From the sequence record SRR20825006_194: a DNA stretch of 64,000 nt. One strand, written 5' to 3'. Positions 1-64,000 of the stretch are shown here, one piece after another (within the stretch, counting starts at the first letter, position 1; the number at the start of each line of letters is the position of its first letter). The notes beneath the pieces were generated by a model that worked only from the letters and a program-made list of their open reading frames with translations, searched no databases and was not told the DNA's origin. A program made the position numbers and the translations under genes.

Positions 1-1
1 G

Positions 2-89
2 CGGAGAGGGAGGGATTCGAACCCTCGGTACCCTTGTGAGGCACACACGCTTTCCAGGCGAGCCCGTTCGACCGCTCCGGCACCTCTCC
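2..89 (-). tRNA. tRNA-Ser (anticodon GGA)
   Basis: Reverse complement folds as a cloverleaf: acceptor GGAGAGG/CCTCTCC, anticodon loop CT-GGA-AA, long variable arm, T-loop GTTCGAATC. The 3' end is at the window edge. Confidence 0.95.
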
Positions 90-140
90 TCTATTTGAAG
101 GGCGGCTAAGATAGAATTATTTACCGCTTATAGCAACGAG

Positions 141-821
141 TTAAAACCCAAATGAAAAAACTTGAGTGGTATAAGCTCTAACAGCTTTCCCATTATTCAT
201 TGCTGGTCTAAATTTCCATTGCTTTGCTGCTTCTAATGCAGCTCCCATCACTCCATATCCAATACTTGGCACAACTTTATATTTATTCCCCTTACTTTCA
301 TACTCTCTTATTTGAGAAACATAAATATCTTCCACAAGACCTTCTGCATCTACTAGAAAAGTAACAAACACTTCCACCTTTATTTCTGCTTTTCTCGCAA
401 CATCAGGAGTAGAGGGCTCAACAACTTTTAGTAACCGAGGTTTAACCTGCGGACTACCCACTATTTCATCAGATTCTCCTTTTTGGCCAACATCTCCTTC
501 CCCTAAAAGCTCAAGAGAAAGCAAATCATCAAAATCTAAAATTTCGATTTCATCATCAATCACTTCTTCATTTGGTACAGGGATTGGAATTTGAGGCCTA
601 GGCGGGCGGGCGGGCGTAGTTAACTGCTTTGTTTGAATCATTTCCTCCGTGAAAATAGTTGGCTCCTCATCAACCCAACTTACTACCGTGGAATCGTTTG
701 CTTGCGTAGGCCAAAATTTAAAAACACTTAATAAAAATAATTCAGAAATAATCACCGTAGCCATCAATTTGTTACGATAAGTTACTTTAAAATATAGAGT
801 ATTTGGGTTGAACCAACTCAA
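141..821 (-). CDS. TonB-family energy transducer (C-terminal domain protein)
   Basis: N-terminal TM anchor, Pro-rich PARPPRPQIPIPVP linker, C-terminal VFVTFLVDAEG...AALEAAKQWKFRPA..NGKAV TonB_C pattern. Confidence 0.8.
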   Translation of the reverse strand: MSWFNPNTLYFKVTYRNKLMATVIISELFLLSVFKFWPTQANDSTVVSWVDEEPTIFTEEMIQTKQLTTPARPPRPQIPIPVPNEEVIDDEIEILDFDDLLSLELLGEGDVGQKGESDEIVGSPQVKPRLLKVVEPSTPDVARKAEIKVEVFVTFLVDAEGLVEDIYVSQIREYESKGNKYKVVPSIGYGVMGAALEAAKQWKFRPAMNNGKAVRAYTTQVFSFGF

Positions 822-1543
822 TTCGCCCTTATTCGTTCTAGTTCCTTTTTCATTAACTGCTGAGCATGATCTTTTAACGCATTCATACTACTATAATCAG
901 ATGCTTTAATTGGATCTAAAATGGAGAGTTTAAAAATAACAGTGGGATTCATTACTTTGGAACCAGATTGTAAAGCCTCAAATCCCCCGTCAATTACAAT
1001 GGGTTGTATATAAAAATCATTATCCATAGCTAGCAAGAAAGCACCGTTTTTAAAACTTTTAATCTCTCCATCAGTAGAACGAGTGCCTTCTGGAAATATC
1101 ATAACAGGAACTTTATCTTTGATAGGTTTGACTAGATTATCTAATTTTTTTAGAGCAGACTTACTTTTTCTATCTATAGCTAGATGTCCTGTTAACCAAG
1201 CAATCCATCCCATTACAGGGATAAGCATGAGACTTCGCTTGGTTACCCATTTCATCTGCCAAGGCAACATAAACACAAAGGCCATATCAAGAAAACTCTG
1301 ATGATTCCCAATAAAAACCGTTGGGTTTTCTGGATTGAATTTTTCTAAGCCATGCATTTCTTTCTTCCAGCTAGGACTGGCTTGCATCATACACCAGCCC
1401 ATTTTTGCTAACAACCAATTTGGAATTTTCCTATACGGATCGAATGGAAACGTAAATAGAAAAACGATTGATATAATTATAAAGAATAAGAGAAATAAAA
1501 TATTATAGTACGTCCATGTAAAAATACTGAATAGTACTCTCAT
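818..1543 (-). CDS. plsC: 1-acyl-sn-glycerol-3-phosphate acyltransferase
   Basis: NHQSFLD (HX4D) and FPEGTRS acyltransferase motifs. Confidence 0.88.
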   Translation of the reverse strand: MRVLFSIFTWTYYNILFLLFFIIISIVFLFTFPFDPYRKIPNWLLAKMGWCMMQASPSWKKEMHGLEKFNPENPTVFIGNHQSFLDMAFVFMLPWQMKWVTKRSLMLIPVMGWIAWLTGHLAIDRKSKSALKKLDNLVKPIKDKVPVMIFPEGTRSTDGEIKSFKNGAFLLAMDNDFYIQPIVIDGGFEALQSGSKVMNPTVIFKLSILDPIKASDYSSMNALKDHAQQLMKKELERIRAN

Positions 1544-2472
1544 TAACTTTGTAACTCCTTAATAGCTTTTCGGATAAACCCATGGTTGCGATTTAATAGC
1601 TCTTGAGCTTCTTCTTTACCCGTGTTACCTAGCTCCATAACCAATGCTGTTTTAACATGGTTATTGGCTTCATTCAGTAACTCTGAGGCTCTATCATAAT
1701 CCACTTTTGTGAACAGCATTATGATTTTTTTAGCTCGCTCAACCAATTTCTTGTTTGATAGTTGTAAATCTACCATCACATTTTCATACACTTTACCCTG
1801 ACGAACCATAGCGCCGGTAGTTAGCATATTTAGAACCATTTTCTGAGCAGTTCCACTTTTCATTCTAGTGCTACCCATTACTACTTCTGGCCCAACTGGA
1901 ACATCAATTACAATATCAGGAATATAATCTAACTGCTCTGAAGGAACTGTGGTTACCAATATCGTTTTACAACCTCTTTTTTTGGCTTCTTTAAGTGCTC
2001 CAATAACATAAGGTGTTCTACCACTGGCAGCCAACCCACAAACAACATCCGGTGGATAAGCTTCTGCTTTTGCAACATCGCCCGCACCAGCTTCTTCCGA
2101 ATCTTCTACACCCTCTTGGGCTACAAACATTGCCTCTGCTCCACCGGCCATAAAAGCTTGCACTTGCTCTGGTTTTGAACCAAAAGTTGGAGGACACTCT
2201 GAAGCATCAACAACACCTAAACGGCCACTTGTTCCTGCCCCATAATAAAGCAGTCTGCCTTGAAGTGAAAAACTCTGGCTTATTACGTCAACTGCTTCTG
2301 CAATAGCAGGAAGTCTAGTTTCTACTATTTCAGCAACTTTTTTGTCCTGCTCATTTATCAAACGAACAATCTCTAATGGATTTGCTACATCAATCTCCAA
2401 CGTTTCTAGATTGCGTTGCTCTGTTGCAAGGTTATTTAATTTCTCAAATAGTTCTTTATTTCTATCGCTCAT
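1543..2472 (-). CDS. murQ: N-acetylmuramic acid 6-phosphate etherase
   Basis: TEQRN, GAGTSGRLG..DASECPPTFG, GPEVV.GSTRMKSGTAQK motifs. Confidence 0.95.
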   Translation of the reverse strand: MSDRNKELFEKLNNLATEQRNLETLEIDVANPLEIVRLINEQDKKVAEIVETRLPAIAEAVDVISQSFSLQGRLLYYGAGTSGRLGVVDASECPPTFGSKPEQVQAFMAGGAEAMFVAQEGVEDSEEAGAGDVAKAEAYPPDVVCGLAASGRTPYVIGALKEAKKRGCKTILVTTVPSEQLDYIPDIVIDVPVGPEVVMGSTRMKSGTAQKMVLNMLTTGAMVRQGKVYENVMVDLQLSNKKLVERAKKIIMLFTKVDYDRASELLNEANNHVKTALVMELGNTGKEEAQELLNRNHGFIRKAIKELQS

Positions 2473-2483
2473 ATATACTTTAG

Positions 2484-3971
2484 TTACCGTCTATTCTTCC
2501 ACCATTCAGAAACAGTTTCGTTTTCTGAAATGAGAGAAGGTTGTTGGGTATTTTCCACGTTTATTTTTAATAATGAAGCTGCCAAAGCTAGAATTTCGTC
2601 ACTTGGCTTCTCCTCTAAGTCTTTATTGGTAAAATGATCGTTCACAAAATGTGTGTCGTAATCTCCACTTACAAATGCGGGGTGTTTAAGTGTAAACTCA
2701 CAAAATGGAATGGTAGTCTTACAACCTGCAATTTCATATTCATCTAAAGCCCGCAGCATTCTCTGAATAGCGTGCTTACGGTCTTTGCCGTGCACCGTCA
2801 ATTTCGAAATCATTGGATCGTAGTTGATAGTAACTTCCTGCCCTTCTTCAACGCCGGCGTCAACTCTAATACCATCACCTGTTGGAACACGATGCTTCTT
2901 TAAAAAACCAGTGCTTGGTAAAAAGTTATCGGATGAGTCTTCTGCATAAATTCTACATTCAATAGCATGACCTTTAATAGATAAATCTTCTTGCTTAAAA
3001 GGAAGAGGTTTACCCTCAGCTACTAATATTTGCAACGCTACTAAGTCTAACCCTGAAATCATCTCCGTAACAGGATGCTCTACTTGAAGTCGAGTATTCA
3101 TTTCCAGAAAATAGAATTTCTTATGCTTATCCACTAAGAACTCTATAGTACCAGCACCTACATAATCGCAACCTTTTGCAGCCTTTATAGCACATTCTGC
3201 CATTTCTTGTCTCAACTCTGGAGTGAGTAATGCACAAGGAGCTTCTTCAATTACTTTCTGATGTCTACGTTGAATGGAGCATTCTCTATCAAAAATATGC
3301 AAAACGTTGCCATGAGTATCCGCCATAATCTGAAACTCAACATGCCTTGGTTCTTCTAAATATTTCTCTATATAGATTCTATCGTCACCAAAAGCATTTC
3401 TAGCTTCTGATTTAGCCGCTTTTATACTGCTCTCAAATTCGTCTTTTTTATGAACAATTCGCATCCCTTTACCACCACCGCCAGCTGCAGCTTTAACTAA
3501 AATGGGATAACCTATTTCATCTGCAACTCTAGAAGCTTCCTCTAAATCTTTTAATTCTGACTTCAATCCAGGTGGCGTTGGGATACCTAACTGCGCGGCC
3601 AATTCCCGAGCAGAAGTTTTATCTCCCATCAAAGTCATTGCCTTGGGCTCAGGGCCTATAAATATTATTCCTTCTTTCTTGCAACGCTCGGCAAACACTG
3701 CATTCTCACTTAAAAAGCCATATCCAGGATGTACAGCATCAGCGCCCGTTTTCTTAACGGCGTCTATAATCTTATCGAGTACTAAATAACTCTCCGAGGA
3801 TGCAGCCTCCCCGATAAAAACAGATTCATCTGCATGTAGAACGTGTGGCGATGTTGCGTCGGGTCTTGAGTAAACAGCAACAGTTTTAATTCCAAGTTCT
3901 TTGCAAGTATGAATAACACGTAGGGCGATTTCGCCTCTATTTGCTATAAGAATTTTCTTTATATCTGGCAT
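2484..3971 (-). CDS. accC: Biotin carboxylase subunit of acetyl/propionyl-CoA carboxylase
   Basis: KILIANRGEIA, HPGYGFLSEN, GGGGKGMR, RECSIQRRHQK, EMNTRLQVEHPVTE; no fused biotinyl domain. Confidence 0.9.
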   Translation of the reverse strand: MPDIKKILIANRGEIALRVIHTCKELGIKTVAVYSRPDATSPHVLHADESVFIGEAASSESYLVLDKIIDAVKKTGADAVHPGYGFLSENAVFAERCKKEGIIFIGPEPKAMTLMGDKTSARELAAQLGIPTPPGLKSELKDLEEASRVADEIGYPILVKAAAGGGGKGMRIVHKKDEFESSIKAAKSEARNAFGDDRIYIEKYLEEPRHVEFQIMADTHGNVLHIFDRECSIQRRHQKVIEEAPCALLTPELRQEMAECAIKAAKGCDYVGAGTIEFLVDKHKKFYFLEMNTRLQVEHPVTEMISGLDLVALQILVAEGKPLPFKQEDLSIKGHAIECRIYAEDSSDNFLPSTGFLKKHRVPTGDGIRVDAGVEEGQEVTINYDPMISKLTVHGKDRKHAIQRMLRALDEYEIAGCKTTIPFCEFTLKHPAFVSGDYDTHFVNDHFTNKDLEEKPSDEILALAASLLKINVENTQQPSLISENETVSEWWKNRR

Positions 3972-4393
3972 GATATCCTATCAATTCAAGTTCACCCAAT
4001 TATAGGGTTTTACAGAATGATTAACCAAGGTAGAATTGAGCAAATTCCATCATTCTAACATTACTTTCGATAACTTTTGCAGAACATGATTTCATAGTTA
4101 TTAATCAATAAGTGAATTTACGATAACACCATTTCCCATCTCTATGTTTCAAAAAAAAGTATTTTTGATGATTAGCTATCTTCAGGAACTCTTAATTTAT
4201 TACCCCTTTTCTTTCATTAATCAAGTACTTGCAAGCTATTTAAGTTTACTTTTTTTTCGAATTAATAAAATTTAACAAGCCGTTACATCTTCCTTTTAAG
4301 TTGATTATACTTAACCGAAGCTCCAAAGAAGTTATTTTAAGTTAATATTACGGAGTTAACTTCTTTTTTTGTGATTAAAAGTTAAGAGTACCT

Positions 4394-5410
4394 ATGATTA
4401 AAAAAGTAACCATTTACGATGTAGCAAAAAGTGCTGGCGTAGCTATATCCACCGTTTCTAGAGTATTAAATGACTCTCCAAATGTTTCCGAGGAAACAAA
4501 AGTGAAAGTTAAGAAATCCATTAAAGATCTTAATTTTCGTCCCCAAGTTAGCGCTCGGAAGCTGGCAAGTAAAGAACCTCAAATGCTCGCAATTGCTGTT
4601 CCTTCTTTTACTACCCCTTTCTTTAATGAGGTTCTAAAAGGCGTTAAAGATGAGATTAAGAAAATGGATCTTGATATCATCATGTATAATACAGGCTCTC
4701 GAAATCCAGAAGAAGCAGTTCATAACTTCTTTGACCGCGGAACAGCCGATGCTTTAATTCTGCTTTCCATCGATATTACACCTGAAATTCACGAAATTTT
4801 TCAAGCTTCACGAATTCCTCTTGTTCTCGTTAACACCTCTCATCCTGCTTACAACTACTTTATGATGAACGACCACCTCGGTGGTTATATGGCTGGAGAG
4901 CATTTAGTTAAAAAAGGATTCGAGCGTTTAGGAATGATTACTTCCGGTACTCAGACTCGCTCTTCTTTAGAGCGTGAGCGTGGTTTTAAAGACGCGCTTA
5001 AAAATTATAAGATGAAGATTGATAAAGATCTCTTTATAACAGGCGATTCGGATAAGCATGGCGGTTTTACAGAAGAAGCAGGTTTTGAAGCTATCTATAA
5101 ATACGACACAATGGGCAAATACCCTGATGCTGTCTTCTGTGCTAACGACACTCAAGCTTTAGGAGCTCTTCATGCTCTTACTAAACTTGGTCTAAGTGTT
5201 CCAAACGACATTGCACTGATGGGTTACGATAATATCAAATTCACTAAGTACATGGATTTGACCACGATAGATCAGAAAATGCATACCATTGGTATTCAGG
5301 CTACTAGTCGATTGGCAGAGATTATTAAAAACCCAACCGACCAACTTTATCAAACTACAATTAACCCTGTGTTAATTGAACGTGGATCCACTCAAAATTT
5401 AAAATCCTGA
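4394..5410 (+). CDS. LacI-family transcriptional regulator
   Basis: VTIYDVAKSAGVAISTVSRVLN HTH plus sugar-binding-type C-terminal domain (AVFCAND, VPNDIALMGYD, LTTIDQ). Confidence 0.93.
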   Translation: MIKKVTIYDVAKSAGVAISTVSRVLNDSPNVSEETKVKVKKSIKDLNFRPQVSARKLASKEPQMLAIAVPSFTTPFFNEVLKGVKDEIKKMDLDIIMYNTGSRNPEEAVHNFFDRGTADALILLSIDITPEIHEIFQASRIPLVLVNTSHPAYNYFMMNDHLGGYMAGEHLVKKGFERLGMITSGTQTRSSLERERGFKDALKNYKMKIDKDLFITGDSDKHGGFTEEAGFEAIYKYDTMGKYPDAVFCANDTQALGALHALTKLGLSVPNDIALMGYDNIKFTKYMDLTTIDQKMHTIGIQATSRLAEIIKNPTDQLYQTTINPVLIERGSTQNLKS

Positions 5411-5411
5411 C

Positions 5412-6374
5412 GTGAACAAGTCTTTCAGCACCCAAGAAGCGCTAGACCATTGCATTACTAACACGCAAATTCCTCAATTGCCTGAACCATACCGAGGCAA
5501 AGTAAGAGAAGTTTATACGCTTAATGATGAAACTTTAGGTATAGTTGTAACCGATCGTATCTCAGCATTCGATTATATCATGAAGCAAGCAGTTCCTTTT
5601 AAAGGACAAATTCTAAATCAAATGGCTGCTTTTTCATTCGACAGAGTTAGTGATATTGTGCCTACTCATGTTATTGATGTGCCGCACCCGAATGTAACCA
5701 TTTCGAAAAAATGCGAGCCCATTGCTATAGAAGTTGTTATTCGAGGTTATTTAACTGGCCACGCTTGGAGAACTTACAAAGCTGGGATTAGAGAACTTTG
5801 CGGTGTTACTTTACCTGAAGGAATGGTTGAACATCAGAAGTTCCCAACGCCTATCCTCACCCCTGCTACCAAAGCAACAGAAGGCCACGATGAAGACATC
5901 TCTGAAGTAGATATCATTGCACAAAATATTGTTGATGAAGAACTTTGGAATAAAATAAGACATGTTGCTTTTAGACTGTTTGAACGCGGTAGCAATATTG
6001 CTGAGCAGCAGGGGCTTATCCTCGTTGATACAAAGTATGAATTCGGTCTTTACAAAGGCGAGCTTACTCTAATTGATGAAGTTCACACCACTGATTCTTC
6101 ACGCTATTTTTATTTAGAAGGATATGAGCAACGCCAAGCTAAAGGCGAACCTCAAAAACAACTGTCTAAAGAGTTTTTACGCGAATGGTTAATGGCTAAT
6201 GATTTCCAGGGTTTGGATGGCCAAACTCTTCCCGACTTACCTAATTCTTTTAGAATGGAAGTTTATGAACGCTATGCTGAATTATTTGAGATGCTAACAG
6301 GTGCTCCTTTCGAGCCAAAGCTAGAACTCAACTTCGATAAAGAACTAGCAAAGATTTTTGAGCATCATACCTAG
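5412..6374 (+). CDS. purC: SAICAR synthetase
   Basis: YRGKVREVY, TDRISAFD, EVVIRGYLTG, LVDTKYEFG, DEVHT.DSSR, QLSKEFLR. GTG start 1 nt after the lacI stop. Confidence 0.93.
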   Translation: MNKSFSTQEALDHCITNTQIPQLPEPYRGKVREVYTLNDETLGIVVTDRISAFDYIMKQAVPFKGQILNQMAAFSFDRVSDIVPTHVIDVPHPNVTISKKCEPIAIEVVIRGYLTGHAWRTYKAGIRELCGVTLPEGMVEHQKFPTPILTPATKATEGHDEDISEVDIIAQNIVDEELWNKIRHVAFRLFERGSNIAEQQGLILVDTKYEFGLYKGELTLIDEVHTTDSSRYFYLEGYEQRQAKGEPQKQLSKEFLREWLMANDFQGLDGQTLPDLPNSFRMEVYERYAELFEMLTGAPFEPKLELNFDKELAKIFEHHT

Positions 6375-6581
6375 TATTTATATATGCTTATTCCTTCAAA
6401 TACTATAGCTATAAAAGATATTTGTCTGATTTTGAAGATTTTATAAATTAGGCTAAGGTTAGAATAATTTCAAGATTGATAAAATTTGCTCTTTAATATC
6501 ACCGCTTAACAAATTCTTCATATTGCTTTTGTACGTTACCCTTGTTCTTTGAACAATTAGATATAAAAATGAGGTAACAGA

Positions 6582-6785
6582 ATGAAAAAGAATATGGGTT
6601 CAATCGATAAAGCAGTTCGGATAGTTGTAGCAGTAATTATTGCTTTCCTATTTTATAACGGCACAATTACAGGTACTTTAGGCATCGTTTTGATAGTTTT
6701 AGCAGCTGTATTCGTATTAACTAGCTTTGTGAGCTTCTGCCCGCTTTATACCATCTTTGGTATAAAAACGTGTAAAACTGAATAA
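6582..6785 (+). CDS. DUF2892 (YgaP-like) small membrane protein
   Basis: MKKNMG.ID...R, two TM helices, FCPLY..FGI.TC C-terminus; GAGG SD upstream. Confidence 0.85.
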   Translation: MKKNMGSIDKAVRIVVAVIIAFLFYNGTITGTLGIVLIVLAAVFVLTSFVSFCPLYTIFGIKTCKTE

Positions 6786-6798
6786 AGGATAACTCCTC

Positions 6799-7779
6799 TT
6801 AGTTTACTGTATGAGGTTTGTTGTATTTGTTTCGATATTCGTTGGGAGTTAATCCCGATACTTTTTTAAAAACGGATCGAAACGCTTTTGCATCATTATA
6901 GCCAACCTCATACATAACTTCGTTTATTGCCTTCTGTGTGCTTTCAAAGCTACGCTTCGCAGCTTCAACTTTAACACGTTGAATATATTCTACCACTGTG
7001 TTATTTGTAGCTTGTTTGAACCTGCGTTCAAAGCTTCTCCTCCCTACCGATACTAATTCAGCTAGCTTGCCAACGGTAATTTTTTGAGGATAATTTTCTT
7101 CTAGAAATTCTTGAGCTCTCAAAATTTCGACATCACCATGGCTCTTCTGTCCTTCAAACATCATAAATGCGGCTTGACTATCTCTGTCTATATCAATGGC
7201 GAAGTATTTTGAGGCAATAATCGCTGTTTCCCTATTCGTATACTTTTCTAATAAATAGAGAAGTAAACTCCAGTATGAATTAGCTCCTCCACTAGAATAA
7301 ATACCATTCTCTTCTGTGATAATGCCCCCATCAACCAATTCTACATTGGGGAACATCGTTCTGAACTCATTTGCAGAACTCCAATGTGTTGAGCACTTTT
7401 TCCCGTCTAGTAAACCTGTTGATGCTAATAAAAAGGCCCCTACACAAAGCGAAGCTATTTCGGTTCCTTTCGCATGTTGTTGTACAATCCAAGGAATGAA
7501 CAGTTCATTTTGCTTAATTGCTTCTTTTAACTCTCCACTAATTGCGGGAACAAGCACTAAATCAGCTTTCTCTACCTCGTGCAACAGCATTTCAGTGTGA
7601 ACAGTGTACAAGCTATTCTCAAGCTTAACATCTTTCTTTAACCCAACAAGCTTCACGTTGAATAGCGGTTCTCTTCCAGAAGCAACCATAAACTGGTTTA
7701 CAGCCTTGAACATATAATGTGGATCGGCAATAGCCTCAATAACCGCCGTTTCTAAAACGAGTATACATACATTTTTCAT
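6799..7779 (-). CDS. GlxA-family AraC regulator (DJ-1/PfpI + HTH)
   Basis: IASLCVGAFLLASTGLLDGK.CSTHW DJ-1 domain; C-terminal RSFERRF...VGYND..AFR.VFKK..GLTP.EYR AraC HTH. Confidence 0.92.
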   Translation of the reverse strand: MKNVCILVLETAVIEAIADPHYMFKAVNQFMVASGREPLFNVKLVGLKKDVKLENSLYTVHTEMLLHEVEKADLVLVPAISGELKEAIKQNELFIPWIVQQHAKGTEIASLCVGAFLLASTGLLDGKKCSTHWSSANEFRTMFPNVELVDGGIITEENGIYSSGGANSYWSLLLYLLEKYTNRETAIIASKYFAIDIDRDSQAAFMMFEGQKSHGDVEILRAQEFLEENYPQKITVGKLAELVSVGRRSFERRFKQATNNTVVEYIQRVKVEAAKRSFESTQKAINEVMYEVGYNDAKAFRSVFKKVSGLTPNEYRNKYNKPHTVN

Positions 7780-7801
7780 AGCTAAATATAGAGATTGATT
7801 T

Positions 7802-7838
7802 TGTCGTAATCAGCCCTTAAAAGAGTCGTTATTACACT
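7802..7838. promoter_or_regulatory. Candidate AraC-type direct-repeat operator
   Basis: TGTCGTAATCAGCCC and AGTCGTTATTACAC, with GTCGT cores 22 bp apart, in the divergent intergenic region. Confidence 0.45.
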
Positions 7839-7905
7839 TAGTAGCTAATGGAATTAATATGGATTTTTGTATTATGAAAAGAAACATCAGATTTAGATTA
7901 TAGTT

Positions 7906-8331
7906 ATGGAAAGCAACACAAAATCCTTTATCACAATAGAAGCGACCATTAAAGCTGATATTAGCACCATTTGGAAACTTTGGTCAGGCCCTGAACACAT
8001 CGTAAAATGGAATGCTGCTTCTGATGATTGGCACACTACTAAAGCGGAAAACGATCTTAAAGTAGGTGGCTATTTTTCTAGTAGAATGGAAGCCAAAGAT
8101 GGAAGCTTTAGTTTCGATTTTGGTGGTGTTTATACTGAGGTAATTGAGAATAAAAAAATCAGTTATTCTTTAGAAGATGCTCGCACGGTTGAAATTCTCT
8201 TTACAAATTTGGGAGACTCAACCAAAGTTGTGGAGACTTTTGAAGCTGAAACGACCAATTCCATAGAAATGCAGAAAGCTGGCTGGCAAGCTATACTTGA
8301 TAATTTCAAACAATACGCTGAAAATTTTTAA
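7906..8331 (+). CDS. SRPBCC/AHSA1-family protein
   Basis: IWKLWSGPEHIVKWNAASDDW...DLKVGG.F..RMEAKDGS.FDF...GWQAILDNFK pattern. Confidence 0.88.
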   Translation: MESNTKSFITIEATIKADISTIWKLWSGPEHIVKWNAASDDWHTTKAENDLKVGGYFSSRMEAKDGSFSFDFGGVYTEVIENKKISYSLEDARTVEILFTNLGDSTKVVETFEAETTNSIEMQKAGWQAILDNFKQYAENF

Positions 8332-8341
8332 GAGCAATACT

Positions 8342-9178
8342 ATGTCTAGTTCAACACCGATTTATCCTTGTATTTGGTTTGATGATAATGCCAATGAAGC
8401 TGCCAAAATCTATTGTTCCATTTTTGAAAACTCCGGAATTACCTCGGAGTCACCCATAGTTACAACCTTCGAGTTGGCAGGACAACCTTTCATGGCATTA
8501 AATGGCGGGCCAATTTTTAAGCCCAATCCATCCATTTCATTTTCTGTGCAATGTGATAGTGATGATGAGATAAACTCTCTTTGGAATGCATTGTCTCAGG
8601 ATGGTTCAATTTTGATGCCGCTAGATAGCTATGAGTGGAGTGATAAATACGGCTGGGTTCAAGATAGATTTGGAGTAAACTGGCAACTTTCGATAACTGA
8701 CTCTACAGAAACTTCCCAAAAAATTACTCCTTCTTTTTTATTTACTGGAGCTCAATTTGGTAACGCTGAGAAAGCAATGCTTTTTTATACCTCTGTGTTT
8801 GAAAAATCAGAAATCACAAGCCTATTAAAGTATACCGACAATGGTATTGAAGCCGTAAAACATGCTCAATTTAAACTAGACCACGTTAGCTTCACGGCAA
8901 TGGACAGTTCTCTAGATCATGACTTTCAATTTAATGAAGGGGTTTCTTTGGTTGTTCACTGCGAAAACCAAGAAGAAATCGACTTTTATTGGAACACACT
9001 TACCAAAGATGGAAGCGAACAACAGTGCGGTTGGCTAAAAGACCAATTTGGTATTTCGTGGCAAATTGTGCCCGATATTTTAAGTGAACTTATGAACGAT
9101 GAAAAAAGAGCTCCTCGAGTCATACAAGCCTTCATGAAAATGACGAAACTTGATATCAAGGCTTTAGAATCAGCTTAA
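8342..9178 (+). CDS. VOC/PhnB-like (3-demethylubiquinone-9 3-methyltransferase family) two-domain protein
   Basis: Duplicated PCIWF..A..A..Y / GWVQDRFGVNWQ and CGWLKDQFGISWQ motifs. Start moved to ATG 8342 to avoid overlap. Confidence 0.85.
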   Translation: MSSSTPIYPCIWFDDNANEAAKIYCSIFENSGITSESPIVTTFELAGQPFMALNGGPIFKPNPSISFSVQCDSDDEINSLWNALSQDGSILMPLDSYEWSDKYGWVQDRFGVNWQLSITDSTETSQKITPSFLFTGAQFGNAEKAMLFYTSVFEKSEITSLLKYTDNGIEAVKHAQFKLDHVSFTAMDSSLDHDFQFNEGVSLVVHCENQEEIDFYWNTLTKDGSEQQCGWLKDQFGISWQIVPDILSELMNDEKRAPRVIQAFMKMTKLDIKALESA

Positions 9179-9216
9179 TAAATCATTCAAATTCAAAAAA
9201 TTAATTCGAGACAACT

Positions 9217-9591
9217 ATGAAAAGAACAAAAATTATCTTTTGGGTAGCAACAGGCTTTCTATTTCTATTTCAAGGTGTGATGCCCTCTTTAACTGGCCAT
9301 ACAGAAATGGCAAAAGAAGGAATTCGACATCTTGGCTACCCTGAATATTTTGGTGTCGCTCTTACTATCTGCAAAGTGCTTGGTTCTTTAGCTCTAATTA
9401 TTCCACAAATCCCAAAACGCGTTAAAGAATGGGCATATGCTGGCTTCGCTTTCGACTTTATCTTTGCCGTAATAAGTATTTGGGCGGTAGATGGCTTTAG
9501 CCTATTGGCTCTATCCCCACTTGTGGTATTGGCAGTTTTAGTAGTTTCTTATCTCAGTTTTCATAAATTACAGAATCAAAACAAGGCATAA
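9217..9591 (+). CDS. DoxX-like membrane protein
   Basis: HLGYPEYF...KVLG...KEWAYAGF motif, 4 TM segments. Confidence 0.85.
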   Translation: MKRTKIIFWVATGFLFLFQGVMPSLTGHTEMAKEGIRHLGYPEYFGVALTICKVLGSLALIIPQIPKRVKEWAYAGFAFDFIFAVISIWAVDGFSLLALSPLVVLAVLVVSYLSFHKLQNQNKA

Positions 9592-9602
9592 ACCTGCTAG
9601 TT

Positions 9603-9950
9603 ATGAATAATCCCGAAGTTGATTCTTATATCGCAAACTTCCCTAAAGCCACAAAAGATAAGCTTGACGAAGTTCGTTCTTTAATTCAGGGCTTAATACC
9701 TGATGCTAAAGAAGTTATAAATTATGGTATTCCTACTTTTAAGTTGAACGGAAATCTTGTTCACTTTGCAGGATATAAAAACCATATTGGTTTCTACCCC
9801 GCCCCTTCTGCCATTATCGCTTTTAAAGATGAGTTATCTCATTATAAAACGGCTAAAGGCTCGATCAAATTTCCGATAGATCAAGATTTACCCAAGGATT
9901 TAATTACAAGAATCGTACAATTCAGAGTTCAAGAGAATTTAAAAAAGTAG
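9603..9950 (+). CDS. DUF1801 (YdhG-like) protein
   Basis: VDSYIA.FP...INYGIPTF...HFAGYKNHIGFYP...KGSIKFP pattern. Confidence 0.85.
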   Translation: MNNPEVDSYIANFPKATKDKLDEVRSLIQGLIPDAKEVINYGIPTFKLNGNLVHFAGYKNHIGFYPAPSAIIAFKDELSHYKTAKGSIKFPIDQDLPKDLITRIVQFRVQENLKK

Positions 9951-10147
9951 GTACCCTTCGTCTTTTTGATTCCGAACGTGTTTTTATTATTAAATACTTC
10001 CTTCCAAATTCTTTACTAAGCCTTTCTCTTTGAATATCCAGCTAATCCCTTTTTACTCTTTTACAGTTCGTTAATGCTTGGATAATATTCCAATTACTAC
10101 TTTGGCCGACATTCACTGATAAATTTCATTATTCATACAACCCACTC

Positions 10148-11245
10148 ATGAAAATAATCAGTCTCTTCCTATTATTCCTTCTCTCCGCAATTGGAGTTCA
10201 AGCACAATCATCCAAAAACGATAATAAAGTTATCCTTATCTCGCTAGATGGATTACGTTGGCAAGAACTATTTGGCGGTGCCGATTCTGTTGTAGTGAAT
10301 GATGAACATTCAGTTGATGATATAGAACATCTTAAAAGGCTTGTTTGGAAAGACACAAAAAAAGAGCGTAGAGAGACTTTATTCCCATTCATTTGGTCAA
10401 CAGTAAGTACTCAAGGTGTTTTGGCTGGAAATAGATGGGAAAACAGCAATGTTAATCTCACGAACAAAGGTGTGTTCTCTTTTCCTGGTTATAACGAGAT
10501 TTTAACTGGTTTTGCTGATGACAATATTAACAGCAATTCTAAAAAGAACAATCCAAATGTCACGGTGCTTGAAGCGGTTAATAAAACACCAAAATACAAT
10601 GGTAAGGTTTTAGCTTTTGGTAGCTGGGATGTGTTCCCTTATATAATTAATGAAGAACGTTCTGGAATTCCGGTAAACGCAGGTTACAAACATGCAATTA
10701 CGGACAATCCAACAGAAAACGAGCTACTCATCAATAAAATTCAAGATCAAACTCCTAAACGCTGGGGAAGTGTCCGATTTGATACTTTTACTCATCAATA
10801 TGCGATTGAAGCAATGAAAAGAGAACACCCTTCTTTAGTGTACGTTGCCTACGGAGAGACTGACGACTTTGCTCATGATGGCCGCTACGATTACTATTTA
10901 CAAGCTGCTCATAACACCGACCAATTAATTAAAGACCTTTGGGAATTCACTCAAAATGACCCGTTTTACAAAGGCAAAACTACTTTCATTATTACAACCG
11001 ATCACGGACGTGGAAGTGGGATAGCAAAACCTAGCCATTGGGACGGACATGGCGACAATGTTATTGGTGCTACATCAACGTGGATTATCGCTTTTGGAAA
11101 CGGAGTTAAAGCACAAGGTGAACTTATGGATGGTAGCCAATACTATAACAACCAAGTTGCAGCAACTGTTGCTAAGATTCTAGGTGTAGATTATGATGGA
11201 AACGGAAAGGCGGGCAAAGCTTTGGATTTGATTAAAATGAAATAA
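10148..11245 (+). CDS. Secreted alkaline-phosphatase-superfamily protein
   Basis: Signal peptide; LISLDGLRW, FSFPGYNEI, GETDDFAH, ITTDHGRG metal-binding motifs. Confidence 0.82.
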   Translation: MKIISLFLLFLLSAIGVQAQSSKNDNKVILISLDGLRWQELFGGADSVVVNDEHSVDDIEHLKRLVWKDTKKERRETLFPFIWSTVSTQGVLAGNRWENSNVNLTNKGVFSFPGYNEILTGFADDNINSNSKKNNPNVTVLEAVNKTPKYNGKVLAFGSWDVFPYIINEERSGIPVNAGYKHAITDNPTENELLINKIQDQTPKRWGSVRFDTFTHQYAIEAMKREHPSLVYVAYGETDDFAHDGRYDYYLQAAHNTDQLIKDLWEFTQNDPFYKGKTTFIITTDHGRGSGIAKPSHWDGHGDNVIGATSTWIIAFGNGVKAQGELMDGSQYYNNQVAATVAKILGVDYDGNGKAGKALDLIKMK

Positions 11246-11291
11246 AGCCATCTTTTCTGATGTGATTAATTTCCAAGCTAATTTCGTAGAC

Positions 11292-11328
11292 AAAAAAAGG
11301 GAAGCAAAATCTAAATCTTGCTTCCCTT
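11292..11328 (-). terminator. Rho-independent terminator (ychF; possibly bidirectional)
   Basis: AAGGGAAGCAA/TTGCTTCCCTT inverted repeat with flanking A-run between convergent genes. Confidence 0.75.
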
Positions 11329-11362
11329 CTATCAAAATAAACCCTATTTCAGGATAAAACGT

Positions 11363-12457
11363 CTATACGTTAAATCTGAAAAGCATTACGTCGCCATCGG
11401 CAACTACATACTCTTTACCTTCTTGGCGCATTTTACCAGCTTCTTTTGCTGCTTTTTCTGAGCCGTATTTCTCAAAGTCAGAATAAGCAATAGTTTCTGC
11501 ACGGATAAAGCCTCTTTCAAAATCGGTGTGGATTACACCCGCCGCTTGAGGAGCTTTAAACCCTTGATGAATTGTCCAAGCACGTGCTTCTTTCGGTCCT
11601 ACCGTGAAGTAAGTTGCCAAACCTAATTCTTTGTATGCTGAATGAATCAAACGATCTAGACCTGCACTAGTAAGCCCAAGTTCTTCTAAGAACATTTCTT
11701 TTTCTTCAGGATCGAGTTCAGCAATTTCAGCTTCAATTTTTGCACAAAACATTACGGTTTCGTCATCATGCTCAGCCGCAACTTTCTTCACAACTTCAAC
11801 TAACTCATTACCTGACTCAAGATCACCTTCACCAACATTACATGCGTAAAGCACTTCTTTTGCAGATAACAAGAACAAGTCTCTGTATGCTTCTTTTTCG
11901 TCTTCTGAGATTTCAAAAAGTCGAGCAGATTGTCCATTCTCTAGATGCTCACGTAAACGCTCTACAACATCTAGTTGTGCTTTAAAGCCTTTATCACCAC
12001 TTTTAGATTGCTTCTTCAACGTATCTACACGTTTTTCTATACTTTCTAAATCCTTTAGGATAAGCTCTTCTTCAATAATTCGGATATCACGTTCGGGATC
12101 AACATTGCCTTCAACGTGAATCACATCATCATCCACAAAACAACGCACAACGTGGATAATCAAATCTACTTCGCGGATGTGAGATAGAAAGGCGTTTCCT
12201 TTTCCTTTTCCTTCCGAAGCACCTTTAACAAGACCTGCAATGTCAACAAATTCGATAGTCGCTGGAATGATACTTTTAGAGCCTACCATTTTTGCGAGGT
12301 TTAGAAGACGCGCATCAGGAACTGAAACCAATCCTACGTTTGGATCGATAGTACAAAACGGAAAGTTTGCTGCTTCGGCGCCAGCATTACTTAGCGCATT
12401 AAATAATGTTGATTTACCAACATTTGGAAGCCCAACAATACCACACTTTAAACTCAT
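11363..12457 (-). CDS. ychF: Redox-regulated ATPase YchF
   Basis: GIVGLPNVGKSTLFNA, ANFPFCTIDPN, DIAGLVKGAS, APQAAGVIHTDFERGFI. Confidence 0.97.
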   Translation of the reverse strand: MSLKCGIVGLPNVGKSTLFNALSNAGAEAANFPFCTIDPNVGLVSVPDARLLNLAKMVGSKSIIPATIEFVDIAGLVKGASEGKGKGNAFLSHIREVDLIIHVVRCFVDDDVIHVEGNVDPERDIRIIEEELILKDLESIEKRVDTLKKQSKSGDKGFKAQLDVVERLREHLENGQSARLFEISEDEKEAYRDLFLLSAKEVLYACNVGEGDLESGNELVEVVKKVAAEHDDETVMFCAKIEAEIAELDPEEKEMFLEELGLTSAGLDRLIHSAYKELGLATYFTVGPKEARAWTIHQGFKAPQAAGVIHTDFERGFIRAETIAYSDFEKYGSEKAAKEAGKMRQEGKEYVVADGDVMLFRFNV

Positions 12458-12477
12458 AATACTTCTTATTTATTTAC

Positions 12478-13161
12478 TTAATTAAAATCTATACACTCTT
12501 TTCGGATGATTTCCATCCCAGGCAAAGCCATTGCGGTCAATGTGCCAAAACCTTTATCTACATATACGCAACCAGTATCTAAACCAATCATCTGTTTAGT
12601 GATGAGCGGCTCTTCAAAAGGCGTATGTCCAAATACTACGGGTTTCTCCCAGAGTAAATCTGTTTTTCCAATATGCTCTCGTCCCCAAAGATATGAAGTT
12701 TCTGCATCCTTTTGTCGCATCCCTTCTGCAATAGAAACCGAGGTTGGCGCACTTGCATGCACAAAGAAATAATCTTCGGTATCTAGAAAAATCACTGTTT
12801 GTTCTAGAAAGTCGAGATGTTCTTGAGGTACTTCGTATTTATACGAAGCCATGGTTTCATCACCACCAAAACGAAGCCAATTGTTCATCAAAGCTTTTGC
12901 TCCACCTCTTTCAAATGCTCTAAGCATCATCAGATCATGGTTTCCCCGAATAAAAATACAGCTGTGTGTGCTCGAAAACTCAATACACTGATTAATAACG
13001 CTGTGTGAATCTGGACCTCGATCAACATAATCTCCCAAAAATACATACTCGACCGATGTACCAAACTTGTCATCTAAGTCTGCTAATAGTGCAGAAAGAG
13101 TTTTGACACACCCGTGAATGTCGCCAATTGCAATGTAAGTTGGAGAATCGGTACTGTTCAC
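12478..13161 (-). CDS. Metallophosphoesterase (PPP-type Ser/Thr phosphatase family)
   Basis: GDIHG, LGDYVDRG, RGNHD, VFGHTP, LDTGCV motifs. Confidence 0.9.
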   Translation of the reverse strand: MNSTDSPTYIAIGDIHGCVKTLSALLADLDDKFGTSVEYVFLGDYVDRGPDSHSVINQCIEFSSTHSCIFIRGNHDLMMLRAFERGGAKALMNNWLRFGGDETMASYKYEVPQEHLDFLEQTVIFLDTEDYFFVHASAPTSVSIAEGMRQKDAETSYLWGREHIGKTDLLWEKPVVFGHTPFEEPLITKQMIGLDTGCVYVDKGFGTLTAMALPGMEIIRKECIDFN

Positions 13162-13622
13162 TTTTTCTGCGATTCTTGGATAAGTCCGCGTCCCTTTTTC
13201 TGAGCCTTCCCTTCTGCTTGTAATTCTAATATGGAAGCATCCAGAATACCATTCACAAATCGACCAGACTTTGCTGTAGAGAATTTCTTAACAATCTCAA
13301 TAGCTTCGTTAATCGTTACTTTTGTAGGAATTTCTTCAAAGTAAAGGAATTCGGTTAATGCTATTCGGAGCACTAAGCGATCAATTAAAGCCAATCGGCC
13401 AATTTCCCAGTTTTGAATGTGTTTTGTGATCACCGTATCAAGCTCTTCTTTGTGCTGTAGCGTGGTGAAAAATAATTTCTCGGCGAAACGGCGAATATCT
13501 TTGTCTGTGCCGAGTGCTTCCTTTATTACAGTGTCGGTGATATACTGTACCGTGTCGCCACTTTGTTGATGGGCATACAAGGCTTGAAGCACTGTTTCGC
13601 GAACTAAACGTCTGTTGATCAT
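13158..13622 (-). CDS. nusB: Transcription antitermination factor NusB
   Basis: RRLVRE.VLQALY, NWEIGRLA.IDR, P.KVTINEAIEI.K.F....SGRFVNGILD. Confidence 0.95.
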   Translation of the reverse strand: MINRRLVRETVLQALYAHQQSGDTVQYITDTVIKEALGTDKDIRRFAEKLFFTTLQHKEELDTVITKHIQNWEIGRLALIDRLVLRIALTEFLYFEEIPTKVTINEAIEIVKKFSTAKSGRFVNGILDASILELQAEGKAQKKGRGLIQESQKK

Positions 13623-13644
13623 TTCAAATAACTTAGATTGAGCC

Positions 13645-13652
13645 CAAAGATA
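13645..13652 (-). promoter_or_regulatory. Bacteroidota-type -7 promoter element (TATCTTTG) for nusB
   Basis: Exact TAnnTTTG match 23 nt upstream of the nusB start. Confidence 0.55.
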
Positions 13653-13697
13653 AGAAATTGAATAGAATAATGATTGAAGGAATGCAATAAACTTGCC

Positions 13698-13705
13698 TAT
13701 ATTTG
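13698..13705 (+). promoter_or_regulatory. Bacteroidota-type -7 promoter element (TATATTTG) for tRNA-Val
   Basis: Exact TAnnTTTG match about 15 nt upstream of the tRNA. Confidence 0.6.
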
Positions 13706-13720
13706 CAACGAATTGAAAAA

Positions 13721-13794
13721 GCGTCCTTAGCTCAGTTGGTTAGAGTATCACATTGACATTGTGGGGGTCACTGGTTCGAATCCAGTAGGACGCA
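13721..13794 (+). tRNA. tRNA-Val (anticodon GAC)
   Basis: GCGTCCT/AGGACGC acceptor stem, D-arm GCTC-AGTTGGTTA-GAGT, anticodon loop TT-GAC-AT, T-arm ACTGG-TTCGAAT-CCAGT; CCA not encoded. Confidence 0.95.
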
Positions 13795-14145
13795 CTTAGA
13801 ATTATCACCTTTATAATATTTAGAAGGCGATTTATGAGCAGATAAACCTATCTTTTATCCATCTCTAGCAGCTTATAATTTCACTAAAATCACCGCGACT
13901 ATTTTTATACTCTAAAAAATATTGTGCACAAACCTTAAGTGATTCTATAACTTTATTCCTGTTTACCCCCTAGATTCGCACCCCCACTAATACTATTAAA
14001 GATAGACATTTGAGCGTTGATAGATCAATCAAATCAAGTGCAGTATGCTTTCCTTTGATACTTCGGAAAATTCATAACAAAGTTTAACTCGTTAAAATAT
14101 ATTTGTCTCCCTTTTCAAATAGGTATTCCATAACTACATTAGTTT

Positions 14146-16344
14146 ATGAATCACCACGAAGTCATTAAACAACTTTATATAATGCCTACTACGCTAATAA
14201 AACAACTGGATGTTATTCATGCAGATCGGATTGTTACAATACTAGCCTTACTCTTTCTTTTATTTGGTAAGTCAGAAATTATCATAGCTCAGAAACTTCC
14301 TCTACCTCCAAGAGCTACAGACGCACTTTCAGGAAGCGAGCTAAAAACTCAAATCGAAAATCTTTCTGTTGAGGATAGAGAAGAAGAAATATTTAATCAG
14401 ATTTTGGATGGCAACGTCCCCAACTTTCTACGTGATTTGATTCCAATCTCATATTCTAAAACAATCGGAGATTCTGTTTATAACGTTACTTATTACGTAT
14501 TGCCAGATTATTTAGCCCTTGGCTCAGATAGCAATTATTTTTTAATGCCGATGACACCCATCTTAGCACAGAAAATTTCCGGTAGTTTGGATTATACGCT
14601 TCCAACTAAACAAATGGTTGACCAGATCTGGAGTAATGCTTCGGTAAAACTTTCGCCCTCTCCCATAACAGCAAGTCCACAAATGACCACCATCCCTATT
14701 ATGTGGGATCACAATGTTACCGTTAAAGCTCAACGTGCAGAAAAGATTACCGAAGACCCGCTAGGCGCCTTAGTAGCGGGACATAAAAAAGACGTAATTA
14801 TCTCGAACAGAATTTATGGTAATTCCTCTAAGCGAGTAGTTATTTATGGATGGCATTATCAGAATGGAAATCCAATTCAACCTGTTTATGCCGGGCATGC
14901 TGAAACTTATGCCGATTACAGCCACGGAATTAGACTAGTTCGTGATAGTGTTTTAATCAATAATAAGACCCACCGTATTTCGAAAATTCTTATTAACTCT
15001 GAGTTATCATCTTTGTTTAGCGATGAAGGTATTATCCAAAGACCCTATTATCCGTTAGATGAAAACCCTGAATTAGAACAGCCAAAGAATATTGGCGTCA
15101 TTTCAAAAGATTCGACAACAGCTCAAATCATTATTAAGGAAGATACTGATGTAAGTTCGTATAAAGTTTTCATCAGTATAGATGGAAAATCTTTTTCTGA
15201 GTCGGAAAATTTTACGACTAATACTTTCGAGCTTTCAGGATTACGCCCTTCACAAATAACCTACCTAAAACTTCAATCCATTTCTGAAACCAAAAAAAGC
15301 ATTTATTCTGAAGTGTTAGCGGTGATTCCATCTCAATCCCAGAATAAAATCTTAATCGTTAATGGCTTTGATAGAGTAACAAGTGGTAATACTTTTGATT
15401 TTATCAAAGAACACGGCCAGGCTCTTTTTAGCAGTGGATATGGATTTGATTCAGCTAGTAACGAAGCTGTTTCCTCCAATTTGGTTTCTTTAGACGATTA
15501 TGAGGTCGTGCATTGGATTTTGGGAACCGAAAGTACCGCCGATGAAACCTTTAGTTCTGTTGAGCAAGAAATCGTTAAGAGTTACCTTCAAAATGGTGGC
15601 TCATTAATGGTTTCTGGTGCTGAAATTGCTTGGGATTTAGATAACAAAGGAAGCTCATCCGACAAAGCTTTTTTAAACGATTACCTAAAAGCTGCCTATC
15701 GCATGGACTCGCCAGATAATAAAGCTTCGACGTATTATTCTACTCAACCTGTTTCAGGTTCAATCTTTGAAGGCATTTCTTCTATCGATTTCGATAATGG
15801 CTCAAAAGGCAGTTATGATGTGCAATATCCCGATGTTTTAACAGCCACAAACGGTGGCGAAAGCACATTGACTTATTCTGGAGTTACCACTCAACAAGTG
15901 GCTGGAGTTCAATTCAAAGGAGTTTTTCCCAATGGAAATACTCCCGGTAAAATGGTTTATCTGGGGTTTCCTTTTGAAACCATTTATCCAGAATCTGCAC
16001 GAATTGAAGTGATGAAACGCATCATGGATTTTATGGAATCGGAGGCTACTTCCACTTCAGAAAACGAAGATTTACTTGTTAAAGAGTTCGATTTAAAACA
16101 GAACTATCCGAACCCTTTTAATCCTACCACACAAATTGATTATGCCCTCTCCAGTCCAAGTTATGTATCACTTTCTGTATATAATTCTGTCGGACAGAAT
16201 GTTGCCATGCTCGAGAATTCTTTTAAATCTATGGGGTCACATTCTACAACATGGGACGCTCACACTTTTTCAAGTGGTATGTACTTCTACAGATTAACGA
16301 CTCCAGAAGGTAGTATTACTCGCAAGATGATGCTGATTAAGTAG
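14146..16344 (+). CDS. T9SS type A sorting-domain protein with uncharacterised N-terminal domain
   Basis: Hydrophobic signal region; C-terminal QNYPNPFNPTT...SSGMYFYRL...RKMMLIK CTD; central FN3-like segment and ILIVNGFDR...YLQNGGSLMVSG alpha/beta domain. Start may be 14182. Confidence 0.8.
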   Translation: MNHHEVIKQLYIMPTTLIKQLDVIHADRIVTILALLFLLFGKSEIIIAQKLPLPPRATDALSGSELKTQIENLSVEDREEEIFNQILDGNVPNFLRDLIPISYSKTIGDSVYNVTYYVLPDYLALGSDSNYFLMPMTPILAQKISGSLDYTLPTKQMVDQIWSNASVKLSPSPITASPQMTTIPIMWDHNVTVKAQRAEKITEDPLGALVAGHKKDVIISNRIYGNSSKRVVIYGWHYQNGNPIQPVYAGHAETYADYSHGIRLVRDSVLINNKTHRISKILINSELSSLFSDEGIIQRPYYPLDENPELEQPKNIGVISKDSTTAQIIIKEDTDVSSYKVFISIDGKSFSESENFTTNTFELSGLRPSQITYLKLQSISETKKSIYSEVLAVIPSQSQNKILIVNGFDRVTSGNTFDFIKEHGQALFSSGYGFDSASNEAVSSNLVSLDDYEVVHWILGTESTADETFSSVEQEIVKSYLQNGGSLMVSGAEIAWDLDNKGSSSDKAFLNDYLKAAYRMDSPDNKASTYYSTQPVSGSIFEGISSIDFDNGSKGSYDVQYPDVLTATNGGESTLTYSGVTTQQVAGVQFKGVFPNGNTPGKMVYLGFPFETIYPESARIEVMKRIMDFMESEATSTSENEDLLVKEFDLKQNYPNPFNPTTQIDYALSSPSYVSLSVYNSVGQNVAMLENSFKSMGSHSTTWDAHTFSSGMYFYRLTTPEGSITRKMMLIK

Positions 16345-16363
16345 AAGAAGAGATTTTAAATGA

Positions 16364-16384
16364 TGAATTTTGAATTTTGAATTG
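16364..16384 (+). repeat. Heptamer tandem repeat (TGAATTT x3, last copy TGAATTG)
   Basis: tgaattt-tgaattt-tgaattg read directly. Confidence 0.6.
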
Positions 16385-16399
16385 AGTTTCTTCTCTAAT

Positions 16400-16428
16400 A
16401 AAAAAAGCCCCGACTAAGTCAGGGCTTT
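16400..16428 (-). terminator. Rho-independent terminator
   Basis: AAAGCCC-CGAC-TAA-GTC-AGGGCTTT hairpin with A-run, downstream of the minus-strand lipoprotein gene. Confidence 0.75.
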
Positions 16429-16453
16429 GGTAATAGCTAGTAAGTTGTAGGAA

Positions 16454-17758
16454 TTACGATTCGAGATTGATTAGAATCATAGTGTTAACTAGAGCTTCAA
16501 TAGTATTCTCATCGGTAGATGCATCTACGTTATTTTCTACTGCTGTTTCTACACTTAAGTAAAAGTCTTCGTAGATATCTACAGCCAAGTTTGCATTTGC
16601 AATCGCCTCTATAGCAGATTCAAATATTGATTTAGAACCGTTTTCAGCATTGATTTCGCTATCAATATTCACAAACACACTAGCTTCAAAAGAGCCATCT
16701 TCTTGCATGGCAGTATTTACTTCGTCTCTAAAGTTTTCGAAGGCAGTATTTATACTACTTTCTACACCCAAAGCCGCTTCAATACTCACTCGCAAATCGG
16801 TACCAGCTTGTTCAATGTTGTTCATGGTCGCTTCAGACATTCCTGCAGCTTCGGCTTCTACTCTTACAGCATTATCAGTAGCAATTGCTAGCATAAGCGA
16901 TGTTTGAGTACGAACTGAATTCTGAACGTCAGTAGAAATGTTGCTCATATTGTTTAAAAACATACGAGTTTCCATTTCGATAGATCTTGCTGCGTTATTT
17001 GCACTAACATTTGCATCGGTATAAGCATCAACACGGGCATTTATAAATGCTTTAATTGCTGCGTTATCTTCTTCTACTGTTGTTGAAGAACTTAATGCTG
17101 CTTCTAAGTCAACTTGTGCTTCACGAAGATTCTCAAGCGTTGCTTCAAGTTTTGCGTCAGCATCACCTTCTACTTCTCCATCAAAAAATGCTGCTCTTGC
17201 TTCGGCTGAATTAGAGATTGCTGCACTAAATTCACTTTTTGCCGTTTCAGATGCGTTAATCGCTACAGCGGCTTCACTTGTTACCATCGCCTCAATATCA
17301 GCTTTGGTTGTGTTTACGAATTCACCATTTGCTATCAATTCAGCAAAAACCTTAGTCTCTGCTGTCGACTCAGCATTAATTGGCTTTAATGTAATGTTTG
17401 AACCGTTCTCAACTTCAGCATTAAGAAAAGCCATCCAAGTACTTTCGCCATCTTCAGCAATAATTACAAAGTTCTGGGCAGCATCTGCATCAAAACTAAG
17501 TTCAAAATTACCGCTTGCATCGGCTACAACTTCTGTTTGCTCGAAGGTGGAAATGGTTCCATTAGCAGTTACTGTAGCCGCTGTTACAACCGCGCCTTCA
17601 GCGTTAGCAATTTTTTGTTTGCTATTATTGCCTTCTACTTTACCGGTAACCATTGCATCATCGCTCGATGAGTTGGTACCAGAATCTGAACAGTTTAAGC
17701 CAACAAGGGCTAAACCAAGAACTAGTGTAGGTATTATCTTTTTCGTTAATCTAAACAT
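16454..17758 (-). CDS. Hypothetical acidic lipoprotein
   Basis: Lipobox-like LVGLNC followed by Ser-rich linker; Ala/Glu/Asn-rich, predicted helical C-terminal half. Confidence 0.7.
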   Translation of the reverse strand: MFRLTKKIIPTLVLGLALVGLNCSDSGTNSSSDDAMVTGKVEGNNSKQKIANAEGAVVTAATVTANGTISTFEQTEVVADASGNFELSFDADAAQNFVIIAEDGESTWMAFLNAEVENGSNITLKPINAESTAETKVFAELIANGEFVNTTKADIEAMVTSEAAVAINASETAKSEFSAAISNSAEARAAFFDGEVEGDADAKLEATLENLREAQVDLEAALSSSTTVEEDNAAIKAFINARVDAYTDANVSANNAARSIEMETRMFLNNMSNISTDVQNSVRTQTSLMLAIATDNAVRVEAEAAGMSEATMNNIEQAGTDLRVSIEAALGVESSINTAFENFRDEVNTAMQEDGSFEASVFVNIDSEINAENGSKSIFESAIEAIANANLAVDIYEDFYLSVETAVENNVDASTDENTIEALVNTMILINLES

Positions 17759-17870
17759 AATTAGTTTTTTTCTAATTGGGATTCACACCTTTACACAAGT
17801 CCCTCCTCTTCATTGTTCCAAATTTTAAAGAAGCGAGTATGAGCTAGATTACCAAATAAGAGCTAACTGT

Positions 17871-17906
17871 ATACAAAAAAAGAGGCTATCAACCTCTTTT
17901 TTGTAT
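17871..17906 (-). terminator. Rho-independent terminator after uxuA
   Basis: ATACAAAAAAAGAGG/CCTCTTTTTTGTAT inverted repeat. Confidence 0.7.
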
Positions 17907-17950
17907 TTAACAATAATTAGAACAACGGAGATTATTCCAATTTCAAACTA

Positions 17951-19162
17951 TTATGAATTGATATTATGAGTAATACCAAGTTCAAGACCGCGCAACTCTG
18001 CTAAACCCCTAAGCCGACCTATAGCAGAATACCCATGAAAGGTAACTTTTTTATTTAGGTCGTCGAGCATTTGGTGCCCGTGGTCTGGCCGAAATGGAAT
18101 TTCTAAATCATCTCTTCCCTCCGATTTACGTCTTTGCGACTCTAAAACGAGCGCTTTCATTACCGCGTACATATCTACACTGCCGTTTAAATGGTCTGCC
18201 TCGTGGAAACTTCCATTACCTTCGCGTTGTACATTTCGTAAATGCACAAAATGGATTTTATGTCCTAATCGCTCAATAATTCCAGGTAAATCATTTTCTG
18301 GTAGAGGTCCTAAAGAACCGGTGCAATAAGTAATTCCGTTTGCCGGGCTATCAATCGTTTGCGTTAAAGCAAGCAAATCAGCCTCCGTAGATACAATTCT
18401 TGGTAAACCAAAAATTGCAGTAGGTGGATCATCAGGATGGCAACATAATTTCATTCCCAACTCTTCAGCTGTTGGCACTACATTTCTTAAAAAGTAACTC
18501 AGATTCTCGCGAAGTATCTCTTCGGAAATATGATCGTATTCGGCTAATTGCTTTTTATAGTCCTCGATGGTGAACACATCACCTGAACCGGGAACGCCTT
18601 GGAGGATATTTTTAGTTAGCTGGGCTTTTTCTTCATCCGTTATGCAATTAAAATACGAGGAGGCTTCTATTTGCCTATCTTCTGTGTAATCAGCTTTGGC
18701 ATATTCCCTTTCTAAAATATGGATATCGAAAGCGGCTAGTGCAATGGCATCGTAGCGTAAAGCTTTTGACCCATCTTTATATGTGAATGTTAGATCTGTG
18801 CGAGTCCAATCTAAAACGGGCATAAAATTATAGCAAACTATCTTTATGCCACATTTAGCCAAATTCTGTAATGAAATTATATAATCTTCAATCAGCTGAT
18901 CTCTTTCAGGCAGGCCTTTTTTTATGGCTTCATGTACATTTAAACTCTCAACAACGGCCCATTTAAGGTTTCGTGGTTGTTGAGTTTCTTCGTTCCATTC
19001 AATAATTCGTTGGCGCTTTTGAATTTCTTCCACTGTCCAAACCTCACCTACTGGAACATGATGCAGTGCATGAACGATTCCGTAGGCTCCAGCTTGTTCA
19101 ATATCTGAAAGAGAAACAATATCGTTTGGTCCGTACCAACGCCAAGATTGCATTAACGCCAT
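17951..19162 (-). CDS. uxuA: Mannonate dehydratase
   Basis: MQSWRWYGPND, CYNFMPVLDWTRT, HPDDPP, HLRNV, RPDHGH, GYSAIGRLRGLAELRG. Start trimmed to ATG 19162. Confidence 0.95.
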   Translation of the reverse strand: MALMQSWRWYGPNDIVSLSDIEQAGAYGIVHALHHVPVGEVWTVEEIQKRQRIIEWNEETQQPRNLKWAVVESLNVHEAIKKGLPERDQLIEDYIISLQNLAKCGIKIVCYNFMPVLDWTRTDLTFTYKDGSKALRYDAIALAAFDIHILEREYAKADYTEDRQIEASSYFNCITDEEKAQLTKNILQGVPGSGDVFTIEDYKKQLAEYDHISEEILRENLSYFLRNVVPTAEELGMKLCCHPDDPPTAIFGLPRIVSTEADLLALTQTIDSPANGITYCTGSLGPLPENDLPGIIERLGHKIHFVHLRNVQREGNGSFHEADHLNGSVDMYAVMKALVLESQRRKSEGRDDLEIPFRPDHGHQMLDDLNKKVTFHGYSAIGRLRGLAELRGLELGITHNINS

Positions 19163-19166
19163 ATTA

Positions 19167-19973
19167 TTAAACTCCACTAAAAGCGCTGAATCCACCATCG
19201 ATAGGAAGTACTGCACCCGTTATAAATTTCGATTCAGGGCTGCATAAAAATAATACTGCGCCGTTAATTTCTTCTTCTTTTCCAAAACGTTTCATTGGGG
19301 TATTTTGGATGATGGTATTGCCACGTTCAGTATACGAGCCATCTTCGTTCAGCAATAAAAATCGATTCTGTTCGCCGATAAAGAACCCTGGAGCAATGGC
19401 ATTTACTCGGATGCCTTCCCCAAATTTCAATGCCATTTCTACAGCTAACGACTTCGTGAAATTTTCCATCGCTGCTTTTGATGCCGAATAGCCAATTACA
19501 CGAGTAATAACTCGGTCGGCCGCCATCGAAGAGATATTCAACACAATACCTTCTTTCTTATCTGCGAAAACTTTTCCAAAAACTTGGCTCGGTAAAACGG
19601 TACCCATTAAATTCAGACGAGATACAGCTTCAAAATCGTCCGTTGAGATATCAAAAAATGTTTGATCAGGAGCAATGGTGGCTCCTTTCTTATTTCCGCC
19701 AGCAGCATTAATTAGGATATCAATGGTTCCAAATTCATCGAGAATTTTCTGTTTTGCTGAATTGAGTCCTTCAATACTTAATACATTGGTAGCGATACAT
19801 AAGGTAGCCTTTGAGCTTGGATCAATTTCATCGGCCTTTGCCTGTAGCGTATCTAACGTCCTGCCAATAAGTACCACTTTAGCGCCTTCATTTATAAATG
19901 CTTTGGCAATACTTCCCCCTAGGGTTCCACTCCCACCCGTAACAATTACAATTTTATCCTTAAATCGATTCAT
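19167..19973 (-). CDS. uxuB: SDR-type D-mannonate oxidoreductase (fructuronate reductase)
   Basis: TGGSGTLG, NAAGGN, YSASK, RVNAIAPGFFIGEQNR..L, DGGFSAFSGV typical of SDR-type UxuB; adjacent to uxuA. Confidence 0.85.
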   Translation of the reverse strand: MNRFKDKIVIVTGGSGTLGGSIAKAFINEGAKVVLIGRTLDTLQAKADEIDPSSKATLCIATNVLSIEGLNSAKQKILDEFGTIDILINAAGGNKKGATIAPDQTFFDISTDDFEAVSRLNLMGTVLPSQVFGKVFADKKEGIVLNISSMAADRVITRVIGYSASKAAMENFTKSLAVEMALKFGEGIRVNAIAPGFFIGEQNRFLLLNEDGSYTERGNTIIQNTPMKRFGKEEEINGAVLFLCSPESKFITGAVLPIDGGFSAFSGV

Positions 19974-20046
19974 GTAGTTGATTTTTGATTCTGTTAAAAT
20001 TTTTACAGCAATTTATGGAACAATTTTGGAAAATCGGTTGCTCCAT

Positions 20047-20073
20047 AAAAGCATATTAGGTATAATAAGTATA
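20047..20073 (+). promoter_or_regulatory. 9-bp tandem repeat operator candidate (AAAAGCATA TTAGGTATA ATAAGTATA)
   Basis: The same motif TAGGTATA-N5-TATA recurs at 27721 and 47966. Confidence 0.55.
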
Positions 20074-20100
20074 TATAATAGTGATTCAAAAGAATAAACA

Positions 20101-21087
20101 ATGGAAGCGCTTCTTAAAAAGACATTTTACCTTGCTTTGTTACTAGTTACTATGCTTAGTTGTGGCAAAGTCTCTAGCACCAGAGTTGTTAAACTTGGCC
20201 ATGGATTAGATGTTAGCCATCCCGTACATAAAAGTATGGTGTATATGGCTCAACAGGTTGAGAAAGAATCTAACGGAACTCTTAAGATTGAAATTTATCC
20301 GAGCCAACAATTGGGTACAGAGCGACAGTTGGTAGAGTTGTTGCAAATTGGAAGCTTGGGAATTACAAAAGTCTCTGCTAGCGTGCTTGAAAACTTTGCC
20401 CCTTCCTATAAAGTATTCAGCATTCCTTTCATTTTTAAAAATGAACAACATCGCTTTAATGTTTTAGAGGGTGAAATTGGACAAGAAATTTTAAAAGATG
20501 GTGAAGAGTTTTGGTTTCACGGACTTTGCTTTTATGATGCGGGGAGTCGGAGTTTTTATACCAAAGACAAACCCGTTTACAAACCTGAGGATCTGGAAGG
20601 ACAGAAAATCAGAGTGATGGAGAGCCAAACTGCGATGAACATGGTTCGATCGTTAGGTGGTTCTCCCACTCCGATTTCTTTTGGGGAACTCTACACCGCT
20701 TTACAACAAGGCGTAGTTGATGGAGCCGAAAATAATCCTCCAAGCTTTTACACCTCTCGTCACTACGAAGTGAGCAAATATTACACCATCGATGAACATA
20801 CTGCTGTCCCAGATGTTTTGATTATAAGCACCCATGTTTGGAGTTCATTAAGCCCAGAACATCAGCAAATTTTACAAAAGGCAGCGTTAGAGTCGGCTGA
20901 GTATCAGAAGAAATTATGGAAAGAGGCTAGCGATGAAGCTCTAACGAAAGTACAAGAAGCTGGTGTAGAAATTATCTACCCTGAAAAATCAGCGTTTCAA
21001 GGGAAAGTGCAAGAGCTTTATAAGAGCTACGAAAAAGATCCTCAAATGGATCAATTGATAAAACGCATTCAAAAAGTAGAAGGCTAA
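20101..21087 (+). CDS. dctP: TRAP transporter substrate-binding lipoprotein
   Basis: Lipobox MLSC; IEIYPSQQLG.ER, DAGSRSFY, KIRVM, GELYTALQQGVVDGAENN; conserved Arg of carboxylate-binding DctP. Confidence 0.93.
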   Translation: MEALLKKTFYLALLLVTMLSCGKVSSTRVVKLGHGLDVSHPVHKSMVYMAQQVEKESNGTLKIEIYPSQQLGTERQLVELLQIGSLGITKVSASVLENFAPSYKVFSIPFIFKNEQHRFNVLEGEIGQEILKDGEEFWFHGLCFYDAGSRSFYTKDKPVYKPEDLEGQKIRVMESQTAMNMVRSLGGSPTPISFGELYTALQQGVVDGAENNPPSFYTSRHYEVSKYYTIDEHTAVPDVLIISTHVWSSLSPEHQQILQKAALESAEYQKKLWKEASDEALTKVQEAGVEIIYPEKSAFQGKVQELYKSYEKDPQMDQLIKRIQKVEG

Positions 21088-21596
21088 TGAAACAACTCAT
21101 AACTCGTTTAGATCAACTTCTCGAATACTTGATTATAAGTATTATGGCAGTACTAGTAATTGATGTACTTTGGCAAGTTGCCAGCCGTTTTATTTTGGGA
21201 GATCCCAGCTCTTTTACTGATGAGCTTGCCCGTTTTCTACTCATCTGGCTTAGCCTTTTTGGTGGGGCTTACATGCTGGGTAAAAAAATGCATCTAGCCA
21301 TCGACCTAATTTCCCACAAATTCGATGAACGCAAAGCCCTCAGATATGATAATTTCATTCAAGTAACCATTCTAGTTTTTGCAATTGCTGTATTAGTAAT
21401 TGGTGGGTCTAGGCTCGTATTTGTTACCCTTTTCTTAAACCAAACTTCAGCAGCTTTAGGTGTTCCGTTGGGATATGTTTATATGGTGCTCCCGTTAAGT
21501 GGATTAATTATGTGTACCTATTGCGTTCATTTTATTTTAGAGAACCTAGCAATATCACGTAGTTTAAAAAGCAACACTCAAAAATCAGGAGAATAA
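21087..21596 (+). CDS. dctQ: TRAP transporter small permease
   Basis: WQVASRF...SFTDELARFLLIW...HLAID; 4 TM segments. Confidence 0.92.
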   Translation: MKQLITRLDQLLEYLIISIMAVLVIDVLWQVASRFILGDPSSFTDELARFLLIWLSLFGGAYMLGKKMHLAIDLISHKFDERKALRYDNFIQVTILVFAIAVLVIGGSRLVFVTLFLNQTSAALGVPLGYVYMVLPLSGLIMCTYCVHFILENLAISRSLKSNTQKSGE

Positions 21597-21597
21597 T

Positions 21598-22893
21598 ATG
21601 GGATTTGAAAGCATACTTATTCTCATTCTAGTTTTTGTAGTATTGTTATTTCTACGTGTACCGATTGCGTTTAGCATCGGTTTAGCAACACTGGCAACCA
21701 TCCTCGTGAGCGTTGCTCCTTTACCTGCAGTTACCACGGTAGCGCAAAGAATGGCAACTGGATTAGACAGTTTTACTCTTTTAGCAATCCCTTTCTTCAT
21801 TCTTGCAGGACAATTAATGAATAAAGGTGGCATCGCAAAACGACTGATTGATTTTGCCAAAGTTTTAGTAGGAACACTTCCTGGTGGTTTGGCTTATGTT
21901 AATGTAATTTCAGCCATGCTTTTTGGAGCAATTTCTGGATCAGCCGTTGCCGCAGCTTCAGCAATTGGTGGCATTATGGCTCCACAGATGAAAAAAGAAG
22001 GCTACGATCCTGAATTTGGTGCTGCCATCAATATTACTTCCTCAACAACAGGACTACTAATTCCACCCAGCAATGTTCTAATTGTATATTCGCTAGCAAG
22101 TGGCGGTGTTTCTATCGCAGCTCTATTCCTAGCCGGATACATTCCTGGTTTATTAGTAGGACTTGGCCTGATGGTAACTTCGGGCTACATCGCTTTTCGA
22201 AAAAAGTATAAAGTTGCCGAGCGTGTTTCTCTCAAAACAGCTGTTCTTAGTTTTTTCGATGCTATTCCTAGTTTGTTCCTCATTTTCGTAGTAATTGGTG
22301 GGATAATTGGTGGAATTTTCACAGCTACTGAAGCTGCCGCCATTGCCGTACTCTATGCACTTATACTTTCATTTATCTACAAAGAGATTTCGATTAAAAG
22401 TTTACCCGATGTGCTCTTAGAAGCAGCTAAAACCACATCCATCGTTATGTTATTAATTGCTACTTCGGTTGCGATGTCGTGGGTACTTTCATTCGAAAAT
22501 ATTCCACAGTCCATCTCAGCAGGACTTATTTCACTATTTGATAGTGACATTGCCATCTTACTAGTTATCAATTTGATATTACTTTTTGTTGGTGCTTTTA
22601 TGGACATCACGCCAGCAATTCTCATTTTCACCCCAATATTTTTACCGGTAGCAACTCAGCTTGGTATAGACCCTGTACACTTTGGGATTATAATTGTATT
22701 TAATCTCACCGTAGGTTTATGTACTCCGCCAGTAGGCACCATTCTTTTTGTGGGATGTTCGGTTGCCGATGTTCCCATTACAAAGGTTATAAAACCTTTA
22801 CTCCCTTTATTCTTAGTAATGATTGTCAGTTTAATACTGGTCACTTTTGTGCCAGACCTAAGCCTTTTCTTACCAAGACTCTTTGGTTATTAA
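21598..22893 (+). CDS. dctM: TRAP transporter large permease
   Basis: LLAIPFFILAG.LM..GG, FGAISGSAVA, LLIPPS, GIFTATEA, GLCTPPVG. Confidence 0.95.
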   Translation: MGFESILILILVFVVLLFLRVPIAFSIGLATLATILVSVAPLPAVTTVAQRMATGLDSFTLLAIPFFILAGQLMNKGGIAKRLIDFAKVLVGTLPGGLAYVNVISAMLFGAISGSAVAAASAIGGIMAPQMKKEGYDPEFGAAINITSSTTGLLIPPSNVLIVYSLASGGVSIAALFLAGYIPGLLVGLGLMVTSGYIAFRKKYKVAERVSLKTAVLSFFDAIPSLFLIFVVIGGIIGGIFTATEAAAIAVLYALILSFIYKEISIKSLPDVLLEAAKTTSIVMLLIATSVAMSWVLSFENIPQSISAGLISLFDSDIAILLVINLILLFVGAFMDITPAILIFTPIFLPVATQLGIDPVHFGIIIVFNLTVGLCTPPVGTILFVGCSVADVPITKVIKPLLPLFLVMIVSLILVTFVPDLSLFLPRLFGY

Positions 22894-22904
22894 TTCACAA
22901 TGAA

Positions 22905-24146
22905 ATGAATAGATTCATGAACACAACATTTAAACATACACTTAGAACTGCAGGAATCGGTGTTTTGCTAGCCACTACTTTTGCTTGTTCCTTACAAAGT
23001 GATTTACAGCTAGAAATTACGAACTCAAATACTTTTGGAGTTCAAAATGCTGCCGTTAGCGTTAATTTAGAAAGCTCAAAAATTGTACTTCCTACTGCTT
23101 TTAGCATCGTAGATAGTAAAGGCGCTGAGATTCCGTATCAGTTGGACGATTTGGACCAAAACGGTACCAAAGAAACACTGTTTTTACAGATGACACTGGG
23201 AGCAAATCTCTCTGAAACCCTTAGCATCAAAAAAGCTGATAAAGCTCCTGATTTCACTACTAAGACTGCTGCTGTAATAAAAGTACGTGATAAAGCAGAT
23301 CCTGAAAGCATGCAGATTGGTTCTGATTTCGAGTTTGTTGATAGCTACACTCAGCCTTTCGATTTTAAGCAAGACAACGGTCTTATTTTCTTAGAAGGTC
23401 CTGGTTGGGAATCCGATTTAGTAGGTTATAGATTCTACTTCGATAACCGCAATCGCTTCGACATCTTCGGAAAGAAAACAGGTAAGCCATCACTTGGTTC
23501 CATCACAGAAACCTACCACGAGCGCAGAGATTGGGGTGCCGACATCCTAAAAGTAAATTCATCCTTAGGAATTGGATCTCCTGCTCTTTTCCAAGACAAT
23601 GCTTTTTTCGCTATTGAAAAAACTGGTTTAAGCACACTTGAAACCGTAAGTGACGGCCCGCTTCGTTCTATCATCAAAGTGACTTACCCAAATTGGACGG
23701 TTGGCGACAAAACAATGAATGCAGTGATGAAGTTAGAAATTCATGCACATCACCGTTATACAGAGCTTAGTTTGAAAACTGACGCTGCCGATGACGTTTT
23801 TGCTACTGGTTTGGTAACTCACAAGAATGTGGAAAAAATCAGTATTTCAGAAACACCCGACTACACTTTTGGATATACTTGGGGAAATCAAACAGATTTA
23901 GAAGAAGGTTTAGGAATGGCTGTAATTTTACCAGGAAACTACTCTCCTGAGTATAAAGGTGAATTTCAAGAAAGCTATGTGTTTAGTTTAAATAGCCAAA
24001 ATTCTGAAGTGAAATATCGTTTTTTAGCTGCCTGGGAATTAGAGCCAGAAGCCGTTCGCATCCCAAGTGCAGACAAGTTTGAAGAATATATTGACCAAGT
24101 AGCCAAGCAATGGCAACATCCGTTAAAAGTAACCATCAAAAAGTAA
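22905..24146 (+). CDS. DUF4861-family lipoprotein
   Basis: Lipobox TFAC; IPYQLDDLD.NG, EGPGWESD.VGYRFYFD.RN.FDIFGK, WGADILKV..SLGIG, DGPLRS. Start at 22905 or 22917. Confidence 0.75.
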   Translation: MNRFMNTTFKHTLRTAGIGVLLATTFACSLQSDLQLEITNSNTFGVQNAAVSVNLESSKIVLPTAFSIVDSKGAEIPYQLDDLDQNGTKETLFLQMTLGANLSETLSIKKADKAPDFTTKTAAVIKVRDKADPESMQIGSDFEFVDSYTQPFDFKQDNGLIFLEGPGWESDLVGYRFYFDNRNRFDIFGKKTGKPSLGSITETYHERRDWGADILKVNSSLGIGSPALFQDNAFFAIEKTGLSTLETVSDGPLRSIIKVTYPNWTVGDKTMNAVMKLEIHAHHRYTELSLKTDAADDVFATGLVTHKNVEKISISETPDYTFGYTWGNQTDLEEGLGMAVILPGNYSPEYKGEFQESYVFSLNSQNSEVKYRFLAAWELEPEAVRIPSADKFEEYIDQVAKQWQHPLKVTIKK

Positions 24147-24152
24147 AAGAAT

Positions 24153-24920
24153 ATGTCAGTTTTAGAGAGTTTTTCATTAGCCGGAAAAACAGCGTTAGTA
24201 ACAGGAGCAAGTCGAGGTTTAGGTCAGGCAATGGCCATTGCTTTAGCAGAAGCTGGAGCGGAAGTTATTTGTTCAAGTTCATCTGATGGTGGCTGTAATG
24301 ATACCGTTTCAAAAATAGCGAGCTTAGGTGGAACGGCCCATCAAGTAACAGCAGATCTTAGCAACAGATCTCAGATTGAAACTTTCATTGCCAAAGTTTT
24401 TGAGATTTCGCCTTCAATAGATGTGCTCGTTAATAATGCAGGAACGATAACTCGCCATCCTGCAAAAGAATATCCCCTCGAAGAATGGGATATGGTTCTT
24501 CAAGTAAATCTTGCATCAGTATTTCAACTATGCCAAGCTTTTGGCAGTAAAATGATTGAACGCGGAGGTGGCAAAATTGTGAATGTAGCTTCTCTCCTTT
24601 CGTTTTCAGGTGGGATAACAGTACCAGCTTATACTGCAAGCAAGCACGCAGTTGCAGGACTTACAAAAGCATTGGCAAACGAATGGGCAAAAGATAATAT
24701 CCAAGTTAACGCTATTGCCCCTGGATATTTTAAAACTGACAACACACAAGCGCTACAAGATAACGCTGAACGAAATGAACAAATTACTGCACGAATTCCT
24801 GCTGGTCAGTGGGGAACTCCATCCGACTTAGCTGGAGCTGTCGTGTTTTTAGCTTCGCAAGCAAGCAACTATGTGAATGGCCATACCCTTACCGTAGACG
24901 GCGGTTGGATGGCTCGATAA
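24153..24920 (+). CDS. kduD: 2-dehydro-3-deoxy-D-gluconate 5-dehydrogenase
   Basis: FSLAGKTALVTGASRGLGQ, KIVNVASLLSFSGG..VPAYTASK, ARIPAGQWG.P, VDGGWMAR. Confidence 0.88.
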   Translation: MSVLESFSLAGKTALVTGASRGLGQAMAIALAEAGAEVICSSSSDGGCNDTVSKIASLGGTAHQVTADLSNRSQIETFIAKVFEISPSIDVLVNNAGTITRHPAKEYPLEEWDMVLQVNLASVFQLCQAFGSKMIERGGGKIVNVASLLSFSGGITVPAYTASKHAVAGLTKALANEWAKDNIQVNAIAPGYFKTDNTQALQDNAERNEQITARIPAGQWGTPSDLAGAVVFLASQASNYVNGHTLTVDGGWMAR

Positions 24921-24952
24921 ATTTAATTTTTAATTACAAAAGACCTTTTAAG

Positions 24953-25891
24953 ATGGTAAATCCAAAGTTAATAGGACCCAACAAACAAGCAGCATCGAAA
25001 ACCCCAGAGCAGCGTAGAAAAGACGCTAAAGTTCAAATTCCTCTAACGGATGATGTAAGAGTTGTAGAGACTTTTGATGCTGTGCCAGTTTTAAATAAAA
25101 GAGAACCAATCATTACTGGAGACAACTCAACTTTTGAGTACCTCCGATTAGCTAGAATTGTTTTAGATCCTGGCAAAGATGATTACTCGGCTCAAGAAAT
25201 TTCAACCAGTAACGAAGAACTCGTTTTTTATGTAAATCGAGGATCTGCTCAAGTTGTGGTGAACGGCGAGAGACACACTCTTTCGACTGGTGATGTGATT
25301 TACATCGGTATTAATGAAACGGCTGTTGTTTCAGCAACCGAGTTTACTGATGTAAGTGAATTTAGAGCTGTGGATTGTAATACTTCATATCCTGTTCAGC
25401 ACATCAAGCACAAAGAGCTCGAGAAAACCGAACTTGCGGCCAATGTTGGTTCAAAACGCCCAATGAGTGTTCGAACGGTATACAAACTTGTTGATGGCGC
25501 CAATGTTCAAGCATGTAGATTGCTTTTTGGTGACACTTTTATGCAACAGCCTGGCGCGGTTGGAAGTTATCCTCCACATTTTCACGGCCCTGATGGTCCT
25601 TTTGGATTTGGTAAAGATGCCAAAGAAGAAATCTATCACTTTCGTGTACAATCAACTATTGAAGGCGATAAGCCTTACGTCCTTCAGAACTGTTCTCGAC
25701 CAGGCGAAGAAGTTGGGATTTATACCCATATTTTTGACGAGCAAGCCATCAACGTAACACATGGTTACCATGATACTATTGCGCCTCCTGCCATAGAATT
25801 TATGTTTACTTGGTGTTTGGCTTCCTTTACAGAAGGGCGACGTGATTGGGCAGAAGTGCTTAACAAACCAGGTTTTGATAACGAGTGGTAA
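24953..25891 (+). CDS. KduI/IolB-family cupin isomerase (IolB-type motifs)
   Basis: Cupin N-domain; GSYPPHFH...EEIYHF...GYHD..APP motif. Start trimmed to ATG 24953. Confidence 0.75.
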   Translation: MVNPKLIGPNKQAASKTPEQRRKDAKVQIPLTDDVRVVETFDAVPVLNKREPIITGDNSTFEYLRLARIVLDPGKDDYSAQEISTSNEELVFYVNRGSAQVVVNGERHTLSTGDVIYIGINETAVVSATEFTDVSEFRAVDCNTSYPVQHIKHKELEKTELAANVGSKRPMSVRTVYKLVDGANVQACRLLFGDTFMQQPGAVGSYPPHFHGPDGPFGFGKDAKEEIYHFRVQSTIEGDKPYVLQNCSRPGEEVGIYTHIFDEQAINVTHGYHDTIAPPAIEFMFTWCLASFTEGRRDWAEVLNKPGFDNEW

Positions 25892-25927
25892 ATCACTCTA
25901 ATTTTGTTTAAAGACTCAAATTCCATC

Positions 25928-26575
25928 ATGAAAAAATTATCTTCCATAATTGAGGATGTTAGAAAACGAGCCGCTCTTGCAGTGGTTCGTTTGCCTAATC
26001 CTGAGGATGCAATTCCCGTTACCGAAGCTTTACTAGAAGGTGGAGTGACCGCAATTGAAATCACACTTTCTACACCAAACACTTTTGAAGTAATTGAGCA
26101 AATTAGCTCAACATTCACAGGTGATGCTTTAGTAGGAATTGGCTCGGTTACAAATATTGAACAAGCTGAAAAAGCCATCCAAGCTGGTGCGAAGTATGTA
26201 GTTTGTCCTATTTTCAAACCAGAAATTATTGCTTTTACGGCATCTCATAACATCCCAACCATTCCGGGATGCTTCACACCAACCGAAATACAACATGCCT
26301 ATGAAGCAGGTGCGGAAGTAATTAAAGTCTTCCCTGCTGATTGTTTAGGAATGGCGTTTTTCAAAGGAGTGAAAGCACCTCTGCCCCATCTCAACTTGAT
26401 ACCAACAGGTGGTGTAACACTAACCAACGCTGGAGAATGGCTAAAAAGCGGTGCATTTGCTGTAGGCTTAGGTAGCGCCTTAATGGATAAAAAAGCCATT
26501 CAAGAACGCAATTTCCACATCTTAACATCCAACGCAAAACTTCTGATGGAAACCATCCGTCAGGCTAATAATTAA
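25928..26575 (+). CDS. eda: KDPG/KHG aldolase
   Basis: AVVR, GGV.AIEIT, GIGSV, PGCFTPTEI, IKVFPA, IPTGGV. Start ATG 25928. Confidence 0.93.
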   Translation: MKKLSSIIEDVRKRAALAVVRLPNPEDAIPVTEALLEGGVTAIEITLSTPNTFEVIEQISSTFTGDALVGIGSVTNIEQAEKAIQAGAKYVVCPIFKPEIIAFTASHNIPTIPGCFTPTEIQHAYEAGAEVIKVFPADCLGMAFFKGVKAPLPHLNLIPTGGVTLTNAGEWLKSGAFAVGLGSALMDKKAIQERNFHILTSNAKLLMETIRQANN

Positions 26576-26579
26576 TACC

Positions 26580-27614
26580 ATGTCCAAAAAAGTAGTAACC
26601 TTCGGAGAGATTATGTTAAGACTCTCCACACCAGGATTTTCAAGATTTGTTCAATCTCAGAACTTTGATGTAAACTATGGCGGTGGCGAAGCTAATGTTT
26701 CGGCAGCGTTAAGTAATTACGGCCTCGAGAGCTATTTTGTAACGAAGCTTCCTAAGCACGAAATTGGCGAAAGTGCCCTCAATCAAGTTCGAAAATTTGG
26801 TGTAGATACACGTTATATCGTTCGTGGTGGCGACCGTTTAGGCATTTACTTTCTAGAAACTGGTGCCAGCCAACGTCCTTCCAAAGTAATCTATGATCGA
26901 GCAGATTCTGCCATCACAAAAATGGACACCAATGAAGTTGATTGGGATGCCGTTTTTGAAGGGAAAAATTGGTTTCATTGGACAGGAATCACTCCTGCTT
27001 TGGGAGAAAAAGCTCAAGAAAATGTACGCCTAGCCTGTATTGCAGCCAAGAAAGCGGGTGTAACCATTAGTTGTGATTTGAATTTTAGAAGTAAACTTTG
27101 GACAACAACCGAAGCTCAAGCAGTGATGAACCCATTAATGGAGTACGTTGATGTTTGTATTGCTAACGAAGAGGATGCAGACAAAAGCCTTGGCCTAAAA
27201 GCCGGTACTACAAATATTGAGTCTGCGGAATTGGATGAGTTTGGATATTTCGAACTTGCCAGAAAACTTAAGCAAAAATACAATTTCCAGACAGTTGCTA
27301 TCACGCTAAGAGAAAGTCATTCTGCTTCCCGAAATGGATGGAGCGCTATTCTACACGATGATAAGAACTGTACAACACCAGCACGCTCCACTCATTACGA
27401 TATACAAATTGTAGACCGCGTTGGTGGGGGCGATTCTTTTGCAAGTGGATTGATTTACGGCTTACTTGCTAAAGAAAATACCAAAGATGCATTAGAGTTC
27501 GCTGTAGCGGCTTCATGCTTAAAACAAACTATACCAGGTGATTTCAATTTAGTTAGTGCTGATGAGGTGGAAAAGCTACTTCAAAACGGCGGTAGCGGTC
27601 GTGTAGAGCGATAA
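26580..27614 (+). CDS. kdgK: 2-dehydro-3-deoxygluconokinase (PfkB family)
   Basis: VVTFGEIMLRL, GGGEANV, YDRA, HWTGITPAL, DLNFRSKLW, DRVGGGDSF. Confidence 0.93.
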   Translation: MSKKVVTFGEIMLRLSTPGFSRFVQSQNFDVNYGGGEANVSAALSNYGLESYFVTKLPKHEIGESALNQVRKFGVDTRYIVRGGDRLGIYFLETGASQRPSKVIYDRADSAITKMDTNEVDWDAVFEGKNWFHWTGITPALGEKAQENVRLACIAAKKAGVTISCDLNFRSKLWTTTEAQAVMNPLMEYVDVCIANEEDADKSLGLKAGTTNIESAELDEFGYFELARKLKQKYNFQTVAITLRESHSASRNGWSAILHDDKNCTTPARSTHYDIQIVDRVGGGDSFASGLIYGLLAKENTKDALEFAVAASCLKQTIPGDFNLVSADEVEKLLQNGGSGRVER

Positions 27615-27668
27615 GCTAAACTATACTTGATGAGTAACTATTAACAAAGTATTAATTTTTGCCTATAT

Positions 27669-27701
27669 ATCAGTATTTAGGACTCGTTTTTAGATACTGA
27701 T
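27669..27701 (+). terminator. Possible terminator or stabilising hairpin after kdgK
   Basis: ATCAGTATTTAGGA/TTTTAGATACTGAT imperfect stem with G-U pairs; weak U-tail. Confidence 0.35.
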
Positions 27702-27710
27702 TAGTTTAAA

Positions 27711-27737
27711 TTAGGATTATTAGGTATATTGGGTATA
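27711..27737 (+). promoter_or_regulatory. 9-bp tandem repeat operator candidate (TTAGGATTA TTAGGTATA TTGGGTATA)
   Basis: Three phased 9-mers directly upstream of the GntR-LacI regulator gene. Confidence 0.6.
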
Positions 27738-27763
27738 GAAATAATTTTTAATAAAAGTAAAAA

Positions 27764-28870
27764 ATGTCGATAGATTTTCAGGATTCAACCCCGCTTTATG
27801 TTCAGATTGTAAGGGACATTAAAGAAAAAATAGATGGTGATGAGTTAAAAATCGGGGAACAGCTACAGTCCCACAAACTATTGGCAAAAGAATACGACGT
27901 AAGTTTAATAACTATAAAAAGTGCCCTCTCTACTCTTATAGACGAAGGATATTTATTTAGCCGAGTTGGGAAAGGAACATTTGTAGCTAAAAAAAATGGC
28001 GATGCAAGTATCACTCGCCACTCTTCAATTGGCATGGTTCTTCAGCATTTAAAAGATCCATTTTTCTCTTTAATAGCTCAAATAGTTGAAGAAAAAGCTT
28101 ATACCAAAAATTTCAATATTCTGCTATCTAACAGCTCTAGCCAAATTGAAAAAGAAGAAGCTCAAATTAAGCACTTTAGAGCTCTTGGTGTTAAAGGCCT
28201 AATCATTGCTACTTTGCGAAAAGAACTTCAGGCACCTCCTATTATCAGAAAGTTACATGCTGATAATTTCCCGTATGTAATGATTTCTTATATAGCAGAT
28301 GAAGATATTTGGTATGTCGGAACAGATCACGAGCGTGGTGCCTATTTAGCAACTAAACATTTGATAGATTTAGGTCATACAAAAATTGGATATTTAAGCC
28401 CTAAAACAAATCCTCTCGATACGATTCGTTTTAAAGGATACAAAAAAACGCTTGACGAAGCTGGAATTGAATACAACGAAACATTTCGGTTAAGCAAGAA
28501 TACCAGAGATACGCTAATAAGCTACGAAGCTGGTTATGAACTTGGTGATAGATTCCACGAATTGGATGAAAAACCTACTGCATATTTTGCTTACGACGAC
28601 ACTTCTGCTTTGGGCTTTATGAAACGTGTTCAAGAACTTGGATACCGTATCCCTGAAGATTTAGCATTAGTTGGTTATGACGACATCGACCAAGCTAAAT
28701 ACGCTACAAGTCCACTTACTACTATTCATCAACCTGTTGAGAAAATTGGTGAAGCTGCAATTGATAAGCTTATCAAAAGAATTGAAGGCGGAAAAGCGGA
28801 AGTTAGAACTCTTTTTGAACCTCACTTAGTAGTTCGTGAGTCTTGTGGTGCTGCCATCCCTTCTAAATAA
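27764..28870 (+). CDS. GntR-HTH / LacI-type effector domain regulator (AraR-like architecture)
   Basis: PLYVQI...GEQL.S...LAKEYDVSLITIK.AL..L..EG.L....GKGTFV wHTH followed by periplasmic-binding-type domain (PEDLALVGYDD, LTTIHQP). Confidence 0.92.
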   Translation: MSIDFQDSTPLYVQIVRDIKEKIDGDELKIGEQLQSHKLLAKEYDVSLITIKSALSTLIDEGYLFSRVGKGTFVAKKNGDASITRHSSIGMVLQHLKDPFFSLIAQIVEEKAYTKNFNILLSNSSSQIEKEEAQIKHFRALGVKGLIIATLRKELQAPPIIRKLHADNFPYVMISYIADEDIWYVGTDHERGAYLATKHLIDLGHTKIGYLSPKTNPLDTIRFKGYKKTLDEAGIEYNETFRLSKNTRDTLISYEAGYELGDRFHELDEKPTAYFAYDDTSALGFMKRVQELGYRIPEDLALVGYDDIDQAKYATSPLTTIHQPVEKIGEAAIDKLIKRIEGGKAEVRTLFEPHLVVRESCGAAIPSK

Positions 28871-28899
28871 AAAAAGGAAAGAATAATCTTTCCTTTTTT
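28870..28899. terminator. Bidirectional Rho-independent terminator
   Basis: AAAAAAGGAAAGA-ATAA-TCTTTCCTTTTTT perfect hairpin between convergent genes. Confidence 0.8.
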
Positions 28900-28941
28900 A
28901 GCTTTCAATTATTTTTCTGATTGCACTTTGCTCAATTTATT

Positions 28942-30669
28942 TTAAATCTGGCTAAGTAAGAATGCTAGAATTAGGTAGCCTACTACAATTGCCCAAGAGA
29001 TTAAAAAGCCTTTCATATCTACTTTATAGTTCTTGAAGCTGAACTTCTTATCTTTCTTGAATAAATCTACAAGTATCAATCCCTCTCCTACTTCAAGTGC
29101 TGCTGTGTTATCTAATAATGGTACAATGTTTTCCTCAGATTGAGCATTTCTTCGCTTAGGCTTCTCCAAATCTGAAACTGATATTCCTACATCCTCTAGG
29201 CGTTGCTCTTGGCCAACAGGCGTATTTAGAAGAGAATAGAATCGATTCACTATAGCTTCATCTTCAGGCTTTGTAAACCAGCTTACCGTTATCATTGTAG
29301 CAAAGCCAATCGGAATATATAATGCTACTTGCTCAGGAAAGCTCCAGCCGTAATAACTTGTAGTGAATGAAATTATAGCTGTAATAATCATGGATGACCA
29401 AGCTCCATAACGATTCGCACCTTTCCAAAAAACGGCAGCCCAAAAAGCAATTCCTAAGAAGGCCATAATTTTCCAGATTAAAAGTAATCCTTCTACTACG
29501 GTTGGGATGTATAAAGCAATTCCAACGCCAGCGGCAACCACAAAGAACGAACTAATTCGTGCAACACTTAAATAATGTTTTTCTTCGGCGTCTTGTTTTA
29601 AGAAACGCTGGTAGAAATTTCGAGTAAAAAGAGCGGAGCCATTCACCATAAAGTTATTACAAGAAGCAACCACAGCTGCAATCATAGCAGCTATCATCAA
29701 GCCTATAAATCCAGTCGGAAGTAACTCAACAATAGCTCTACCAAAAGCCAATTCTCTTTCCGAAGAATCTGCGTTTACAATAGATGGAAATACAACGGCA
29801 ATCAAAATACCTGAAAAAGCCCAACCTAGTGTTGCGAAACGCTTAATGAAAGTCCCGTAAGTCCAACCACTTCTACAATTAATTTCTGTTTTCCCCGAGC
29901 CATTTATTGCCATGTGATGAGGCTGAACTACCACTCCAATCAAACCGTTTAATACCGCCATCGCGATAAAGAAAAGTGTCACTTCTTCGTTTGCAACCAA
30001 GCTAAACCAATCGGTTGGCAAAGCAGCATGTGCGGCCTCCATCCCTCCAATTCTTTCTAATGCAAACGGAATGATTAAGAATGAAAGTAGTAGAATGAAA
30101 AAGCCTTGAATAAGCTGTGTTGCAGCAGCGGCAACCAAACCACCTAATGCTCCATAAATTACAAAGAAGAGCATCATTCCAATAACTGCAACTTCTGTTG
30201 AAATAGCACCTCCAGTAACCGCTTCAATAGTAACACCTGTTCCTTTTAAAACCACGCCTATGTTTGCGGCAAACCAAGTTAAGCCCACAAAAGCGTACGC
30301 AGCTCCCATTCCAGTTCCATAACGTTGCTCAAAGAAATCGCCAATAGTAATGTAGCGTAGACGTCTATAAATGGGGGCAATTAACCAGAAAAATGGCGTC
30401 GAAAATAAGTACAGCCATTGGTACCAGATTCCAGCTAAACCAATTTGTGAAGATGCGCCAATTACGGCCACAACTTGATCGGTTCGAGTCCCAGCACCGA
30501 AAGCTTGGGCAACCATAAGTAGCTTTCCAAACTTACGACCTCCCATAAAATAATCACCAGTAGATTTAACAGCTCGATTTGAATACAAACCAATTGCCGT
30601 AATTACTGATATATAAATGCTGAGAATAATCCAGTCTAAAACACTGATTCCTAGAAAGTATACACTCAT
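28942..30669 (-). CDS. Sodium:solute symporter family transporter
   Basis: DYFMGGRKFG, ITIGDFFEQRYG, YGALGGL.A, LP.GFIGLMIAAMIAA; many TM segments. Start trimmed to ATG 30669. Confidence 0.88.
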   Translation of the reverse strand: MSVYFLGISVLDWIILSIYISVITAIGLYSNRAVKSTGDYFMGGRKFGKLLMVAQAFGAGTRTDQVVAVIGASSQIGLAGIWYQWLYLFSTPFFWLIAPIYRRLRYITIGDFFEQRYGTGMGAAYAFVGLTWFAANIGVVLKGTGVTIEAVTGGAISTEVAVIGMMLFFVIYGALGGLVAAAATQLIQGFFILLLSFLIIPFALERIGGMEAAHAALPTDWFSLVANEEVTLFFIAMAVLNGLIGVVVQPHHMAINGSGKTEINCRSGWTYGTFIKRFATLGWAFSGILIAVVFPSIVNADSSERELAFGRAIVELLPTGFIGLMIAAMIAAVVASCNNFMVNGSALFTRNFYQRFLKQDAEEKHYLSVARISSFFVVAAGVGIALYIPTVVEGLLLIWKIMAFLGIAFWAAVFWKGANRYGAWSSMIITAIISFTTSYYGWSFPEQVALYIPIGFATMITVSWFTKPEDEAIVNRFYSLLNTPVGQEQRLEDVGISVSDLEKPKRRNAQSEENIVPLLDNTAALEVGEGLILVDLFKKDKKFSFKNYKVDMKGFLISWAIVVGYLILAFLLSQI

Positions 30670-30670
30670 A

Positions 30671-32455
30671 TTAGTTTTCCATGTTCTGATATTCGTCCAT
30701 TGCAATGGCTGCGTAAATTACCGCACCTAAACCTCGTGGGTCATTTAATCGAGCTCCCCAATCTGCATATTCTTGATCTGAGAACATAATTGGCGTTCCA
30801 CGAACAATTCCAATTACATTACCATCTTCATCAATTTGCTGAGCAAGAGCATTCCAGCCTTTATCAATGCTTTCAGCATATTTCTCTTTGGGTAACCAAC
30901 CTTCTATAACACCTACTGCATAGGCCCTTACAAACATCGCTGTTGCTGAAGTTTCAAGGTAGGTAGAAGAGTTATCCAACACTTGATGCCATCTTCCATC
31001 TTCGGCTTGGACTTTTAATAAACCATCGGCATGATTCTTAAAGATCTCTATAATTTGTGCTCTTTTAGGATGATTTATTGGCATTGCAAGTAACAACTCT
31101 GTTTTGGCCATCATCGTCCAACCGTTGGCTCTGCCCCATTTACTTGGAGAATATTCTCCATTTCTGGAAAAATAACCATGCCAATATAAACTGCTCGCAT
31201 CATCACGTAAGTGACTATCAAAAAGAATTACTTGTTTTACCACTTCATCCAAATATTTTTGGTCGCCTGTAAGTTCAGTCATTTTTAAGAGAACGATGGA
31301 ACTCATAAATAAATCATCTGCCCAAACACTCATGGTATCTGGCGTAAAACGAGCAAATGTGCCGTCTTCTAATCGAGAAGCTTTTTCTAAGATATAGTCA
31401 GAAACTCCATGCGCTAATTGCTCTTCAACTTCATTTCCTTCTAAGCCTTCATCAATAAGTCGATTTACATATGGCACTGTTTGCATTCCGATATCATCCA
31501 ATAAAGAGTATCTAAAATAATGCCCAAAAGGACTTTCTCTAAGTCCGTAATCGTCTCGCATTTGCTGAATATCATCCCTGTTATCAAGGAAGAAATTGAG
31601 GTGATTGTTGATGTATTCTGAATAGTCTAAGTCTGAAAAATGACGATCAGCACTGCGCATTGCATCCAAAAACGTACCTGTAAAATAGCGCCAATCTTGA
31701 TAAGCTAATTTCCCTGGCAAACCTTTTACTAAATTCAATTTAGGCAGGTTCCAACGAATGGATTTACCAGCATTGCTGGGATACTCTTCAGTCAGCATTT
31801 CTGTGACTGAGATATTAGGGTTTTCAATTTGGGAAGCATCAAACTTTTTTGAAAGTGGTCCTAGCCACCAGTATCCAAAATGTTCAAAATCTTCATCTTC
31901 TGAAGGTGCATGTAATTTAACAGCAGGATGAGCAAGACCATTATCAAAGCGTAAGAATCCGAAATTTATTCTATTTTCTGCCTTATTTCTTGGCTCAAAA
32001 CGGATAACTAATGTGTGTTCTCCTTCTGTGAGAGCGACTTTTACTTTGTCGTTATAATCGAACAATCCATAATCATCATGACTTAATCTTCCTTGTTTGG
32101 AAGAAGAATTGCTAAAAACTTCATTGCCATCAATATGAACACTAATTGCCCCTGCAGCATGAGTTACCCCAAGTTCCATTTCCGGTAAAGACTGAATTTC
32201 CTCAGAAACAACAACCTTTGATCTTGCATAGTAAACACCCGCTTCTTTTGTGGGGATATCTATTAAATAAGAACCATCTTGCTCAAATTCTTCCACCTTT
32301 GGAGTAAATTCGAAAGAAGTTCCATTTACGATTATGTCAGAAACATGCTTTGTTAGTTCTTTGGGGGATAATGTTTCTTTTTTGGGCGAAGAACATGAAT
32401 ACAAACTTACAGCTAGTACAAGTAGTAGGAGTTCTATTTTGGGGAAATATTTCAT
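30671..32455 (-). CDS. GH105/GH88-type unsaturated uronyl hydrolase lipoprotein with extra beta-sandwich module
   Basis: Lipobox LYSC; DWRY..G, LDDIG, WADDLFMS, KWGRANGW, GRWHQVLD..STYLETSATAMF GH105 motifs. Confidence 0.85.
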   Translation of the reverse strand: MKYFPKIELLLLVLAVSLYSCSSPKKETLSPKELTKHVSDIIVNGTSFEFTPKVEEFEQDGSYLIDIPTKEAGVYYARSKVVVSEEIQSLPEMELGVTHAAGAISVHIDGNEVFSNSSSKQGRLSHDDYGLFDYNDKVKVALTEGEHTLVIRFEPRNKAENRINFGFLRFDNGLAHPAVKLHAPSEDEDFEHFGYWWLGPLSKKFDASQIENPNISVTEMLTEEYPSNAGKSIRWNLPKLNLVKGLPGKLAYQDWRYFTGTFLDAMRSADRHFSDLDYSEYINNHLNFFLDNRDDIQQMRDDYGLRESPFGHYFRYSLLDDIGMQTVPYVNRLIDEGLEGNEVEEQLAHGVSDYILEKASRLEDGTFARFTPDTMSVWADDLFMSSIVLLKMTELTGDQKYLDEVVKQVILFDSHLRDDASSLYWHGYFSRNGEYSPSKWGRANGWTMMAKTELLLAMPINHPKRAQIIEIFKNHADGLLKVQAEDGRWHQVLDNSSTYLETSATAMFVRAYAVGVIEGWLPKEKYAESIDKGWNALAQQIDEDGNVIGIVRGTPIMFSDQEYADWGARLNDPRGLGAVIYAAIAMDEYQNMEN

Positions 32456-32481
32456 GTTGATTAGTTTCAGAATTCGATGGA

Positions 32482-33309
32482 TTATTTTTTGTAAATCAAT
32501 GGATTAAGATCGGTTTTAGCGATGTCTCCAGGGTTTAGATTAGGAAGAAATGCATCACGATCGGCTAGATGTGGTGTTCTTGTAAATTCGCTTACTTTAA
32601 TTCCATCTTCCATATAAATGATGGTCATAACAGCGCGAGTTTTATCCGAAACATTAGGCCCAGCTCTATGGAATGTCCAACCTGAATGGAAGCTAATTTC
32701 ACCAGCATCAAAACCAGAATCGACCAGTTCCAAATTTGCATCAGCAAGTTTGGATTGAATGATGGCTTCACTTTCTGTGCTGATTTCTAAATCTCGACCA
32801 AAATCATATTTTTGGCTTCCTAAGCTAAATGCGAGCGGTCCCATATCCTTTGTTGTCTCTTGAAGTGGAATCCAAGCTGTAATGGTGTTATCACTGGCTA
32901 AAGGCCAATAAAATTGATCAGCATGCCAAGGAGTAATGTTATTAATTGAACCCGCTGGTTCTTTGTATAAAGCTTGGTCGTGATAAAGGCGAACTCCTTC
33001 TACTTGCATCAAATCGGCAGCAATTTTGCCGAGCTTTTTGCTCAATATCAACTTCCTCACAGTTTCGTTATCCTTCCAGAGATTAGTTATCTGTATAAAA
33101 GCCTTTTCGAAAGCCGTTCTTTCTTCCATCGGCTTTTTGAGCAATGGATTCTTTTCGACTACCTCTTTTGTAATTTCTTTATTGAAGAAGTCAAGAGTTT
33201 CCGTATCCAAAACTTGCTTTAGCTTTATATAACCATGCTCTTGATAGTAGCTAATTTGTTCCGATGTTAGCTCAAAAGGTTCATTCAGGTTTTTATCTAA
33301 GTCATGCAT
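32482..33309 (-). CDS. PhyH-family Fe(II)/2-oxoglutarate dioxygenase
   Basis: YQEHGYI, LYHDQALYKEP, TPWHADQFYW (HxD), TAWIPL, FHSGWTFHRAGPN....R. Start ATG 33309 overlaps the upstream stop. Confidence 0.88.
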   Translation of the reverse strand: MHDLDKNLNEPFELTSEQISYYQEHGYIKLKQVLDTETLDFFNKEITKEVVEKNPLLKKPMEERTAFEKAFIQITNLWKDNETVRKLILSKKLGKIAADLMQVEGVRLYHDQALYKEPAGSINNITPWHADQFYWPLASDNTITAWIPLQETTKDMGPLAFSLGSQKYDFGRDLEISTESEAIIQSKLADANLELVDSGFDAGEISFHSGWTFHRAGPNVSDKTRAVMTIIYMEDGIKVSEFTRTPHLADRDAFLPNLNPGDIAKTDLNPLIYKK

Positions 33310-34057
33310 TTTCGTTCTCCATAACAAATGTTGCAGCCTCAGTATCAATAAAAAGCTTGGCGTTATTATGAACTCTTAAAATGGTTGCTGGACATTCTGT
33401 AGAAATCGGGCTGAATAACGTTTTTTGAATGGCCTCAGCCTTCTGTGGACCAGGAACAACAACCGACAAATACGTTGCTTTCATTAATGCAGGAATTGTT
33501 AAAGTAGCAGCCGTTTTTGGAACATCATCTACATGTGGGAATTCGCCATCGTTCACTTGTTGCTGTCGACATACTAAATCCAACTCCACTTCTTTCACGG
33601 TTTTATTATCGTAAAAATCTGCAACGGGAGGATCATTAAACGCCAGATGACCATTTTCTCCAATTCCCAAACAAACTAGATCAATTGGAGCTTCATCAAC
33701 AATTTTAGCATAATCATCTAGACTTTCGCCAAAGTAATGCACCTGCTTGAAATCCTTATGCTTAAATAGATGCTCCTTCAAAAAATTCCCAAAACGTTGT
33801 GGGGCAGTAGCGGGCAAAGTGTTGTATTCATCCATGTGGAGAGCAACAATTTTGTTCCACTCAATACTATCAATATTCAGTAATGCTGAAATAAACTCAC
33901 GTTGAGAAGCTGCAGCAGCAAACACAATTCGTATCTCCTCTTTGGTTTTCAAAACCTGTGCGATTATTGACGCTACATGTTCTGCGGCTTCTTTACCCAT
34001 ACTTTTTCTATCAGGAAAAACGGCAACTTTTAAGGTATCTATCTCAAATTCTTTCAC
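33302..34057 (-). CDS. Glucosamine-6-phosphate deaminase-like (NagB/6-phosphogluconolactonase family) protein
   Basis: HMDEY, LGIGENGHLAFNDP, TLTIPALM, KAEAI, CPATILR.H; GTG start with GAGGA SD. Confidence 0.8.
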   Translation of the reverse strand: MKEFEIDTLKVAVFPDRKSMGKEAAEHVASIIAQVLKTKEEIRIVFAAAASQREFISALLNIDSIEWNKIVALHMDEYNTLPATAPQRFGNFLKEHLFKHKDFKQVHYFGESLDDYAKIVDEAPIDLVCLGIGENGHLAFNDPPVADFYDNKTVKEVELDLVCRQQQVNDGEFPHVDDVPKTAATLTIPALMKATYLSVVVPGPQKAEAIQKTLFSPISTECPATILRVHNNAKLFIDTEAATFVMENENA

Positions 34058-34072
34058 TTTAATGTCCTCTTG

Positions 34073-36646
34073 TTAATCAATAATTTTATATCGGTTTTTG
34101 GTGCTTCTCATTTCAGAATCTGGAAGTCTAAAGCTGAAACCCCAATCTCCTTTCCCGTTAGTTATCTTTACCATCAGATGATTTCTCCCCTCTTTAAGAG
34201 GTAGAAATAGTTCATCATCGTCGGCTTTAAATGCTCTTTCTACAATATTTTTGTGAACTTGAACTCCATTTAAATAAACTTCTACCCCATCGCTACTACC
34301 AACTAAAGCTCGTACTTTTTGGTCTGTTGCAACATCGATATGAGCGAAGGCATACATCACAGAGTTTTCACTTTGCTCATAAAGCTCAGCTAGGTCAACT
34401 TTTGCGAAATACGGTGTGTTAACTCTTTTCCATCTATACTTTACATCGTTGTAGTAGAATTCCTCAGTTACACTAGGAAAAGTTTTTGAAATACCACTAG
34501 TAGCTTCTAAATGATCTTCCCCCGAATCTTTGTAGCCCATTGGATTTGGAATAGGCTCTATCATCAACCAGCCTCTAAAATACCAACCATCCGCTTTCTG
34601 AATATCTATTCGGATTTCTGAAGGCTCTGGTAAAGCTTCGTCTCTATCAAAAGCATACGTGGCACTCATGAGAGAGTCTTTCACTTCACCCAAATCACTG
34701 ATTAAATTGTTGTATTGCGTTGCAATTCTATCCCAAGCATACACTCTATTTTCTTGCATCCATAACGAACTATTAAACTCTTCAAGCACTTCTAATGAAC
34801 TGTAAGATTCCGAAATTGCTCGATATGCTTTAACCAGCAGTCTTCTAGCTTTGGCTGGATTTGAATTTTGAATGGAAACTGCTTCACGATATGCTTCCGA
34901 TGCAGATACAATTGCAGGGCGACTTTCTGCCAAGAACTTATATTGATTGATAGTAAGCTGGATGTACTCTACATCTTGGGAATAAATCAGTGGATCATAA
35001 TTCTTCAAAGCCATTTCAGCACTTTGTACAATTCCGTCTACTTTTTCCCAATCGCTAATGTTGATTAGTCTCGATTTACCTTTCTCAGGAATGATTCTAT
35101 CCCAAAAAATGGCTTCATTCATTTTCTCGGTAGATTTGATATCTGCTAACTTATTCAGTTCATGGATTGCTTCAGATAATCCGTTGTTGGTACTTCCATA
35201 CACCGCTTGGTTAAATCTACTATCATAACTTTCATCAGTAGGATTGCTATTCCAGCTTTGGTCTGCAGCAAATGCAACTCCATACCAATCTCTAGAAAAC
35301 AACGCAGCTCCACCATCATCCCAAACAGTATTCAACATTCCCCAAACACCTTGCTTCACTGTTTCTTCCATAAAACCGCCGATATTGCCAATTGCAGTAT
35401 TAAAATCAGGCATAATACTTCTGGAGTTTAGGATACCAGTTGAAACTAATTGCGTATAACCTGCTTCTTTAAACGGCAATATTCTATGCGAATAATCATC
35501 CATTATATCGTAGCCCCAAGTAACCAGAATAATGTCTTTTGGTAGCAGATCAAGGAGCGCAGGATGTTCTAAAACCAAATCTCCCCACACCATAATTGTC
35601 TTCCCCATCGGAGTTATGATATCGTAAATTCTTTTTATGTGGTTTGCATAAACCACGTCGTAGCCAAGACTGTCAACCATGGCTTTGGAAGCCCCAGAAC
35701 CTAGATCGAAGGTTTCATCGGAGTTCACATGGAAGTACTTGGAGTGAAACGCTGGAATCATTTCCTTGTAAATATCTTCTAGCAGTTCATAGCTTTCTTC
35801 AAATGCTGGCGAAAGTAATGTTCCATTCTCTCCTAAATGTGCAAATTCAGGGTGCTTTAAGATTTGATCGAAGTGCCCAAACGATTGGAAATTACCTACT
35901 AAGTCGATGTGATATTTTTGTGCATAATCGGCGAGATCCTTCCACTCTTCAATACTTAACGCGCCGCCAGGAGGTGCAAATTCTGGGTGACTTTTTGTTT
36001 TAACGACATCCTGAGTGTAGTAAGTAAGCATATTCACTTTCATTTCAGCCATACGCTCAATCTGCTGATGCATATATTCTTTTGTAGGAACGGGACCACG
36101 ACTTATGTCATCCATCATTCCACGAATTTCCATGTCAGGCCAATCTGTAATTAGTAATCCTGGAATATTTCCAGAAATTCTATTGGTTCTAATAAGCTGT
36201 TTTAAAGTTTGAACACCGTAAAACACTCCTTTGGTTGTAGCAGCAACAACAATAATTTCAGAAGCCGAAACCTTGATTTGATAGCCTTCCTCTCCAATTG
36301 AAACTGGAACTTCAAGTCCATGTTCTTTTATAATTTTAGAAAACGACTTATTAAAACCTTTTACTCCAATAATGATTTTTCTGCTAGTCTTGTTCGATGT
36401 GAATTGGAAATCAGCATCTATGCTTTGCTGAAATTCACCTGTTAACTGACTTGCTAGAAACTCTACTTCTTGTTTGTCTTTGAGGAAACTCTGTAGATGA
36501 AACGATCCTTTCAAATCGAACGAACCGTTCGTGAATTGAACTTGCTGAGGCGCAGGTACAATAGAAATATGTTGTGCAATAAGCTCAACAAAGGAGCTCA
36601 TGCATAGAATCATTAAACAGAGTGTAAACTTGGTTCTATTTTTCAT
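34073..36646 (-). CDS. GH20 beta-N-acetylhexosaminidase-like protein with C-terminal beta-sandwich
   Basis: Signal peptide; IVPAPQ, EEGYQI, GVFYGVQTLKQL, ITDWP..IRG..DDISRG, FGH, FHVNSDET (catalytic DE), VWGD. Confidence 0.85.
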   Translation of the reverse strand: MKNRTKFTLCLMILCMSSFVELIAQHISIVPAPQQVQFTNGSFDLKGSFHLQSFLKDKQEVEFLASQLTGEFQQSIDADFQFTSNKTSRKIIIGVKGFNKSFSKIIKEHGLEVPVSIGEEGYQIKVSASEIIVVAATTKGVFYGVQTLKQLIRTNRISGNIPGLLITDWPDMEIRGMMDDISRGPVPTKEYMHQQIERMAEMKVNMLTYYTQDVVKTKSHPEFAPPGGALSIEEWKDLADYAQKYHIDLVGNFQSFGHFDQILKHPEFAHLGENGTLLSPAFEESYELLEDIYKEMIPAFHSKYFHVNSDETFDLGSGASKAMVDSLGYDVVYANHIKRIYDIITPMGKTIMVWGDLVLEHPALLDLLPKDIILVTWGYDIMDDYSHRILPFKEAGYTQLVSTGILNSRSIMPDFNTAIGNIGGFMEETVKQGVWGMLNTVWDDGGAALFSRDWYGVAFAADQSWNSNPTDESYDSRFNQAVYGSTNNGLSEAIHELNKLADIKSTEKMNEAIFWDRIIPEKGKSRLINISDWEKVDGIVQSAEMALKNYDPLIYSQDVEYIQLTINQYKFLAESRPAIVSASEAYREAVSIQNSNPAKARRLLVKAYRAISESYSSLEVLEEFNSSLWMQENRVYAWDRIATQYNNLISDLGEVKDSLMSATYAFDRDEALPEPSEIRIDIQKADGWYFRGWLMIEPIPNPMGYKDSGEDHLEATSGISKTFPSVTEEFYYNDVKYRWKRVNTPYFAKVDLAELYEQSENSVMYAFAHIDVATDQKVRALVGSSDGVEVYLNGVQVHKNIVERAFKADDDELFLPLKEGRNHLMVKITNGKGDWGFSFRLPDSEMRSTKNRYKIID

Positions 36647-37557
36647 AAGGCATGGGTTTTAAGATTCTCTTCAATGAATTGTGCGGCGTCTTTATAGCTT
36701 TTATCTAAATCTTGCACATCAGATTCAGCTCCACCAATGTCTATTCCAAAATGACCTTTATAGTCAATCACGTTGAGCGTTTCGAAGAAATCATCCCATC
36801 GAATGATGCCATCTCCGATTGCTAAGTGTTCTACCCTACTTCCTCTATTATCCGAAATGTGGATGTAGTCGATATAGTCTGCAAGTCGTCTTAGCGAAAG
36901 CTGAAGATTATCCCTTAGCATGTATTGGTTTGCCGTATCAAAATTAAAACGAAGATTATCTCGGCCAACTGCATCATGGAAATGCAAAAAACCATCCGTA
37001 GTAGAAGACAGCACACCTAAAGCTGGATGCATTTGATAAGTCAATCCAAACGAGGCTGCGATATCGCAAGCTTGGCGATAATTAGAAACCATGTCGTTCC
37101 AATAGCTTTTCCAATTCAGATTATCTGGAAAGCGAGCTGCTAGAATCACATCTTCATGATAATGGCGTACAATGGGAATGTTTTCAGGAAATTGATATGG
37201 AGGCAATGGAGCATTATCCAACACACCCAAGGCACCCAAATCTTTAGCAATTTCACAGCCTTTTTCGAAAAGAGCTAGATTTTTCTCGCGTTCAGCTCCA
37301 TCTGCCGAAGACAATCCCGGCAAAACAACACAATAATAAGGAACTTTCAATTCGTTCTTTTTCACATACTCCGCAATTTCTGTTTTGCGGCTATACACCT
37401 TCATTAAATGCTCCTCTCTTATTCCCTCTAGTTCAATAGAAGAAAATCCAAGCGACTTAAACTCGTCGATATACTTCAACGTGTCTTCAGCCGCAGGAGG
37501 ATATCCGTATTTAGTAATTGGATACAGATAACAACAGGTAATTCTTGGGTGTATCAT
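36643..37557 (-). CDS. Xylose-isomerase-like TIM-barrel sugar isomerase/epimerase
   Basis: GFSSIELEG, FNFDTAN, YIHISDN, HLAIGDG.I.W, DYKG pattern of the AP_endonuc_2 fold. Confidence 0.78.
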   Translation of the reverse strand: MIHPRITCCYLYPITKYGYPPAAEDTLKYIDEFKSLGFSSIELEGIREEHLMKVYSRKTEIAEYVKKNELKVPYYCVVLPGLSSADGAEREKNLALFEKGCEIAKDLGALGVLDNAPLPPYQFPENIPIVRHYHEDVILAARFPDNLNWKSYWNDMVSNYRQACDIAASFGLTYQMHPALGVLSSTTDGFLHFHDAVGRDNLRFNFDTANQYMLRDNLQLSLRRLADYIDYIHISDNRGSRVEHLAIGDGIIRWDDFFETLNVIDYKGHFGIDIGGAESDVQDLDKSYKDAAQFIEENLKTHAL

Positions 37558-37575
37558 TGTGAAATAAAACCTTAC

Positions 37576-39429
37576 TTATTTTTTAATGTCGGCTATTAAA
37601 AAACCTGGTTTAGGTTTTTTAGGACGATGGTTATCTGCAATTCCTTCAAAAGCATTCCAACGTTCACGTAATCTGAATGCCACACTTTTTGGATTTCGAT
37701 CTCTAGTGAACACACCTTTTTTATTCAATATTAAGCGACGGAAATGCTGAGGTGTTAAGAAGTCCGCAAAGTTCCATACGTGAGCTCCTGCGCAAAATTC
37801 ACGCTCTTCAATCACATCTAAATACCGAAGCGTAAACTCTGTTTGAAATTCTTCGGTGAACATTTGTGCGGTTGTAGAATGCAAACCTTCAACGGTATCG
37901 GCTCCAAATTCTGTAATCACTATTGGCTTGCCGTATTTCTCAAAAGTCCGATCTAGTTCTTCCCCTAGATTTTTCACCGCTAATTCAATGTCGGCAGGCT
38001 TAGTGTACCATCCATAATATCTGTTGATGCCAATTACATCACACCATTCAATAACTACATCGTTTTCCTTGAAGGCAGCCATAGAAATCGCCATAATAGG
38101 ACGTGAACTGTCTAGCGCTTTGGTGAAGTCGTATATTTCTTTGAAATACTGCGAACTTGCTTCATTCTGATAAAATTCTTCCGCCCAAAGATTCGGCTCG
38201 TTGGTAACCGACCATGAAATTACGCTTGGATGATTATAATCTCTTTCAATTAGCTCTTTTAAAGCTTGCTTATGATTTGTTAGCAGTGGGCTTAACTCGT
38301 CAAAATCATTCGACCAAAAGCCTAAACTAACGGCTGGTGTTTCGCAAATAACTAAGAATCCTAATTTATCCGCAAGGCGAATCCATTCTTCATCGTATGG
38401 ATAATGACTTGTTCGGTATGAATTGGCTCCAATCCAGCGCATTAGCTCATAATCTCGGATATAAGCAGGTCTGAATTGTCCGCGGCCAACAATTGGAAAA
38501 TCTTCGTGTTTCCCAAAACCACTCATGAAAAGAGCTTCGCCATTCAGTAAAATCTTTCCACCTTCTACTACTACTTCACGGAAACCAAATTGCTCGTCAT
38601 AGCTATCAATTTCAACTTCGTCATCTAATAAGCTAACTCTAGCGGTATATAGATATGGATTTGCTGGACACCACAAAATTGGGTTTTCAACTTTTAGTTG
38701 ATGGTTGCTTTCCTCTGAAGGCGAACTTGTAGCAACAGTTTTACCTTGAGCGTCAATAATTTTTACGCTGGTTTTGTAACCCTTTGAGGCCTTAACCTTG
38801 ATCTCAGCTGAACCATCAACTAATGCATCAATTTTGATGGTTGAAAGATGCTTTTCCGGAGTGGCCACGATGTTTACGGATCGTGTTAACCCGCCGTATG
38901 GGAAAAAATCAAAACGAGTAGCAGGGAAAAGATGTCGACGTTCGTATGCTTTTGTGTTGTACTGCTCCGACTCCGTATCCACACCTTGCGGTAAAGTGTG
39001 CATCGTTAAACGACTATCAACACAAATGGTAAGTTCATTTACAGAACCATCTTTGTTAACCCACTTTGTAACATCGAATGCAAAAGGGAGATATCCACCA
39101 AAATGCTCGCCTACATAATGTCCATTTACCCAAACTTCGGCTTTATGGTCTGCGGCACCAACACGAAGCCAGATTTTGTGTCCTGCAAGAAGTACGTTCG
39201 GGATAGAAAAATGAGTTTTATGCCATCCTTTGCCTACATAATTTTTGAGACCTTGCTCAGCGAGTTGTTCATTCCACGCGCCGGGAATAGCAATTGAGTG
39301 AACATCGCCCGTTAAAGTACTTTCTTGCCACTTTTCTTGTATTCCTAAATCGGATGGATCGGCTTTAAAGTCCCAATATCCACCTAAATCAAAGACAGTT
39401 CTATATTTGTTCTGCTGAGGAAATAGCAT
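37576..39429 (-). CDS. uidA: GH2 beta-glucuronidase, no signal peptide
   Basis: FDFFPYGG, GFGKHED, NSYRTSHYPY, SWSVTNEP (acid/base), NRYYGWY, TEFGAD (nucleophile), WNFADF and the GUS-diagnostic NKKG. Confidence 0.9.
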   Translation of the reverse strand: MLFPQQNKYRTVFDLGGYWDFKADPSDLGIQEKWQESTLTGDVHSIAIPGAWNEQLAEQGLKNYVGKGWHKTHFSIPNVLLAGHKIWLRVGAADHKAEVWVNGHYVGEHFGGYLPFAFDVTKWVNKDGSVNELTICVDSRLTMHTLPQGVDTESEQYNTKAYERRHLFPATRFDFFPYGGLTRSVNIVATPEKHLSTIKIDALVDGSAEIKVKASKGYKTSVKIIDAQGKTVATSSPSEESNHQLKVENPILWCPANPYLYTARVSLLDDEVEIDSYDEQFGFREVVVEGGKILLNGEALFMSGFGKHEDFPIVGRGQFRPAYIRDYELMRWIGANSYRTSHYPYDEEWIRLADKLGFLVICETPAVSLGFWSNDFDELSPLLTNHKQALKELIERDYNHPSVISWSVTNEPNLWAEEFYQNEASSQYFKEIYDFTKALDSSRPIMAISMAAFKENDVVIEWCDVIGINRYYGWYTKPADIELAVKNLGEELDRTFEKYGKPIVITEFGADTVEGLHSTTAQMFTEEFQTEFTLRYLDVIEEREFCAGAHVWNFADFLTPQHFRRLILNKKGVFTRDRNPKSVAFRLRERWNAFEGIADNHRPKKPKPGFLIADIKK

Positions 39430-39462
39430 ACTTATTAACTCTTATTTTTTAAAATTCTTAAT

Positions 39463-40716
39463 TTATAGTCCTAAAATTCCTTGGATACCTAACACTGCCA
39501 TTGCAATGGAAAAAATCAGTGTTATCCCCACTAAAATATTTTTAAAAGGGGTTAATTTGTGCTTACCCATTACATCTTTCTTGTTCGCTAGAATGAGCAT
39601 AAGAAGAATCACTAATGGTGTAACTACCGCTAAGAAGGCTTGAGAGGAAATCATCACTAGCACTGGACGACCGCCAATTATTGGTACAATTAGTCCTAGA
39701 GAAAGCACGCCTAAAACGATTAATCGATTTGGGGTAGATTTCATATCCACTTCTTCATTCTTGTAATCACCAATTAGCCATGGTGCTAGAATAATGATTG
39801 GGAACAGTGATGAAAGACCTGCAGCTACAATTCCTGCTACAAAAATTGAGACGGCAAAACGCCCTGCTAATGGTTCTAATAAACTTACCATATCCATAGC
39901 ATTATCCACTTTTAAACCAAGCGGGTAAAGTGTACCTGCGGCAGCAGCCATAACAGCAACGCTAAGTACAAACATCAAAACTGCCGAAATAATGGCATCT
40001 CTTTTTTCTAGCTTAAAATTGTCGAGGTTCCACCCTTTTCCTTTAATAAGAATAGAACGGACTACAAAAATAACGGCACCCATTGTGGTACCAACCATTC
40101 CTGCAATAAGGAGAGAAGCATTTGAGTCATTCGGGATTTTAGGAATTAATCCCATCATCAATTCTTTAGGATCTGGGATTATCATAAACATTGTTAGTAA
40201 AAAACTTAGCCCCATTATTCCCACAAAAACCGCTAATACTTTTTCAAAGAAATTTTGTTTTCCATTCCAGAAAAGTGTGTACAGAATAGCACCAAAAAAC
40301 AGTGCTGAAAAAATCGGATTAATTCCATTTCCAGATTCTGTAAGTGGTCGAGACCATTCTTGAACCACCTGTGTCACAATTGCCATCACTCCAATACTTG
40401 AAACCGACTCGCTAAAAAGGAGAGCTAAAAGAACAATCATAGCAAAAGATTTACCAAAGTACTTTTTATAACTATACAGTATGGTATCGCCCGTAACAAT
40501 GGTATACCGCCCAAACACTAGAATAAGTATGTAGGTGAATATACATGAAAGTAATAATGGCCAAGCAAGCGTCATTCCATATTCCGCACCTGTGGCTGCC
40601 ATGGTAGTTACACTTCCGGTACCGATATTGTAGCCTATTACAAAAAGTCCTGGCCCAATAGATATAATGAATAATTTGAACCTCTCAAAAAGCCCTTTTT
40701 TAGCTTCTGTTGTCAT
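39463..40716 (-). CDS. NRAMP-related (APC superfamily) transporter lacking the DPGN motif
   Basis: IGPG....YNIGTGSVTT.A..GAEYG..L.W, GMVGTT, LEPLAG, AAGLSS; about 11 TM segments. Confidence 0.75.
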   Translation of the reverse strand: MTTEAKKGLFERFKLFIISIGPGLFVIGYNIGTGSVTTMAATGAEYGMTLAWPLLLSCIFTYILILVFGRYTIVTGDTILYSYKKYFGKSFAMIVLLALLFSESVSSIGVMAIVTQVVQEWSRPLTESGNGINPIFSALFFGAILYTLFWNGKQNFFEKVLAVFVGIMGLSFLLTMFMIIPDPKELMMGLIPKIPNDSNASLLIAGMVGTTMGAVIFVVRSILIKGKGWNLDNFKLEKRDAIISAVLMFVLSVAVMAAAAGTLYPLGLKVDNAMDMVSLLEPLAGRFAVSIFVAGIVAAGLSSLFPIIILAPWLIGDYKNEEVDMKSTPNRLIVLGVLSLGLIVPIIGGRPVLVMISSQAFLAVVTPLVILLMLILANKKDVMGKHKLTPFKNILVGITLIFSIAMAVLGIQGILGL

Positions 40717-40734
40717 CTTAGCCTATATTATTAA

Positions 40735-43281
40735 TTACTTAATGTTGATTTGGACTAACTGCTTAGATGGAATACTTAGCGAAAACCGCTCCCCACCTTT
40801 GCTAATTTTAATCTTTTCTGAACGTACAATTTTACTTCCTACCGATTGTGTAAGCGTATATGTACCTGGTGCAAGTTGCCATATTCTCATTGTTAAATTC
40901 TCAGTACTCTCTGCATAAGAATACAGCTCAACAGAGACTTTTGAAGAATCACTATCTGTAACTAAGAAGGCCATGTCTCTACTTGCATTTTCCCAGCTTA
41001 TAGCGATATACGGCGAAGAACTTTCTGCAATACCATACCCTGTTACCATTGCTTGCAGAATATCCACCTGACGTGAGCTATTTGGACCAACATGAACTCT
41101 ATCTGTATGAATTACCTCACTGCTAATCATTGGCGTATTGTAGCGAACTGTTTCCAAGTATGGTTGCATACCTTCTATAAGAAACTTCTCATTTCCACTT
41201 AAACGATATTTCACAAATGATGAACCGTGAGCCTGAATAAGATTATCGTACTTTGCATTTCCAGTTAGTAGTCTCCAAGTTCCAATCACACTCCAAAAAT
41301 CTGGATTATCCCCTAAAACACTTACTACCCACTCTTCTGAGCCTTTTTCAAAACTGTCTGAATTTTGAGATAGAGCTTTTCTGTGTTTTGAAACTAAATC
41401 GAGATGTTGAGTTATTGGCAATAGATACTTTTCGTCACCTGAAATAGTCCATGTATATAAAAGCTCATCTAATATGGCTGTACTACCATTCCAATCGAAA
41501 TAATCCCAATACATGTTCGCCACGTACCAAGTTGGTTCTGGCCCATTAATCTTACCCGTTGGGAATTCTATTGAGGCTGGAATTATCCCTTTTGATTTGC
41601 CTTTAGTTGTTTTCTGAGATACAGCCAACCAACCATCAGCCCATTCTTCTAAAGCTTTAATTGTTGAGGCATCTTTACTTTTCCATGCATAATATCGCAC
41701 TGCTTTTGCTGCACGTGCATTGTAGGGTACATCTCTGTTCTTTGGCACCTCGGTTTCAATTTCTGTAGAACTAAACCAAGCCGATTTAAAAAATCTAAAT
41801 CCTTCGTCGTTTATTCCTGTCCACAAATTCTTGAAGTAATCTGCTGAATACCCAAGTCGAGTGGTATACTCTTCATCATCACTATAAAACACCATTAATG
41901 GAGCTGTATCTGAAATAAATTCAGAGGAATGTTCAACATCACTTGGATTCTTAGCATAGCCTTTATACACCTTGCTACTATTCCAAACTCCATCTGCTAA
42001 GCGTTTCCAACCTTTGTAGGTTGTTGTATCTCCAGATAGAATAAGTGGAGACCACCATCTTAGAATTTCAACATCATCGCCAAACTTACCGCCAAACTCG
42101 CCATTAGCCGATTGTTGTTCATTTACCCACCAATCAACAGCGCTTTTTAAGCGATTCATTAATTCCCATTGTGCGAACGACCAATCCGGTGCATTTTTTG
42201 GCTTAATCACATTATCAAAACGATCGGGAGTGTCGATTTGTTCACCATTGTACATGCGAACTAAATCACTATTCGGTTGTAACTCTTTCATGCTTTTTAT
42301 GTCTCTGAGTGCAGAAATTTTCTCCTGACCTGAAGCACCTTCTAACCAAAGCCAATAAAGAAGTCTCGTTCTATACCATAAGGCCCGTTCATAGAGCAAG
42401 CTTTCTGAAGCATTTGGTGAACTTAAAACACCATCATAAAGCATGATAGACTGTTTTATGTGGTCGAATAGACTTAATCCTGTTTCTTCAGAAAAATGGC
42501 TCCAACCTCTGTAATAAAAGTACTTCTCGCCTTCTGCTAACAGTTCTAATTGTTGCTTATAGTACGTAGCAAAATTTTGGACTTCACTATCTTTGGTGAA
42601 TGGAGTTATAAACTCAATAACAGACTTGATATCGACTTCACTGTCAAATGAGCCAACGTCTTTCAGTTTTGCTACAATAGGATCTAGTTTAGGACTAGAA
42701 CTTTCAGATTGAACCGGAATTAAAGATAAACCAAGAAGTCTTACTTTGTCGCCTTGGTTACTTAAGTTAATTATTAAACCTTCATCTCTAACTGAAGATA
42801 CAAACTGAGCCACTCTGTACATTTTCTGAATTACAGTTCGAGGCTCAGCGCCTTCACCAAATGTTTGTAATGCATTATCTTGAACCACACCATTCAAAGT
42901 AATTTGCACTGCATTTGAATCTTGCATTCCACCATCGTACCACAAACTAATTTGCCAATCGCCAGCAGGTAAATCAGCTCGGAATGAAAAATTGTTTGCC
43001 AGTACACCGTCTATTAAAAAAGCATTTCTTGAATTTTCCCATTCAGAATGTTCAAAAGATTCTCCTCCACCTTTTAGCCAGCCGTAGCCTTTTTCTTTGG
43101 AGTAAGTAAAGCTTGGAGTCAATGGATGGTTTCCATCTGCTAGTACTGATGTTGAAGCACCTGCATCAAAAAAGTATGAGCTCTGCTCAAATTTAATTGG
43201 TTCAGGTTGGTGTTTAGGAGTGCCAACACAACTGATTGGCATAGATAAAGCAATTAAAAAAACGATGAGGGCTTTAAACAT
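40735..43281 (-). CDS. Large lipoprotein of unknown function (N-terminal galactose-binding-like sandwich plus predicted helical domain)
   Basis: Lipobox PISC; YFFDAG...YSKEKGYGW...ADLPAGDWQI N-domain; Trp/Asp/Glu-rich core (GEFGGKFGDDVEILRWW, DVEHSSEF). Confidence 0.75.
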   Translation of the reverse strand: MFKALIVFLIALSMPISCVGTPKHQPEPIKFEQSSYFFDAGASTSVLADGNHPLTPSFTYSKEKGYGWLKGGGESFEHSEWENSRNAFLIDGVLANNFSFRADLPAGDWQISLWYDGGMQDSNAVQITLNGVVQDNALQTFGEGAEPRTVIQKMYRVAQFVSSVRDEGLIINLSNQGDKVRLLGLSLIPVQSESSSPKLDPIVAKLKDVGSFDSEVDIKSVIEFITPFTKDSEVQNFATYYKQQLELLAEGEKYFYYRGWSHFSEETGLSLFDHIKQSIMLYDGVLSSPNASESLLYERALWYRTRLLYWLWLEGASGQEKISALRDIKSMKELQPNSDLVRMYNGEQIDTPDRFDNVIKPKNAPDWSFAQWELMNRLKSAVDWWVNEQQSANGEFGGKFGDDVEILRWWSPLILSGDTTTYKGWKRLADGVWNSSKVYKGYAKNPSDVEHSSEFISDTAPLMVFYSDDEEYTTRLGYSADYFKNLWTGINDEGFRFFKSAWFSSTEIETEVPKNRDVPYNARAAKAVRYYAWKSKDASTIKALEEWADGWLAVSQKTTKGKSKGIIPASIEFPTGKINGPEPTWYVANMYWDYFDWNGSTAILDELLYTWTISGDEKYLLPITQHLDLVSKHRKALSQNSDSFEKGSEEWVVSVLGDNPDFWSVIGTWRLLTGNAKYDNLIQAHGSSFVKYRLSGNEKFLIEGMQPYLETVRYNTPMISSEVIHTDRVHVGPNSSRQVDILQAMVTGYGIAESSSPYIAISWENASRDMAFLVTDSDSSKVSVELYSYAESTENLTMRIWQLAPGTYTLTQSVGSKIVRSEKIKISKGGERFSLSIPSKQLVQINIK

Positions 43282-43368
43282 GAGAGATTCTATTCCTTCA
43301 AATCATTGTAAAGAGTTTCCTTTTACTTTCGTCAAACACATTCAGCAAAAGGTGAAAAAATTAAATAT

Positions 43369-43392
43369 GGAGGATTCTTTCACAAACCCTCC
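43369..43392 (-). terminator. Internal hairpin/terminator after the TBDT-T9SS pair
   Basis: Minus strand GGAGGGTT-loop-AATCCTCC followed by ATATTTAATTTTTT. Confidence 0.6.
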
Positions 43393-43408
43393 AAAAAAAT
43401 AAATATTA

Positions 43409-44983
43409 CTACTTAATAAGAGTCATTCGTCCGCTATTTACAAAAGAGTGACCTGCTGATACTGCAGTTACTCTGTAGATATATAAACCTGATGCTAAAG
43501 ATGCCGCATCAATCTGGATACTTTGGCTAGCACCAGCGCTTAATCTTTGCGAAGGAACGGTTAATAGTCTCTGGCCCATTACATTATAAACATCAACCTG
43601 AACATTAGCAGCTTGCGCTAAACTAAAGGAGATTTGAGTTGTTGGGTTGAATGGGTTTGGATAGTTACCATGAAGAACAAAAGCACCTGGTACATCTGCA
43701 CCAACTTCTTCTTCGTTAGCTACATGTAAACCACCATGCCAGATTAGAGAACCTAGTTGTTGGCCTGCAACTGCAGCAGTGTAAGAGCTAAAAGAGCTAG
43801 CATAACCAAAATCAAATGGCTCGCCATCAGTTGGAAAATCAGGTTGTTCTCCAGCAGGATCTTGATAGTACGCAGTCATTACATTTAATGGAACTGCAGG
43901 GCCATCTGTGAAAGAAACACTTTCAGAAATATTAGAACTTCCAGAAGTACCTTCTTCAATATAAGCTAATGCTGTTGCATTGAAAGATACTGGTGCATTA
44001 ACAGTGTCTGGGTAGCTATCCATGATTGTTTGGCTACTGTAGATATTGTTATAGCTCATAGTTATTGAAGCTGCTCCTAAAGAGTCAATTTGAGTTTGAG
44101 ATAAAGAATCTACACTAACTACAGAAAGAACTTCATCTTCAGCTTGTGGAATACCATAAAACGCGCCATCAATGATAAGGTTGTTAGTAAAAATTACTTT
44201 TACTGCTTGCCCAAATTCGAAAGCACCATTCTTACCAATATTCACAACTGTGTTATGATTAACTTTAGCGTAGTTAATTTCACCACCAGCATCTCTAAGT
44301 ACTTGGCTAGTTAGGTTATAAAAAGTATTGTTTTCTAATACCAACGTATCAATTTGACTACCACGATCATCAATAGCTCTACCGTTATCAGGACTAGCAG
44401 ATGTACCAATGTTACTGATAACAGAGTTAGTTATAAAAATTCTGTTTCCAGAATTATCAACTCTTAAAGCCGCTTGAGTATCACCATCTAAGTGGCAATC
44501 GTCAATTACAATTCGCACATCATTTTCACTAATACGGATGATTCTTTGGTCACCATTATAAGCGTCTAAATTATCAATACCTGTTATATATAAACCTTTA
44601 AGGGTTAAATCGGCACGTGCTCTAAATGGACGGCTAGATGTTCCACCATCACCTGCTGCTGGAAGTAGAATAGGTCTATCACCAGCACCATCTTCTGCAA
44701 CAATAGTTAATGGGAAGCGATTCTGAATACTTCCTTCAAGGGCATAATACCCTCCTCTTTTTAGCTCATAGACCGTGTTTAAATCTGTTCGCTCTCCACC
44801 AGCTGTTGTATCACTATCAATAGCTTCGTTCAATGTTCCTAAACCTGGCGCTACTTTAACGATACGTTGTGCAACGGCATCAGAACCGGTAAACACTAAT
44901 ACTGCTCCAAGTATTAACAGTTTGGTTGAAAGTTTGTATAACATTGAGTTACTCAAACTTTTCTGGTTTGTATAATTGCTCAT
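43409..44983 (-). CDS. T9SS-secreted right-handed beta-helix-like protein
   Basis: Signal peptide ending AVA-Q; Asn-ladder repeats (ITNSVISNIG, LENNTFYNL, VNHNTVVNIG, FTNNLIID); CTD GNYPNPFNPTT...ASGLYIYRV...RMTLIK; SD AAAGGAGG. Confidence 0.82.
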   Translation of the reverse strand: MSNYTNQKSLSNSMLYKLSTKLLILGAVLVFTGSDAVAQRIVKVAPGLGTLNEAIDSDTTAGGERTDLNTVYELKRGGYYALEGSIQNRFPLTIVAEDGAGDRPILLPAAGDGGTSSRPFRARADLTLKGLYITGIDNLDAYNGDQRIIRISENDVRIVIDDCHLDGDTQAALRVDNSGNRIFITNSVISNIGTSASPDNGRAIDDRGSQIDTLVLENNTFYNLTSQVLRDAGGEINYAKVNHNTVVNIGKNGAFEFGQAVKVIFTNNLIIDGAFYGIPQAEDEVLSVVSVDSLSQTQIDSLGAASITMSYNNIYSSQTIMDSYPDTVNAPVSFNATALAYIEEGTSGSSNISESVSFTDGPAVPLNVMTAYYQDPAGEQPDFPTDGEPFDFGYASSFSSYTAAVAGQQLGSLIWHGGLHVANEEEVGADVPGAFVLHGNYPNPFNPTTQISFSLAQAANVQVDVYNVMGQRLLTVPSQRLSAGASQSIQIDAASLASGLYIYRVTAVSAGHSFVNSGRMTLIK

Positions 44984-45040
44984 ATAAGCCTCCTTTTGGC
45001 TGGTATGTTGTTGTTATCTTAGCATTATTGTGTTGTACTT

Positions 45041-47881
45041 TTAGAACCGGTATCTCAAGCCTACGTCTGCCGTCATTCCAAAAATTTCGTCTTCTCCAGT
45101 GAAAGCTTTCAACCCTGTGTATGAGCTTTCAGATTGGTTAGTAAAATTGTTCACATTCAAAAAGAAGGTGATTGAATCTAGTTTCTTAAATTTCTGATTG
45201 ATGGATAAATCCCAATAACCATAGGTGTCAGAAATAATATCTTCTTGAGCTAAGATTCCTACTCGTTCTAAAATTTCACGTTGGTATGAGTATGAAACTC
45301 GTCCTGAGAAACCGCCTTTTTCATACCCAATGCTTAAACTAGCTACAAAATCTGGTTGGCCTGGTAATTTACCTGCTCTTGATGTGTCTGCATAGATTGG
45401 TCGGAAAGGTGGATTTGGATCATTTCCTACTAATTTCAGGTATGGGAAGAAGGTTTCTGAGTGGATAATTGAAAAATTAGTATTTAATATTAATCCATCT
45501 AATGGCTTAGGTAGAAACCTGAAATCTGTTTGTATATCAAATTCAACACCATAAACAGTAGACTCAGACCCGTTTACAGGTTCAGTAATTCTATAACCAT
45601 TATAATCTCCACCAAATATTCTACTCTCAGTAATGTAATCGATGTCTTTTAGTTTTTTATAGAACGTCCCAACTGTTAAATAACCAATACGGCTATTATA
45701 CAATGATAAGAAGGCATCGTAGTTTAAAGCAGTAGTATGCTTAATATTTGGATTTCCTCGGGCAACAGTTTGCTCAGCATCATTAATAAGTTCGGATGGA
45801 ATCAAGTTATAGTAATCTGGGCGAGAAAGTGTTTTTGTAGCAGCAAGACGTAAGCTAATTCCATCGGAAATATCAACCTTAACATGTACCATAGGTAGTA
45901 ATTCACCATATTTTTGTCCCCCTGTTGTATCCATTAATGTCCCCGAGCTACCTAAATTACCTCTTATTGACCCCGCAACTCCTTCATAGTAATTTTCAGT
46001 CCATTCATAGCGAACTCCAGGTAGAATCATAATTCTTTTCCCTAAATTAATCTCAGCCATTAGGTAGGCGGCGTTAATTTTCTCGCCAGCTGTATAATCA
46101 CCAAGCTCAAATATTCTATTCAAGAGGTACATATCTTGATAATTTTCATAGAAATTATTCAGCAGGTTGTTATTTAAACCAGGTCCAAACTCGTATCTAC
46201 CATTCATGAAATTTTTGGCTTCAAAGTCTGGATTAATGAAGTTACCAATCCTAATATGCTCATCATTGTATAGATCGTAAGTGTCTGTATTAGCTTGCCC
46301 AATTTCACTTACAACATTAAAATCTGTTTGATATTGATTGATATCCTCAACCTTCTTCTTATCTCTTATTTTACCACCAAATTTTACAAATCCATCAATT
46401 CCGCTATCAAAGTTAAATGGAACTTTAAAGTTTGCTTCTGCTGTATAATTTCTATCTGTACCTCTTTCTGGATTGTACGTGCTATATAAAAAATATGTCC
46501 TGCTTAAATCATTTTTAGCAAACTGTGGAATGGGCTCTGGTCCTAGATTATCTATCAGACCTGTTTGATATGCTGTAAGTTCTTGGAAGCGAGAGTATAC
46601 AGAATATGGCTGCTTTCTTAATGAATATGAATTGGTGAGCTGCCAGTCAATTACAATCCAACTTAGTTTATGCTCAGCTCTAAGTGAATTAGAGTACACT
46701 TGGCTGTTTATGGTTCTATCCCTTAAATCATACTCAACTCTACCATTACTTACTCGGTAGCGTTTTCTTCTTCTCACTTCATCTCTATCTGTCCTGCCCC
46801 AAAAACTATTTAAATAAAACTTGGTAGCGTCCAAGTCGTAATCTAGAGCTAAACTTGCCCCATACCGATCTCTTTCTTCTTGAATATCAGCAAGGTTTAG
46901 GTTGTCAATTTCTACGCTTTCACTTTCTTGACGATAAGAGTAATCTGCATCTAATAAGTCTGAACTTCTATTTGCCTTCTGAACACTACCAGTAAGTAAA
47001 ACCCCTAGCTTATCATCAAAAAATCTATCACTTAAATTCAGACTGAATTTGTACTGTCCGTATTCGTTTTCTAAATCATTATAACCTGTTTGGAGGCGCA
47101 AATCGCCTTTAAAACCCGCAGGAGCCTTTCTAACCAATAGGTTTACAGTACCTCCAATCGCATCTCCATCTTTATCTGGAGTTAATGCTTTATATACCTC
47201 AATTCCACCCAATACATCTGATGGAATTAAACTTAAATCTACCGATCTATCATTTGGATCCGATCCTGGTAAGCGGACACCATTAACTGTAATTGAATTA
47301 AATTTGGGAGACAATCCTCGTACTACAATTTTTGATGCTTCACCCGCATTACGCTGAACGGAAACACCAGGTAAACGCCCAATAGATTCTGCCGCATTTT
47401 GATCCGGGAGCTCACTTATACGCTCAGCAGAAACTACATTCACTATGGTATTAGAGTTCATTTGGTCTTTAATAGCAGCAGCTTGTCCTAACGCTTGCGC
47501 TCTAATCTCTATAACTTCACCTTCCACAAGCTCTTCTTCTAAAGCTACATCGAACGTTACTGTTTCATTGGCAGTAATGGTGACATCCATTAGTCTCGTC
47601 TTCATCCCCAAAAAAGAAACTCTAACTTTATACGTTCCAACTGGAACTCGTTCTACTATATACTTCCCTTCAAGATCCGTTGCAGCTCCTCTCGATAACT
47701 CCACAATAAAAATATTTGCACCAAAAATAGGGTCGCCATTTGTATACTCTGTTACCACCCCTTGAAGTGTTCCTACATTTTGAGCATACACAGAGCTCGA
47801 AACTAACACCCAAGTAAACATTAAAAGTCCTAGCGATACAAATCGCTTTACTGCTTTTCTTTTTAAGCCTTTTAAAGTCAT
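45041..47881 (-). CDS. TonB-dependent receptor (non-SusC type)
   Basis: Signal peptide, carboxypeptidase-regulatory-like N-domain, plug ISELPDQNAAESIGRLPGVS...VRG, barrel ending GLRYRF. Start ATG 47881 or GTG 47893. Confidence 0.93.
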   Translation of the reverse strand: MTLKGLKRKAVKRFVSLGLLMFTWVLVSSSVYAQNVGTLQGVVTEYTNGDPIFGANIFIVELSRGAATDLEGKYIVERVPVGTYKVRVSFLGMKTRLMDVTITANETVTFDVALEEELVEGEVIEIRAQALGQAAAIKDQMNSNTIVNVVSAERISELPDQNAAESIGRLPGVSVQRNAGEASKIVVRGLSPKFNSITVNGVRLPGSDPNDRSVDLSLIPSDVLGGIEVYKALTPDKDGDAIGGTVNLLVRKAPAGFKGDLRLQTGYNDLENEYGQYKFSLNLSDRFFDDKLGVLLTGSVQKANRSSDLLDADYSYRQESESVEIDNLNLADIQEERDRYGASLALDYDLDATKFYLNSFWGRTDRDEVRRRKRYRVSNGRVEYDLRDRTINSQVYSNSLRAEHKLSWIVIDWQLTNSYSLRKQPYSVYSRFQELTAYQTGLIDNLGPEPIPQFAKNDLSRTYFLYSTYNPERGTDRNYTAEANFKVPFNFDSGIDGFVKFGGKIRDKKKVEDINQYQTDFNVVSEIGQANTDTYDLYNDEHIRIGNFINPDFEAKNFMNGRYEFGPGLNNNLLNNFYENYQDMYLLNRIFELGDYTAGEKINAAYLMAEINLGKRIMILPGVRYEWTENYYEGVAGSIRGNLGSSGTLMDTTGGQKYGELLPMVHVKVDISDGISLRLAATKTLSRPDYYNLIPSELINDAEQTVARGNPNIKHTTALNYDAFLSLYNSRIGYLTVGTFYKKLKDIDYITESRIFGGDYNGYRITEPVNGSESTVYGVEFDIQTDFRFLPKPLDGLILNTNFSIIHSETFFPYLKLVGNDPNPPFRPIYADTSRAGKLPGQPDFVASLSIGYEKGGFSGRVSYSYQREILERVGILAQEDIISDTYGYWDLSINQKFKKLDSITFFLNVNNFTNQSESSYTGLKAFTGEDEIFGMTADVGLRYRF

Positions 47882-47931
47882 AAAGCCATACACATTTTAC
47901 GTTGATCATTTATTAAAATAGAAGGCCAAAA

Positions 47932-47947
47932 TTCGAAGCGCTTCCAA
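47932..47947. promoter_or_regulatory. LacI-type palindromic operator candidate TTCGAAGCGCTTCCAA
   Basis: Perfect GAAGCGCTTC palindrome with central CG; second copy TGGAAGCGCTTC at 20102-20113. Confidence 0.6.
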
Positions 47948-47982
47948 AGTGTATGCTCAATATGCTAGGTATACTTTATATA
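47947..47982 (+). promoter_or_regulatory. 9-bp tandem repeat operator candidate (AAGTGTATG CTCAATATG CTAGGTATA CTTTATATA)
   Basis: Four phased 9-mers ending TAT(A/G) upstream of the TBDT operon; shares TAGGTATA-N5-TATA with the other two sites. Confidence 0.55.
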
Positions 47983-48273
47983 TGCAATATCATTTTGTTA
48001 ATTTTTGAAATTATTTACTCCACTCCCCCTTCTGCACACCTCCCTTCTTAACTCTAACTATCAGGTAGTAGAAACCTGTTAATGAGAGCATAAAAACAAC
48101 GAATCAACTTTCTGTTTTTTAGAGACTAAACAGCTAATGAAAAAATGTTTTTTATTGAAAATCAGTATGCTTTAATTATTATAATTTAAGACTTGTAAAA
48201 ACGGATCTTGATTTACTCACCCCTTCAACTATACCAAATTTTACATTTAGCATTGCGCATGAAATTAAGATAA

Positions 48274-50376
48274 TCAGTGAACGGCTTTTCTAAATGAAAA
48301 GCTAAAGAAAGCGCCATTATCATTCTTGATTAGCGTATCAGCATTTAGTTGTTTGCCGAGTGTACGTATTAGTGTCATTCCTAAAGATTTGGTTTGTACT
48401 CCTAAATCTTCTTCCGGAAATCCATTCCCATTATCTTTTAGTATAAACACCAATTCATTATTTATTTCTTTAAAAGAAACCCAAATTCTTCCGCTCTTGG
48501 CATCTTTAAAAGCATGTTTATAGCAATTAGTTAAAATCTCGTTCAACAGTAACCCACAAGGAATAGCTTGTGTTATCACCACACTTACATTATCGAGATC
48601 AAAGCTGACTTCTATAGGTATTGATGAGGTTCCCATAGCGCGTTGAATAACGGTACTTAACTCTTTAATATAGTTATGAATTTTAATTTCTGATAAATTC
48701 TCGCTTTGATAAAGCTTCTCATGCACGAGAGCAATAGAATTAATTCGCATTTGGCTATCACGAAGGATCCGTTGTGCACTTTCGTTAGGTGTATTATACG
48801 ACTGAAGCTCTAACAAACCTGTAATTACAGCCAAGTTATTTTTTACGCGGTGATGGATTTCAGCCAACATTACTTCTTTCTCTTTTAAAGAATCGATTAA
48901 CCTTTCTTCGGCTCTCTTTCTATCACTTATGTCAACATAAATTCCATAAATAGCTATTGTTTTACCATCTACAAGAACAGGAACGGCATAAATCAACACA
49001 TCGACTAACTTGCCTTTCTTGGTTCGCCTTACCCCAACGTATTCTTCTGCCTTATTACTCTCCGACATTATCCTAGCTTCGTCATAGAATTCTTCCGAAA
49101 CAATTACTTTATCTAACTCAAGGCCAACAATTTCTTTTTCTTTGTAGCCAAAAATGCGCTCAAACCCTTTATTAATCATTTCAATTTCTTTATGATTATT
49201 AAGAAGCGCTATTCCGATAGGCGTAGTATTAAAAAGTTCATTAAAAAGAACTTCTCTGGTTTTAGAGTTCTCCTCAAATTCTTTTCTTTGAGAAATATCC
49301 CTTTCTATTATAATAAGTACTTTCTCTCCAAAGTATGATCCAACATTTGCCGATACTTCAGATGGGAAAACTTCTCCATTCTTTTTTCTTCCCCAACCCT
49401 CATATTTTATAAATGCACCTGGCTCGGCCTCTTCAAAGAGTTGTTTAAACCTATTATGATTAAGCTTTCCAGGAGCACCAAGTATTTTAAAATGTTGCCC
49501 AACAACCTCTTTAAACTTGTATCCAAAAACGTGATTTATCCCCTCATTAGCTTCTAATATCACCCCTTCTTCATTCAGTAGATATATAGCATCGCTAATT
49601 GAGTTGAATAACTCTAAATAGCTACGAATACTACGCTTCAATTTCTTACTAATCTCCAACCTTGCACTTATATCTTGAACAGTTGAATATAAAGAGACTA
49701 AATTCCCAGCTTCATCATATAACAAAGAGTTATGCCACTCACAGTGCAGTAATTGACCATCTTTTGTTACATTTTCGGTTACTATAGACACATTTGACAA
49801 TTTATCTAAACTAGCTTCACTCATTGTGTTCTGAGCAGCCTCAAAGTCAGCAGGATGTGCAAAGTCATCTAATATTGAAGGATTCTCTCTTAACTCGTCT
49901 TCAGTCCATCCAAACATCTCCTGAGCTTTACTCGACCAACGTAGGATTCTTCTATCAGGAGTCCATTCAATTTCGGCAAGTGGCGAGTTTACTATACTAA
50001 ATGGTTTTGAAATTGATTTACTCTTCTCACTCTCTACTGAATCATCCAATGAAACTTCATGAGCTATAATAAATTTGGCAAGCTTATTCTTGTAACTAAT
50101 AACCTGAGAGGAAAACTGAGCATAAAATTGCTCCCCGTTTTGAGTATTAATCTTCCACAATTCACTTAGTCTATCTAACCCTTTTTGTACACCGTTTATA
50201 CTCTCAGTATAATTTACTTTTTGTGTAAATTTAGTAAAAGTACTACCAACTAAATCTTGTTTTTCATACCCTAGTCTATTTAAAGCTACATCATTTACAT
50301 CCAGAATAATTGACGTAAGCTGATCACACACGAACAAACACTGCGTTTCAAAAAACCCATTTTTTGCTTTTAACAT
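48274..50376 (-). CDS. Cytoplasmic multi-PAS sensor histidine kinase (HisKA_2 type)
   Basis: About four PAS/PAC repeats; EIHHRVKNNL H-box, GLLLNEILTNCYKHAF, DNGNG, SLGMTLI; no TM segment. Confidence 0.9.
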   Translation of the reverse strand: MLKAKNGFFETQCLFVCDQLTSIILDVNDVALNRLGYEKQDLVGSTFTKFTQKVNYTESINGVQKGLDRLSELWKINTQNGEQFYAQFSSQVISYKNKLAKFIIAHEVSLDDSVESEKSKSISKPFSIVNSPLAEIEWTPDRRILRWSSKAQEMFGWTEDELRENPSILDDFAHPADFEAAQNTMSEASLDKLSNVSIVTENVTKDGQLLHCEWHNSLLYDEAGNLVSLYSTVQDISARLEISKKLKRSIRSYLELFNSISDAIYLLNEEGVILEANEGINHVFGYKFKEVVGQHFKILGAPGKLNHNRFKQLFEEAEPGAFIKYEGWGRKKNGEVFPSEVSANVGSYFGEKVLIIIERDISQRKEFEENSKTREVLFNELFNTTPIGIALLNNHKEIEMINKGFERIFGYKEKEIVGLELDKVIVSEEFYDEARIMSESNKAEEYVGVRRTKKGKLVDVLIYAVPVLVDGKTIAIYGIYVDISDRKRAEERLIDSLKEKEVMLAEIHHRVKNNLAVITGLLELQSYNTPNESAQRILRDSQMRINSIALVHEKLYQSENLSEIKIHNYIKELSTVIQRAMGTSSIPIEVSFDLDNVSVVITQAIPCGLLLNEILTNCYKHAFKDAKSGRIWVSFKEINNELVFILKDNGNGFPEEDLGVQTKSLGMTLIRTLGKQLNADTLIKNDNGAFFSFSFRKAVH

Positions 50377-50534
50377 TAACTCTTTTTAGTTGCCCTTCTT
50401 TTTCGAAAAAGAATATGCACTATACATTAATTTTTTCCAATAATATTTTGCATTCTTACTCGAGATTTTCAAGTGTCGGGTGTCTATTTTATTCCTATCT
50501 TTAAGTATTAGAAAAAAAGCTATAGACTCGATTA

Positions 50535-52475
50535 ATGTCAGAACAAATTAAAATTACTTTACCAGACGGCTCTGCTCGTTCATATGATAAAGGTACTACC
50601 GGATTACAGATTGCAGAATCAATTTCATCAGGGTTAGCACGTGTTGCACTCAGTATTACTGTAAATGACGATATATTGGATTTGGAAAGTCCAATAAATA
50701 CCGACTCTACGGTCTCGATAAATACTTGGGATACTGACGATGGCAAGTATACATTCTGGCATTCTTCTGCTCACTTATTAGCAGAAGCCGTTCAAGACTT
50801 ATACCCAGAAGCAAAGTTTGGAATAGGACCTCCCATCGAGTCTGGCTTCTATTATGACATCGATTTTGGCGACAAATCTATTACACCAGACGATTTATCT
50901 AACATTGAAAAAAAGTTTTTAGAGAAAGCTCGAAATAAAAATAGTTTTACTCGTAGAGATATTTCCAAAAAAGAAGCTCTAGATTTTTATTCGCAAAAAG
51001 GAAATGAGTATAAAGTAGATTTAATTGATGGGTTAGACGATGGAACCATCACTTTCTACACACAAGGCGATTTCACCGATCTTTGCCGTGGGCCTCACAT
51101 TCCTAATACAGGCGTTGTAAAGGCTATTAAGCTAACAAGTATTGCTGGCGCATATTGGCGTGGCGATAATAACAGCAAGCAGCTTACTCGTATTTATGGG
51201 ATTACTTTCCCAAAACAAAAAATGCTAGAAGAACATCTTCACCTCCAAGAGGAAGCGAAGAAACGTGATCACCGTAAATTGGGTAAGGAACTCGGTATTT
51301 ACATGATCGACAAAATGGTTGGCAGTGGCCTCCCAATTTGGCTACCTAAAGGTGCTCGATTAAGAAGAACCTTAGAATCATTTTTACGCGACGAACAGTT
51401 TGAACGAGGTTATAAAGAAGTTATAACCCCACATATTGGTAGCCTAGAGCTTTATCGCACGTCTGGTCATTATCCTTATTATAAAGATTCTCAGTTTGAT
51501 CCTATAAAAGTAGATGACGAAGAGTACATGCTTAAACCCATGAACTGTCCTCATCATCACAGAATCTATTCTAATGAGATGCGTAGCTACCGTGACTTGC
51601 CGCTTCGCCTTGCAGAATTTGGAACTGTGTACAGATATGAACAATCTGGTGAATTAAGTGGATTGTCTCGTGTAAGAGGGTTTACTCAAGATGATGCGCA
51701 CATTTACTGTACGCACGACCAACTTAAAGATGAAATAAAAAAGACCATCGATCTTACCAATTTTGTATTCGACACTTTTGGTATGCCTGTTGATATCCGA
51801 CTTTCTTTTCGTGACGATAACGACGAAAAGTATGGTGGAGATATGGAGCATTGGGAACGTGCTCAAAAAGAAATTAAAGAAGTTGCTGACGAAATGGGCC
51901 TTAAATATAAGGTTGCCCCTGGTGAAGCAAGCTTCTACGGACCAAAAATCGATTTTATCATTAGAGATGCTATTGGTAGAAAATGGCAACTTGGTACCGT
52001 GCAAGTAGATTATGTGATGCCAGAACGTTTTGACTTAACGTATGTAGGCTCTGACAATGAGAAACATCGTCCGGTAATTATCCATAGAGCTCCTTTTGGT
52101 TCTATGGAACGCTTTACAAGTATTCTAATTGAGCATTTTGCGGGAAATTTTCCACTTTGGCTTTCTCCGGAACAAATTAGAGTTTTGCCAATTTCAGATG
52201 ATCAGAACGAATATGCTCAAGAATGTGTAAATTCACTAAAACAAATTGGTGCTCGCGTCGAACTTGATGATCGAAGCGAACAGATTGGCGGTAAAATTCG
52301 AGACGCTGAAACTGACAAAACACCATACATGCTTATTATTGGAGCCAAAGAACAACAAAATGGCACGGTTTCTGTAAGAAGGCATCGTAAGGGAGATATT
52401 GGAACTTTCAATTTTTCTGATTTTATTTCAACTGTAAAAAAAGAAATTGAAACCAAACAACTTCCTGAAGATTAA
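50535..52475 (+). CDS. thrS: Threonine--tRNA ligase
   Basis: TGS domain, HSSAHLLA, DLCRGPH, RDHRKLG, KPMNCPHH, RVRGFTQDDAH, FYGPKID, IHRAPFGSMERF. Confidence 0.98.
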   Translation: MSEQIKITLPDGSARSYDKGTTGLQIAESISSGLARVALSITVNDDILDLESPINTDSTVSINTWDTDDGKYTFWHSSAHLLAEAVQDLYPEAKFGIGPPIESGFYYDIDFGDKSITPDDLSNIEKKFLEKARNKNSFTRRDISKKEALDFYSQKGNEYKVDLIDGLDDGTITFYTQGDFTDLCRGPHIPNTGVVKAIKLTSIAGAYWRGDNNSKQLTRIYGITFPKQKMLEEHLHLQEEAKKRDHRKLGKELGIYMIDKMVGSGLPIWLPKGARLRRTLESFLRDEQFERGYKEVITPHIGSLELYRTSGHYPYYKDSQFDPIKVDDEEYMLKPMNCPHHHRIYSNEMRSYRDLPLRLAEFGTVYRYEQSGELSGLSRVRGFTQDDAHIYCTHDQLKDEIKKTIDLTNFVFDTFGMPVDIRLSFRDDNDEKYGGDMEHWERAQKEIKEVADEMGLKYKVAPGEASFYGPKIDFIIRDAIGRKWQLGTVQVDYVMPERFDLTYVGSDNEKHRPVIIHRAPFGSMERFTSILIEHFAGNFPLWLSPEQIRVLPISDDQNEYAQECVNSLKQIGARVELDDRSEQIGGKIRDAETDKTPYMLIIGAKEQQNGTVSVRRHRKGDIGTFNFSDFISTVKKEIETKQLPED

Positions 52476-52494
52476 CTAAAAAAAAGAGGAAAAC

Positions 52495-53034
52495 ATCGCA
52501 AAGAGATATTTTCGCAGGGAAGAACCTGCAGATAAAACCAGAATTAATGAAGATATAACTGCTGCTCAGGTTCGACTTATCAAACCAGATAACGAGCATG
52601 AAATTACCACAGCAGAGCGTGCGCTTCAGATTGCTGAATCCTTTAATCTAGATTTGGTGGAGATTTCCCCCAACGCAAACCCTCCGGTTTGTAAGATTAT
52701 TGATTACGGCAAGTACATGTACGAAAAGAAAAAGAAAGAAAAAGAAGCTAAAAAGAAACAGCATACAATTACTGTTAAAGAGCTTCGCTTTCGCCCGCGC
52801 ACAGACGACCATGACCTTGAATTTAAAACTCGCCACGCCAGAGAATTTTTGGAAGGTGGAGACAAAGTAAAGGCAACTGTACAATTTCGAGGTCGAGATA
52901 TGCTATACACTGAAAAGGGTGAACTGCTATTATTACAACTAGCTAAGAGTCTTGAAGACATCGCAAAAATCGAGTCTAAACCAATTATGGAAGGCCGAAG
53001 AATGAGCATGATCATGACTCCTACAAAACCATGA
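52495..53034 (+). CDS. infC: Translation initiation factor IF-3 (non-AUG start, ATC)
   Basis: Open frame extends upstream of the ORF-track start to ATC 52495 (AKRYFRREEPADKTRINEDI..QVRLI...LDLVEISPNANPPVCKIIDYGKY); GAGGA SD at 52486-52490. Confidence 0.93.
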   Translation: MAKRYFRREEPADKTRINEDITAAQVRLIKPDNEHEITTAERALQIAESFNLDLVEISPNANPPVCKIIDYGKYMYEKKKKEKEAKKKQHTITVKELRFRPRTDDHDLEFKTRHAREFLEGGDKVKATVQFRGRDMLYTEKGELLLLQLAKSLEDIAKIESKPIMEGRRMSMIMTPTKP

Positions 53035-53064
53035 TTAAAGATTGATAAGAATAGTTATTCTATT

Positions 53065-53072
53065 TATCTTTG
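53065..53072 (+). promoter_or_regulatory. Bacteroidota-type -7 element (TATCTTTG) upstream of rpmI
   Basis: Exact TAnnTTTG match 38 nt before rpmI. Confidence 0.5.
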
Positions 53073-53109
53073 CAATCTTTATAATTTCACATAAGCAGGT
53101 ATATAAACA

Positions 53110-53310
53110 ATGCCAAAAATGAAAAGTAACAGTGGCGCTAAGAAGCGGTTTAAAGTTACCGCAAGCGGTAAAATTAGACGTAAAAAAGCTTTTAAGAGCC
53201 ACATTCTTACTAAGAAAAGCAGTAAAACTAAGAGACAGCTAGGTGAATCTACTATCGTAACTGAAGCAGATGCTCCAAGAATGAGAAAGCTCATCCCTTA
53301 TAAATTTTAA
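53110..53310 (+). CDS. rpmI: 50S ribosomal protein L35
   Basis: [22 protein letters not shown]...SHILTKKS. Confidence 0.97.
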
Positions 53311-53328
53311 CCCTAAGATCCATATAAA

Positions 53329-53676
53329 ATGCCACGTTCAAGTAATTTAGTGGCTTCCCGTCGCCGTCGCCGTAAGATATTATCTCAAGCGAAAGGTTAC
53401 TGGGGCAAGCGTAAGAATGTATTTACGATCGCGAAAAATGCGGTAGAAAAAGGTCTAATGTACCAATACCGTGATCGCAAGAATCGTAAACGTACATTCC
53501 GAAGACTTTGGATCGTGAGAATAAATGCTGCTGCCAGAATTAACGGGCTATCCTATTCTAACCTCATGCACGCCATGAAAGAAAAGGATATGCAAATAAA
53601 CCGTAAAGTTCTTGCAGATTTAGCGATTCACGATGCTGATACGTTTGCTGCCATTGTAAAGGAAGCTACAGCTTAA
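53329..53676 (+). CDS. rplT: 50S ribosomal protein L20
   Basis: [40 protein letters not shown]. Confidence 0.98.
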
Positions 53677-53695
53677 TTGCAATCTTGCTTATTAT

Positions 53696-53735
53696 AAGCC
53701 GGTAAATCTTTTAATTTAGGTTTACCGGTTTTTTT
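53696..53735 (+). terminator. Rho-independent terminator after rplT
   Basis: AAGCCGGTAAATCT/AGGTTTACCGGTTT stem followed by a T-run. Confidence 0.85.
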
Positions 53736-53778
53736 ATTTTAAGTACCTGTTAATATCATTTTATAACCACTTTTTTAT

Positions 53779-54786
53779 ATGCCTGACGATATAAAAGCAT
53801 TACTACAAGAAATAGCAGATTTCTCTGTCACCAATGCAACCGAGCTTGAGAATTTCCGACTTGAATTCATTTCCAAAAATGGAAAAGTTCAGTCTATGTT
53901 TAAGAAAATGGGTTCTATCCCTAAAGAGGAGAAAGCCGCTTTCGGGAAATCTATGAACGATTTGAAGAACGCCGCTCAATCTCGCTTTGAAATACTTAAA
54001 GCACAATTTGACACTAGTTCTGCCAGCAAGAAGACAGCCCTAGACGATATAACTTTATCGGCACCAACGCTTCCAATAGGTTCTTTGCATCCTCTTACGC
54101 AAACACTCGAAGAGATGAAAAAGATCTTCTACCGACTGGGATTTACCATATCTGATGGCCCAGAAATAGAAGATGATTTTCATAATTTCACAGCATTAAA
54201 CTTCCCTCCTAACCATCCCGCAAGAGATGAGCAGGATACTTTTTTTGTGCGCAAAAGTGATGATCCCGCAGTTGGAGATTTAGTGCTTCGTACGCACACA
54301 TCACCAGTACAAATTCGTCTCATGGAAAAACAAAAGCCTCCTATCAGAGCAATCATGCCGGGTAGAGTGTATCGTAATGAGGCTGTTTCTGCGAAATCAT
54401 ATTTCCTATTTCACCAAGTTGAAGCACTTTACATCGACAAAAATGTAAGTGTTGCCGACTTAAAAGAAACTCTCATCACCTTTGCTAAACTCATGTTTGG
54501 TAACGATGTGAAATACAGATTACGCCCAGGCTTCTTCCCTTTTACCGAACCAAGTTTGGAAATGGATATTTGGTGGGAAGCTAATGGTAAAGGCCGTTGG
54601 TTAGAAATTTTAGGCTCTGGAATGGTTGATCCTAACGTACTTATTGCTTCTGGTGTTGACCCCGAAGAATACACAGGCTTTGCTTGGGGAATGGGTGTGG
54701 AAAGAATCGCTATTGTTCGCCACGAAATAGACGATATCCGTACTTTTTACGAAAACGACATCCGCTTTTTAGAGCAGTTTAATTAA
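53779..54786 (+). CDS. pheS: Phenylalanine--tRNA ligase alpha subunit
   Basis: GSLHP, NFTALNFP.NHPARD.QDTF, LRTHTSPVQIR, FHQVE, FPFTEPS, GFAWGMG.ER. Confidence 0.98.
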   Translation: MPDDIKALLQEIADFSVTNATELENFRLEFISKNGKVQSMFKKMGSIPKEEKAAFGKSMNDLKNAAQSRFEILKAQFDTSSASKKTALDDITLSAPTLPIGSLHPLTQTLEEMKKIFYRLGFTISDGPEIEDDFHNFTALNFPPNHPARDEQDTFFVRKSDDPAVGDLVLRTHTSPVQIRLMEKQKPPIRAIMPGRVYRNEAVSAKSYFLFHQVEALYIDKNVSVADLKETLITFAKLMFGNDVKYRLRPGFFPFTEPSLEMDIWWEANGKGRWLEILGSGMVDPNVLIASGVDPEEYTGFAWGMGVERIAIVRHEIDDIRTFYENDIRFLEQFN

Positions 54787-54806
54787 TTGATTTCAATACG
54801 TATTAA

Positions 54807-57212
54807 ATGAATTTATCACATAATTGGCTACAAGAATATATCGACCTTGATTTATCTATCGAGGATCTCACTGAAAAACTAACACTCATTGGACTTGAGG
54901 TTGAGGAAGTTGAAGAGTATGGATCTAAACTTGACGGCGTAATCGTTGGCAAAGTTTTGGAAACCAAGCAACATCCTAATGCCGATCGCTTAAAAGTTTG
55001 TCAAGTTGATTTAGGAACTGAAACAGTACAAATTGTTTGCGGTGCAGATAATGTGGCTGCTGGACAAAAAGTACCCGTTGCAACTGTTGGCTCTACCCTT
55101 CCTATTAAACTAGATGACGGAAGCTTGTTAACCCTCCGTAAAGCAAAATTGAGAGGCGAAGAATCTCACGGGATGATTTGCGCTGCAGATGAGTTGGGAC
55201 TTGGTTCAGATCACTCAGGTATTTTAGTTTTAGACGAAAACCTTGAGGTAGGAACTCTTATTTCTCAAGTGTTTGATATGTACCAAGACACTATAATTGA
55301 AATTGCTATCACTCCAAATCGACCTGATGCAACTTGTCACCTTGGCGTTGCTCGCGATTTATCAGCAGCATTGAATATTCCGCTCAAAAAGCCCACTATT
55401 TCAAAAATATCAAGCATTGATAAAGCTGAAGGGTATTCTATATCTATAGAAAGCGAAAATTGCCACCGATATGTAGGTAAGCTGATTAAGAATATCAAAA
55501 TTGATGAATCTCCAGAATGGCTACAAAACAAATTAAAAGCCATAGGTCTTCGTCCTGTAAATAATATCGTAGATATTACTAACTACGTGATGTACGAATT
55601 GGGACAACCTTTGCATGCATTTGATTTCGATAATTTAAAAACAGCTAACATCACCGTTAAAGAATTCGATACAGAAGTTGAATTCGAAACTCTGGATCAT
55701 TTAAAGCGAAAATGTGCTCCTGGTACTTTGTTTATTTGTGATGGAGAAACACCTGTTGCCATTGCAGGAATTATGGGCGGTCTACACTCAGAAGTTTCTG
55801 ACAATACGACCAACATTCTTTTAGAAAGCGCCTACTTTGATCCTGGTACCATAAGAAGAACAGCCAAGTTACAGACACTACAAACCGATGCTTCTTATCG
55901 CTTTGAAAGAGGAATTGACCCAAACATGCAAGCCTTTGCTGCCCAACGTGCTGCTGACCTTATTCTAGAAATTTGCGGTGGTGAAGCTCAAGATGGTGTG
56001 TTGGATGTTCACCCTATTAAAACAGATTCGCATACTCTTACGTTAAGAATGAGCTATTTGAACAGACTTTTAGGCACTAGTTTCGATGTAGCTCAAACTA
56101 TTCAGATTCTTGACGGACTTGAGTTAAAGCTCACTTCACAAACTGAAGAAACTGTTACTTACGAAATACCAACCTTCCGACCGGACCTTGAACGCGAAGT
56201 AGATTTGATTGAAGAAGTTGGCCGTTTATACGATTACAACAAAATTGAATCGCCTAACCACGGAATTTACGTTTCTACAGAACCTCTTACCGAATGGGAA
56301 ATCTTAGTTTCTCATATCCGTGAAATTGGTGTACAGCTAGCGTGTAGAGAAATTTACACGAACTCTCTTATATCAGAAAAAGAAGCACTTAATTTTGTAA
56401 GTAAAGAACAAGTTATTGAGACGTTAAATCCTCTCAATAAAGACATGAGCATGATGCGCCCTACTTTAGCGCATGGTTTCTTAAAAGCAGCTTCGTATAA
56501 CTTCAACAGAAGTGCAGATGATATTCGCTTTTTTGAAGTAGGAAATGTGTTCGAACTTAATGAGCAATTCAGTTATCATGAAGGAATTAAAGAAGAAACT
56601 CATATTCTTTTTGGTCTTTCAGGCCTAAAACAAATCGAGCATTGGTCTAGTAAACCAGTTGCTTATTCTATATTTGATTTAAAGGCTCTTGCAGAAACTT
56701 TCTTTACAAAATTAGGCATTCTAAATTCTGTTCAGGTTGAATTAATAGATGAAACTACGCTCCAGTATTCATTCAAAAAAATTGTACTTGGCTCTATTTC
56801 TCAAGTATCAAATTCTTTGAAAAAAGTATACGATCTCGACCAAGATGCTTTTGTTGCCGAGTTCAGTATTAATGCGATTCAAAAAGTTCAAGCAAAACGT
56901 CCTGCATTCAAATTTACTCCAGTTCCTAAATTCCCAGTGTTCGAATTCGACTTCGCTGTAGTAGTTAGCCAAGATGTAGATGCGGGTAGTTTAATGAAAG
57001 TAATTAAAAGCAAAGCTGGTAACACTCTAAAAAACATTGATATATTTGATGTTTATGAAGGTGAGTCTATCGGTGAGGGAAGTAAAAGTATTGCCTTCAG
57101 ATTAAATTTCATTGATTCGAATAAAACCTTGAATGTCAAAGACGTAGAACCTATTATCCAACGTGTATTAAAAACTCTTGAGAAGCAATTCTCGGCAAAA
57201 CTAAGATCTTAG
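54807..57212 (+). CDS. pheT: Phenylalanine--tRNA ligase beta subunit
   Basis: HPNADRL, IVCGA.NV, LRGEES.GMICA, ITPNRPD, VDITNYV..E.GQPLHAFD, ASYRFERGID, RPDLEREVDLIEEV, FDX-ACB C-terminus. Confidence 0.98.
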   Translation: MNLSHNWLQEYIDLDLSIEDLTEKLTLIGLEVEEVEEYGSKLDGVIVGKVLETKQHPNADRLKVCQVDLGTETVQIVCGADNVAAGQKVPVATVGSTLPIKLDDGSLLTLRKAKLRGEESHGMICAADELGLGSDHSGILVLDENLEVGTLISQVFDMYQDTIIEIAITPNRPDATCHLGVARDLSAALNIPLKKPTISKISSIDKAEGYSISIESENCHRYVGKLIKNIKIDESPEWLQNKLKAIGLRPVNNIVDITNYVMYELGQPLHAFDFDNLKTANITVKEFDTEVEFETLDHLKRKCAPGTLFICDGETPVAIAGIMGGLHSEVSDNTTNILLESAYFDPGTIRRTAKLQTLQTDASYRFERGIDPNMQAFAAQRAADLILEICGGEAQDGVLDVHPIKTDSHTLTLRMSYLNRLLGTSFDVAQTIQILDGLELKLTSQTEETVTYEIPTFRPDLEREVDLIEEVGRLYDYNKIESPNHGIYVSTEPLTEWEILVSHIREIGVQLACREIYTNSLISEKEALNFVSKEQVIETLNPLNKDMSMMRPTLAHGFLKAASYNFNRSADDIRFFEVGNVFELNEQFSYHEGIKEETHILFGLSGLKQIEHWSSKPVAYSIFDLKALAETFFTKLGILNSVQVELIDETTLQYSFKKIVLGSISQVSNSLKKVYDLDQDAFVAEFSINAIQKVQAKRPAFKFTPVPKFPVFEFDFAVVVSQDVDAGSLMKVIKSKAGNTLKNIDIFDVYEGESIGEGSKSIAFRLNFIDSNKTLNVKDVEPIIQRVLKTLEKQFSAKLRS

Positions 57213-57223
57213 AGAATAAGCTA

Positions 57224-57478
57224 ATGAATCAACTTGCAGACCAAAGCGAGCGGTTTAAGCAATTACTAGATGAAATTGGAGAAGAGGTTTCTGGCTTACG
57301 CCAGGAAATCAAGGAATTGAAACGCGAAAACAGCAAGCTCAAAACTAAATTAGAAGAAGCTAGAGATAAGCAGACAGACATATTTTCTGCTATTAACGAA
57401 TCCGAAAGGCTGGCACTACGCCAACATGTACAAGGGTTGGTTAAGAAAATTGATCACCATTTAAGTTCTGAGTCATGA
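57224..57478 (+). CDS. Coiled-coil protein, ZapB-like
   Basis: Heptad-rich 84 aa, located between pheT and zapA. Confidence 0.6.
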   Translation: MNQLADQSERFKQLLDEIGEEVSGLRQEIKELKRENSKLKTKLEEARDKQTDIFSAINESERLALRQHVQGLVKKIDHHLSSES

Positions 57479-57771
57479 AATCGATTAAAATTACAATTCT
57501 CGGTAGGCCCTACCCTATCAAAGTTGAAGAGCATGATGAAGAGAATATGATTCGAATTGCTAAATTTGTAGACGATCGTTTCAGAAAGCTTAAAGAAGAA
57601 CTAGTGAAGCAACCAGAGTCTACTATCATGTCTTTAGCAGCTCTAACTATCGCTGAAGAACTCTTCTCAGCTCGAAGTAAAAGCTCCGAATCTGAAAATG
57701 ATGAAGCACAGTTAATGACTCGTGTAAATGCGAGCTTAGAGCGCTTGCTAGAATCTATAAAAGAAGGTTAA
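57475..57771 (+). CDS. zapA: Cell division protein ZapA
   Basis: IKITILGRPYPI.....EE.....A.FVD......LAALTIAEEL pattern. Confidence 0.85.
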   Translation: MKSIKITILGRPYPIKVEEHDEENMIRIAKFVDDRFRKLKEELVKQPESTIMSLAALTIAEELFSARSKSSESENDEAQLMTRVNASLERLLESIKEG

Positions 57772-57776
57772 TCCTA

Positions 57777-58595
57777 ATGGCTGAAACTATCAGTGTTCTC
57801 TTTGTCGGCGATATTGTTGGCTCACCAGGTGTTACTCTTATGCAAACTGTTCTTCCAAGTCTTATAAAAAGATATGACGCTCAGTTTGTTATTGCCAATG
57901 GTGAAAATTCGCATGAAGGTCATGGAATTAATGATTCCATTATAAAGAATCTGCATAGCATTGGTGTAAATGTAATTACTGGTGGTGATCATTCTTTCGA
58001 CAAATGGAAAGTGTTTCCTTATATGAGAGATAACAACACCATTTTACGTCCACTAAACTACCCTAGAGGTAACGCAGGTTATGGATATAGTATTTACAAT
58101 ATTCCAGGAACTTCTCATAAAATAGGTGTTCTTAACCTTCAGGGAAGAACATTTATGAAACCCATTGATGATCCGTTTTCGGCGGCTGACTGGGCGCTTT
58201 CCAAAATCAAAGAAGAAACAAATATCGTTTTTATTGATTTCCACGCAGAAGCTACGGCCGAAAAAATTTCTTTAGCTTGGCATGTTGATGGAAGAGCTTC
58301 AGTTTTAGTGGGAACTCACACTCATATCCCTACTGGCGACACACGGATTTTCCCAAATGGACTAGGTTACCAAACCGATGCCGGAATGACGGGATCTTTC
58401 AACTCCTCTCTAGGAATGGACAAGAAAGTAGCTATAAAACGATTTACTACGGGAGTACACCAGAAATATCAATTAGCTGAGGGCGACAATCACCTTTGCG
58501 GAGTGTTTGCAAAAATTGATACAGCAACTGGTAAATGTGTTCACATAGAACAAGTTACTTACCCTGAGTTTTATTCAAGTACCGAAGTAGAATGA
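57777..58595 (+). CDS. ymdB: YmdB-like metallophosphoesterase
   Basis: LFVGDIVGSPG, ANGEN, RPLNYP, NLQGRTFM, IDFHAEATAEK, VGTHTH.PT.D, TDAGMTG. Confidence 0.92.
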   Translation: MAETISVLFVGDIVGSPGVTLMQTVLPSLIKRYDAQFVIANGENSHEGHGINDSIIKNLHSIGVNVITGGDHSFDKWKVFPYMRDNNTILRPLNYPRGNAGYGYSIYNIPGTSHKIGVLNLQGRTFMKPIDDPFSAADWALSKIKEETNIVFIDFHAEATAEKISLAWHVDGRASVLVGTHTHIPTGDTRIFPNGLGYQTDAGMTGSFNSSLGMDKKVAIKRFTTGVHQKYQLAEGDNHLCGVFAKIDTATGKCVHIEQVTYPEFYSSTEVE

Positions 58596-59272
58596 AATCC
58601 TCTTTACTTACTGCAGAAAATATTTTTAAAAGTTACGAAGATCAAGATGGTGGTGCACCACTAGAAGTTCTTCATGATGTTAGCCTCGATGTAAAAGAGG
58701 GAACCATCACATCCATAGTTGGCTCAAGTGGCAGTGGCAAAAGCACATTGCTACATATTCTTGGTGGATTAGATAAACCTGATAAAGGTAAAATTTTATG
58801 GGGTAATAAAGATCTTGGCTTATTAAGTGCCGATGCACTCGCTGATTTTAGAAATAAATACTTGGGTTTTGTTTTTCAATTTCATCATTTGCTTCCCGAA
58901 TTTACAGCGATTGAAAATGTTTGTATGCCCGCTCTAATTGCAGGCGTTTCGTTCTCAGAAGCTTCAAAAAAAGCGTACCCAATTATGAGCAGGCTTGGTG
59001 TTGCTAATAGAAAAGAACATCGCCCCACTCAACTTTCTGGTGGCGAACAGCAGCGAGTAGCGATGGCACGGGCACTCATGAATAATCCAAAACTTATTCT
59101 GGCCGACGAACCCACAGGGAATTTGGACGAAACCAACACCGATATCATCTTAAATATGCTCTTTGAACTTCGTGATGAGTTCGGAGTAGCTATTTTACTT
59201 ATAACACACGAAAACAATATTGCCAAAAAATCTGATGTAATTCTTGAGATAAAAAAAGGTACCATCAGTTAA
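58592..59272 (+). CDS. lolD: LolD-like ABC ATP-binding protein
   Basis: GSSGSGKSTLLHILGGLD, GFVFQFHHLLPEFTA.ENV, LSGGEQQRVA, LADEPTGNLD. Confidence 0.85.
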   Translation: MKSSLLTAENIFKSYEDQDGGAPLEVLHDVSLDVKEGTITSIVGSSGSGKSTLLHILGGLDKPDKGKILWGNKDLGLLSADALADFRNKYLGFVFQFHHLLPEFTAIENVCMPALIAGVSFSEASKKAYPIMSRLGVANRKEHRPTQLSGGEQQRVAMARALMNNPKLILADEPTGNLDETNTDIILNMLFELRDEFGVAILLITHENNIAKKSDVILEIKKGTIS

Positions 59273-59350
59273 CTATTTATATTTTGGTAAAAGTTTAAAC
59301 TGTCCTATTTTCAAGGGCTAAAATAATCTCTTTATAACTACCTAGAAACT

Positions 59351-60037
59351 ATGTCTAAACATAATACTAAAGAAGAATTGGAACATGATGCACTTGTTGA
59401 TTTCATCAATAAGTCGCTAACTTTCTTCAACGCTAATAAAACCACAATCCTTTCTGTTGGAGTAACTGTAATTGTGGTTGTTGCTGTGCTATTCGGCTAT
59501 AATTATCATTCTTCAAACCAAGAGTCTAAAGCTCAAATCTTGCTTGCTGACGCAGAAAGGTTCTATAGTGAAGGTGATTTTCAAACAGCATTAACTGGTG
59601 ACAATGCTACTTTTACACTTGGTTTTACAGAAATTGCTGAAAGCTATGCAGGAACTAATGCTGGCAATCTTGCGACTTACTATGCAGCTGTATCTAATTA
59701 CAAATTGGATAAGAATGAAGATGCTTTGTCTTACATACAGAATTACAAACACGTTGAAGGTATTCTTGGTGTAGGCTCTCTTTCTTTTGAAGGTGCGTTA
59801 CTTGAATTAAACGGTAGTTTCGACCAAGCCGCTCAGATTTATGAAAAAGCTGCTTCTTGGGATGTTAATGATTCAACAACTCCTTTCAATCTTTTTAAAG
59901 CTGCACAAGCTTACAAAAAAGCAGGTAACCTTGATAAAACAACGGCACTAGCTTCAAAAATTATCCTGGATTATCCTAATAGCCCTGAGTTTGTTGAAAG
60001 TGAGCGTTTAAAAGGTCAATTAGCTGTTTCTAAATAA
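59351..60037 (+). CDS. Membrane-anchored TPR protein (YfgM-like)
   Basis: Single TM segment then TPR-like helices (YAGTNAGNLA.YYAA, YEKAA, P..LFKAA). Confidence 0.7.
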   Translation: MSKHNTKEELEHDALVDFINKSLTFFNANKTTILSVGVTVIVVVAVLFGYNYHSSNQESKAQILLADAERFYSEGDFQTALTGDNATFTLGFTEIAESYAGTNAGNLATYYAAVSNYKLDKNEDALSYIQNYKHVEGILGVGSLSFEGALLELNGSFDQAAQIYEKAASWDVNDSTTPFNLFKAAQAYKKAGNLDKTTALASKIILDYPNSPEFVESERLKGQLAVSK

Positions 60038-60060
60038 TTTAATGGCTTTTATTTATTTTT

Positions 60061-60087
60061 AAAAGGCTCCACTTCGGAGCCTTTTTT
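60061..60087 (+). terminator. Rho-independent terminator
   Basis: AAAAGGCTCC-ACTTC-GGAGCCTTTTTT. Confidence 0.88.
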
Positions 60088-60176
60088 ATTTCTACTCGTC
60101 TCAATTATTTAATTGCATCATCGCTCCGTTTTTGTACATTCCAATCTGTATTTAATAAAACAAATAGATTAAAGCG

Positions 60177-61514
60177 ATGAGTGAGTCTAAAAATTTTCGT
60201 CCTGCGTTTATAGTAGTTACTAGTCTTTTCTTCATGTGGGGCTTTATTACTGTATTAGTTGATGCCCTAATCCCACGACTTAAAGATGTTTTTGAGCTCT
60301 CTTATTTTGAAGCTGGAATTGTACAATTTGCTTTTTTCACCGCTTATGCTGTTTTCTCCATTCCTGGTGGAGCTTTAATCTCTCGTATTGGATACAAAAA
60401 AGGTGCCGTTGTTGGGCTTTTAACTATGGGAGCCGCTTGTCTGTTATTTTTCCCTGCTGCATCCTATAGAGTTTTTGGATTATTCTTATTAGCTATGTTT
60501 GTACTTGCAGGAGGTATAACGATTCTTCAGGTTGCAGCTAATCCCTATGTCGCGGCCTTAGGCGCTCCTCAAACGGCTTCAAGCAGACTTAACCTAGCTC
60601 AGGCTTTTAACTCCTTAGGAACCACAATTGCACCTTTAGTTAGTGCAGCATTTATTCTAAGTAGTAACGTAGCTTCATCTGTAGAGATTGGTGCTATGAC
60701 TGATATGGCTAAACAAGCATATTATGAATCCGAAGCTTCCGCTGTACAAGGACCTTTTCTGATTTTAGCTTCAGTATTAATTGTTTTAGCACTAGCGTTT
60801 GCTTCATTTAAGCTTCCTAGTATTTTGGAAGGTGATGATCATAAACATGGCAGCTATAAAGTTGCAACAAAAACTAAACATTTGATGTTTGGAGCCATTG
60901 GCATCTTTGTTTATGTAGGCGCAGAAGTTGCTATTGGTAGTTATCTAGTTAACTATTTCCTAAACTTAGATATACAGAGCTTAGTTGGAAACAGTGATAC
61001 GATGTCGGGAGTTGCATCCGTTCTTTCTTCCATTTTCTCGAGCATAGAATTAGCCGATATGACAGCTGGTCAACTTGCTGGTACCTTTGTATTCTTTTAT
61101 TGGTTTGGAGCTATGGTTGGTCGATTTATTGGCTCAGCACTCCTTCAAAAAGTTAACGCGGGAAACTTATTAGCAGTTTATGCAGCTGTAAACATTCTAT
61201 TATTGAGCATCAGCATGTTTTCAACAGGATATACAGCGATGTGGTCGATATTGGTTGTTGGTTTATTCAATTCCATCATGTTTCCTAACATCTTCACATT
61301 GGCAATTAGCAACATGAAAGAACACACTGCCCAAGCTTCAGGAATTTTATGTACCGCAATTGTGGGAGGAGCATTTATTCCTCCTTTGTATGGAAAGTTA
61401 GCGGATATGTTTGGACTTCAAATGGCATTAATACTTCCAGCTCTTTGCTATGCGTACATCCTATGGTATGGGAAAAAAGGTTCTCAAATTGAAACAGTGG
61501 CTATTAGCAACTAA
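60177..61514 (+). CDS. GluP/FucP-family sugar MFS transporter
   Basis: LFFMWGF, QFAFF.AY, LQVAANPYV, RLNLAQAFNSLGT, YVGAEV, SIMFP.IF.LA. Confidence 0.9.
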   Translation: MSESKNFRPAFIVVTSLFFMWGFITVLVDALIPRLKDVFELSYFEAGIVQFAFFTAYAVFSIPGGALISRIGYKKGAVVGLLTMGAACLLFFPAASYRVFGLFLLAMFVLAGGITILQVAANPYVAALGAPQTASSRLNLAQAFNSLGTTIAPLVSAAFILSSNVASSVEIGAMTDMAKQAYYESEASAVQGPFLILASVLIVLALAFASFKLPSILEGDDHKHGSYKVATKTKHLMFGAIGIFVYVGAEVAIGSYLVNYFLNLDIQSLVGNSDTMSGVASVLSSIFSSIELADMTAGQLAGTFVFFYWFGAMVGRFIGSALLQKVNAGNLLAVYAAVNILLLSISMFSTGYTAMWSILVVGLFNSIMFPNIFTLAISNMKEHTAQASGILCTAIVGGAFIPPLYGKLADMFGLQMALILPALCYAYILWYGKKGSQIETVAISN

Positions 61515-61516
61515 TT

Positions 61517-62611
61517 CTATTTCAACTGTTGGATTGCAAAATAGTAGGCGCCTTTAGAGATGGCATTATTAGTTCCCAATTTGGATAACCCAATGGGTGT
61601 TTTCTTTTCTTTATGGTAAAGTACTTTTTTTGTGCTATTGGGAACCGAAATTAATTCTTCTGAGGAATTGAGAAACTGTTTTAGATCCCACTCATTTTCA
61701 AGATTATACACTTTTTGAATCAGTCTCTTTATTCTTGATCCATTTAAAGTGTTATAAAAACCATTCAGTTCATCCAACATAGTTCTGGAAAAAAGTGGAT
61801 ATGCGCCACTAACGCCACCGCCGATTACAACTACGCCATCAATTAATGTAAGAATATGAGCGATCGCATCGCCAAGTGCATCGCCATATCTCAAGAAGGT
61901 TTCAATGGCAGCGGGTTGAACCCCTTCTTTCTTTCCTGTTGCAATATCAAATATTTCGTTCGGTTGAGGTGCTTGAGCCGGATCCATTGCAATCTGTTCA
62001 GCATAGATTCTTCTAACGGCTTTTATGCTCACTGTATCTTCTATAAAACTATACGAATATTGCTTATTCCGAAGCAACCAACCTTCTGCTGCTGCATTAT
62101 TATCACCAACTATCAGATTCCTGTTAATTGAAATTCCGACTCCAAAACCTGTTCCAAGGGTAATACCGATTAAGTTTTTATACTTTCTTTCGAATCCTTC
62201 TTTCTCTAACAATCCATTTACAAAAGGTAAAAATCCTGATTCACTTTCGCCTAGAGCAAATAAATCGCCGTCGTTATTAATATAAACTGGAATTTTGAAA
62301 TGCTCTTCCAAAAATGGACCTAAGGCAACACCACCTCTAAAAGCTGGCAAATTTGGAAGGTCTCCAATAATTCCATTTTTATAATCGGCAGGGCCAGGAA
62401 ATGCAAAACTAATCGCTTTTGGAGCATCCATTAACGATGACCTAAGCTGTTCAAAACCATTCTTAATTGTTTCTAGGCACTTCTCGAGATTCACACTTTC
62501 AGCAGGAATCACAATAGCTTCTCCTATTTGATCTCCATTTTGCATCGCAGAAAAACAAAAATTTGTTCCACCTGCATCAAGCGTTAGTATAATTGGAGAT
62601 TCGTCTTTCAT
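61517..62611 (-). CDS. ROK-family sugar kinase
   Basis: LTLDAGGT, FAFPGPADY..GI, INNDGDLFALGE, GITLGTGFG, VVIGGG. Confidence 0.85.
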   Translation of the reverse strand: MKDESPIILTLDAGGTNFCFSAMQNGDQIGEAIVIPAESVNLEKCLETIKNGFEQLRSSLMDAPKAISFAFPGPADYKNGIIGDLPNLPAFRGGVALGPFLEEHFKIPVYINNDGDLFALGESESGFLPFVNGLLEKEGFERKYKNLIGITLGTGFGVGISINRNLIVGDNNAAAEGWLLRNKQYSYSFIEDTVSIKAVRRIYAEQIAMDPAQAPQPNEIFDIATGKKEGVQPAAIETFLRYGDALGDAIAHILTLIDGVVVIGGGVSGAYPLFSRTMLDELNGFYNTLNGSRIKRLIQKVYNLENEWDLKQFLNSSEELISVPNSTKKVLYHKEKKTPIGLSKLGTNNAISKGAYYFAIQQLK

Positions 62612-62616
62612 TAGCT

Positions 62617-63825
62617 TTATTCTGCTATAAGGTTATCAACTATAGCGTTCAATTTTTCATCAAAGTCTACATAATATTCTCCAGTAGCTGGACCTGTAAA
62701 AAAGCTGTAAACATAGCGTGCATAGCCTGACTTATCAACCACAATTAAGGTTGGGAAAGCAGCAATTCTATCCATAAACGGGAAGGCTTTTGCCGCTTCT
62801 GCTTTGCTTAATTTCCCACCAAGAATGACATCGTACTCAATCTCTAATTTGTCTTTGTATTCTGCTATTCGGCGCTCACCATATTCCTGAGAATAATTGG
62901 CTTCATGGTTTACAGCAAGAACTGCGACTTCTCGCTCTTTATTCTTTGCATACCAATCGATTAGATACTTAGTTTGATCCCAACTATTTGGGCACCATGT
63001 TCCAAACATCTGAATTAAAAGCACTTTGCCTTCGTAATCTTCTCTTTTAATACTTGGCTGACCATCTGCGCTAAGCTTCTGGAAATCAGGACGAACTTCA
63101 TTCTTTCCAAGAGTAACTATTTTTAATGGGTCTTTAATTTTAGCATCTGGATTGTATTTCCCTTCCCACTTCTCTGAATAACCATTACCAAAAACCATTT
63201 CGCCTTCCCATTTATCGTTGCTAAGCTTTGCTTTTATTAAGAAAGCATGGGCGCCATCAAAAGAAGAAAGTATCATTTCATTTCCCTCAATTACACCTTC
63301 GAAAAAACGTAAATCACTTGTTTCTGTAATAATTGTACCAGAAATTTTATTTCCATCTTGCTCAAAAAGTCCCAGCGCTGGGTATGCATTATTTTGCCCT
63401 GGCTTGAATGTAATCTCCCACTTTGGCTCAACCTGCTCTAGCATTGTACTACCTTTTAATGCGAACCTTGGCTTACCATAATCAGCTTTAAAATTAGCGC
63501 CACCTTTTTGGTAATGCTTAGTCATTTTACCAATCAGTTTATCCCCTTCAATTTTGGCCTTTATTGTAATATCAAAAGCAAAAACGCGAAAAATCAGGCT
63601 ATCTCCTTCTATTTTCGTATCCGTAATCTCCGCTCTATCTTTTCCATTAACTATGGTGATTATAGGCTTAGAAATATCATCTTTGTAGTTCACTTCAAAG
63701 ATAAATGGCACTTCCTCTGTATCATATACAATTGCGCCTCTCCAATCTCCTTCTTTTAAAGTTTGAGCGGCAAGGTTTGCTCCAAAAAGCAGGATTAACA
63801 TGAACGTTGTAATAATAATTTTCAT
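62617..63825 (-). CDS. TlpA/peroxiredoxin-like thioredoxin-fold secreted protein
   Basis: Signal peptide; N-terminal beta domains; GKVLLIQMFGTWCPNS (CxxS) and AFPTLIVVDKSG. Confidence 0.75.
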   Translation of the reverse strand: MKIIITTFMLILLFGANLAAQTLKEGDWRGAIVYDTEEVPFIFEVNYKDDISKPIITIVNGKDRAEITDTKIEGDSLIFRVFAFDITIKAKIEGDKLIGKMTKHYQKGGANFKADYGKPRFALKGSTMLEQVEPKWEITFKPGQNNAYPALGLFEQDGNKISGTIITETSDLRFFEGVIEGNEMILSSFDGAHAFLIKAKLSNDKWEGEMVFGNGYSEKWEGKYNPDAKIKDPLKIVTLGKNEVRPDFQKLSADGQPSIKREDYEGKVLLIQMFGTWCPNSWDQTKYLIDWYAKNKEREVAVLAVNHEANYSQEYGERRIAEYKDKLEIEYDVILGGKLSKAEAAKAFPFMDRIAAFPTLIVVDKSGYARYVYSFFTGPATGEYYVDFDEKLNAIVDNLIAE

Positions 63826-64000
63826 AGGATTTAATAAAGGTTACGAGTCAATGCCGGAGTATAAATTCCACATTGAAGCTATACTATTCATTTAAAATTT
63901 CTATTTATTCTTTTCTTCGATCCATTTACTCATAAATCTAGTACTCGCTAATGAATGATGTAAAAGCATTGCTCCCATAAAGTTATTAGCTCGATGGCTT

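Follow-up and report, generated by a model that had tools for sequence, protein, structure and literature searches.

Positions 17951 to 47982 of the 64-kb window (the whole stretch of DNA that was analysed) probably represent a single regulon of a marine Balneola (Balneolaceae), a TonB-dependent, SusD-less locus for the utilisation of an acidic glycan. Judged from the sequence, the substrate is likely to be an unsulfated, uronic-acid-rich glycan containing beta-glucuronate and probably a beta-linked 2-acetamido sugar. The locus of approximately 30 kb comprises a hexuronate half (17951-28870) and an uptake/CAZyme half (28942-47893), the latter with every gene on the minus strand, and the two very probably act as one co-regulated acidic-glycan locus. 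Its overall design is already known from the CUT-locus concept based on TonB-dependent transporters (TBDTs), and several of its conserved parts are uncharacterised protein families.

Gene content of the locus

Genes were called from the list of open reading frames (ORFs) together with Pfam and NCBIfam profile searches, using the cut-offs of the models (Table 1). All genes named in a preliminary description of this DNA were recovered in their places.

Table 1 Features of the locus and the profile scores or context that support them.
Feature	Position	Strand	Evidence
uxuA, D-mannonate dehydratase	17951-19216	-	PF03786 395.8 bits; TIGR00695 520.3 (cut-off 199.55)
SDR-type uxuB, D-mannonate oxidoreductase	19167-19973	-	NF006132 348.8 bits (cut-off 281)
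Operator-like motif TAGGTATAATAAGTATA	20057-20073	+	Divergent uxuB/dctP promoter region
TRAP transporter: DctP 20101-21087, DctQ 21087-21596, DctM 21598-22893	20101-22893	+	PF03480 296.6, PF04290 95.3, PF06808 438.3 bits
DUF4861 / BT3233-like protein	22719-24146	+	PF16153 255.8 bits
kduD, 2-dehydro-3-deoxy-D-gluconate 5-dehydrogenase	24153-24920	+	TIGR01832 358.1 bits (cut-off 338.85)
KduI/IolB-family bicupin, 313 aa, divergent subfamily	24950-25891	+	PF04962 79.2 bits (cut-off 23.9)
eda, KDPG aldolase	25904-26575	+	PF01081 148.4 bits
kdgK-type PfkB sugar kinase	26580-27614	+	PF00294 123.8 bits
Operator-like motif TAGGTATATTGGGTATA	27721-27737	+	Upstream of regulator gene
Regulator, N-terminal GntR HTH and C-terminal LacI/GalR-type sugar-binding domain	27764-28870	+	PF00392 46.7, PF13377 127.7 bits
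Sodium:solute symporter (SSS) family transporter	28942-30705	-	PF00474 118 bits
Two-domain lipoprotein, ~250-aa N-terminal beta-sandwich and GH105-type unsaturated uronyl hydrolase	30671-32455	-	PF07470 220.5 bits (cut-off 26.6), residues 253-586
PhyH-family Fe/2-oxoglutarate dioxygenase	32482-33348	-	PF05721 90.6 bits
Divergent NagB-family deaminase/isomerase, no signal peptide	33302-34057	-	PF01182 60.8 bits; TIGR00502 109.2, under cut-off of 236.9
GH20-like exported glycosidase, signal peptide	34073-36646	-	PF02838 75.5 (cut-off 26.1), PF00728 59 (cut-off 22.3)
Xylose-isomerase-like TIM-barrel protein (ketose epimerase/isomerase superfamily), no signal peptide, cytoplasmic	36643-37557	-	PF01261 109.3 bits
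GH2 beta-glucuronidase (GUS), no signal peptide	37576-39429	-	NF007538 594.6 bits (cut-off 544)
Nramp-family transporter without metal-binding motifs	39463-40716	-	PF01566 188.6 bits; NF037982 77.2 (cut-off 50)
848-aa lipoprotein, no known family	40735-43281	-	No Pfam/NCBIfam match; AF2 model, lipobox
Hairpin, 10-bp stem, then T-rich tail	43368-43393	-	Between beta-helix and 848-aa genes; consensus scan only
T9SS-sorted right-handed beta-helix protein	43409-44983	-	PF18962 (Por_Secre_tail) 40.1 (cut-off 27); TIGR04183 37.9 (cut-off 23)
TonB-dependent transporter, Xanthomonas/Caulobacter subfamily, N-terminal CarboxypepD_reg domain	45041-47893	-	TIGR01782 446.3 (cut-off 310); Pfam Plug and barrel
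Operator-like motif TAGGTATACTTTATATA	47966-47982	+	73 bp upstream of TBDT start

The independence from SusC and SusD that had been claimed for the locus is borne out. The TBDT exceeds the cut-off of TIGR01782 and scores far below that of the SusC model TIGR04056 (49.9 bits over the N-terminus only, cut-off 368.25), and the SusD_RagB and SusD-like Pfam models matched none of the locus ORFs of at least 100 aa. A Bacteroidota SusC/SusD-type PUL was ruled out, an adjacent pair of susC-like and susD-like genes being absent; elsewhere in the genome G001, three SusD matches are present. Pfam and NCBIfam models for SusD, polysaccharide lyases, sulfatases, UxaC and NagA likewise gave no match to any locus ORF. 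These five had been listed beforehand as not recognisable, and this part of the list stands; its remaining entry, KduI, has to be amended, since a KduI/IolB-family cupin is encoded directly after kduD.

Lipoboxes were found in the GH105 protein, the 848-aa protein and the DUF4861 protein, the last with its likely true start at Met63 (22905) just ahead of the lipobox, and the N-terminus of DctP is lipobox-like. The beta-helix protein bears the C-terminal Por_Secre_tail sorting domain of a T9SS type A cargo. In the Nramp-like transporter, alignment to a canonical Nramp places GTGS at DPGN (TM1) and MGA at MPH (TM6) in 39 of 39 orthologues; its best solved relative is 7qia (80.1 bits). With the metal-binding motifs replaced, assignment as an Nramp divalent-metal transporter was rejected and homology holds at family level. 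The hairpin is a possible attenuator.

Hexuronate pathway and its gaps

The cupin remained below both NCBIfam equivalogs (45.5 for the KduI model NF002091, cut-off 250; 43.9 for the IolB model TIGR04378, cut-off 205) and was rejected as an equivalog-level KduI or IolB; superfamily membership alone holds. Its ORF as listed begins at 24809. It is the sole KduI-family gene in G001, G051 and G067, and the UxaC-positive relatives G064 and G069 carry a 281-aa KduI type instead. The kdgK product reached 255.8 bits with NF041332, under the cut-off of that model, and its nearest NCBIfam models are KDG/KDGal kinases.

G001 (99% complete), G051 and five other Balneolaceae genomes that carry the locus with uxuA beside it yielded no UxaC, which leaves the glucuronate freed by GUS without a recognised way to fructuronate in this lineage. 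Among relatives that do possess UxaC, at least seven have the gene at a distance of 14-20 kb from the locus, and an eighth has it inside. No NagA match over cut-off was obtained in G001, G051 or G067. Both gaps in the pathway, as previously suspected, thus extend to whole genomes. G001 and four relatives encode a fusion of NagB to a PIG-L deacetylase, which in G051 is part of the locus itself, and this protein may fill the NagA gap from elsewhere; the NagB-like protein of the locus is a third paralogue in G001 and 28% identical to the fusion paralogue.

Predicted substrate

Several enzymes are consistent with a polymer containing uronic acid and probably an amino sugar. The glucuronidase exceeds the cut-off of its equivalog model and of PF02837, PF00703 and PF02836. 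The GH20-like protein qualifies for GH20 by its GH20b domain and its catalytic TIM barrel, in which an adjacent D309-E310 pair is kept in 34 of 34 printed orthologues (37 aligned), and its matches in the PDB are GH20 hexosaminidases and lacto-N-biosidases (E 1e-14); against the NCBIfam GlcNAcase equivalog it scored 71.2 (cut-off 1000). The NagB-like protein (PDB match 2bkv, 88.7 bits) retains DEY and GENGH motifs and an Arg aligned to the phosphate site in all 35 orthologues. The unsaturated uronyl hydrolase belongs to GH88/105 by PF07470 and probably to GH105 rather than GH88 by its nearest solved chains, mostly labelled GH105/YteR (best 3k11, 174 bits, then YteR/GH105 entries); all 15 aligned sequences retain its WxDD motif (W378, D380, D381). 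In the PDB the TIM-barrel protein matches UlaE and ketose 3-epimerases weakly, and its gene adjoins the Nramp-like gene in 16 of the 36 loci with both. According to the available text, B. thetaiotaomicron needs its DUF4861 protein BT3233 in order to grow on chondroitin sulfate, hyaluronan and heparin (PMC8121099).

Eighty related loci were scanned with 10-kb flanks. A core module recurs across phyla, consisting of the Nramp-like (39 loci), GH20-like (39), TIM-barrel (37), NagB-like (36), TBDT (36), GUS (29), beta-helix (28) and GH105 (25) genes; the PhyH gene occurs in only 8. Outside the phylum, GH28 enzymes (18/80) and enolase-superfamily dehydratases (16/80) are found, and a DUF1961 gene is inserted in the G051 locus. 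Because of these additional genes the polymer need not be GAG-like, and a GAG-like (GlcA-HexNAc) substrate is a tentative prediction from the sequence. A heteropolymer of the pectin, ulvan or EPS type, with uronic acids and neutral or deoxy sugars in alternation, is possible if somewhat unlikely; GH105 would then clip an unsaturated uronate off a neutral sugar, and this sugar would be imported by the Nramp-like protein and isomerised by the TIM-barrel protein. Such a polymer would suit the YteR-type affinity of the hydrolase, the added genes of the relatives, the YxiM-like N-terminal domain of the 848-aa protein (see below) and the missing NagA match in complete relatives. It fits less well with the conserved GH20-like catalytic pair, with the presence of GH20-like and NagB-family genes in the core module, with the equivalog-level glucuronidase, and with the window itself, where no rhamnosidase, GH28 or rhamnose/fucose pathway was found. 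Of the unsulfated GAG-like or exopolysaccharide substrate proposed earlier, the uronic-acid polymer with beta-glucuronate and probably beta-linked HexNAc is retained; the GAG-like part stays tentative, as the genes of the relatives fit pectin-like or heteropolymeric acidic glycans equally well.

Candidate binding protein and depolymerase

The beta-helix gene adjoins the TBDT gene in 25 of the 26 loci with both. Its product yielded an AF2 model with pLDDT 81.9 whose best structural match is 7dmk_A (Z 32.8, rmsd 2.2 over 293 residues, 20% identity), followed by 5gkd_A (Z 25.2, chain 440-727); Foldseek likewise matched PL6 entries (E 1.3e-7), and DUF4957 scored 27.8 bits, under its cut-off. The match to 7dmk_A covers chain residues 427-747, the C-terminal domain of a two-domain PL6 lyase, which the available part of one report describes as non-catalytic and polyguluronate-binding, with catalysis in the N-terminal domain (PMC12992946). 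Since the match is to this polyuronate-binding domain, the modelled protein is rather more plausibly a binder than a lyase.

Could the beta-helix be the true lyase, distantly PL6-like, with the 848-aa protein an accessory exo-enzyme or binding protein? We regard this as unlikely. Lyases of PL1, PL3, PL6 and PL9 share the parallel beta-helix fold, the protein is exported to the surface, the site at which endo-cleavage has to occur, and it could itself be catalytic, several positions on the helix being invariantly Arg, Asp or Asn (including R150, R174, R202, D205 and R207). However, no Pfam lyase model matched it, an invariant Lys or His is absent from the family alignment (24 sequences), and the gene was picked up in just 28 of the 80 loci, with at least 12 printed gene orders having GH105 and no beta-helix. 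Those gene orders hold no lyase candidate other than the 848-aa protein.

The 848-aa protein, modelled at pLDDT 90.6, comprises an N-terminal CBM-like beta-sandwich, an (alpha/alpha)6 barrel and a C-terminal beta-sandwich. Its family is large (1473 clusters at E<=0.001), keeps numerous Asp, Glu, His, Arg and Trp residues without variation, and matches no named family in Pfam, in NCBIfam or among PDB sequences; among the 120 matches listed, homologues are called 'hypothetical protein' or are named after a fused domain. The N-terminal domain resembles B. subtilis YxiM (Z 15.5) and the C-terminal CBM of a Bacteroides GUS (Z 14.5), and a PDB profile search returned the YxiM N-terminal domain alone (E 0.0038). 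As P0088 consists of a full-length family member fused to an orthologue of the locus GH105 (40% and 44% identity), and further 848-aa/GH105 fusions occur in P0086, an L021 ORF and P0147, the protein is the best candidate for the depolymerase, a role that structure and fusions favour slightly. Its barrel matches 7tkv (a DsbH-domain protein), GH76 and GH88 at Z 14.7-15.9, a level that the tool gives as common for helical proteins, and profile-profile comparison with GH105 found nothing (probability 2.5%), so that lyase, hydrolase and non-catalytic roles are equally compatible with these data. The idea that unknown genes supply the missing steps thus gains good candidates, namely the beta-helix protein for binding, the 848-aa protein for depolymerisation, and the cupin and TIM-barrel protein for isomerisation, and a check of the unknown genes against known PL, SusD and UxaC families gave no profile match.

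Probable co-regulation and conservation of the two halves

The regulator, combining a GntR HTH with a LacI/GalR domain, is of a hybrid type that we take to resemble AraR of B. subtilis. Scanning the 64 kb with TAGGTATANNNNRTATA at up to one mismatch gave three matches (20057, 27721 and 47966), all in promoter regions. For this 17-nt motif 0.18 matches were expected and three were reached in 0 of 100 shuffles, a count that is post hoc since the three sites themselves supplied the pattern; independent support comes from conserved orthologous promoters. Eighteen related loci (L004-L015, L017-L020, L046 and L065) carry the 17-mer (up to one mismatch) upstream of their orthologous TBDT gene; protein identity is 90-100% in L004-L007 and 50-60% in the other 14. 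G051, L056 and L057 also have the motif upstream of the regulator gene, and G051 has it at all three orthologous promoters, with a tandem repeat in the uxuB/dctP region. The shared motif reported earlier for three promoter regions is therefore upheld by both the scan and its conservation. As with AraR, a GntR/LacI hybrid regulator is present; a point of difference is the operator-like motif, a tandem direct repeat of (A/G)GTATA and not a palindrome.

The full 34-kb gene order recurs in another genus. G051 and G067 maintain the order uxuAB - TRAP - DUF4861 - kduD - cupin - eda - kdgK - regulator - SSS ... TBDT, which provides the co-conservation of the halves on which the preliminary description had made its reading depend. 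In L020 the TRAP, regulator and KduD genes are directly upstream of the TBDT gene. The 848-aa gene was present in 5 of 61 sampled family genomes, all 5 also with uxuA, versus 25 of 61 overall. That the locus consists of two unrelated chance neighbours, one a general-purpose hexuronate/KDG operon (17951-28870) and the other a CAZyme/TBDT operon of its own (28942-47893), is very improbable: the UxaC-positive G064 has a different hexuronate gene arrangement with a second LacI-type regulator, and uxuA and the 848-aa gene are on separate contigs in G017, G019 and G030, but the motif is restricted to the three promoters of the window and kept at all three in another genus, the full order is retained, hexuronate genes directly adjoin the CAZyme operon even in G064, and UxaC lies near or within the locus in the relatives counted above.

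Proposed route of degradation

With the gene assignments as the observed part, we infer every step of the following route from them. At the cell surface, the T9SS-anchored beta-helix would hold the polymer beside the TBDT, in the place of SusD. The 848-aa lipoprotein would cleave it, most likely leaving the 4,5-unsaturated ends needed by its obligate partner GH105. These ends would be taken off by the two-domain GH105 lipoprotein, with the GH20-like and DUF4861 proteins also at work in the periplasm. The TRAP, SSS and metal-site-less Nramp-like transporters would import one product each, and cytoplasmic GUS would split an imported beta-glucuronide. The Kdu branch (cupin and KduD) and the Uxu branch (UxuB and UxuA) would converge on KDG, to be processed by KdgK and then Eda, and the TIM-barrel and NagB-like enzymes may process the non-uronate or amino-sugar part. 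The AraR-like regulator would control the three promoters through the tandem operator.

Comparison with known systems

In E. coli, hexuronates are catabolised through UxaC-UxuB-UxuA and KduI-KduD-KdgK-Eda. UxuB, UxuA, KduD, KdgK and Eda are all encoded in the locus; in contrast to E. coli, UxaC was not found in the lineage and the divergent cupin stands in the place of KduI. The Nramp-like protein shares its Pfam family with the Nramp-related magnesium transporter NRMT (7QIA) and canonical MntH/Nramp, yet differs from them in its GTGS and MGA motifs and in the position of its gene, in a sugar-catabolic operon beside GUS and the TIM-barrel isomerase.

As far as the available text on the two-domain PL6 alginate lyases BcAlyPL6 (7DMK), AlyGC (5GKD) and BoPL6 goes (PMC12992946), they have the same parallel beta-helix as C-terminal domain, whereas the protein described here is free-standing, T9SS-sorted, TBDT-adjacent and without the PL6 catalytic N-domain, at about 20% identity. 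With the Bacteroides GAG PULs, in so far as the accessible part of the report covers them (PMC8121099), the locus shares an unsaturated-uronyl hydrolase, DUF4861, KduD/KduI-type steps and KdgK/Eda. Unlike them, it is without PL8, PL12, PL13, sulfatase and SusC/SusD, its hydrolase resembles GH105 rather than GH88, and it adds GUS, the GH20-like protein, the Nramp-like transporter, the TIM-barrel protein and the 848-aa family.

The closest design is that of the CUT loci, carbohydrate utilisation loci with TonB-dependent receptors from Xanthomonas and aquatic Proteobacteria, as given in the available portion of their description (PMC1790865). Both cluster a non-SusC, Xanthomonas/Caulobacter-subfamily TBDT with inner-membrane transporters, degradative enzymes and a regulator, and are SusD-less; here these are the TRAP, SSS and Nramp-like transporters, the GH2, GH20-like and GH105 enzymes and the GntR/LacI regulator. 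The suggestion that the locus is an undescribed type of polysaccharide utilisation system is accordingly withdrawn in favour of this published concept. The locus departs from CUT loci in its host, the Bacteroidota-related Balneolaceae, in which SusC/SusD is used elsewhere in the genome, in the SusC-style CarboxypepD_reg N-domain of its TBDT, and in the recurrent pairing of that TBDT with a T9SS-sorted beta-helix protein.

Gene content and setting of the locus

All genes named in the preliminary description were present when ORFs were searched against Pfam and NCBIfam. A divergent promoter has uxuB and uxuA, each above cut-off, on its minus side; its plus side carries genes for a TRAP transporter (DctPQM), a DUF4861 protein, KduD (above the equivalog cut-off), a KduI/IolB-family cupin, Eda, a KDG-type kinase, and a regulator combining a GntR HTH with a LacI-type sugar-binding domain. 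The other half is an 11-gene minus-strand array with gaps of at most 127 bp, which encodes in order a TBDT, a T9SS-sorted beta-helix protein, an 848-aa protein, an Nramp-family protein, a GH2 beta-glucuronidase (GUS; 594.6 bits, NCBIfam cut-off 544), a xylose-isomerase-like TIM barrel, a GH20-like enzyme, a NagB-like enzyme, a PhyH protein, a GH88/105-Pfam hydrolase (GH105) and an SSS transporter. The TBDT is of the Xanthomonas/Caulobacter subfamily (446.3, cut-off 310) and falls below the cut-off of the SusC model (49.9 vs 368.25). As previously stated, SusD, a lyase, a sulfatase, UxaC and NagA are not recognisable, no locus ORF matching their Pfam or NCBIfam models; the same statement about canonical KduI was overstated, since the KduI/IolB-family cupin lies within the hexuronate gene set.

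Features of the window, in nucleotide positions
Feature	Position	Strand	Remarks
GKRP/MurQ-like SIS protein	1543-2472	-	outside the locus
Classical LacI regulator	4394-5410	+	outside the locus
Alkaline-phosphatase-superfamily protein	10148-11245	+	outside the locus; sole sulfatase-like signal of the window, sub-threshold (19.4 bits, cut-off 25)
732-aa T9SS-sorted protein	14146-16344	+	family match to the T9SS tail only
434-aa lipoprotein-like protein	16454-17758	-	rich in Ala, Glu and Asn; no family match
Locus under study	17951-47982		
Composite motif	20057		between uxuB and dctP
313-aa cupin	24950-25891	+	after kduD
Composite motif	27721		5' of the regulator gene
NagB-like enzyme	33302-34057	-	
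TIM barrel	36643-37557	-	
GUS	37576-39429	-	
Nramp-like transporter	39463-40716	-	
848-aa protein	40735-43281	-	lipobox present
Hairpin	43368-43393	-	10-bp stem and T-rich tail, between the beta-helix and 848-aa genes
Beta-helix protein	43409-44983	-	
TBDT	45041-47893	-	
Composite motif	47966		73 bp upstream of the TBDT gene

By its encoded proteins the window is assigned to a Balneola-type member of the Balneolaceae: the 848-aa protein is shared at 96% identity with an uncultured Balneolaceae MAG (L004) and at 90-93% with three Balneola MAGs. The nearest genome, G001 (99% complete, 56% shared words, 848-aa gene 96% identical), served, together with other relatives, as a stand-in for the window genome. 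G+C is even across the window (0.35-0.41), which gives no sign of a foreign island. The locus is flanked by PAS histidine kinase and ThrRS genes on one side and by the genes for the 434-aa no-family protein and the T9SS protein on the other. The 732-aa T9SS protein is a syntenic neighbour of uxuA in a relative's genome, G067 (68.6% identity); neither it nor the 434-aa protein was found among 80 related loci, whose flanks are perhaps too short to show them. Balneola recurs in phytoplankton cultures, according to excerpts of one study (PMC7029141), and algal or cyanobacterial exopolymers as substrate would fit this occurrence, which proves nothing.

A probable single regulon for both halves

The intergenic regions have in common TAGGTATA, followed by a second (A/G)TATA. 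The composite motif has only three matches in 64 kb, one in each promoter region, as had been described, against 0.18 expected, a post hoc figure because the pattern was built from these same sites; the independent test lies in orthologous promoters. In 18 of the 80 related loci (L004-L015, L017-L020, L046, L065) the TBDT gene is closely preceded by the 17-mer (at most one mismatch). Four of these loci (L004-L007) are near-identical to the window and the other 14 encode proteins only 50-60% identical to those of the window; in L056 and L057 the 17-mer precedes the regulator gene. The complete chromosome G051, from another genus (52-84% protein identity), carries the motif at all three promoter regions, at two of them as tandem repeats spaced by 9 nt. 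The gene order from uxuA to TBDT is kept entire in G051 and G067, and in L020 the TBDT gene is directly preceded upstream by TRAP, regulator and KduD genes. Among 61 sampled genomes of the family, five have the 848-aa gene and all five have uxuA, which is present in 25 overall. Motif conservation in orthologous promoters and gene order in G051 and G067 thus give good support to the proposal that the two halves form one unit.

The hairpin between the beta-helix and 848-aa genes could act as an attenuator, in which case the TBDT and beta-helix protein would be made in excess over the enzymes; the terminator scan is noisy. In a sigma-70 promoter scan, matches were no more frequent than expected (39 against 50.5 and 38 against 39).

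A conserved module across phyla

Window proteins were compared by tblastn with 80 loci chosen for an 848-aa homologue, with 10-kb flanks, beyond which the hexuronate half falls in window-like arrangements. Matches were found for the Nramp-like protein and the GH20-like enzyme (39 loci each), TIM barrel (37), NagB-like enzyme and TBDT (36 each), GUS (29), beta-helix protein (28), GH105 (25), SSS transporter (14) and PhyH (8). The genes are adjacent in 25/26 cases for TBDT and beta-helix, 25/27 for GH20-like and TIM barrel, 16/36 for Nramp-like and TIM barrel, and 10/17 for GH105 and the 848-aa gene. A module of Nramp-like, TIM barrel, GH20-like, GH105, NagB-like and 848-aa genes recurs in Ignavibacteria (Melioribacter), KSB1, Fidelibacterota, Rhodothermaceae, Cyclobacteriaceae and other Bacteroidota, and in reduced form in Microbulbifer and Kordiimonas. 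Families absent from the window join it elsewhere, namely GH28 (18/80 loci), enolase-superfamily dehydratases (16) and a GATase1-like protein (13).

Genes that the window does not have are also found in many Balneolaceae relatives (L008-L019, L046 and L065, at about 15.7-18.1 kb; L010, L012, L015, L017 and L019, at about 8.2-9.9 kb). In some, a GATase1-like protein (PF07090) and a second SSS transporter lie between GUS and the TIM barrel; in some, the beta-helix and 848-aa genes are separated by an additional, divergent GH2. In Planctomycetota loci (L033, L044, L078 and others, from Bythopirellula and relatives) the 848-aa homologue adjoins PSD1/PSCyt (DUF1553/DUF1549), DUF1501 and DUF1559 genes, and the TBDT module is not adjacent.

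The 848-aa family and its GH105 partner

The 848-aa protein has no Pfam, NCBIfam or PDB-sequence match except at its N-terminal domain, and the source names shown for the 120 homologues listed are 'hypothetical protein' or come from a fused domain. Its profile matched 1473 clusters at E<=0.001 (471 at E<=1e-30) among 1.84 billion representatives, many sharing only profile positions ~288-846 and differing at the N-terminus. A homologue of about 42% identity is encoded in G079, the uncultured Bacteroidetes MAG that holds L037. The AF2 model (34 sequences, pLDDT 90.6, pTM 0.85) comprises three domains, of which the first (~35-190) and the last are beta-sandwiches and the middle one is a helical region with an (alpha/alpha)6 barrel (~364-760) at its end. 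The N-terminal domain resembles YxiM over 137 residues (Z 15.5, rmsd 2.3) and, at Z 12-14.5, the CBM found at the C-terminus of Bacteroides beta-glucuronidases. For the barrel, matches at Z 12.7-15.9 and rmsd near 4 were to 7tkv and to GH76, GH88 and GH105 chains, with a PL27-type lyase fitting less well; such Z values are common for helical folds and indicate the fold class only. Remote homology to GH88/GH105 was rejected (hhalign probability 2.5%), and Foldseek gave only low-TM global matches (chondroitinase ABC, TM 0.13; GH127/146; GH76). In the protein Atlas the family falls in an unnamed cluster of its own, with weak leads to malectin- and Pec_lyase-bearing clusters.

The strongest functional clue comes from fusions with GH105. 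The homologue P0088 (1411 aa) joins a full-length 848-aa protein (40% identity, residues 1-837) to an orthologue of the two-domain GH105 (44%, residues 835-1408), and further fusions are P0086, a 1408-aa ORF in L021 and the more distant P0147. The GH105 of the locus is itself a lipoprotein with an N-terminal beta-sandwich of ~250 aa, an architecture common to 15/15 aligned partners. Since 4,5-unsaturated uronyl ends are what GH105 enzymes act on, and GH105 occurs in many loci without the beta-helix protein or another lyase candidate, the most promising candidate for making these ends is the 848-aa protein, a role that on balance we consider slightly favoured. Alternatively, the 848-aa protein could be a hydrolase acting before or after GH105.

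A beta-helix protein resembling a PL6 domain

Against the PDB, sequence search with the beta-helix protein returned nothing and profile search the T9SS tail only. Its AF2 model (24 orthologues, pLDDT 81.9) shows a right-handed parallel beta-helix followed by the T9SS sorting domain. One structure, 7dmk_A (BcAlyPL6), matched well above all others in VIA-align (Z 32.8, rmsd 2.2, 293 residues, 20% identity, chain 427-747), with Foldseek in agreement (E 1.3e-7); 5gkd_A (AlyGC; Z 25.2, chain 440-727) ranked second, ahead of generic beta-helix enzymes (Z 17-24). Both aligned ranges correspond to the C-terminal domain of two-domain PL6 lyases, which excerpts of one report (PMC12992946) describe as non-catalytic, polyguluronate-binding and shaping the active site of the N-terminal domain. 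The protein therefore appears to be a free-standing, surface-anchored copy of a polyuronate-binding domain. Its gene adjoins the TBDT gene in the window, and it would probably substitute for SusD or an SGBP. The family also retains invariant Arg, Asp and Asn residues, with which catalysis is possible.

Isomerase and deacetylase steps

Of 38 locus-bearing genomes, 30 encode UxaC, often at a distance of 14-20 kb from the locus, and hexuronate is therefore a genuine product. It was not found in G001, G051, G063, G065, G066, G067 and G070, in all of which uxuA lies beside the locus, in G063, G065, G066, G067 and G070 at ~14 kb from the retrieved stretch. The TIM barrel was discarded as a general replacement, as UxaC is present in 30/38 genomes and the TIM barrel in both groups. 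In the UxaC-positive G064, an adjoining hexuronate cluster holds UxaC and a 279-aa KduI-family gene; the window lineage has no UxaC and a 313-aa KduI/IolB-family cupin, and the two types are mutually unalignable. Across 40 genomes the 313-aa type (E<=1e-133) was found in 8/10 UxaC-negative vs 2/30 UxaC-positive ones, a pattern resting on few independent events, as seven of the eight are Balneolaceae, which may be closely related, and the remaining one is G079. IolB isomerises 5-deoxy-glucuronate by the same aldose-ketose chemistry, and for this reason the 313-aa cupin is the preferred, if doubtful, candidate for the missing isomerase. Alternatively, the NagB-like enzyme, a third, divergent paralogue, could act on a 2-amino-uronate and so feed the UxaC-less Uxu branch.

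NagA had no match above cut-off in G001 (best 191.9, cut-off 225.65), G051 and G067. A 638-aa NagB-PIG-L deacetylase fusion, which may cover deacetylation, is encoded in G001, G063, G066, G067 and G070, in the window lineage elsewhere in the genome (contig C4 of G001), and inside the locus in G051. The G051 insertion, between kdgK and the regulator gene (313-1074 and 1221-3137 of L091), consists of a DUF1961 protein and this fusion.

Import and intracellular processing

The GH20-like enzyme carries a signal peptide; its two GH20 domains both score above cut-off, its Asp-Glu pair is kept in 34/34 orthologues printed (37 aligned), and hexosaminidases and lacto-N-biosidases are among its nearest solved relatives. 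GUS, like the TIM barrel and the NagB-like enzyme, has no signal peptide and must therefore work on a glucuronide that has been imported. Among solved structures the Nramp-family protein comes nearest to the Mg transporter NRMT (7qia, 80 bits), with the canonical DPGN replaced by GTGS and MPH by MGA in 39/39 orthologues. From these residues a metal substrate appears unlikely, and the gene keeps a fixed place next to those for GUS and the TIM barrel, which suggests a carbohydrate. An Nramp-annotated gene lies within an alginate utilisation cluster of Alteromonas sp. 76-1, where a figure legend (PMC6431674, Figure S3) labels it a metal-ion transporter; this may be another link between Nramp proteins and uronate polymers.

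Substrate, significance and comparison with known systems

A GlcA/HexNAc polymer is favoured by GUS, the GH20-like and NagB-like enzymes and DUF4861, the last being homologous to BT3233, which B. thetaiotaomicron requires to grow on chondroitin sulfate, hyaluronan and heparin according to excerpts of PMC8121099. The type of GH105 points rather to a pectin-like or mixed acidic exopolysaccharide, as do GH28 and DUF1961 in relatives. Tentatively, and with less than even confidence, these elements may be joined in a single reading: the CBM and (alpha/alpha)6 domains of the 848-aa protein would define a new lyase or hydrolase family forming an obligate pair with the two-domain GH105, to which it is fused in several lineages, an Nramp-fold transporter devoid of the metal site would import a sugar acid or glucuronide, and a non-orthologous isomerase, with the 313-aa cupin as best candidate, would feed the Uxu branch. 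If so, at least two hitherto unrecognised functional classes would have their founding members here. The candidates offered are a new CAZyme family (~1500 sequence clusters), a non-metal Nramp transporter, a replacement for glucuronate isomerase and a SusD substitute.

Acidic polysaccharides of phytoplankton and bacteria make up a large, poorly resolved share of marine carbon turnover, and PUL prediction is mostly built on SusC/SusD pairs and known CAZy families. Screens of this kind miss the module of TBDT, T9SS beta-helix protein, 848-aa protein, two-domain GH105, GH20-like, NagB-like, Nramp-like and TIM-barrel proteins in Balneolaceae, Cyclobacteriaceae, Rhodothermales, Ignavibacteria, KSB1, Fidelibacterota, Microbulbifer and Kordiimonas.

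The observation in the preliminary description is thus confirmed and its interpretation supported in part. The architecture falls outside the definition of a SusC/SusD PUL and within that of a CUT locus, so the locus is not the undescribed type of system that had been proposed. Searches of the openly accessible main-text literature turned up no account of this architecture, the 848-aa family or the other elements that we regard as new: a CUT-type architecture in a lineage related to Bacteroidota and also equipped with SusD genes, the conserved pair of TBDT and T9SS beta-helix protein, the uncharacterised 848-aa family and its fusion to GH105, the Nramp homologue without a metal site, and the Uxu branch without UxaC.
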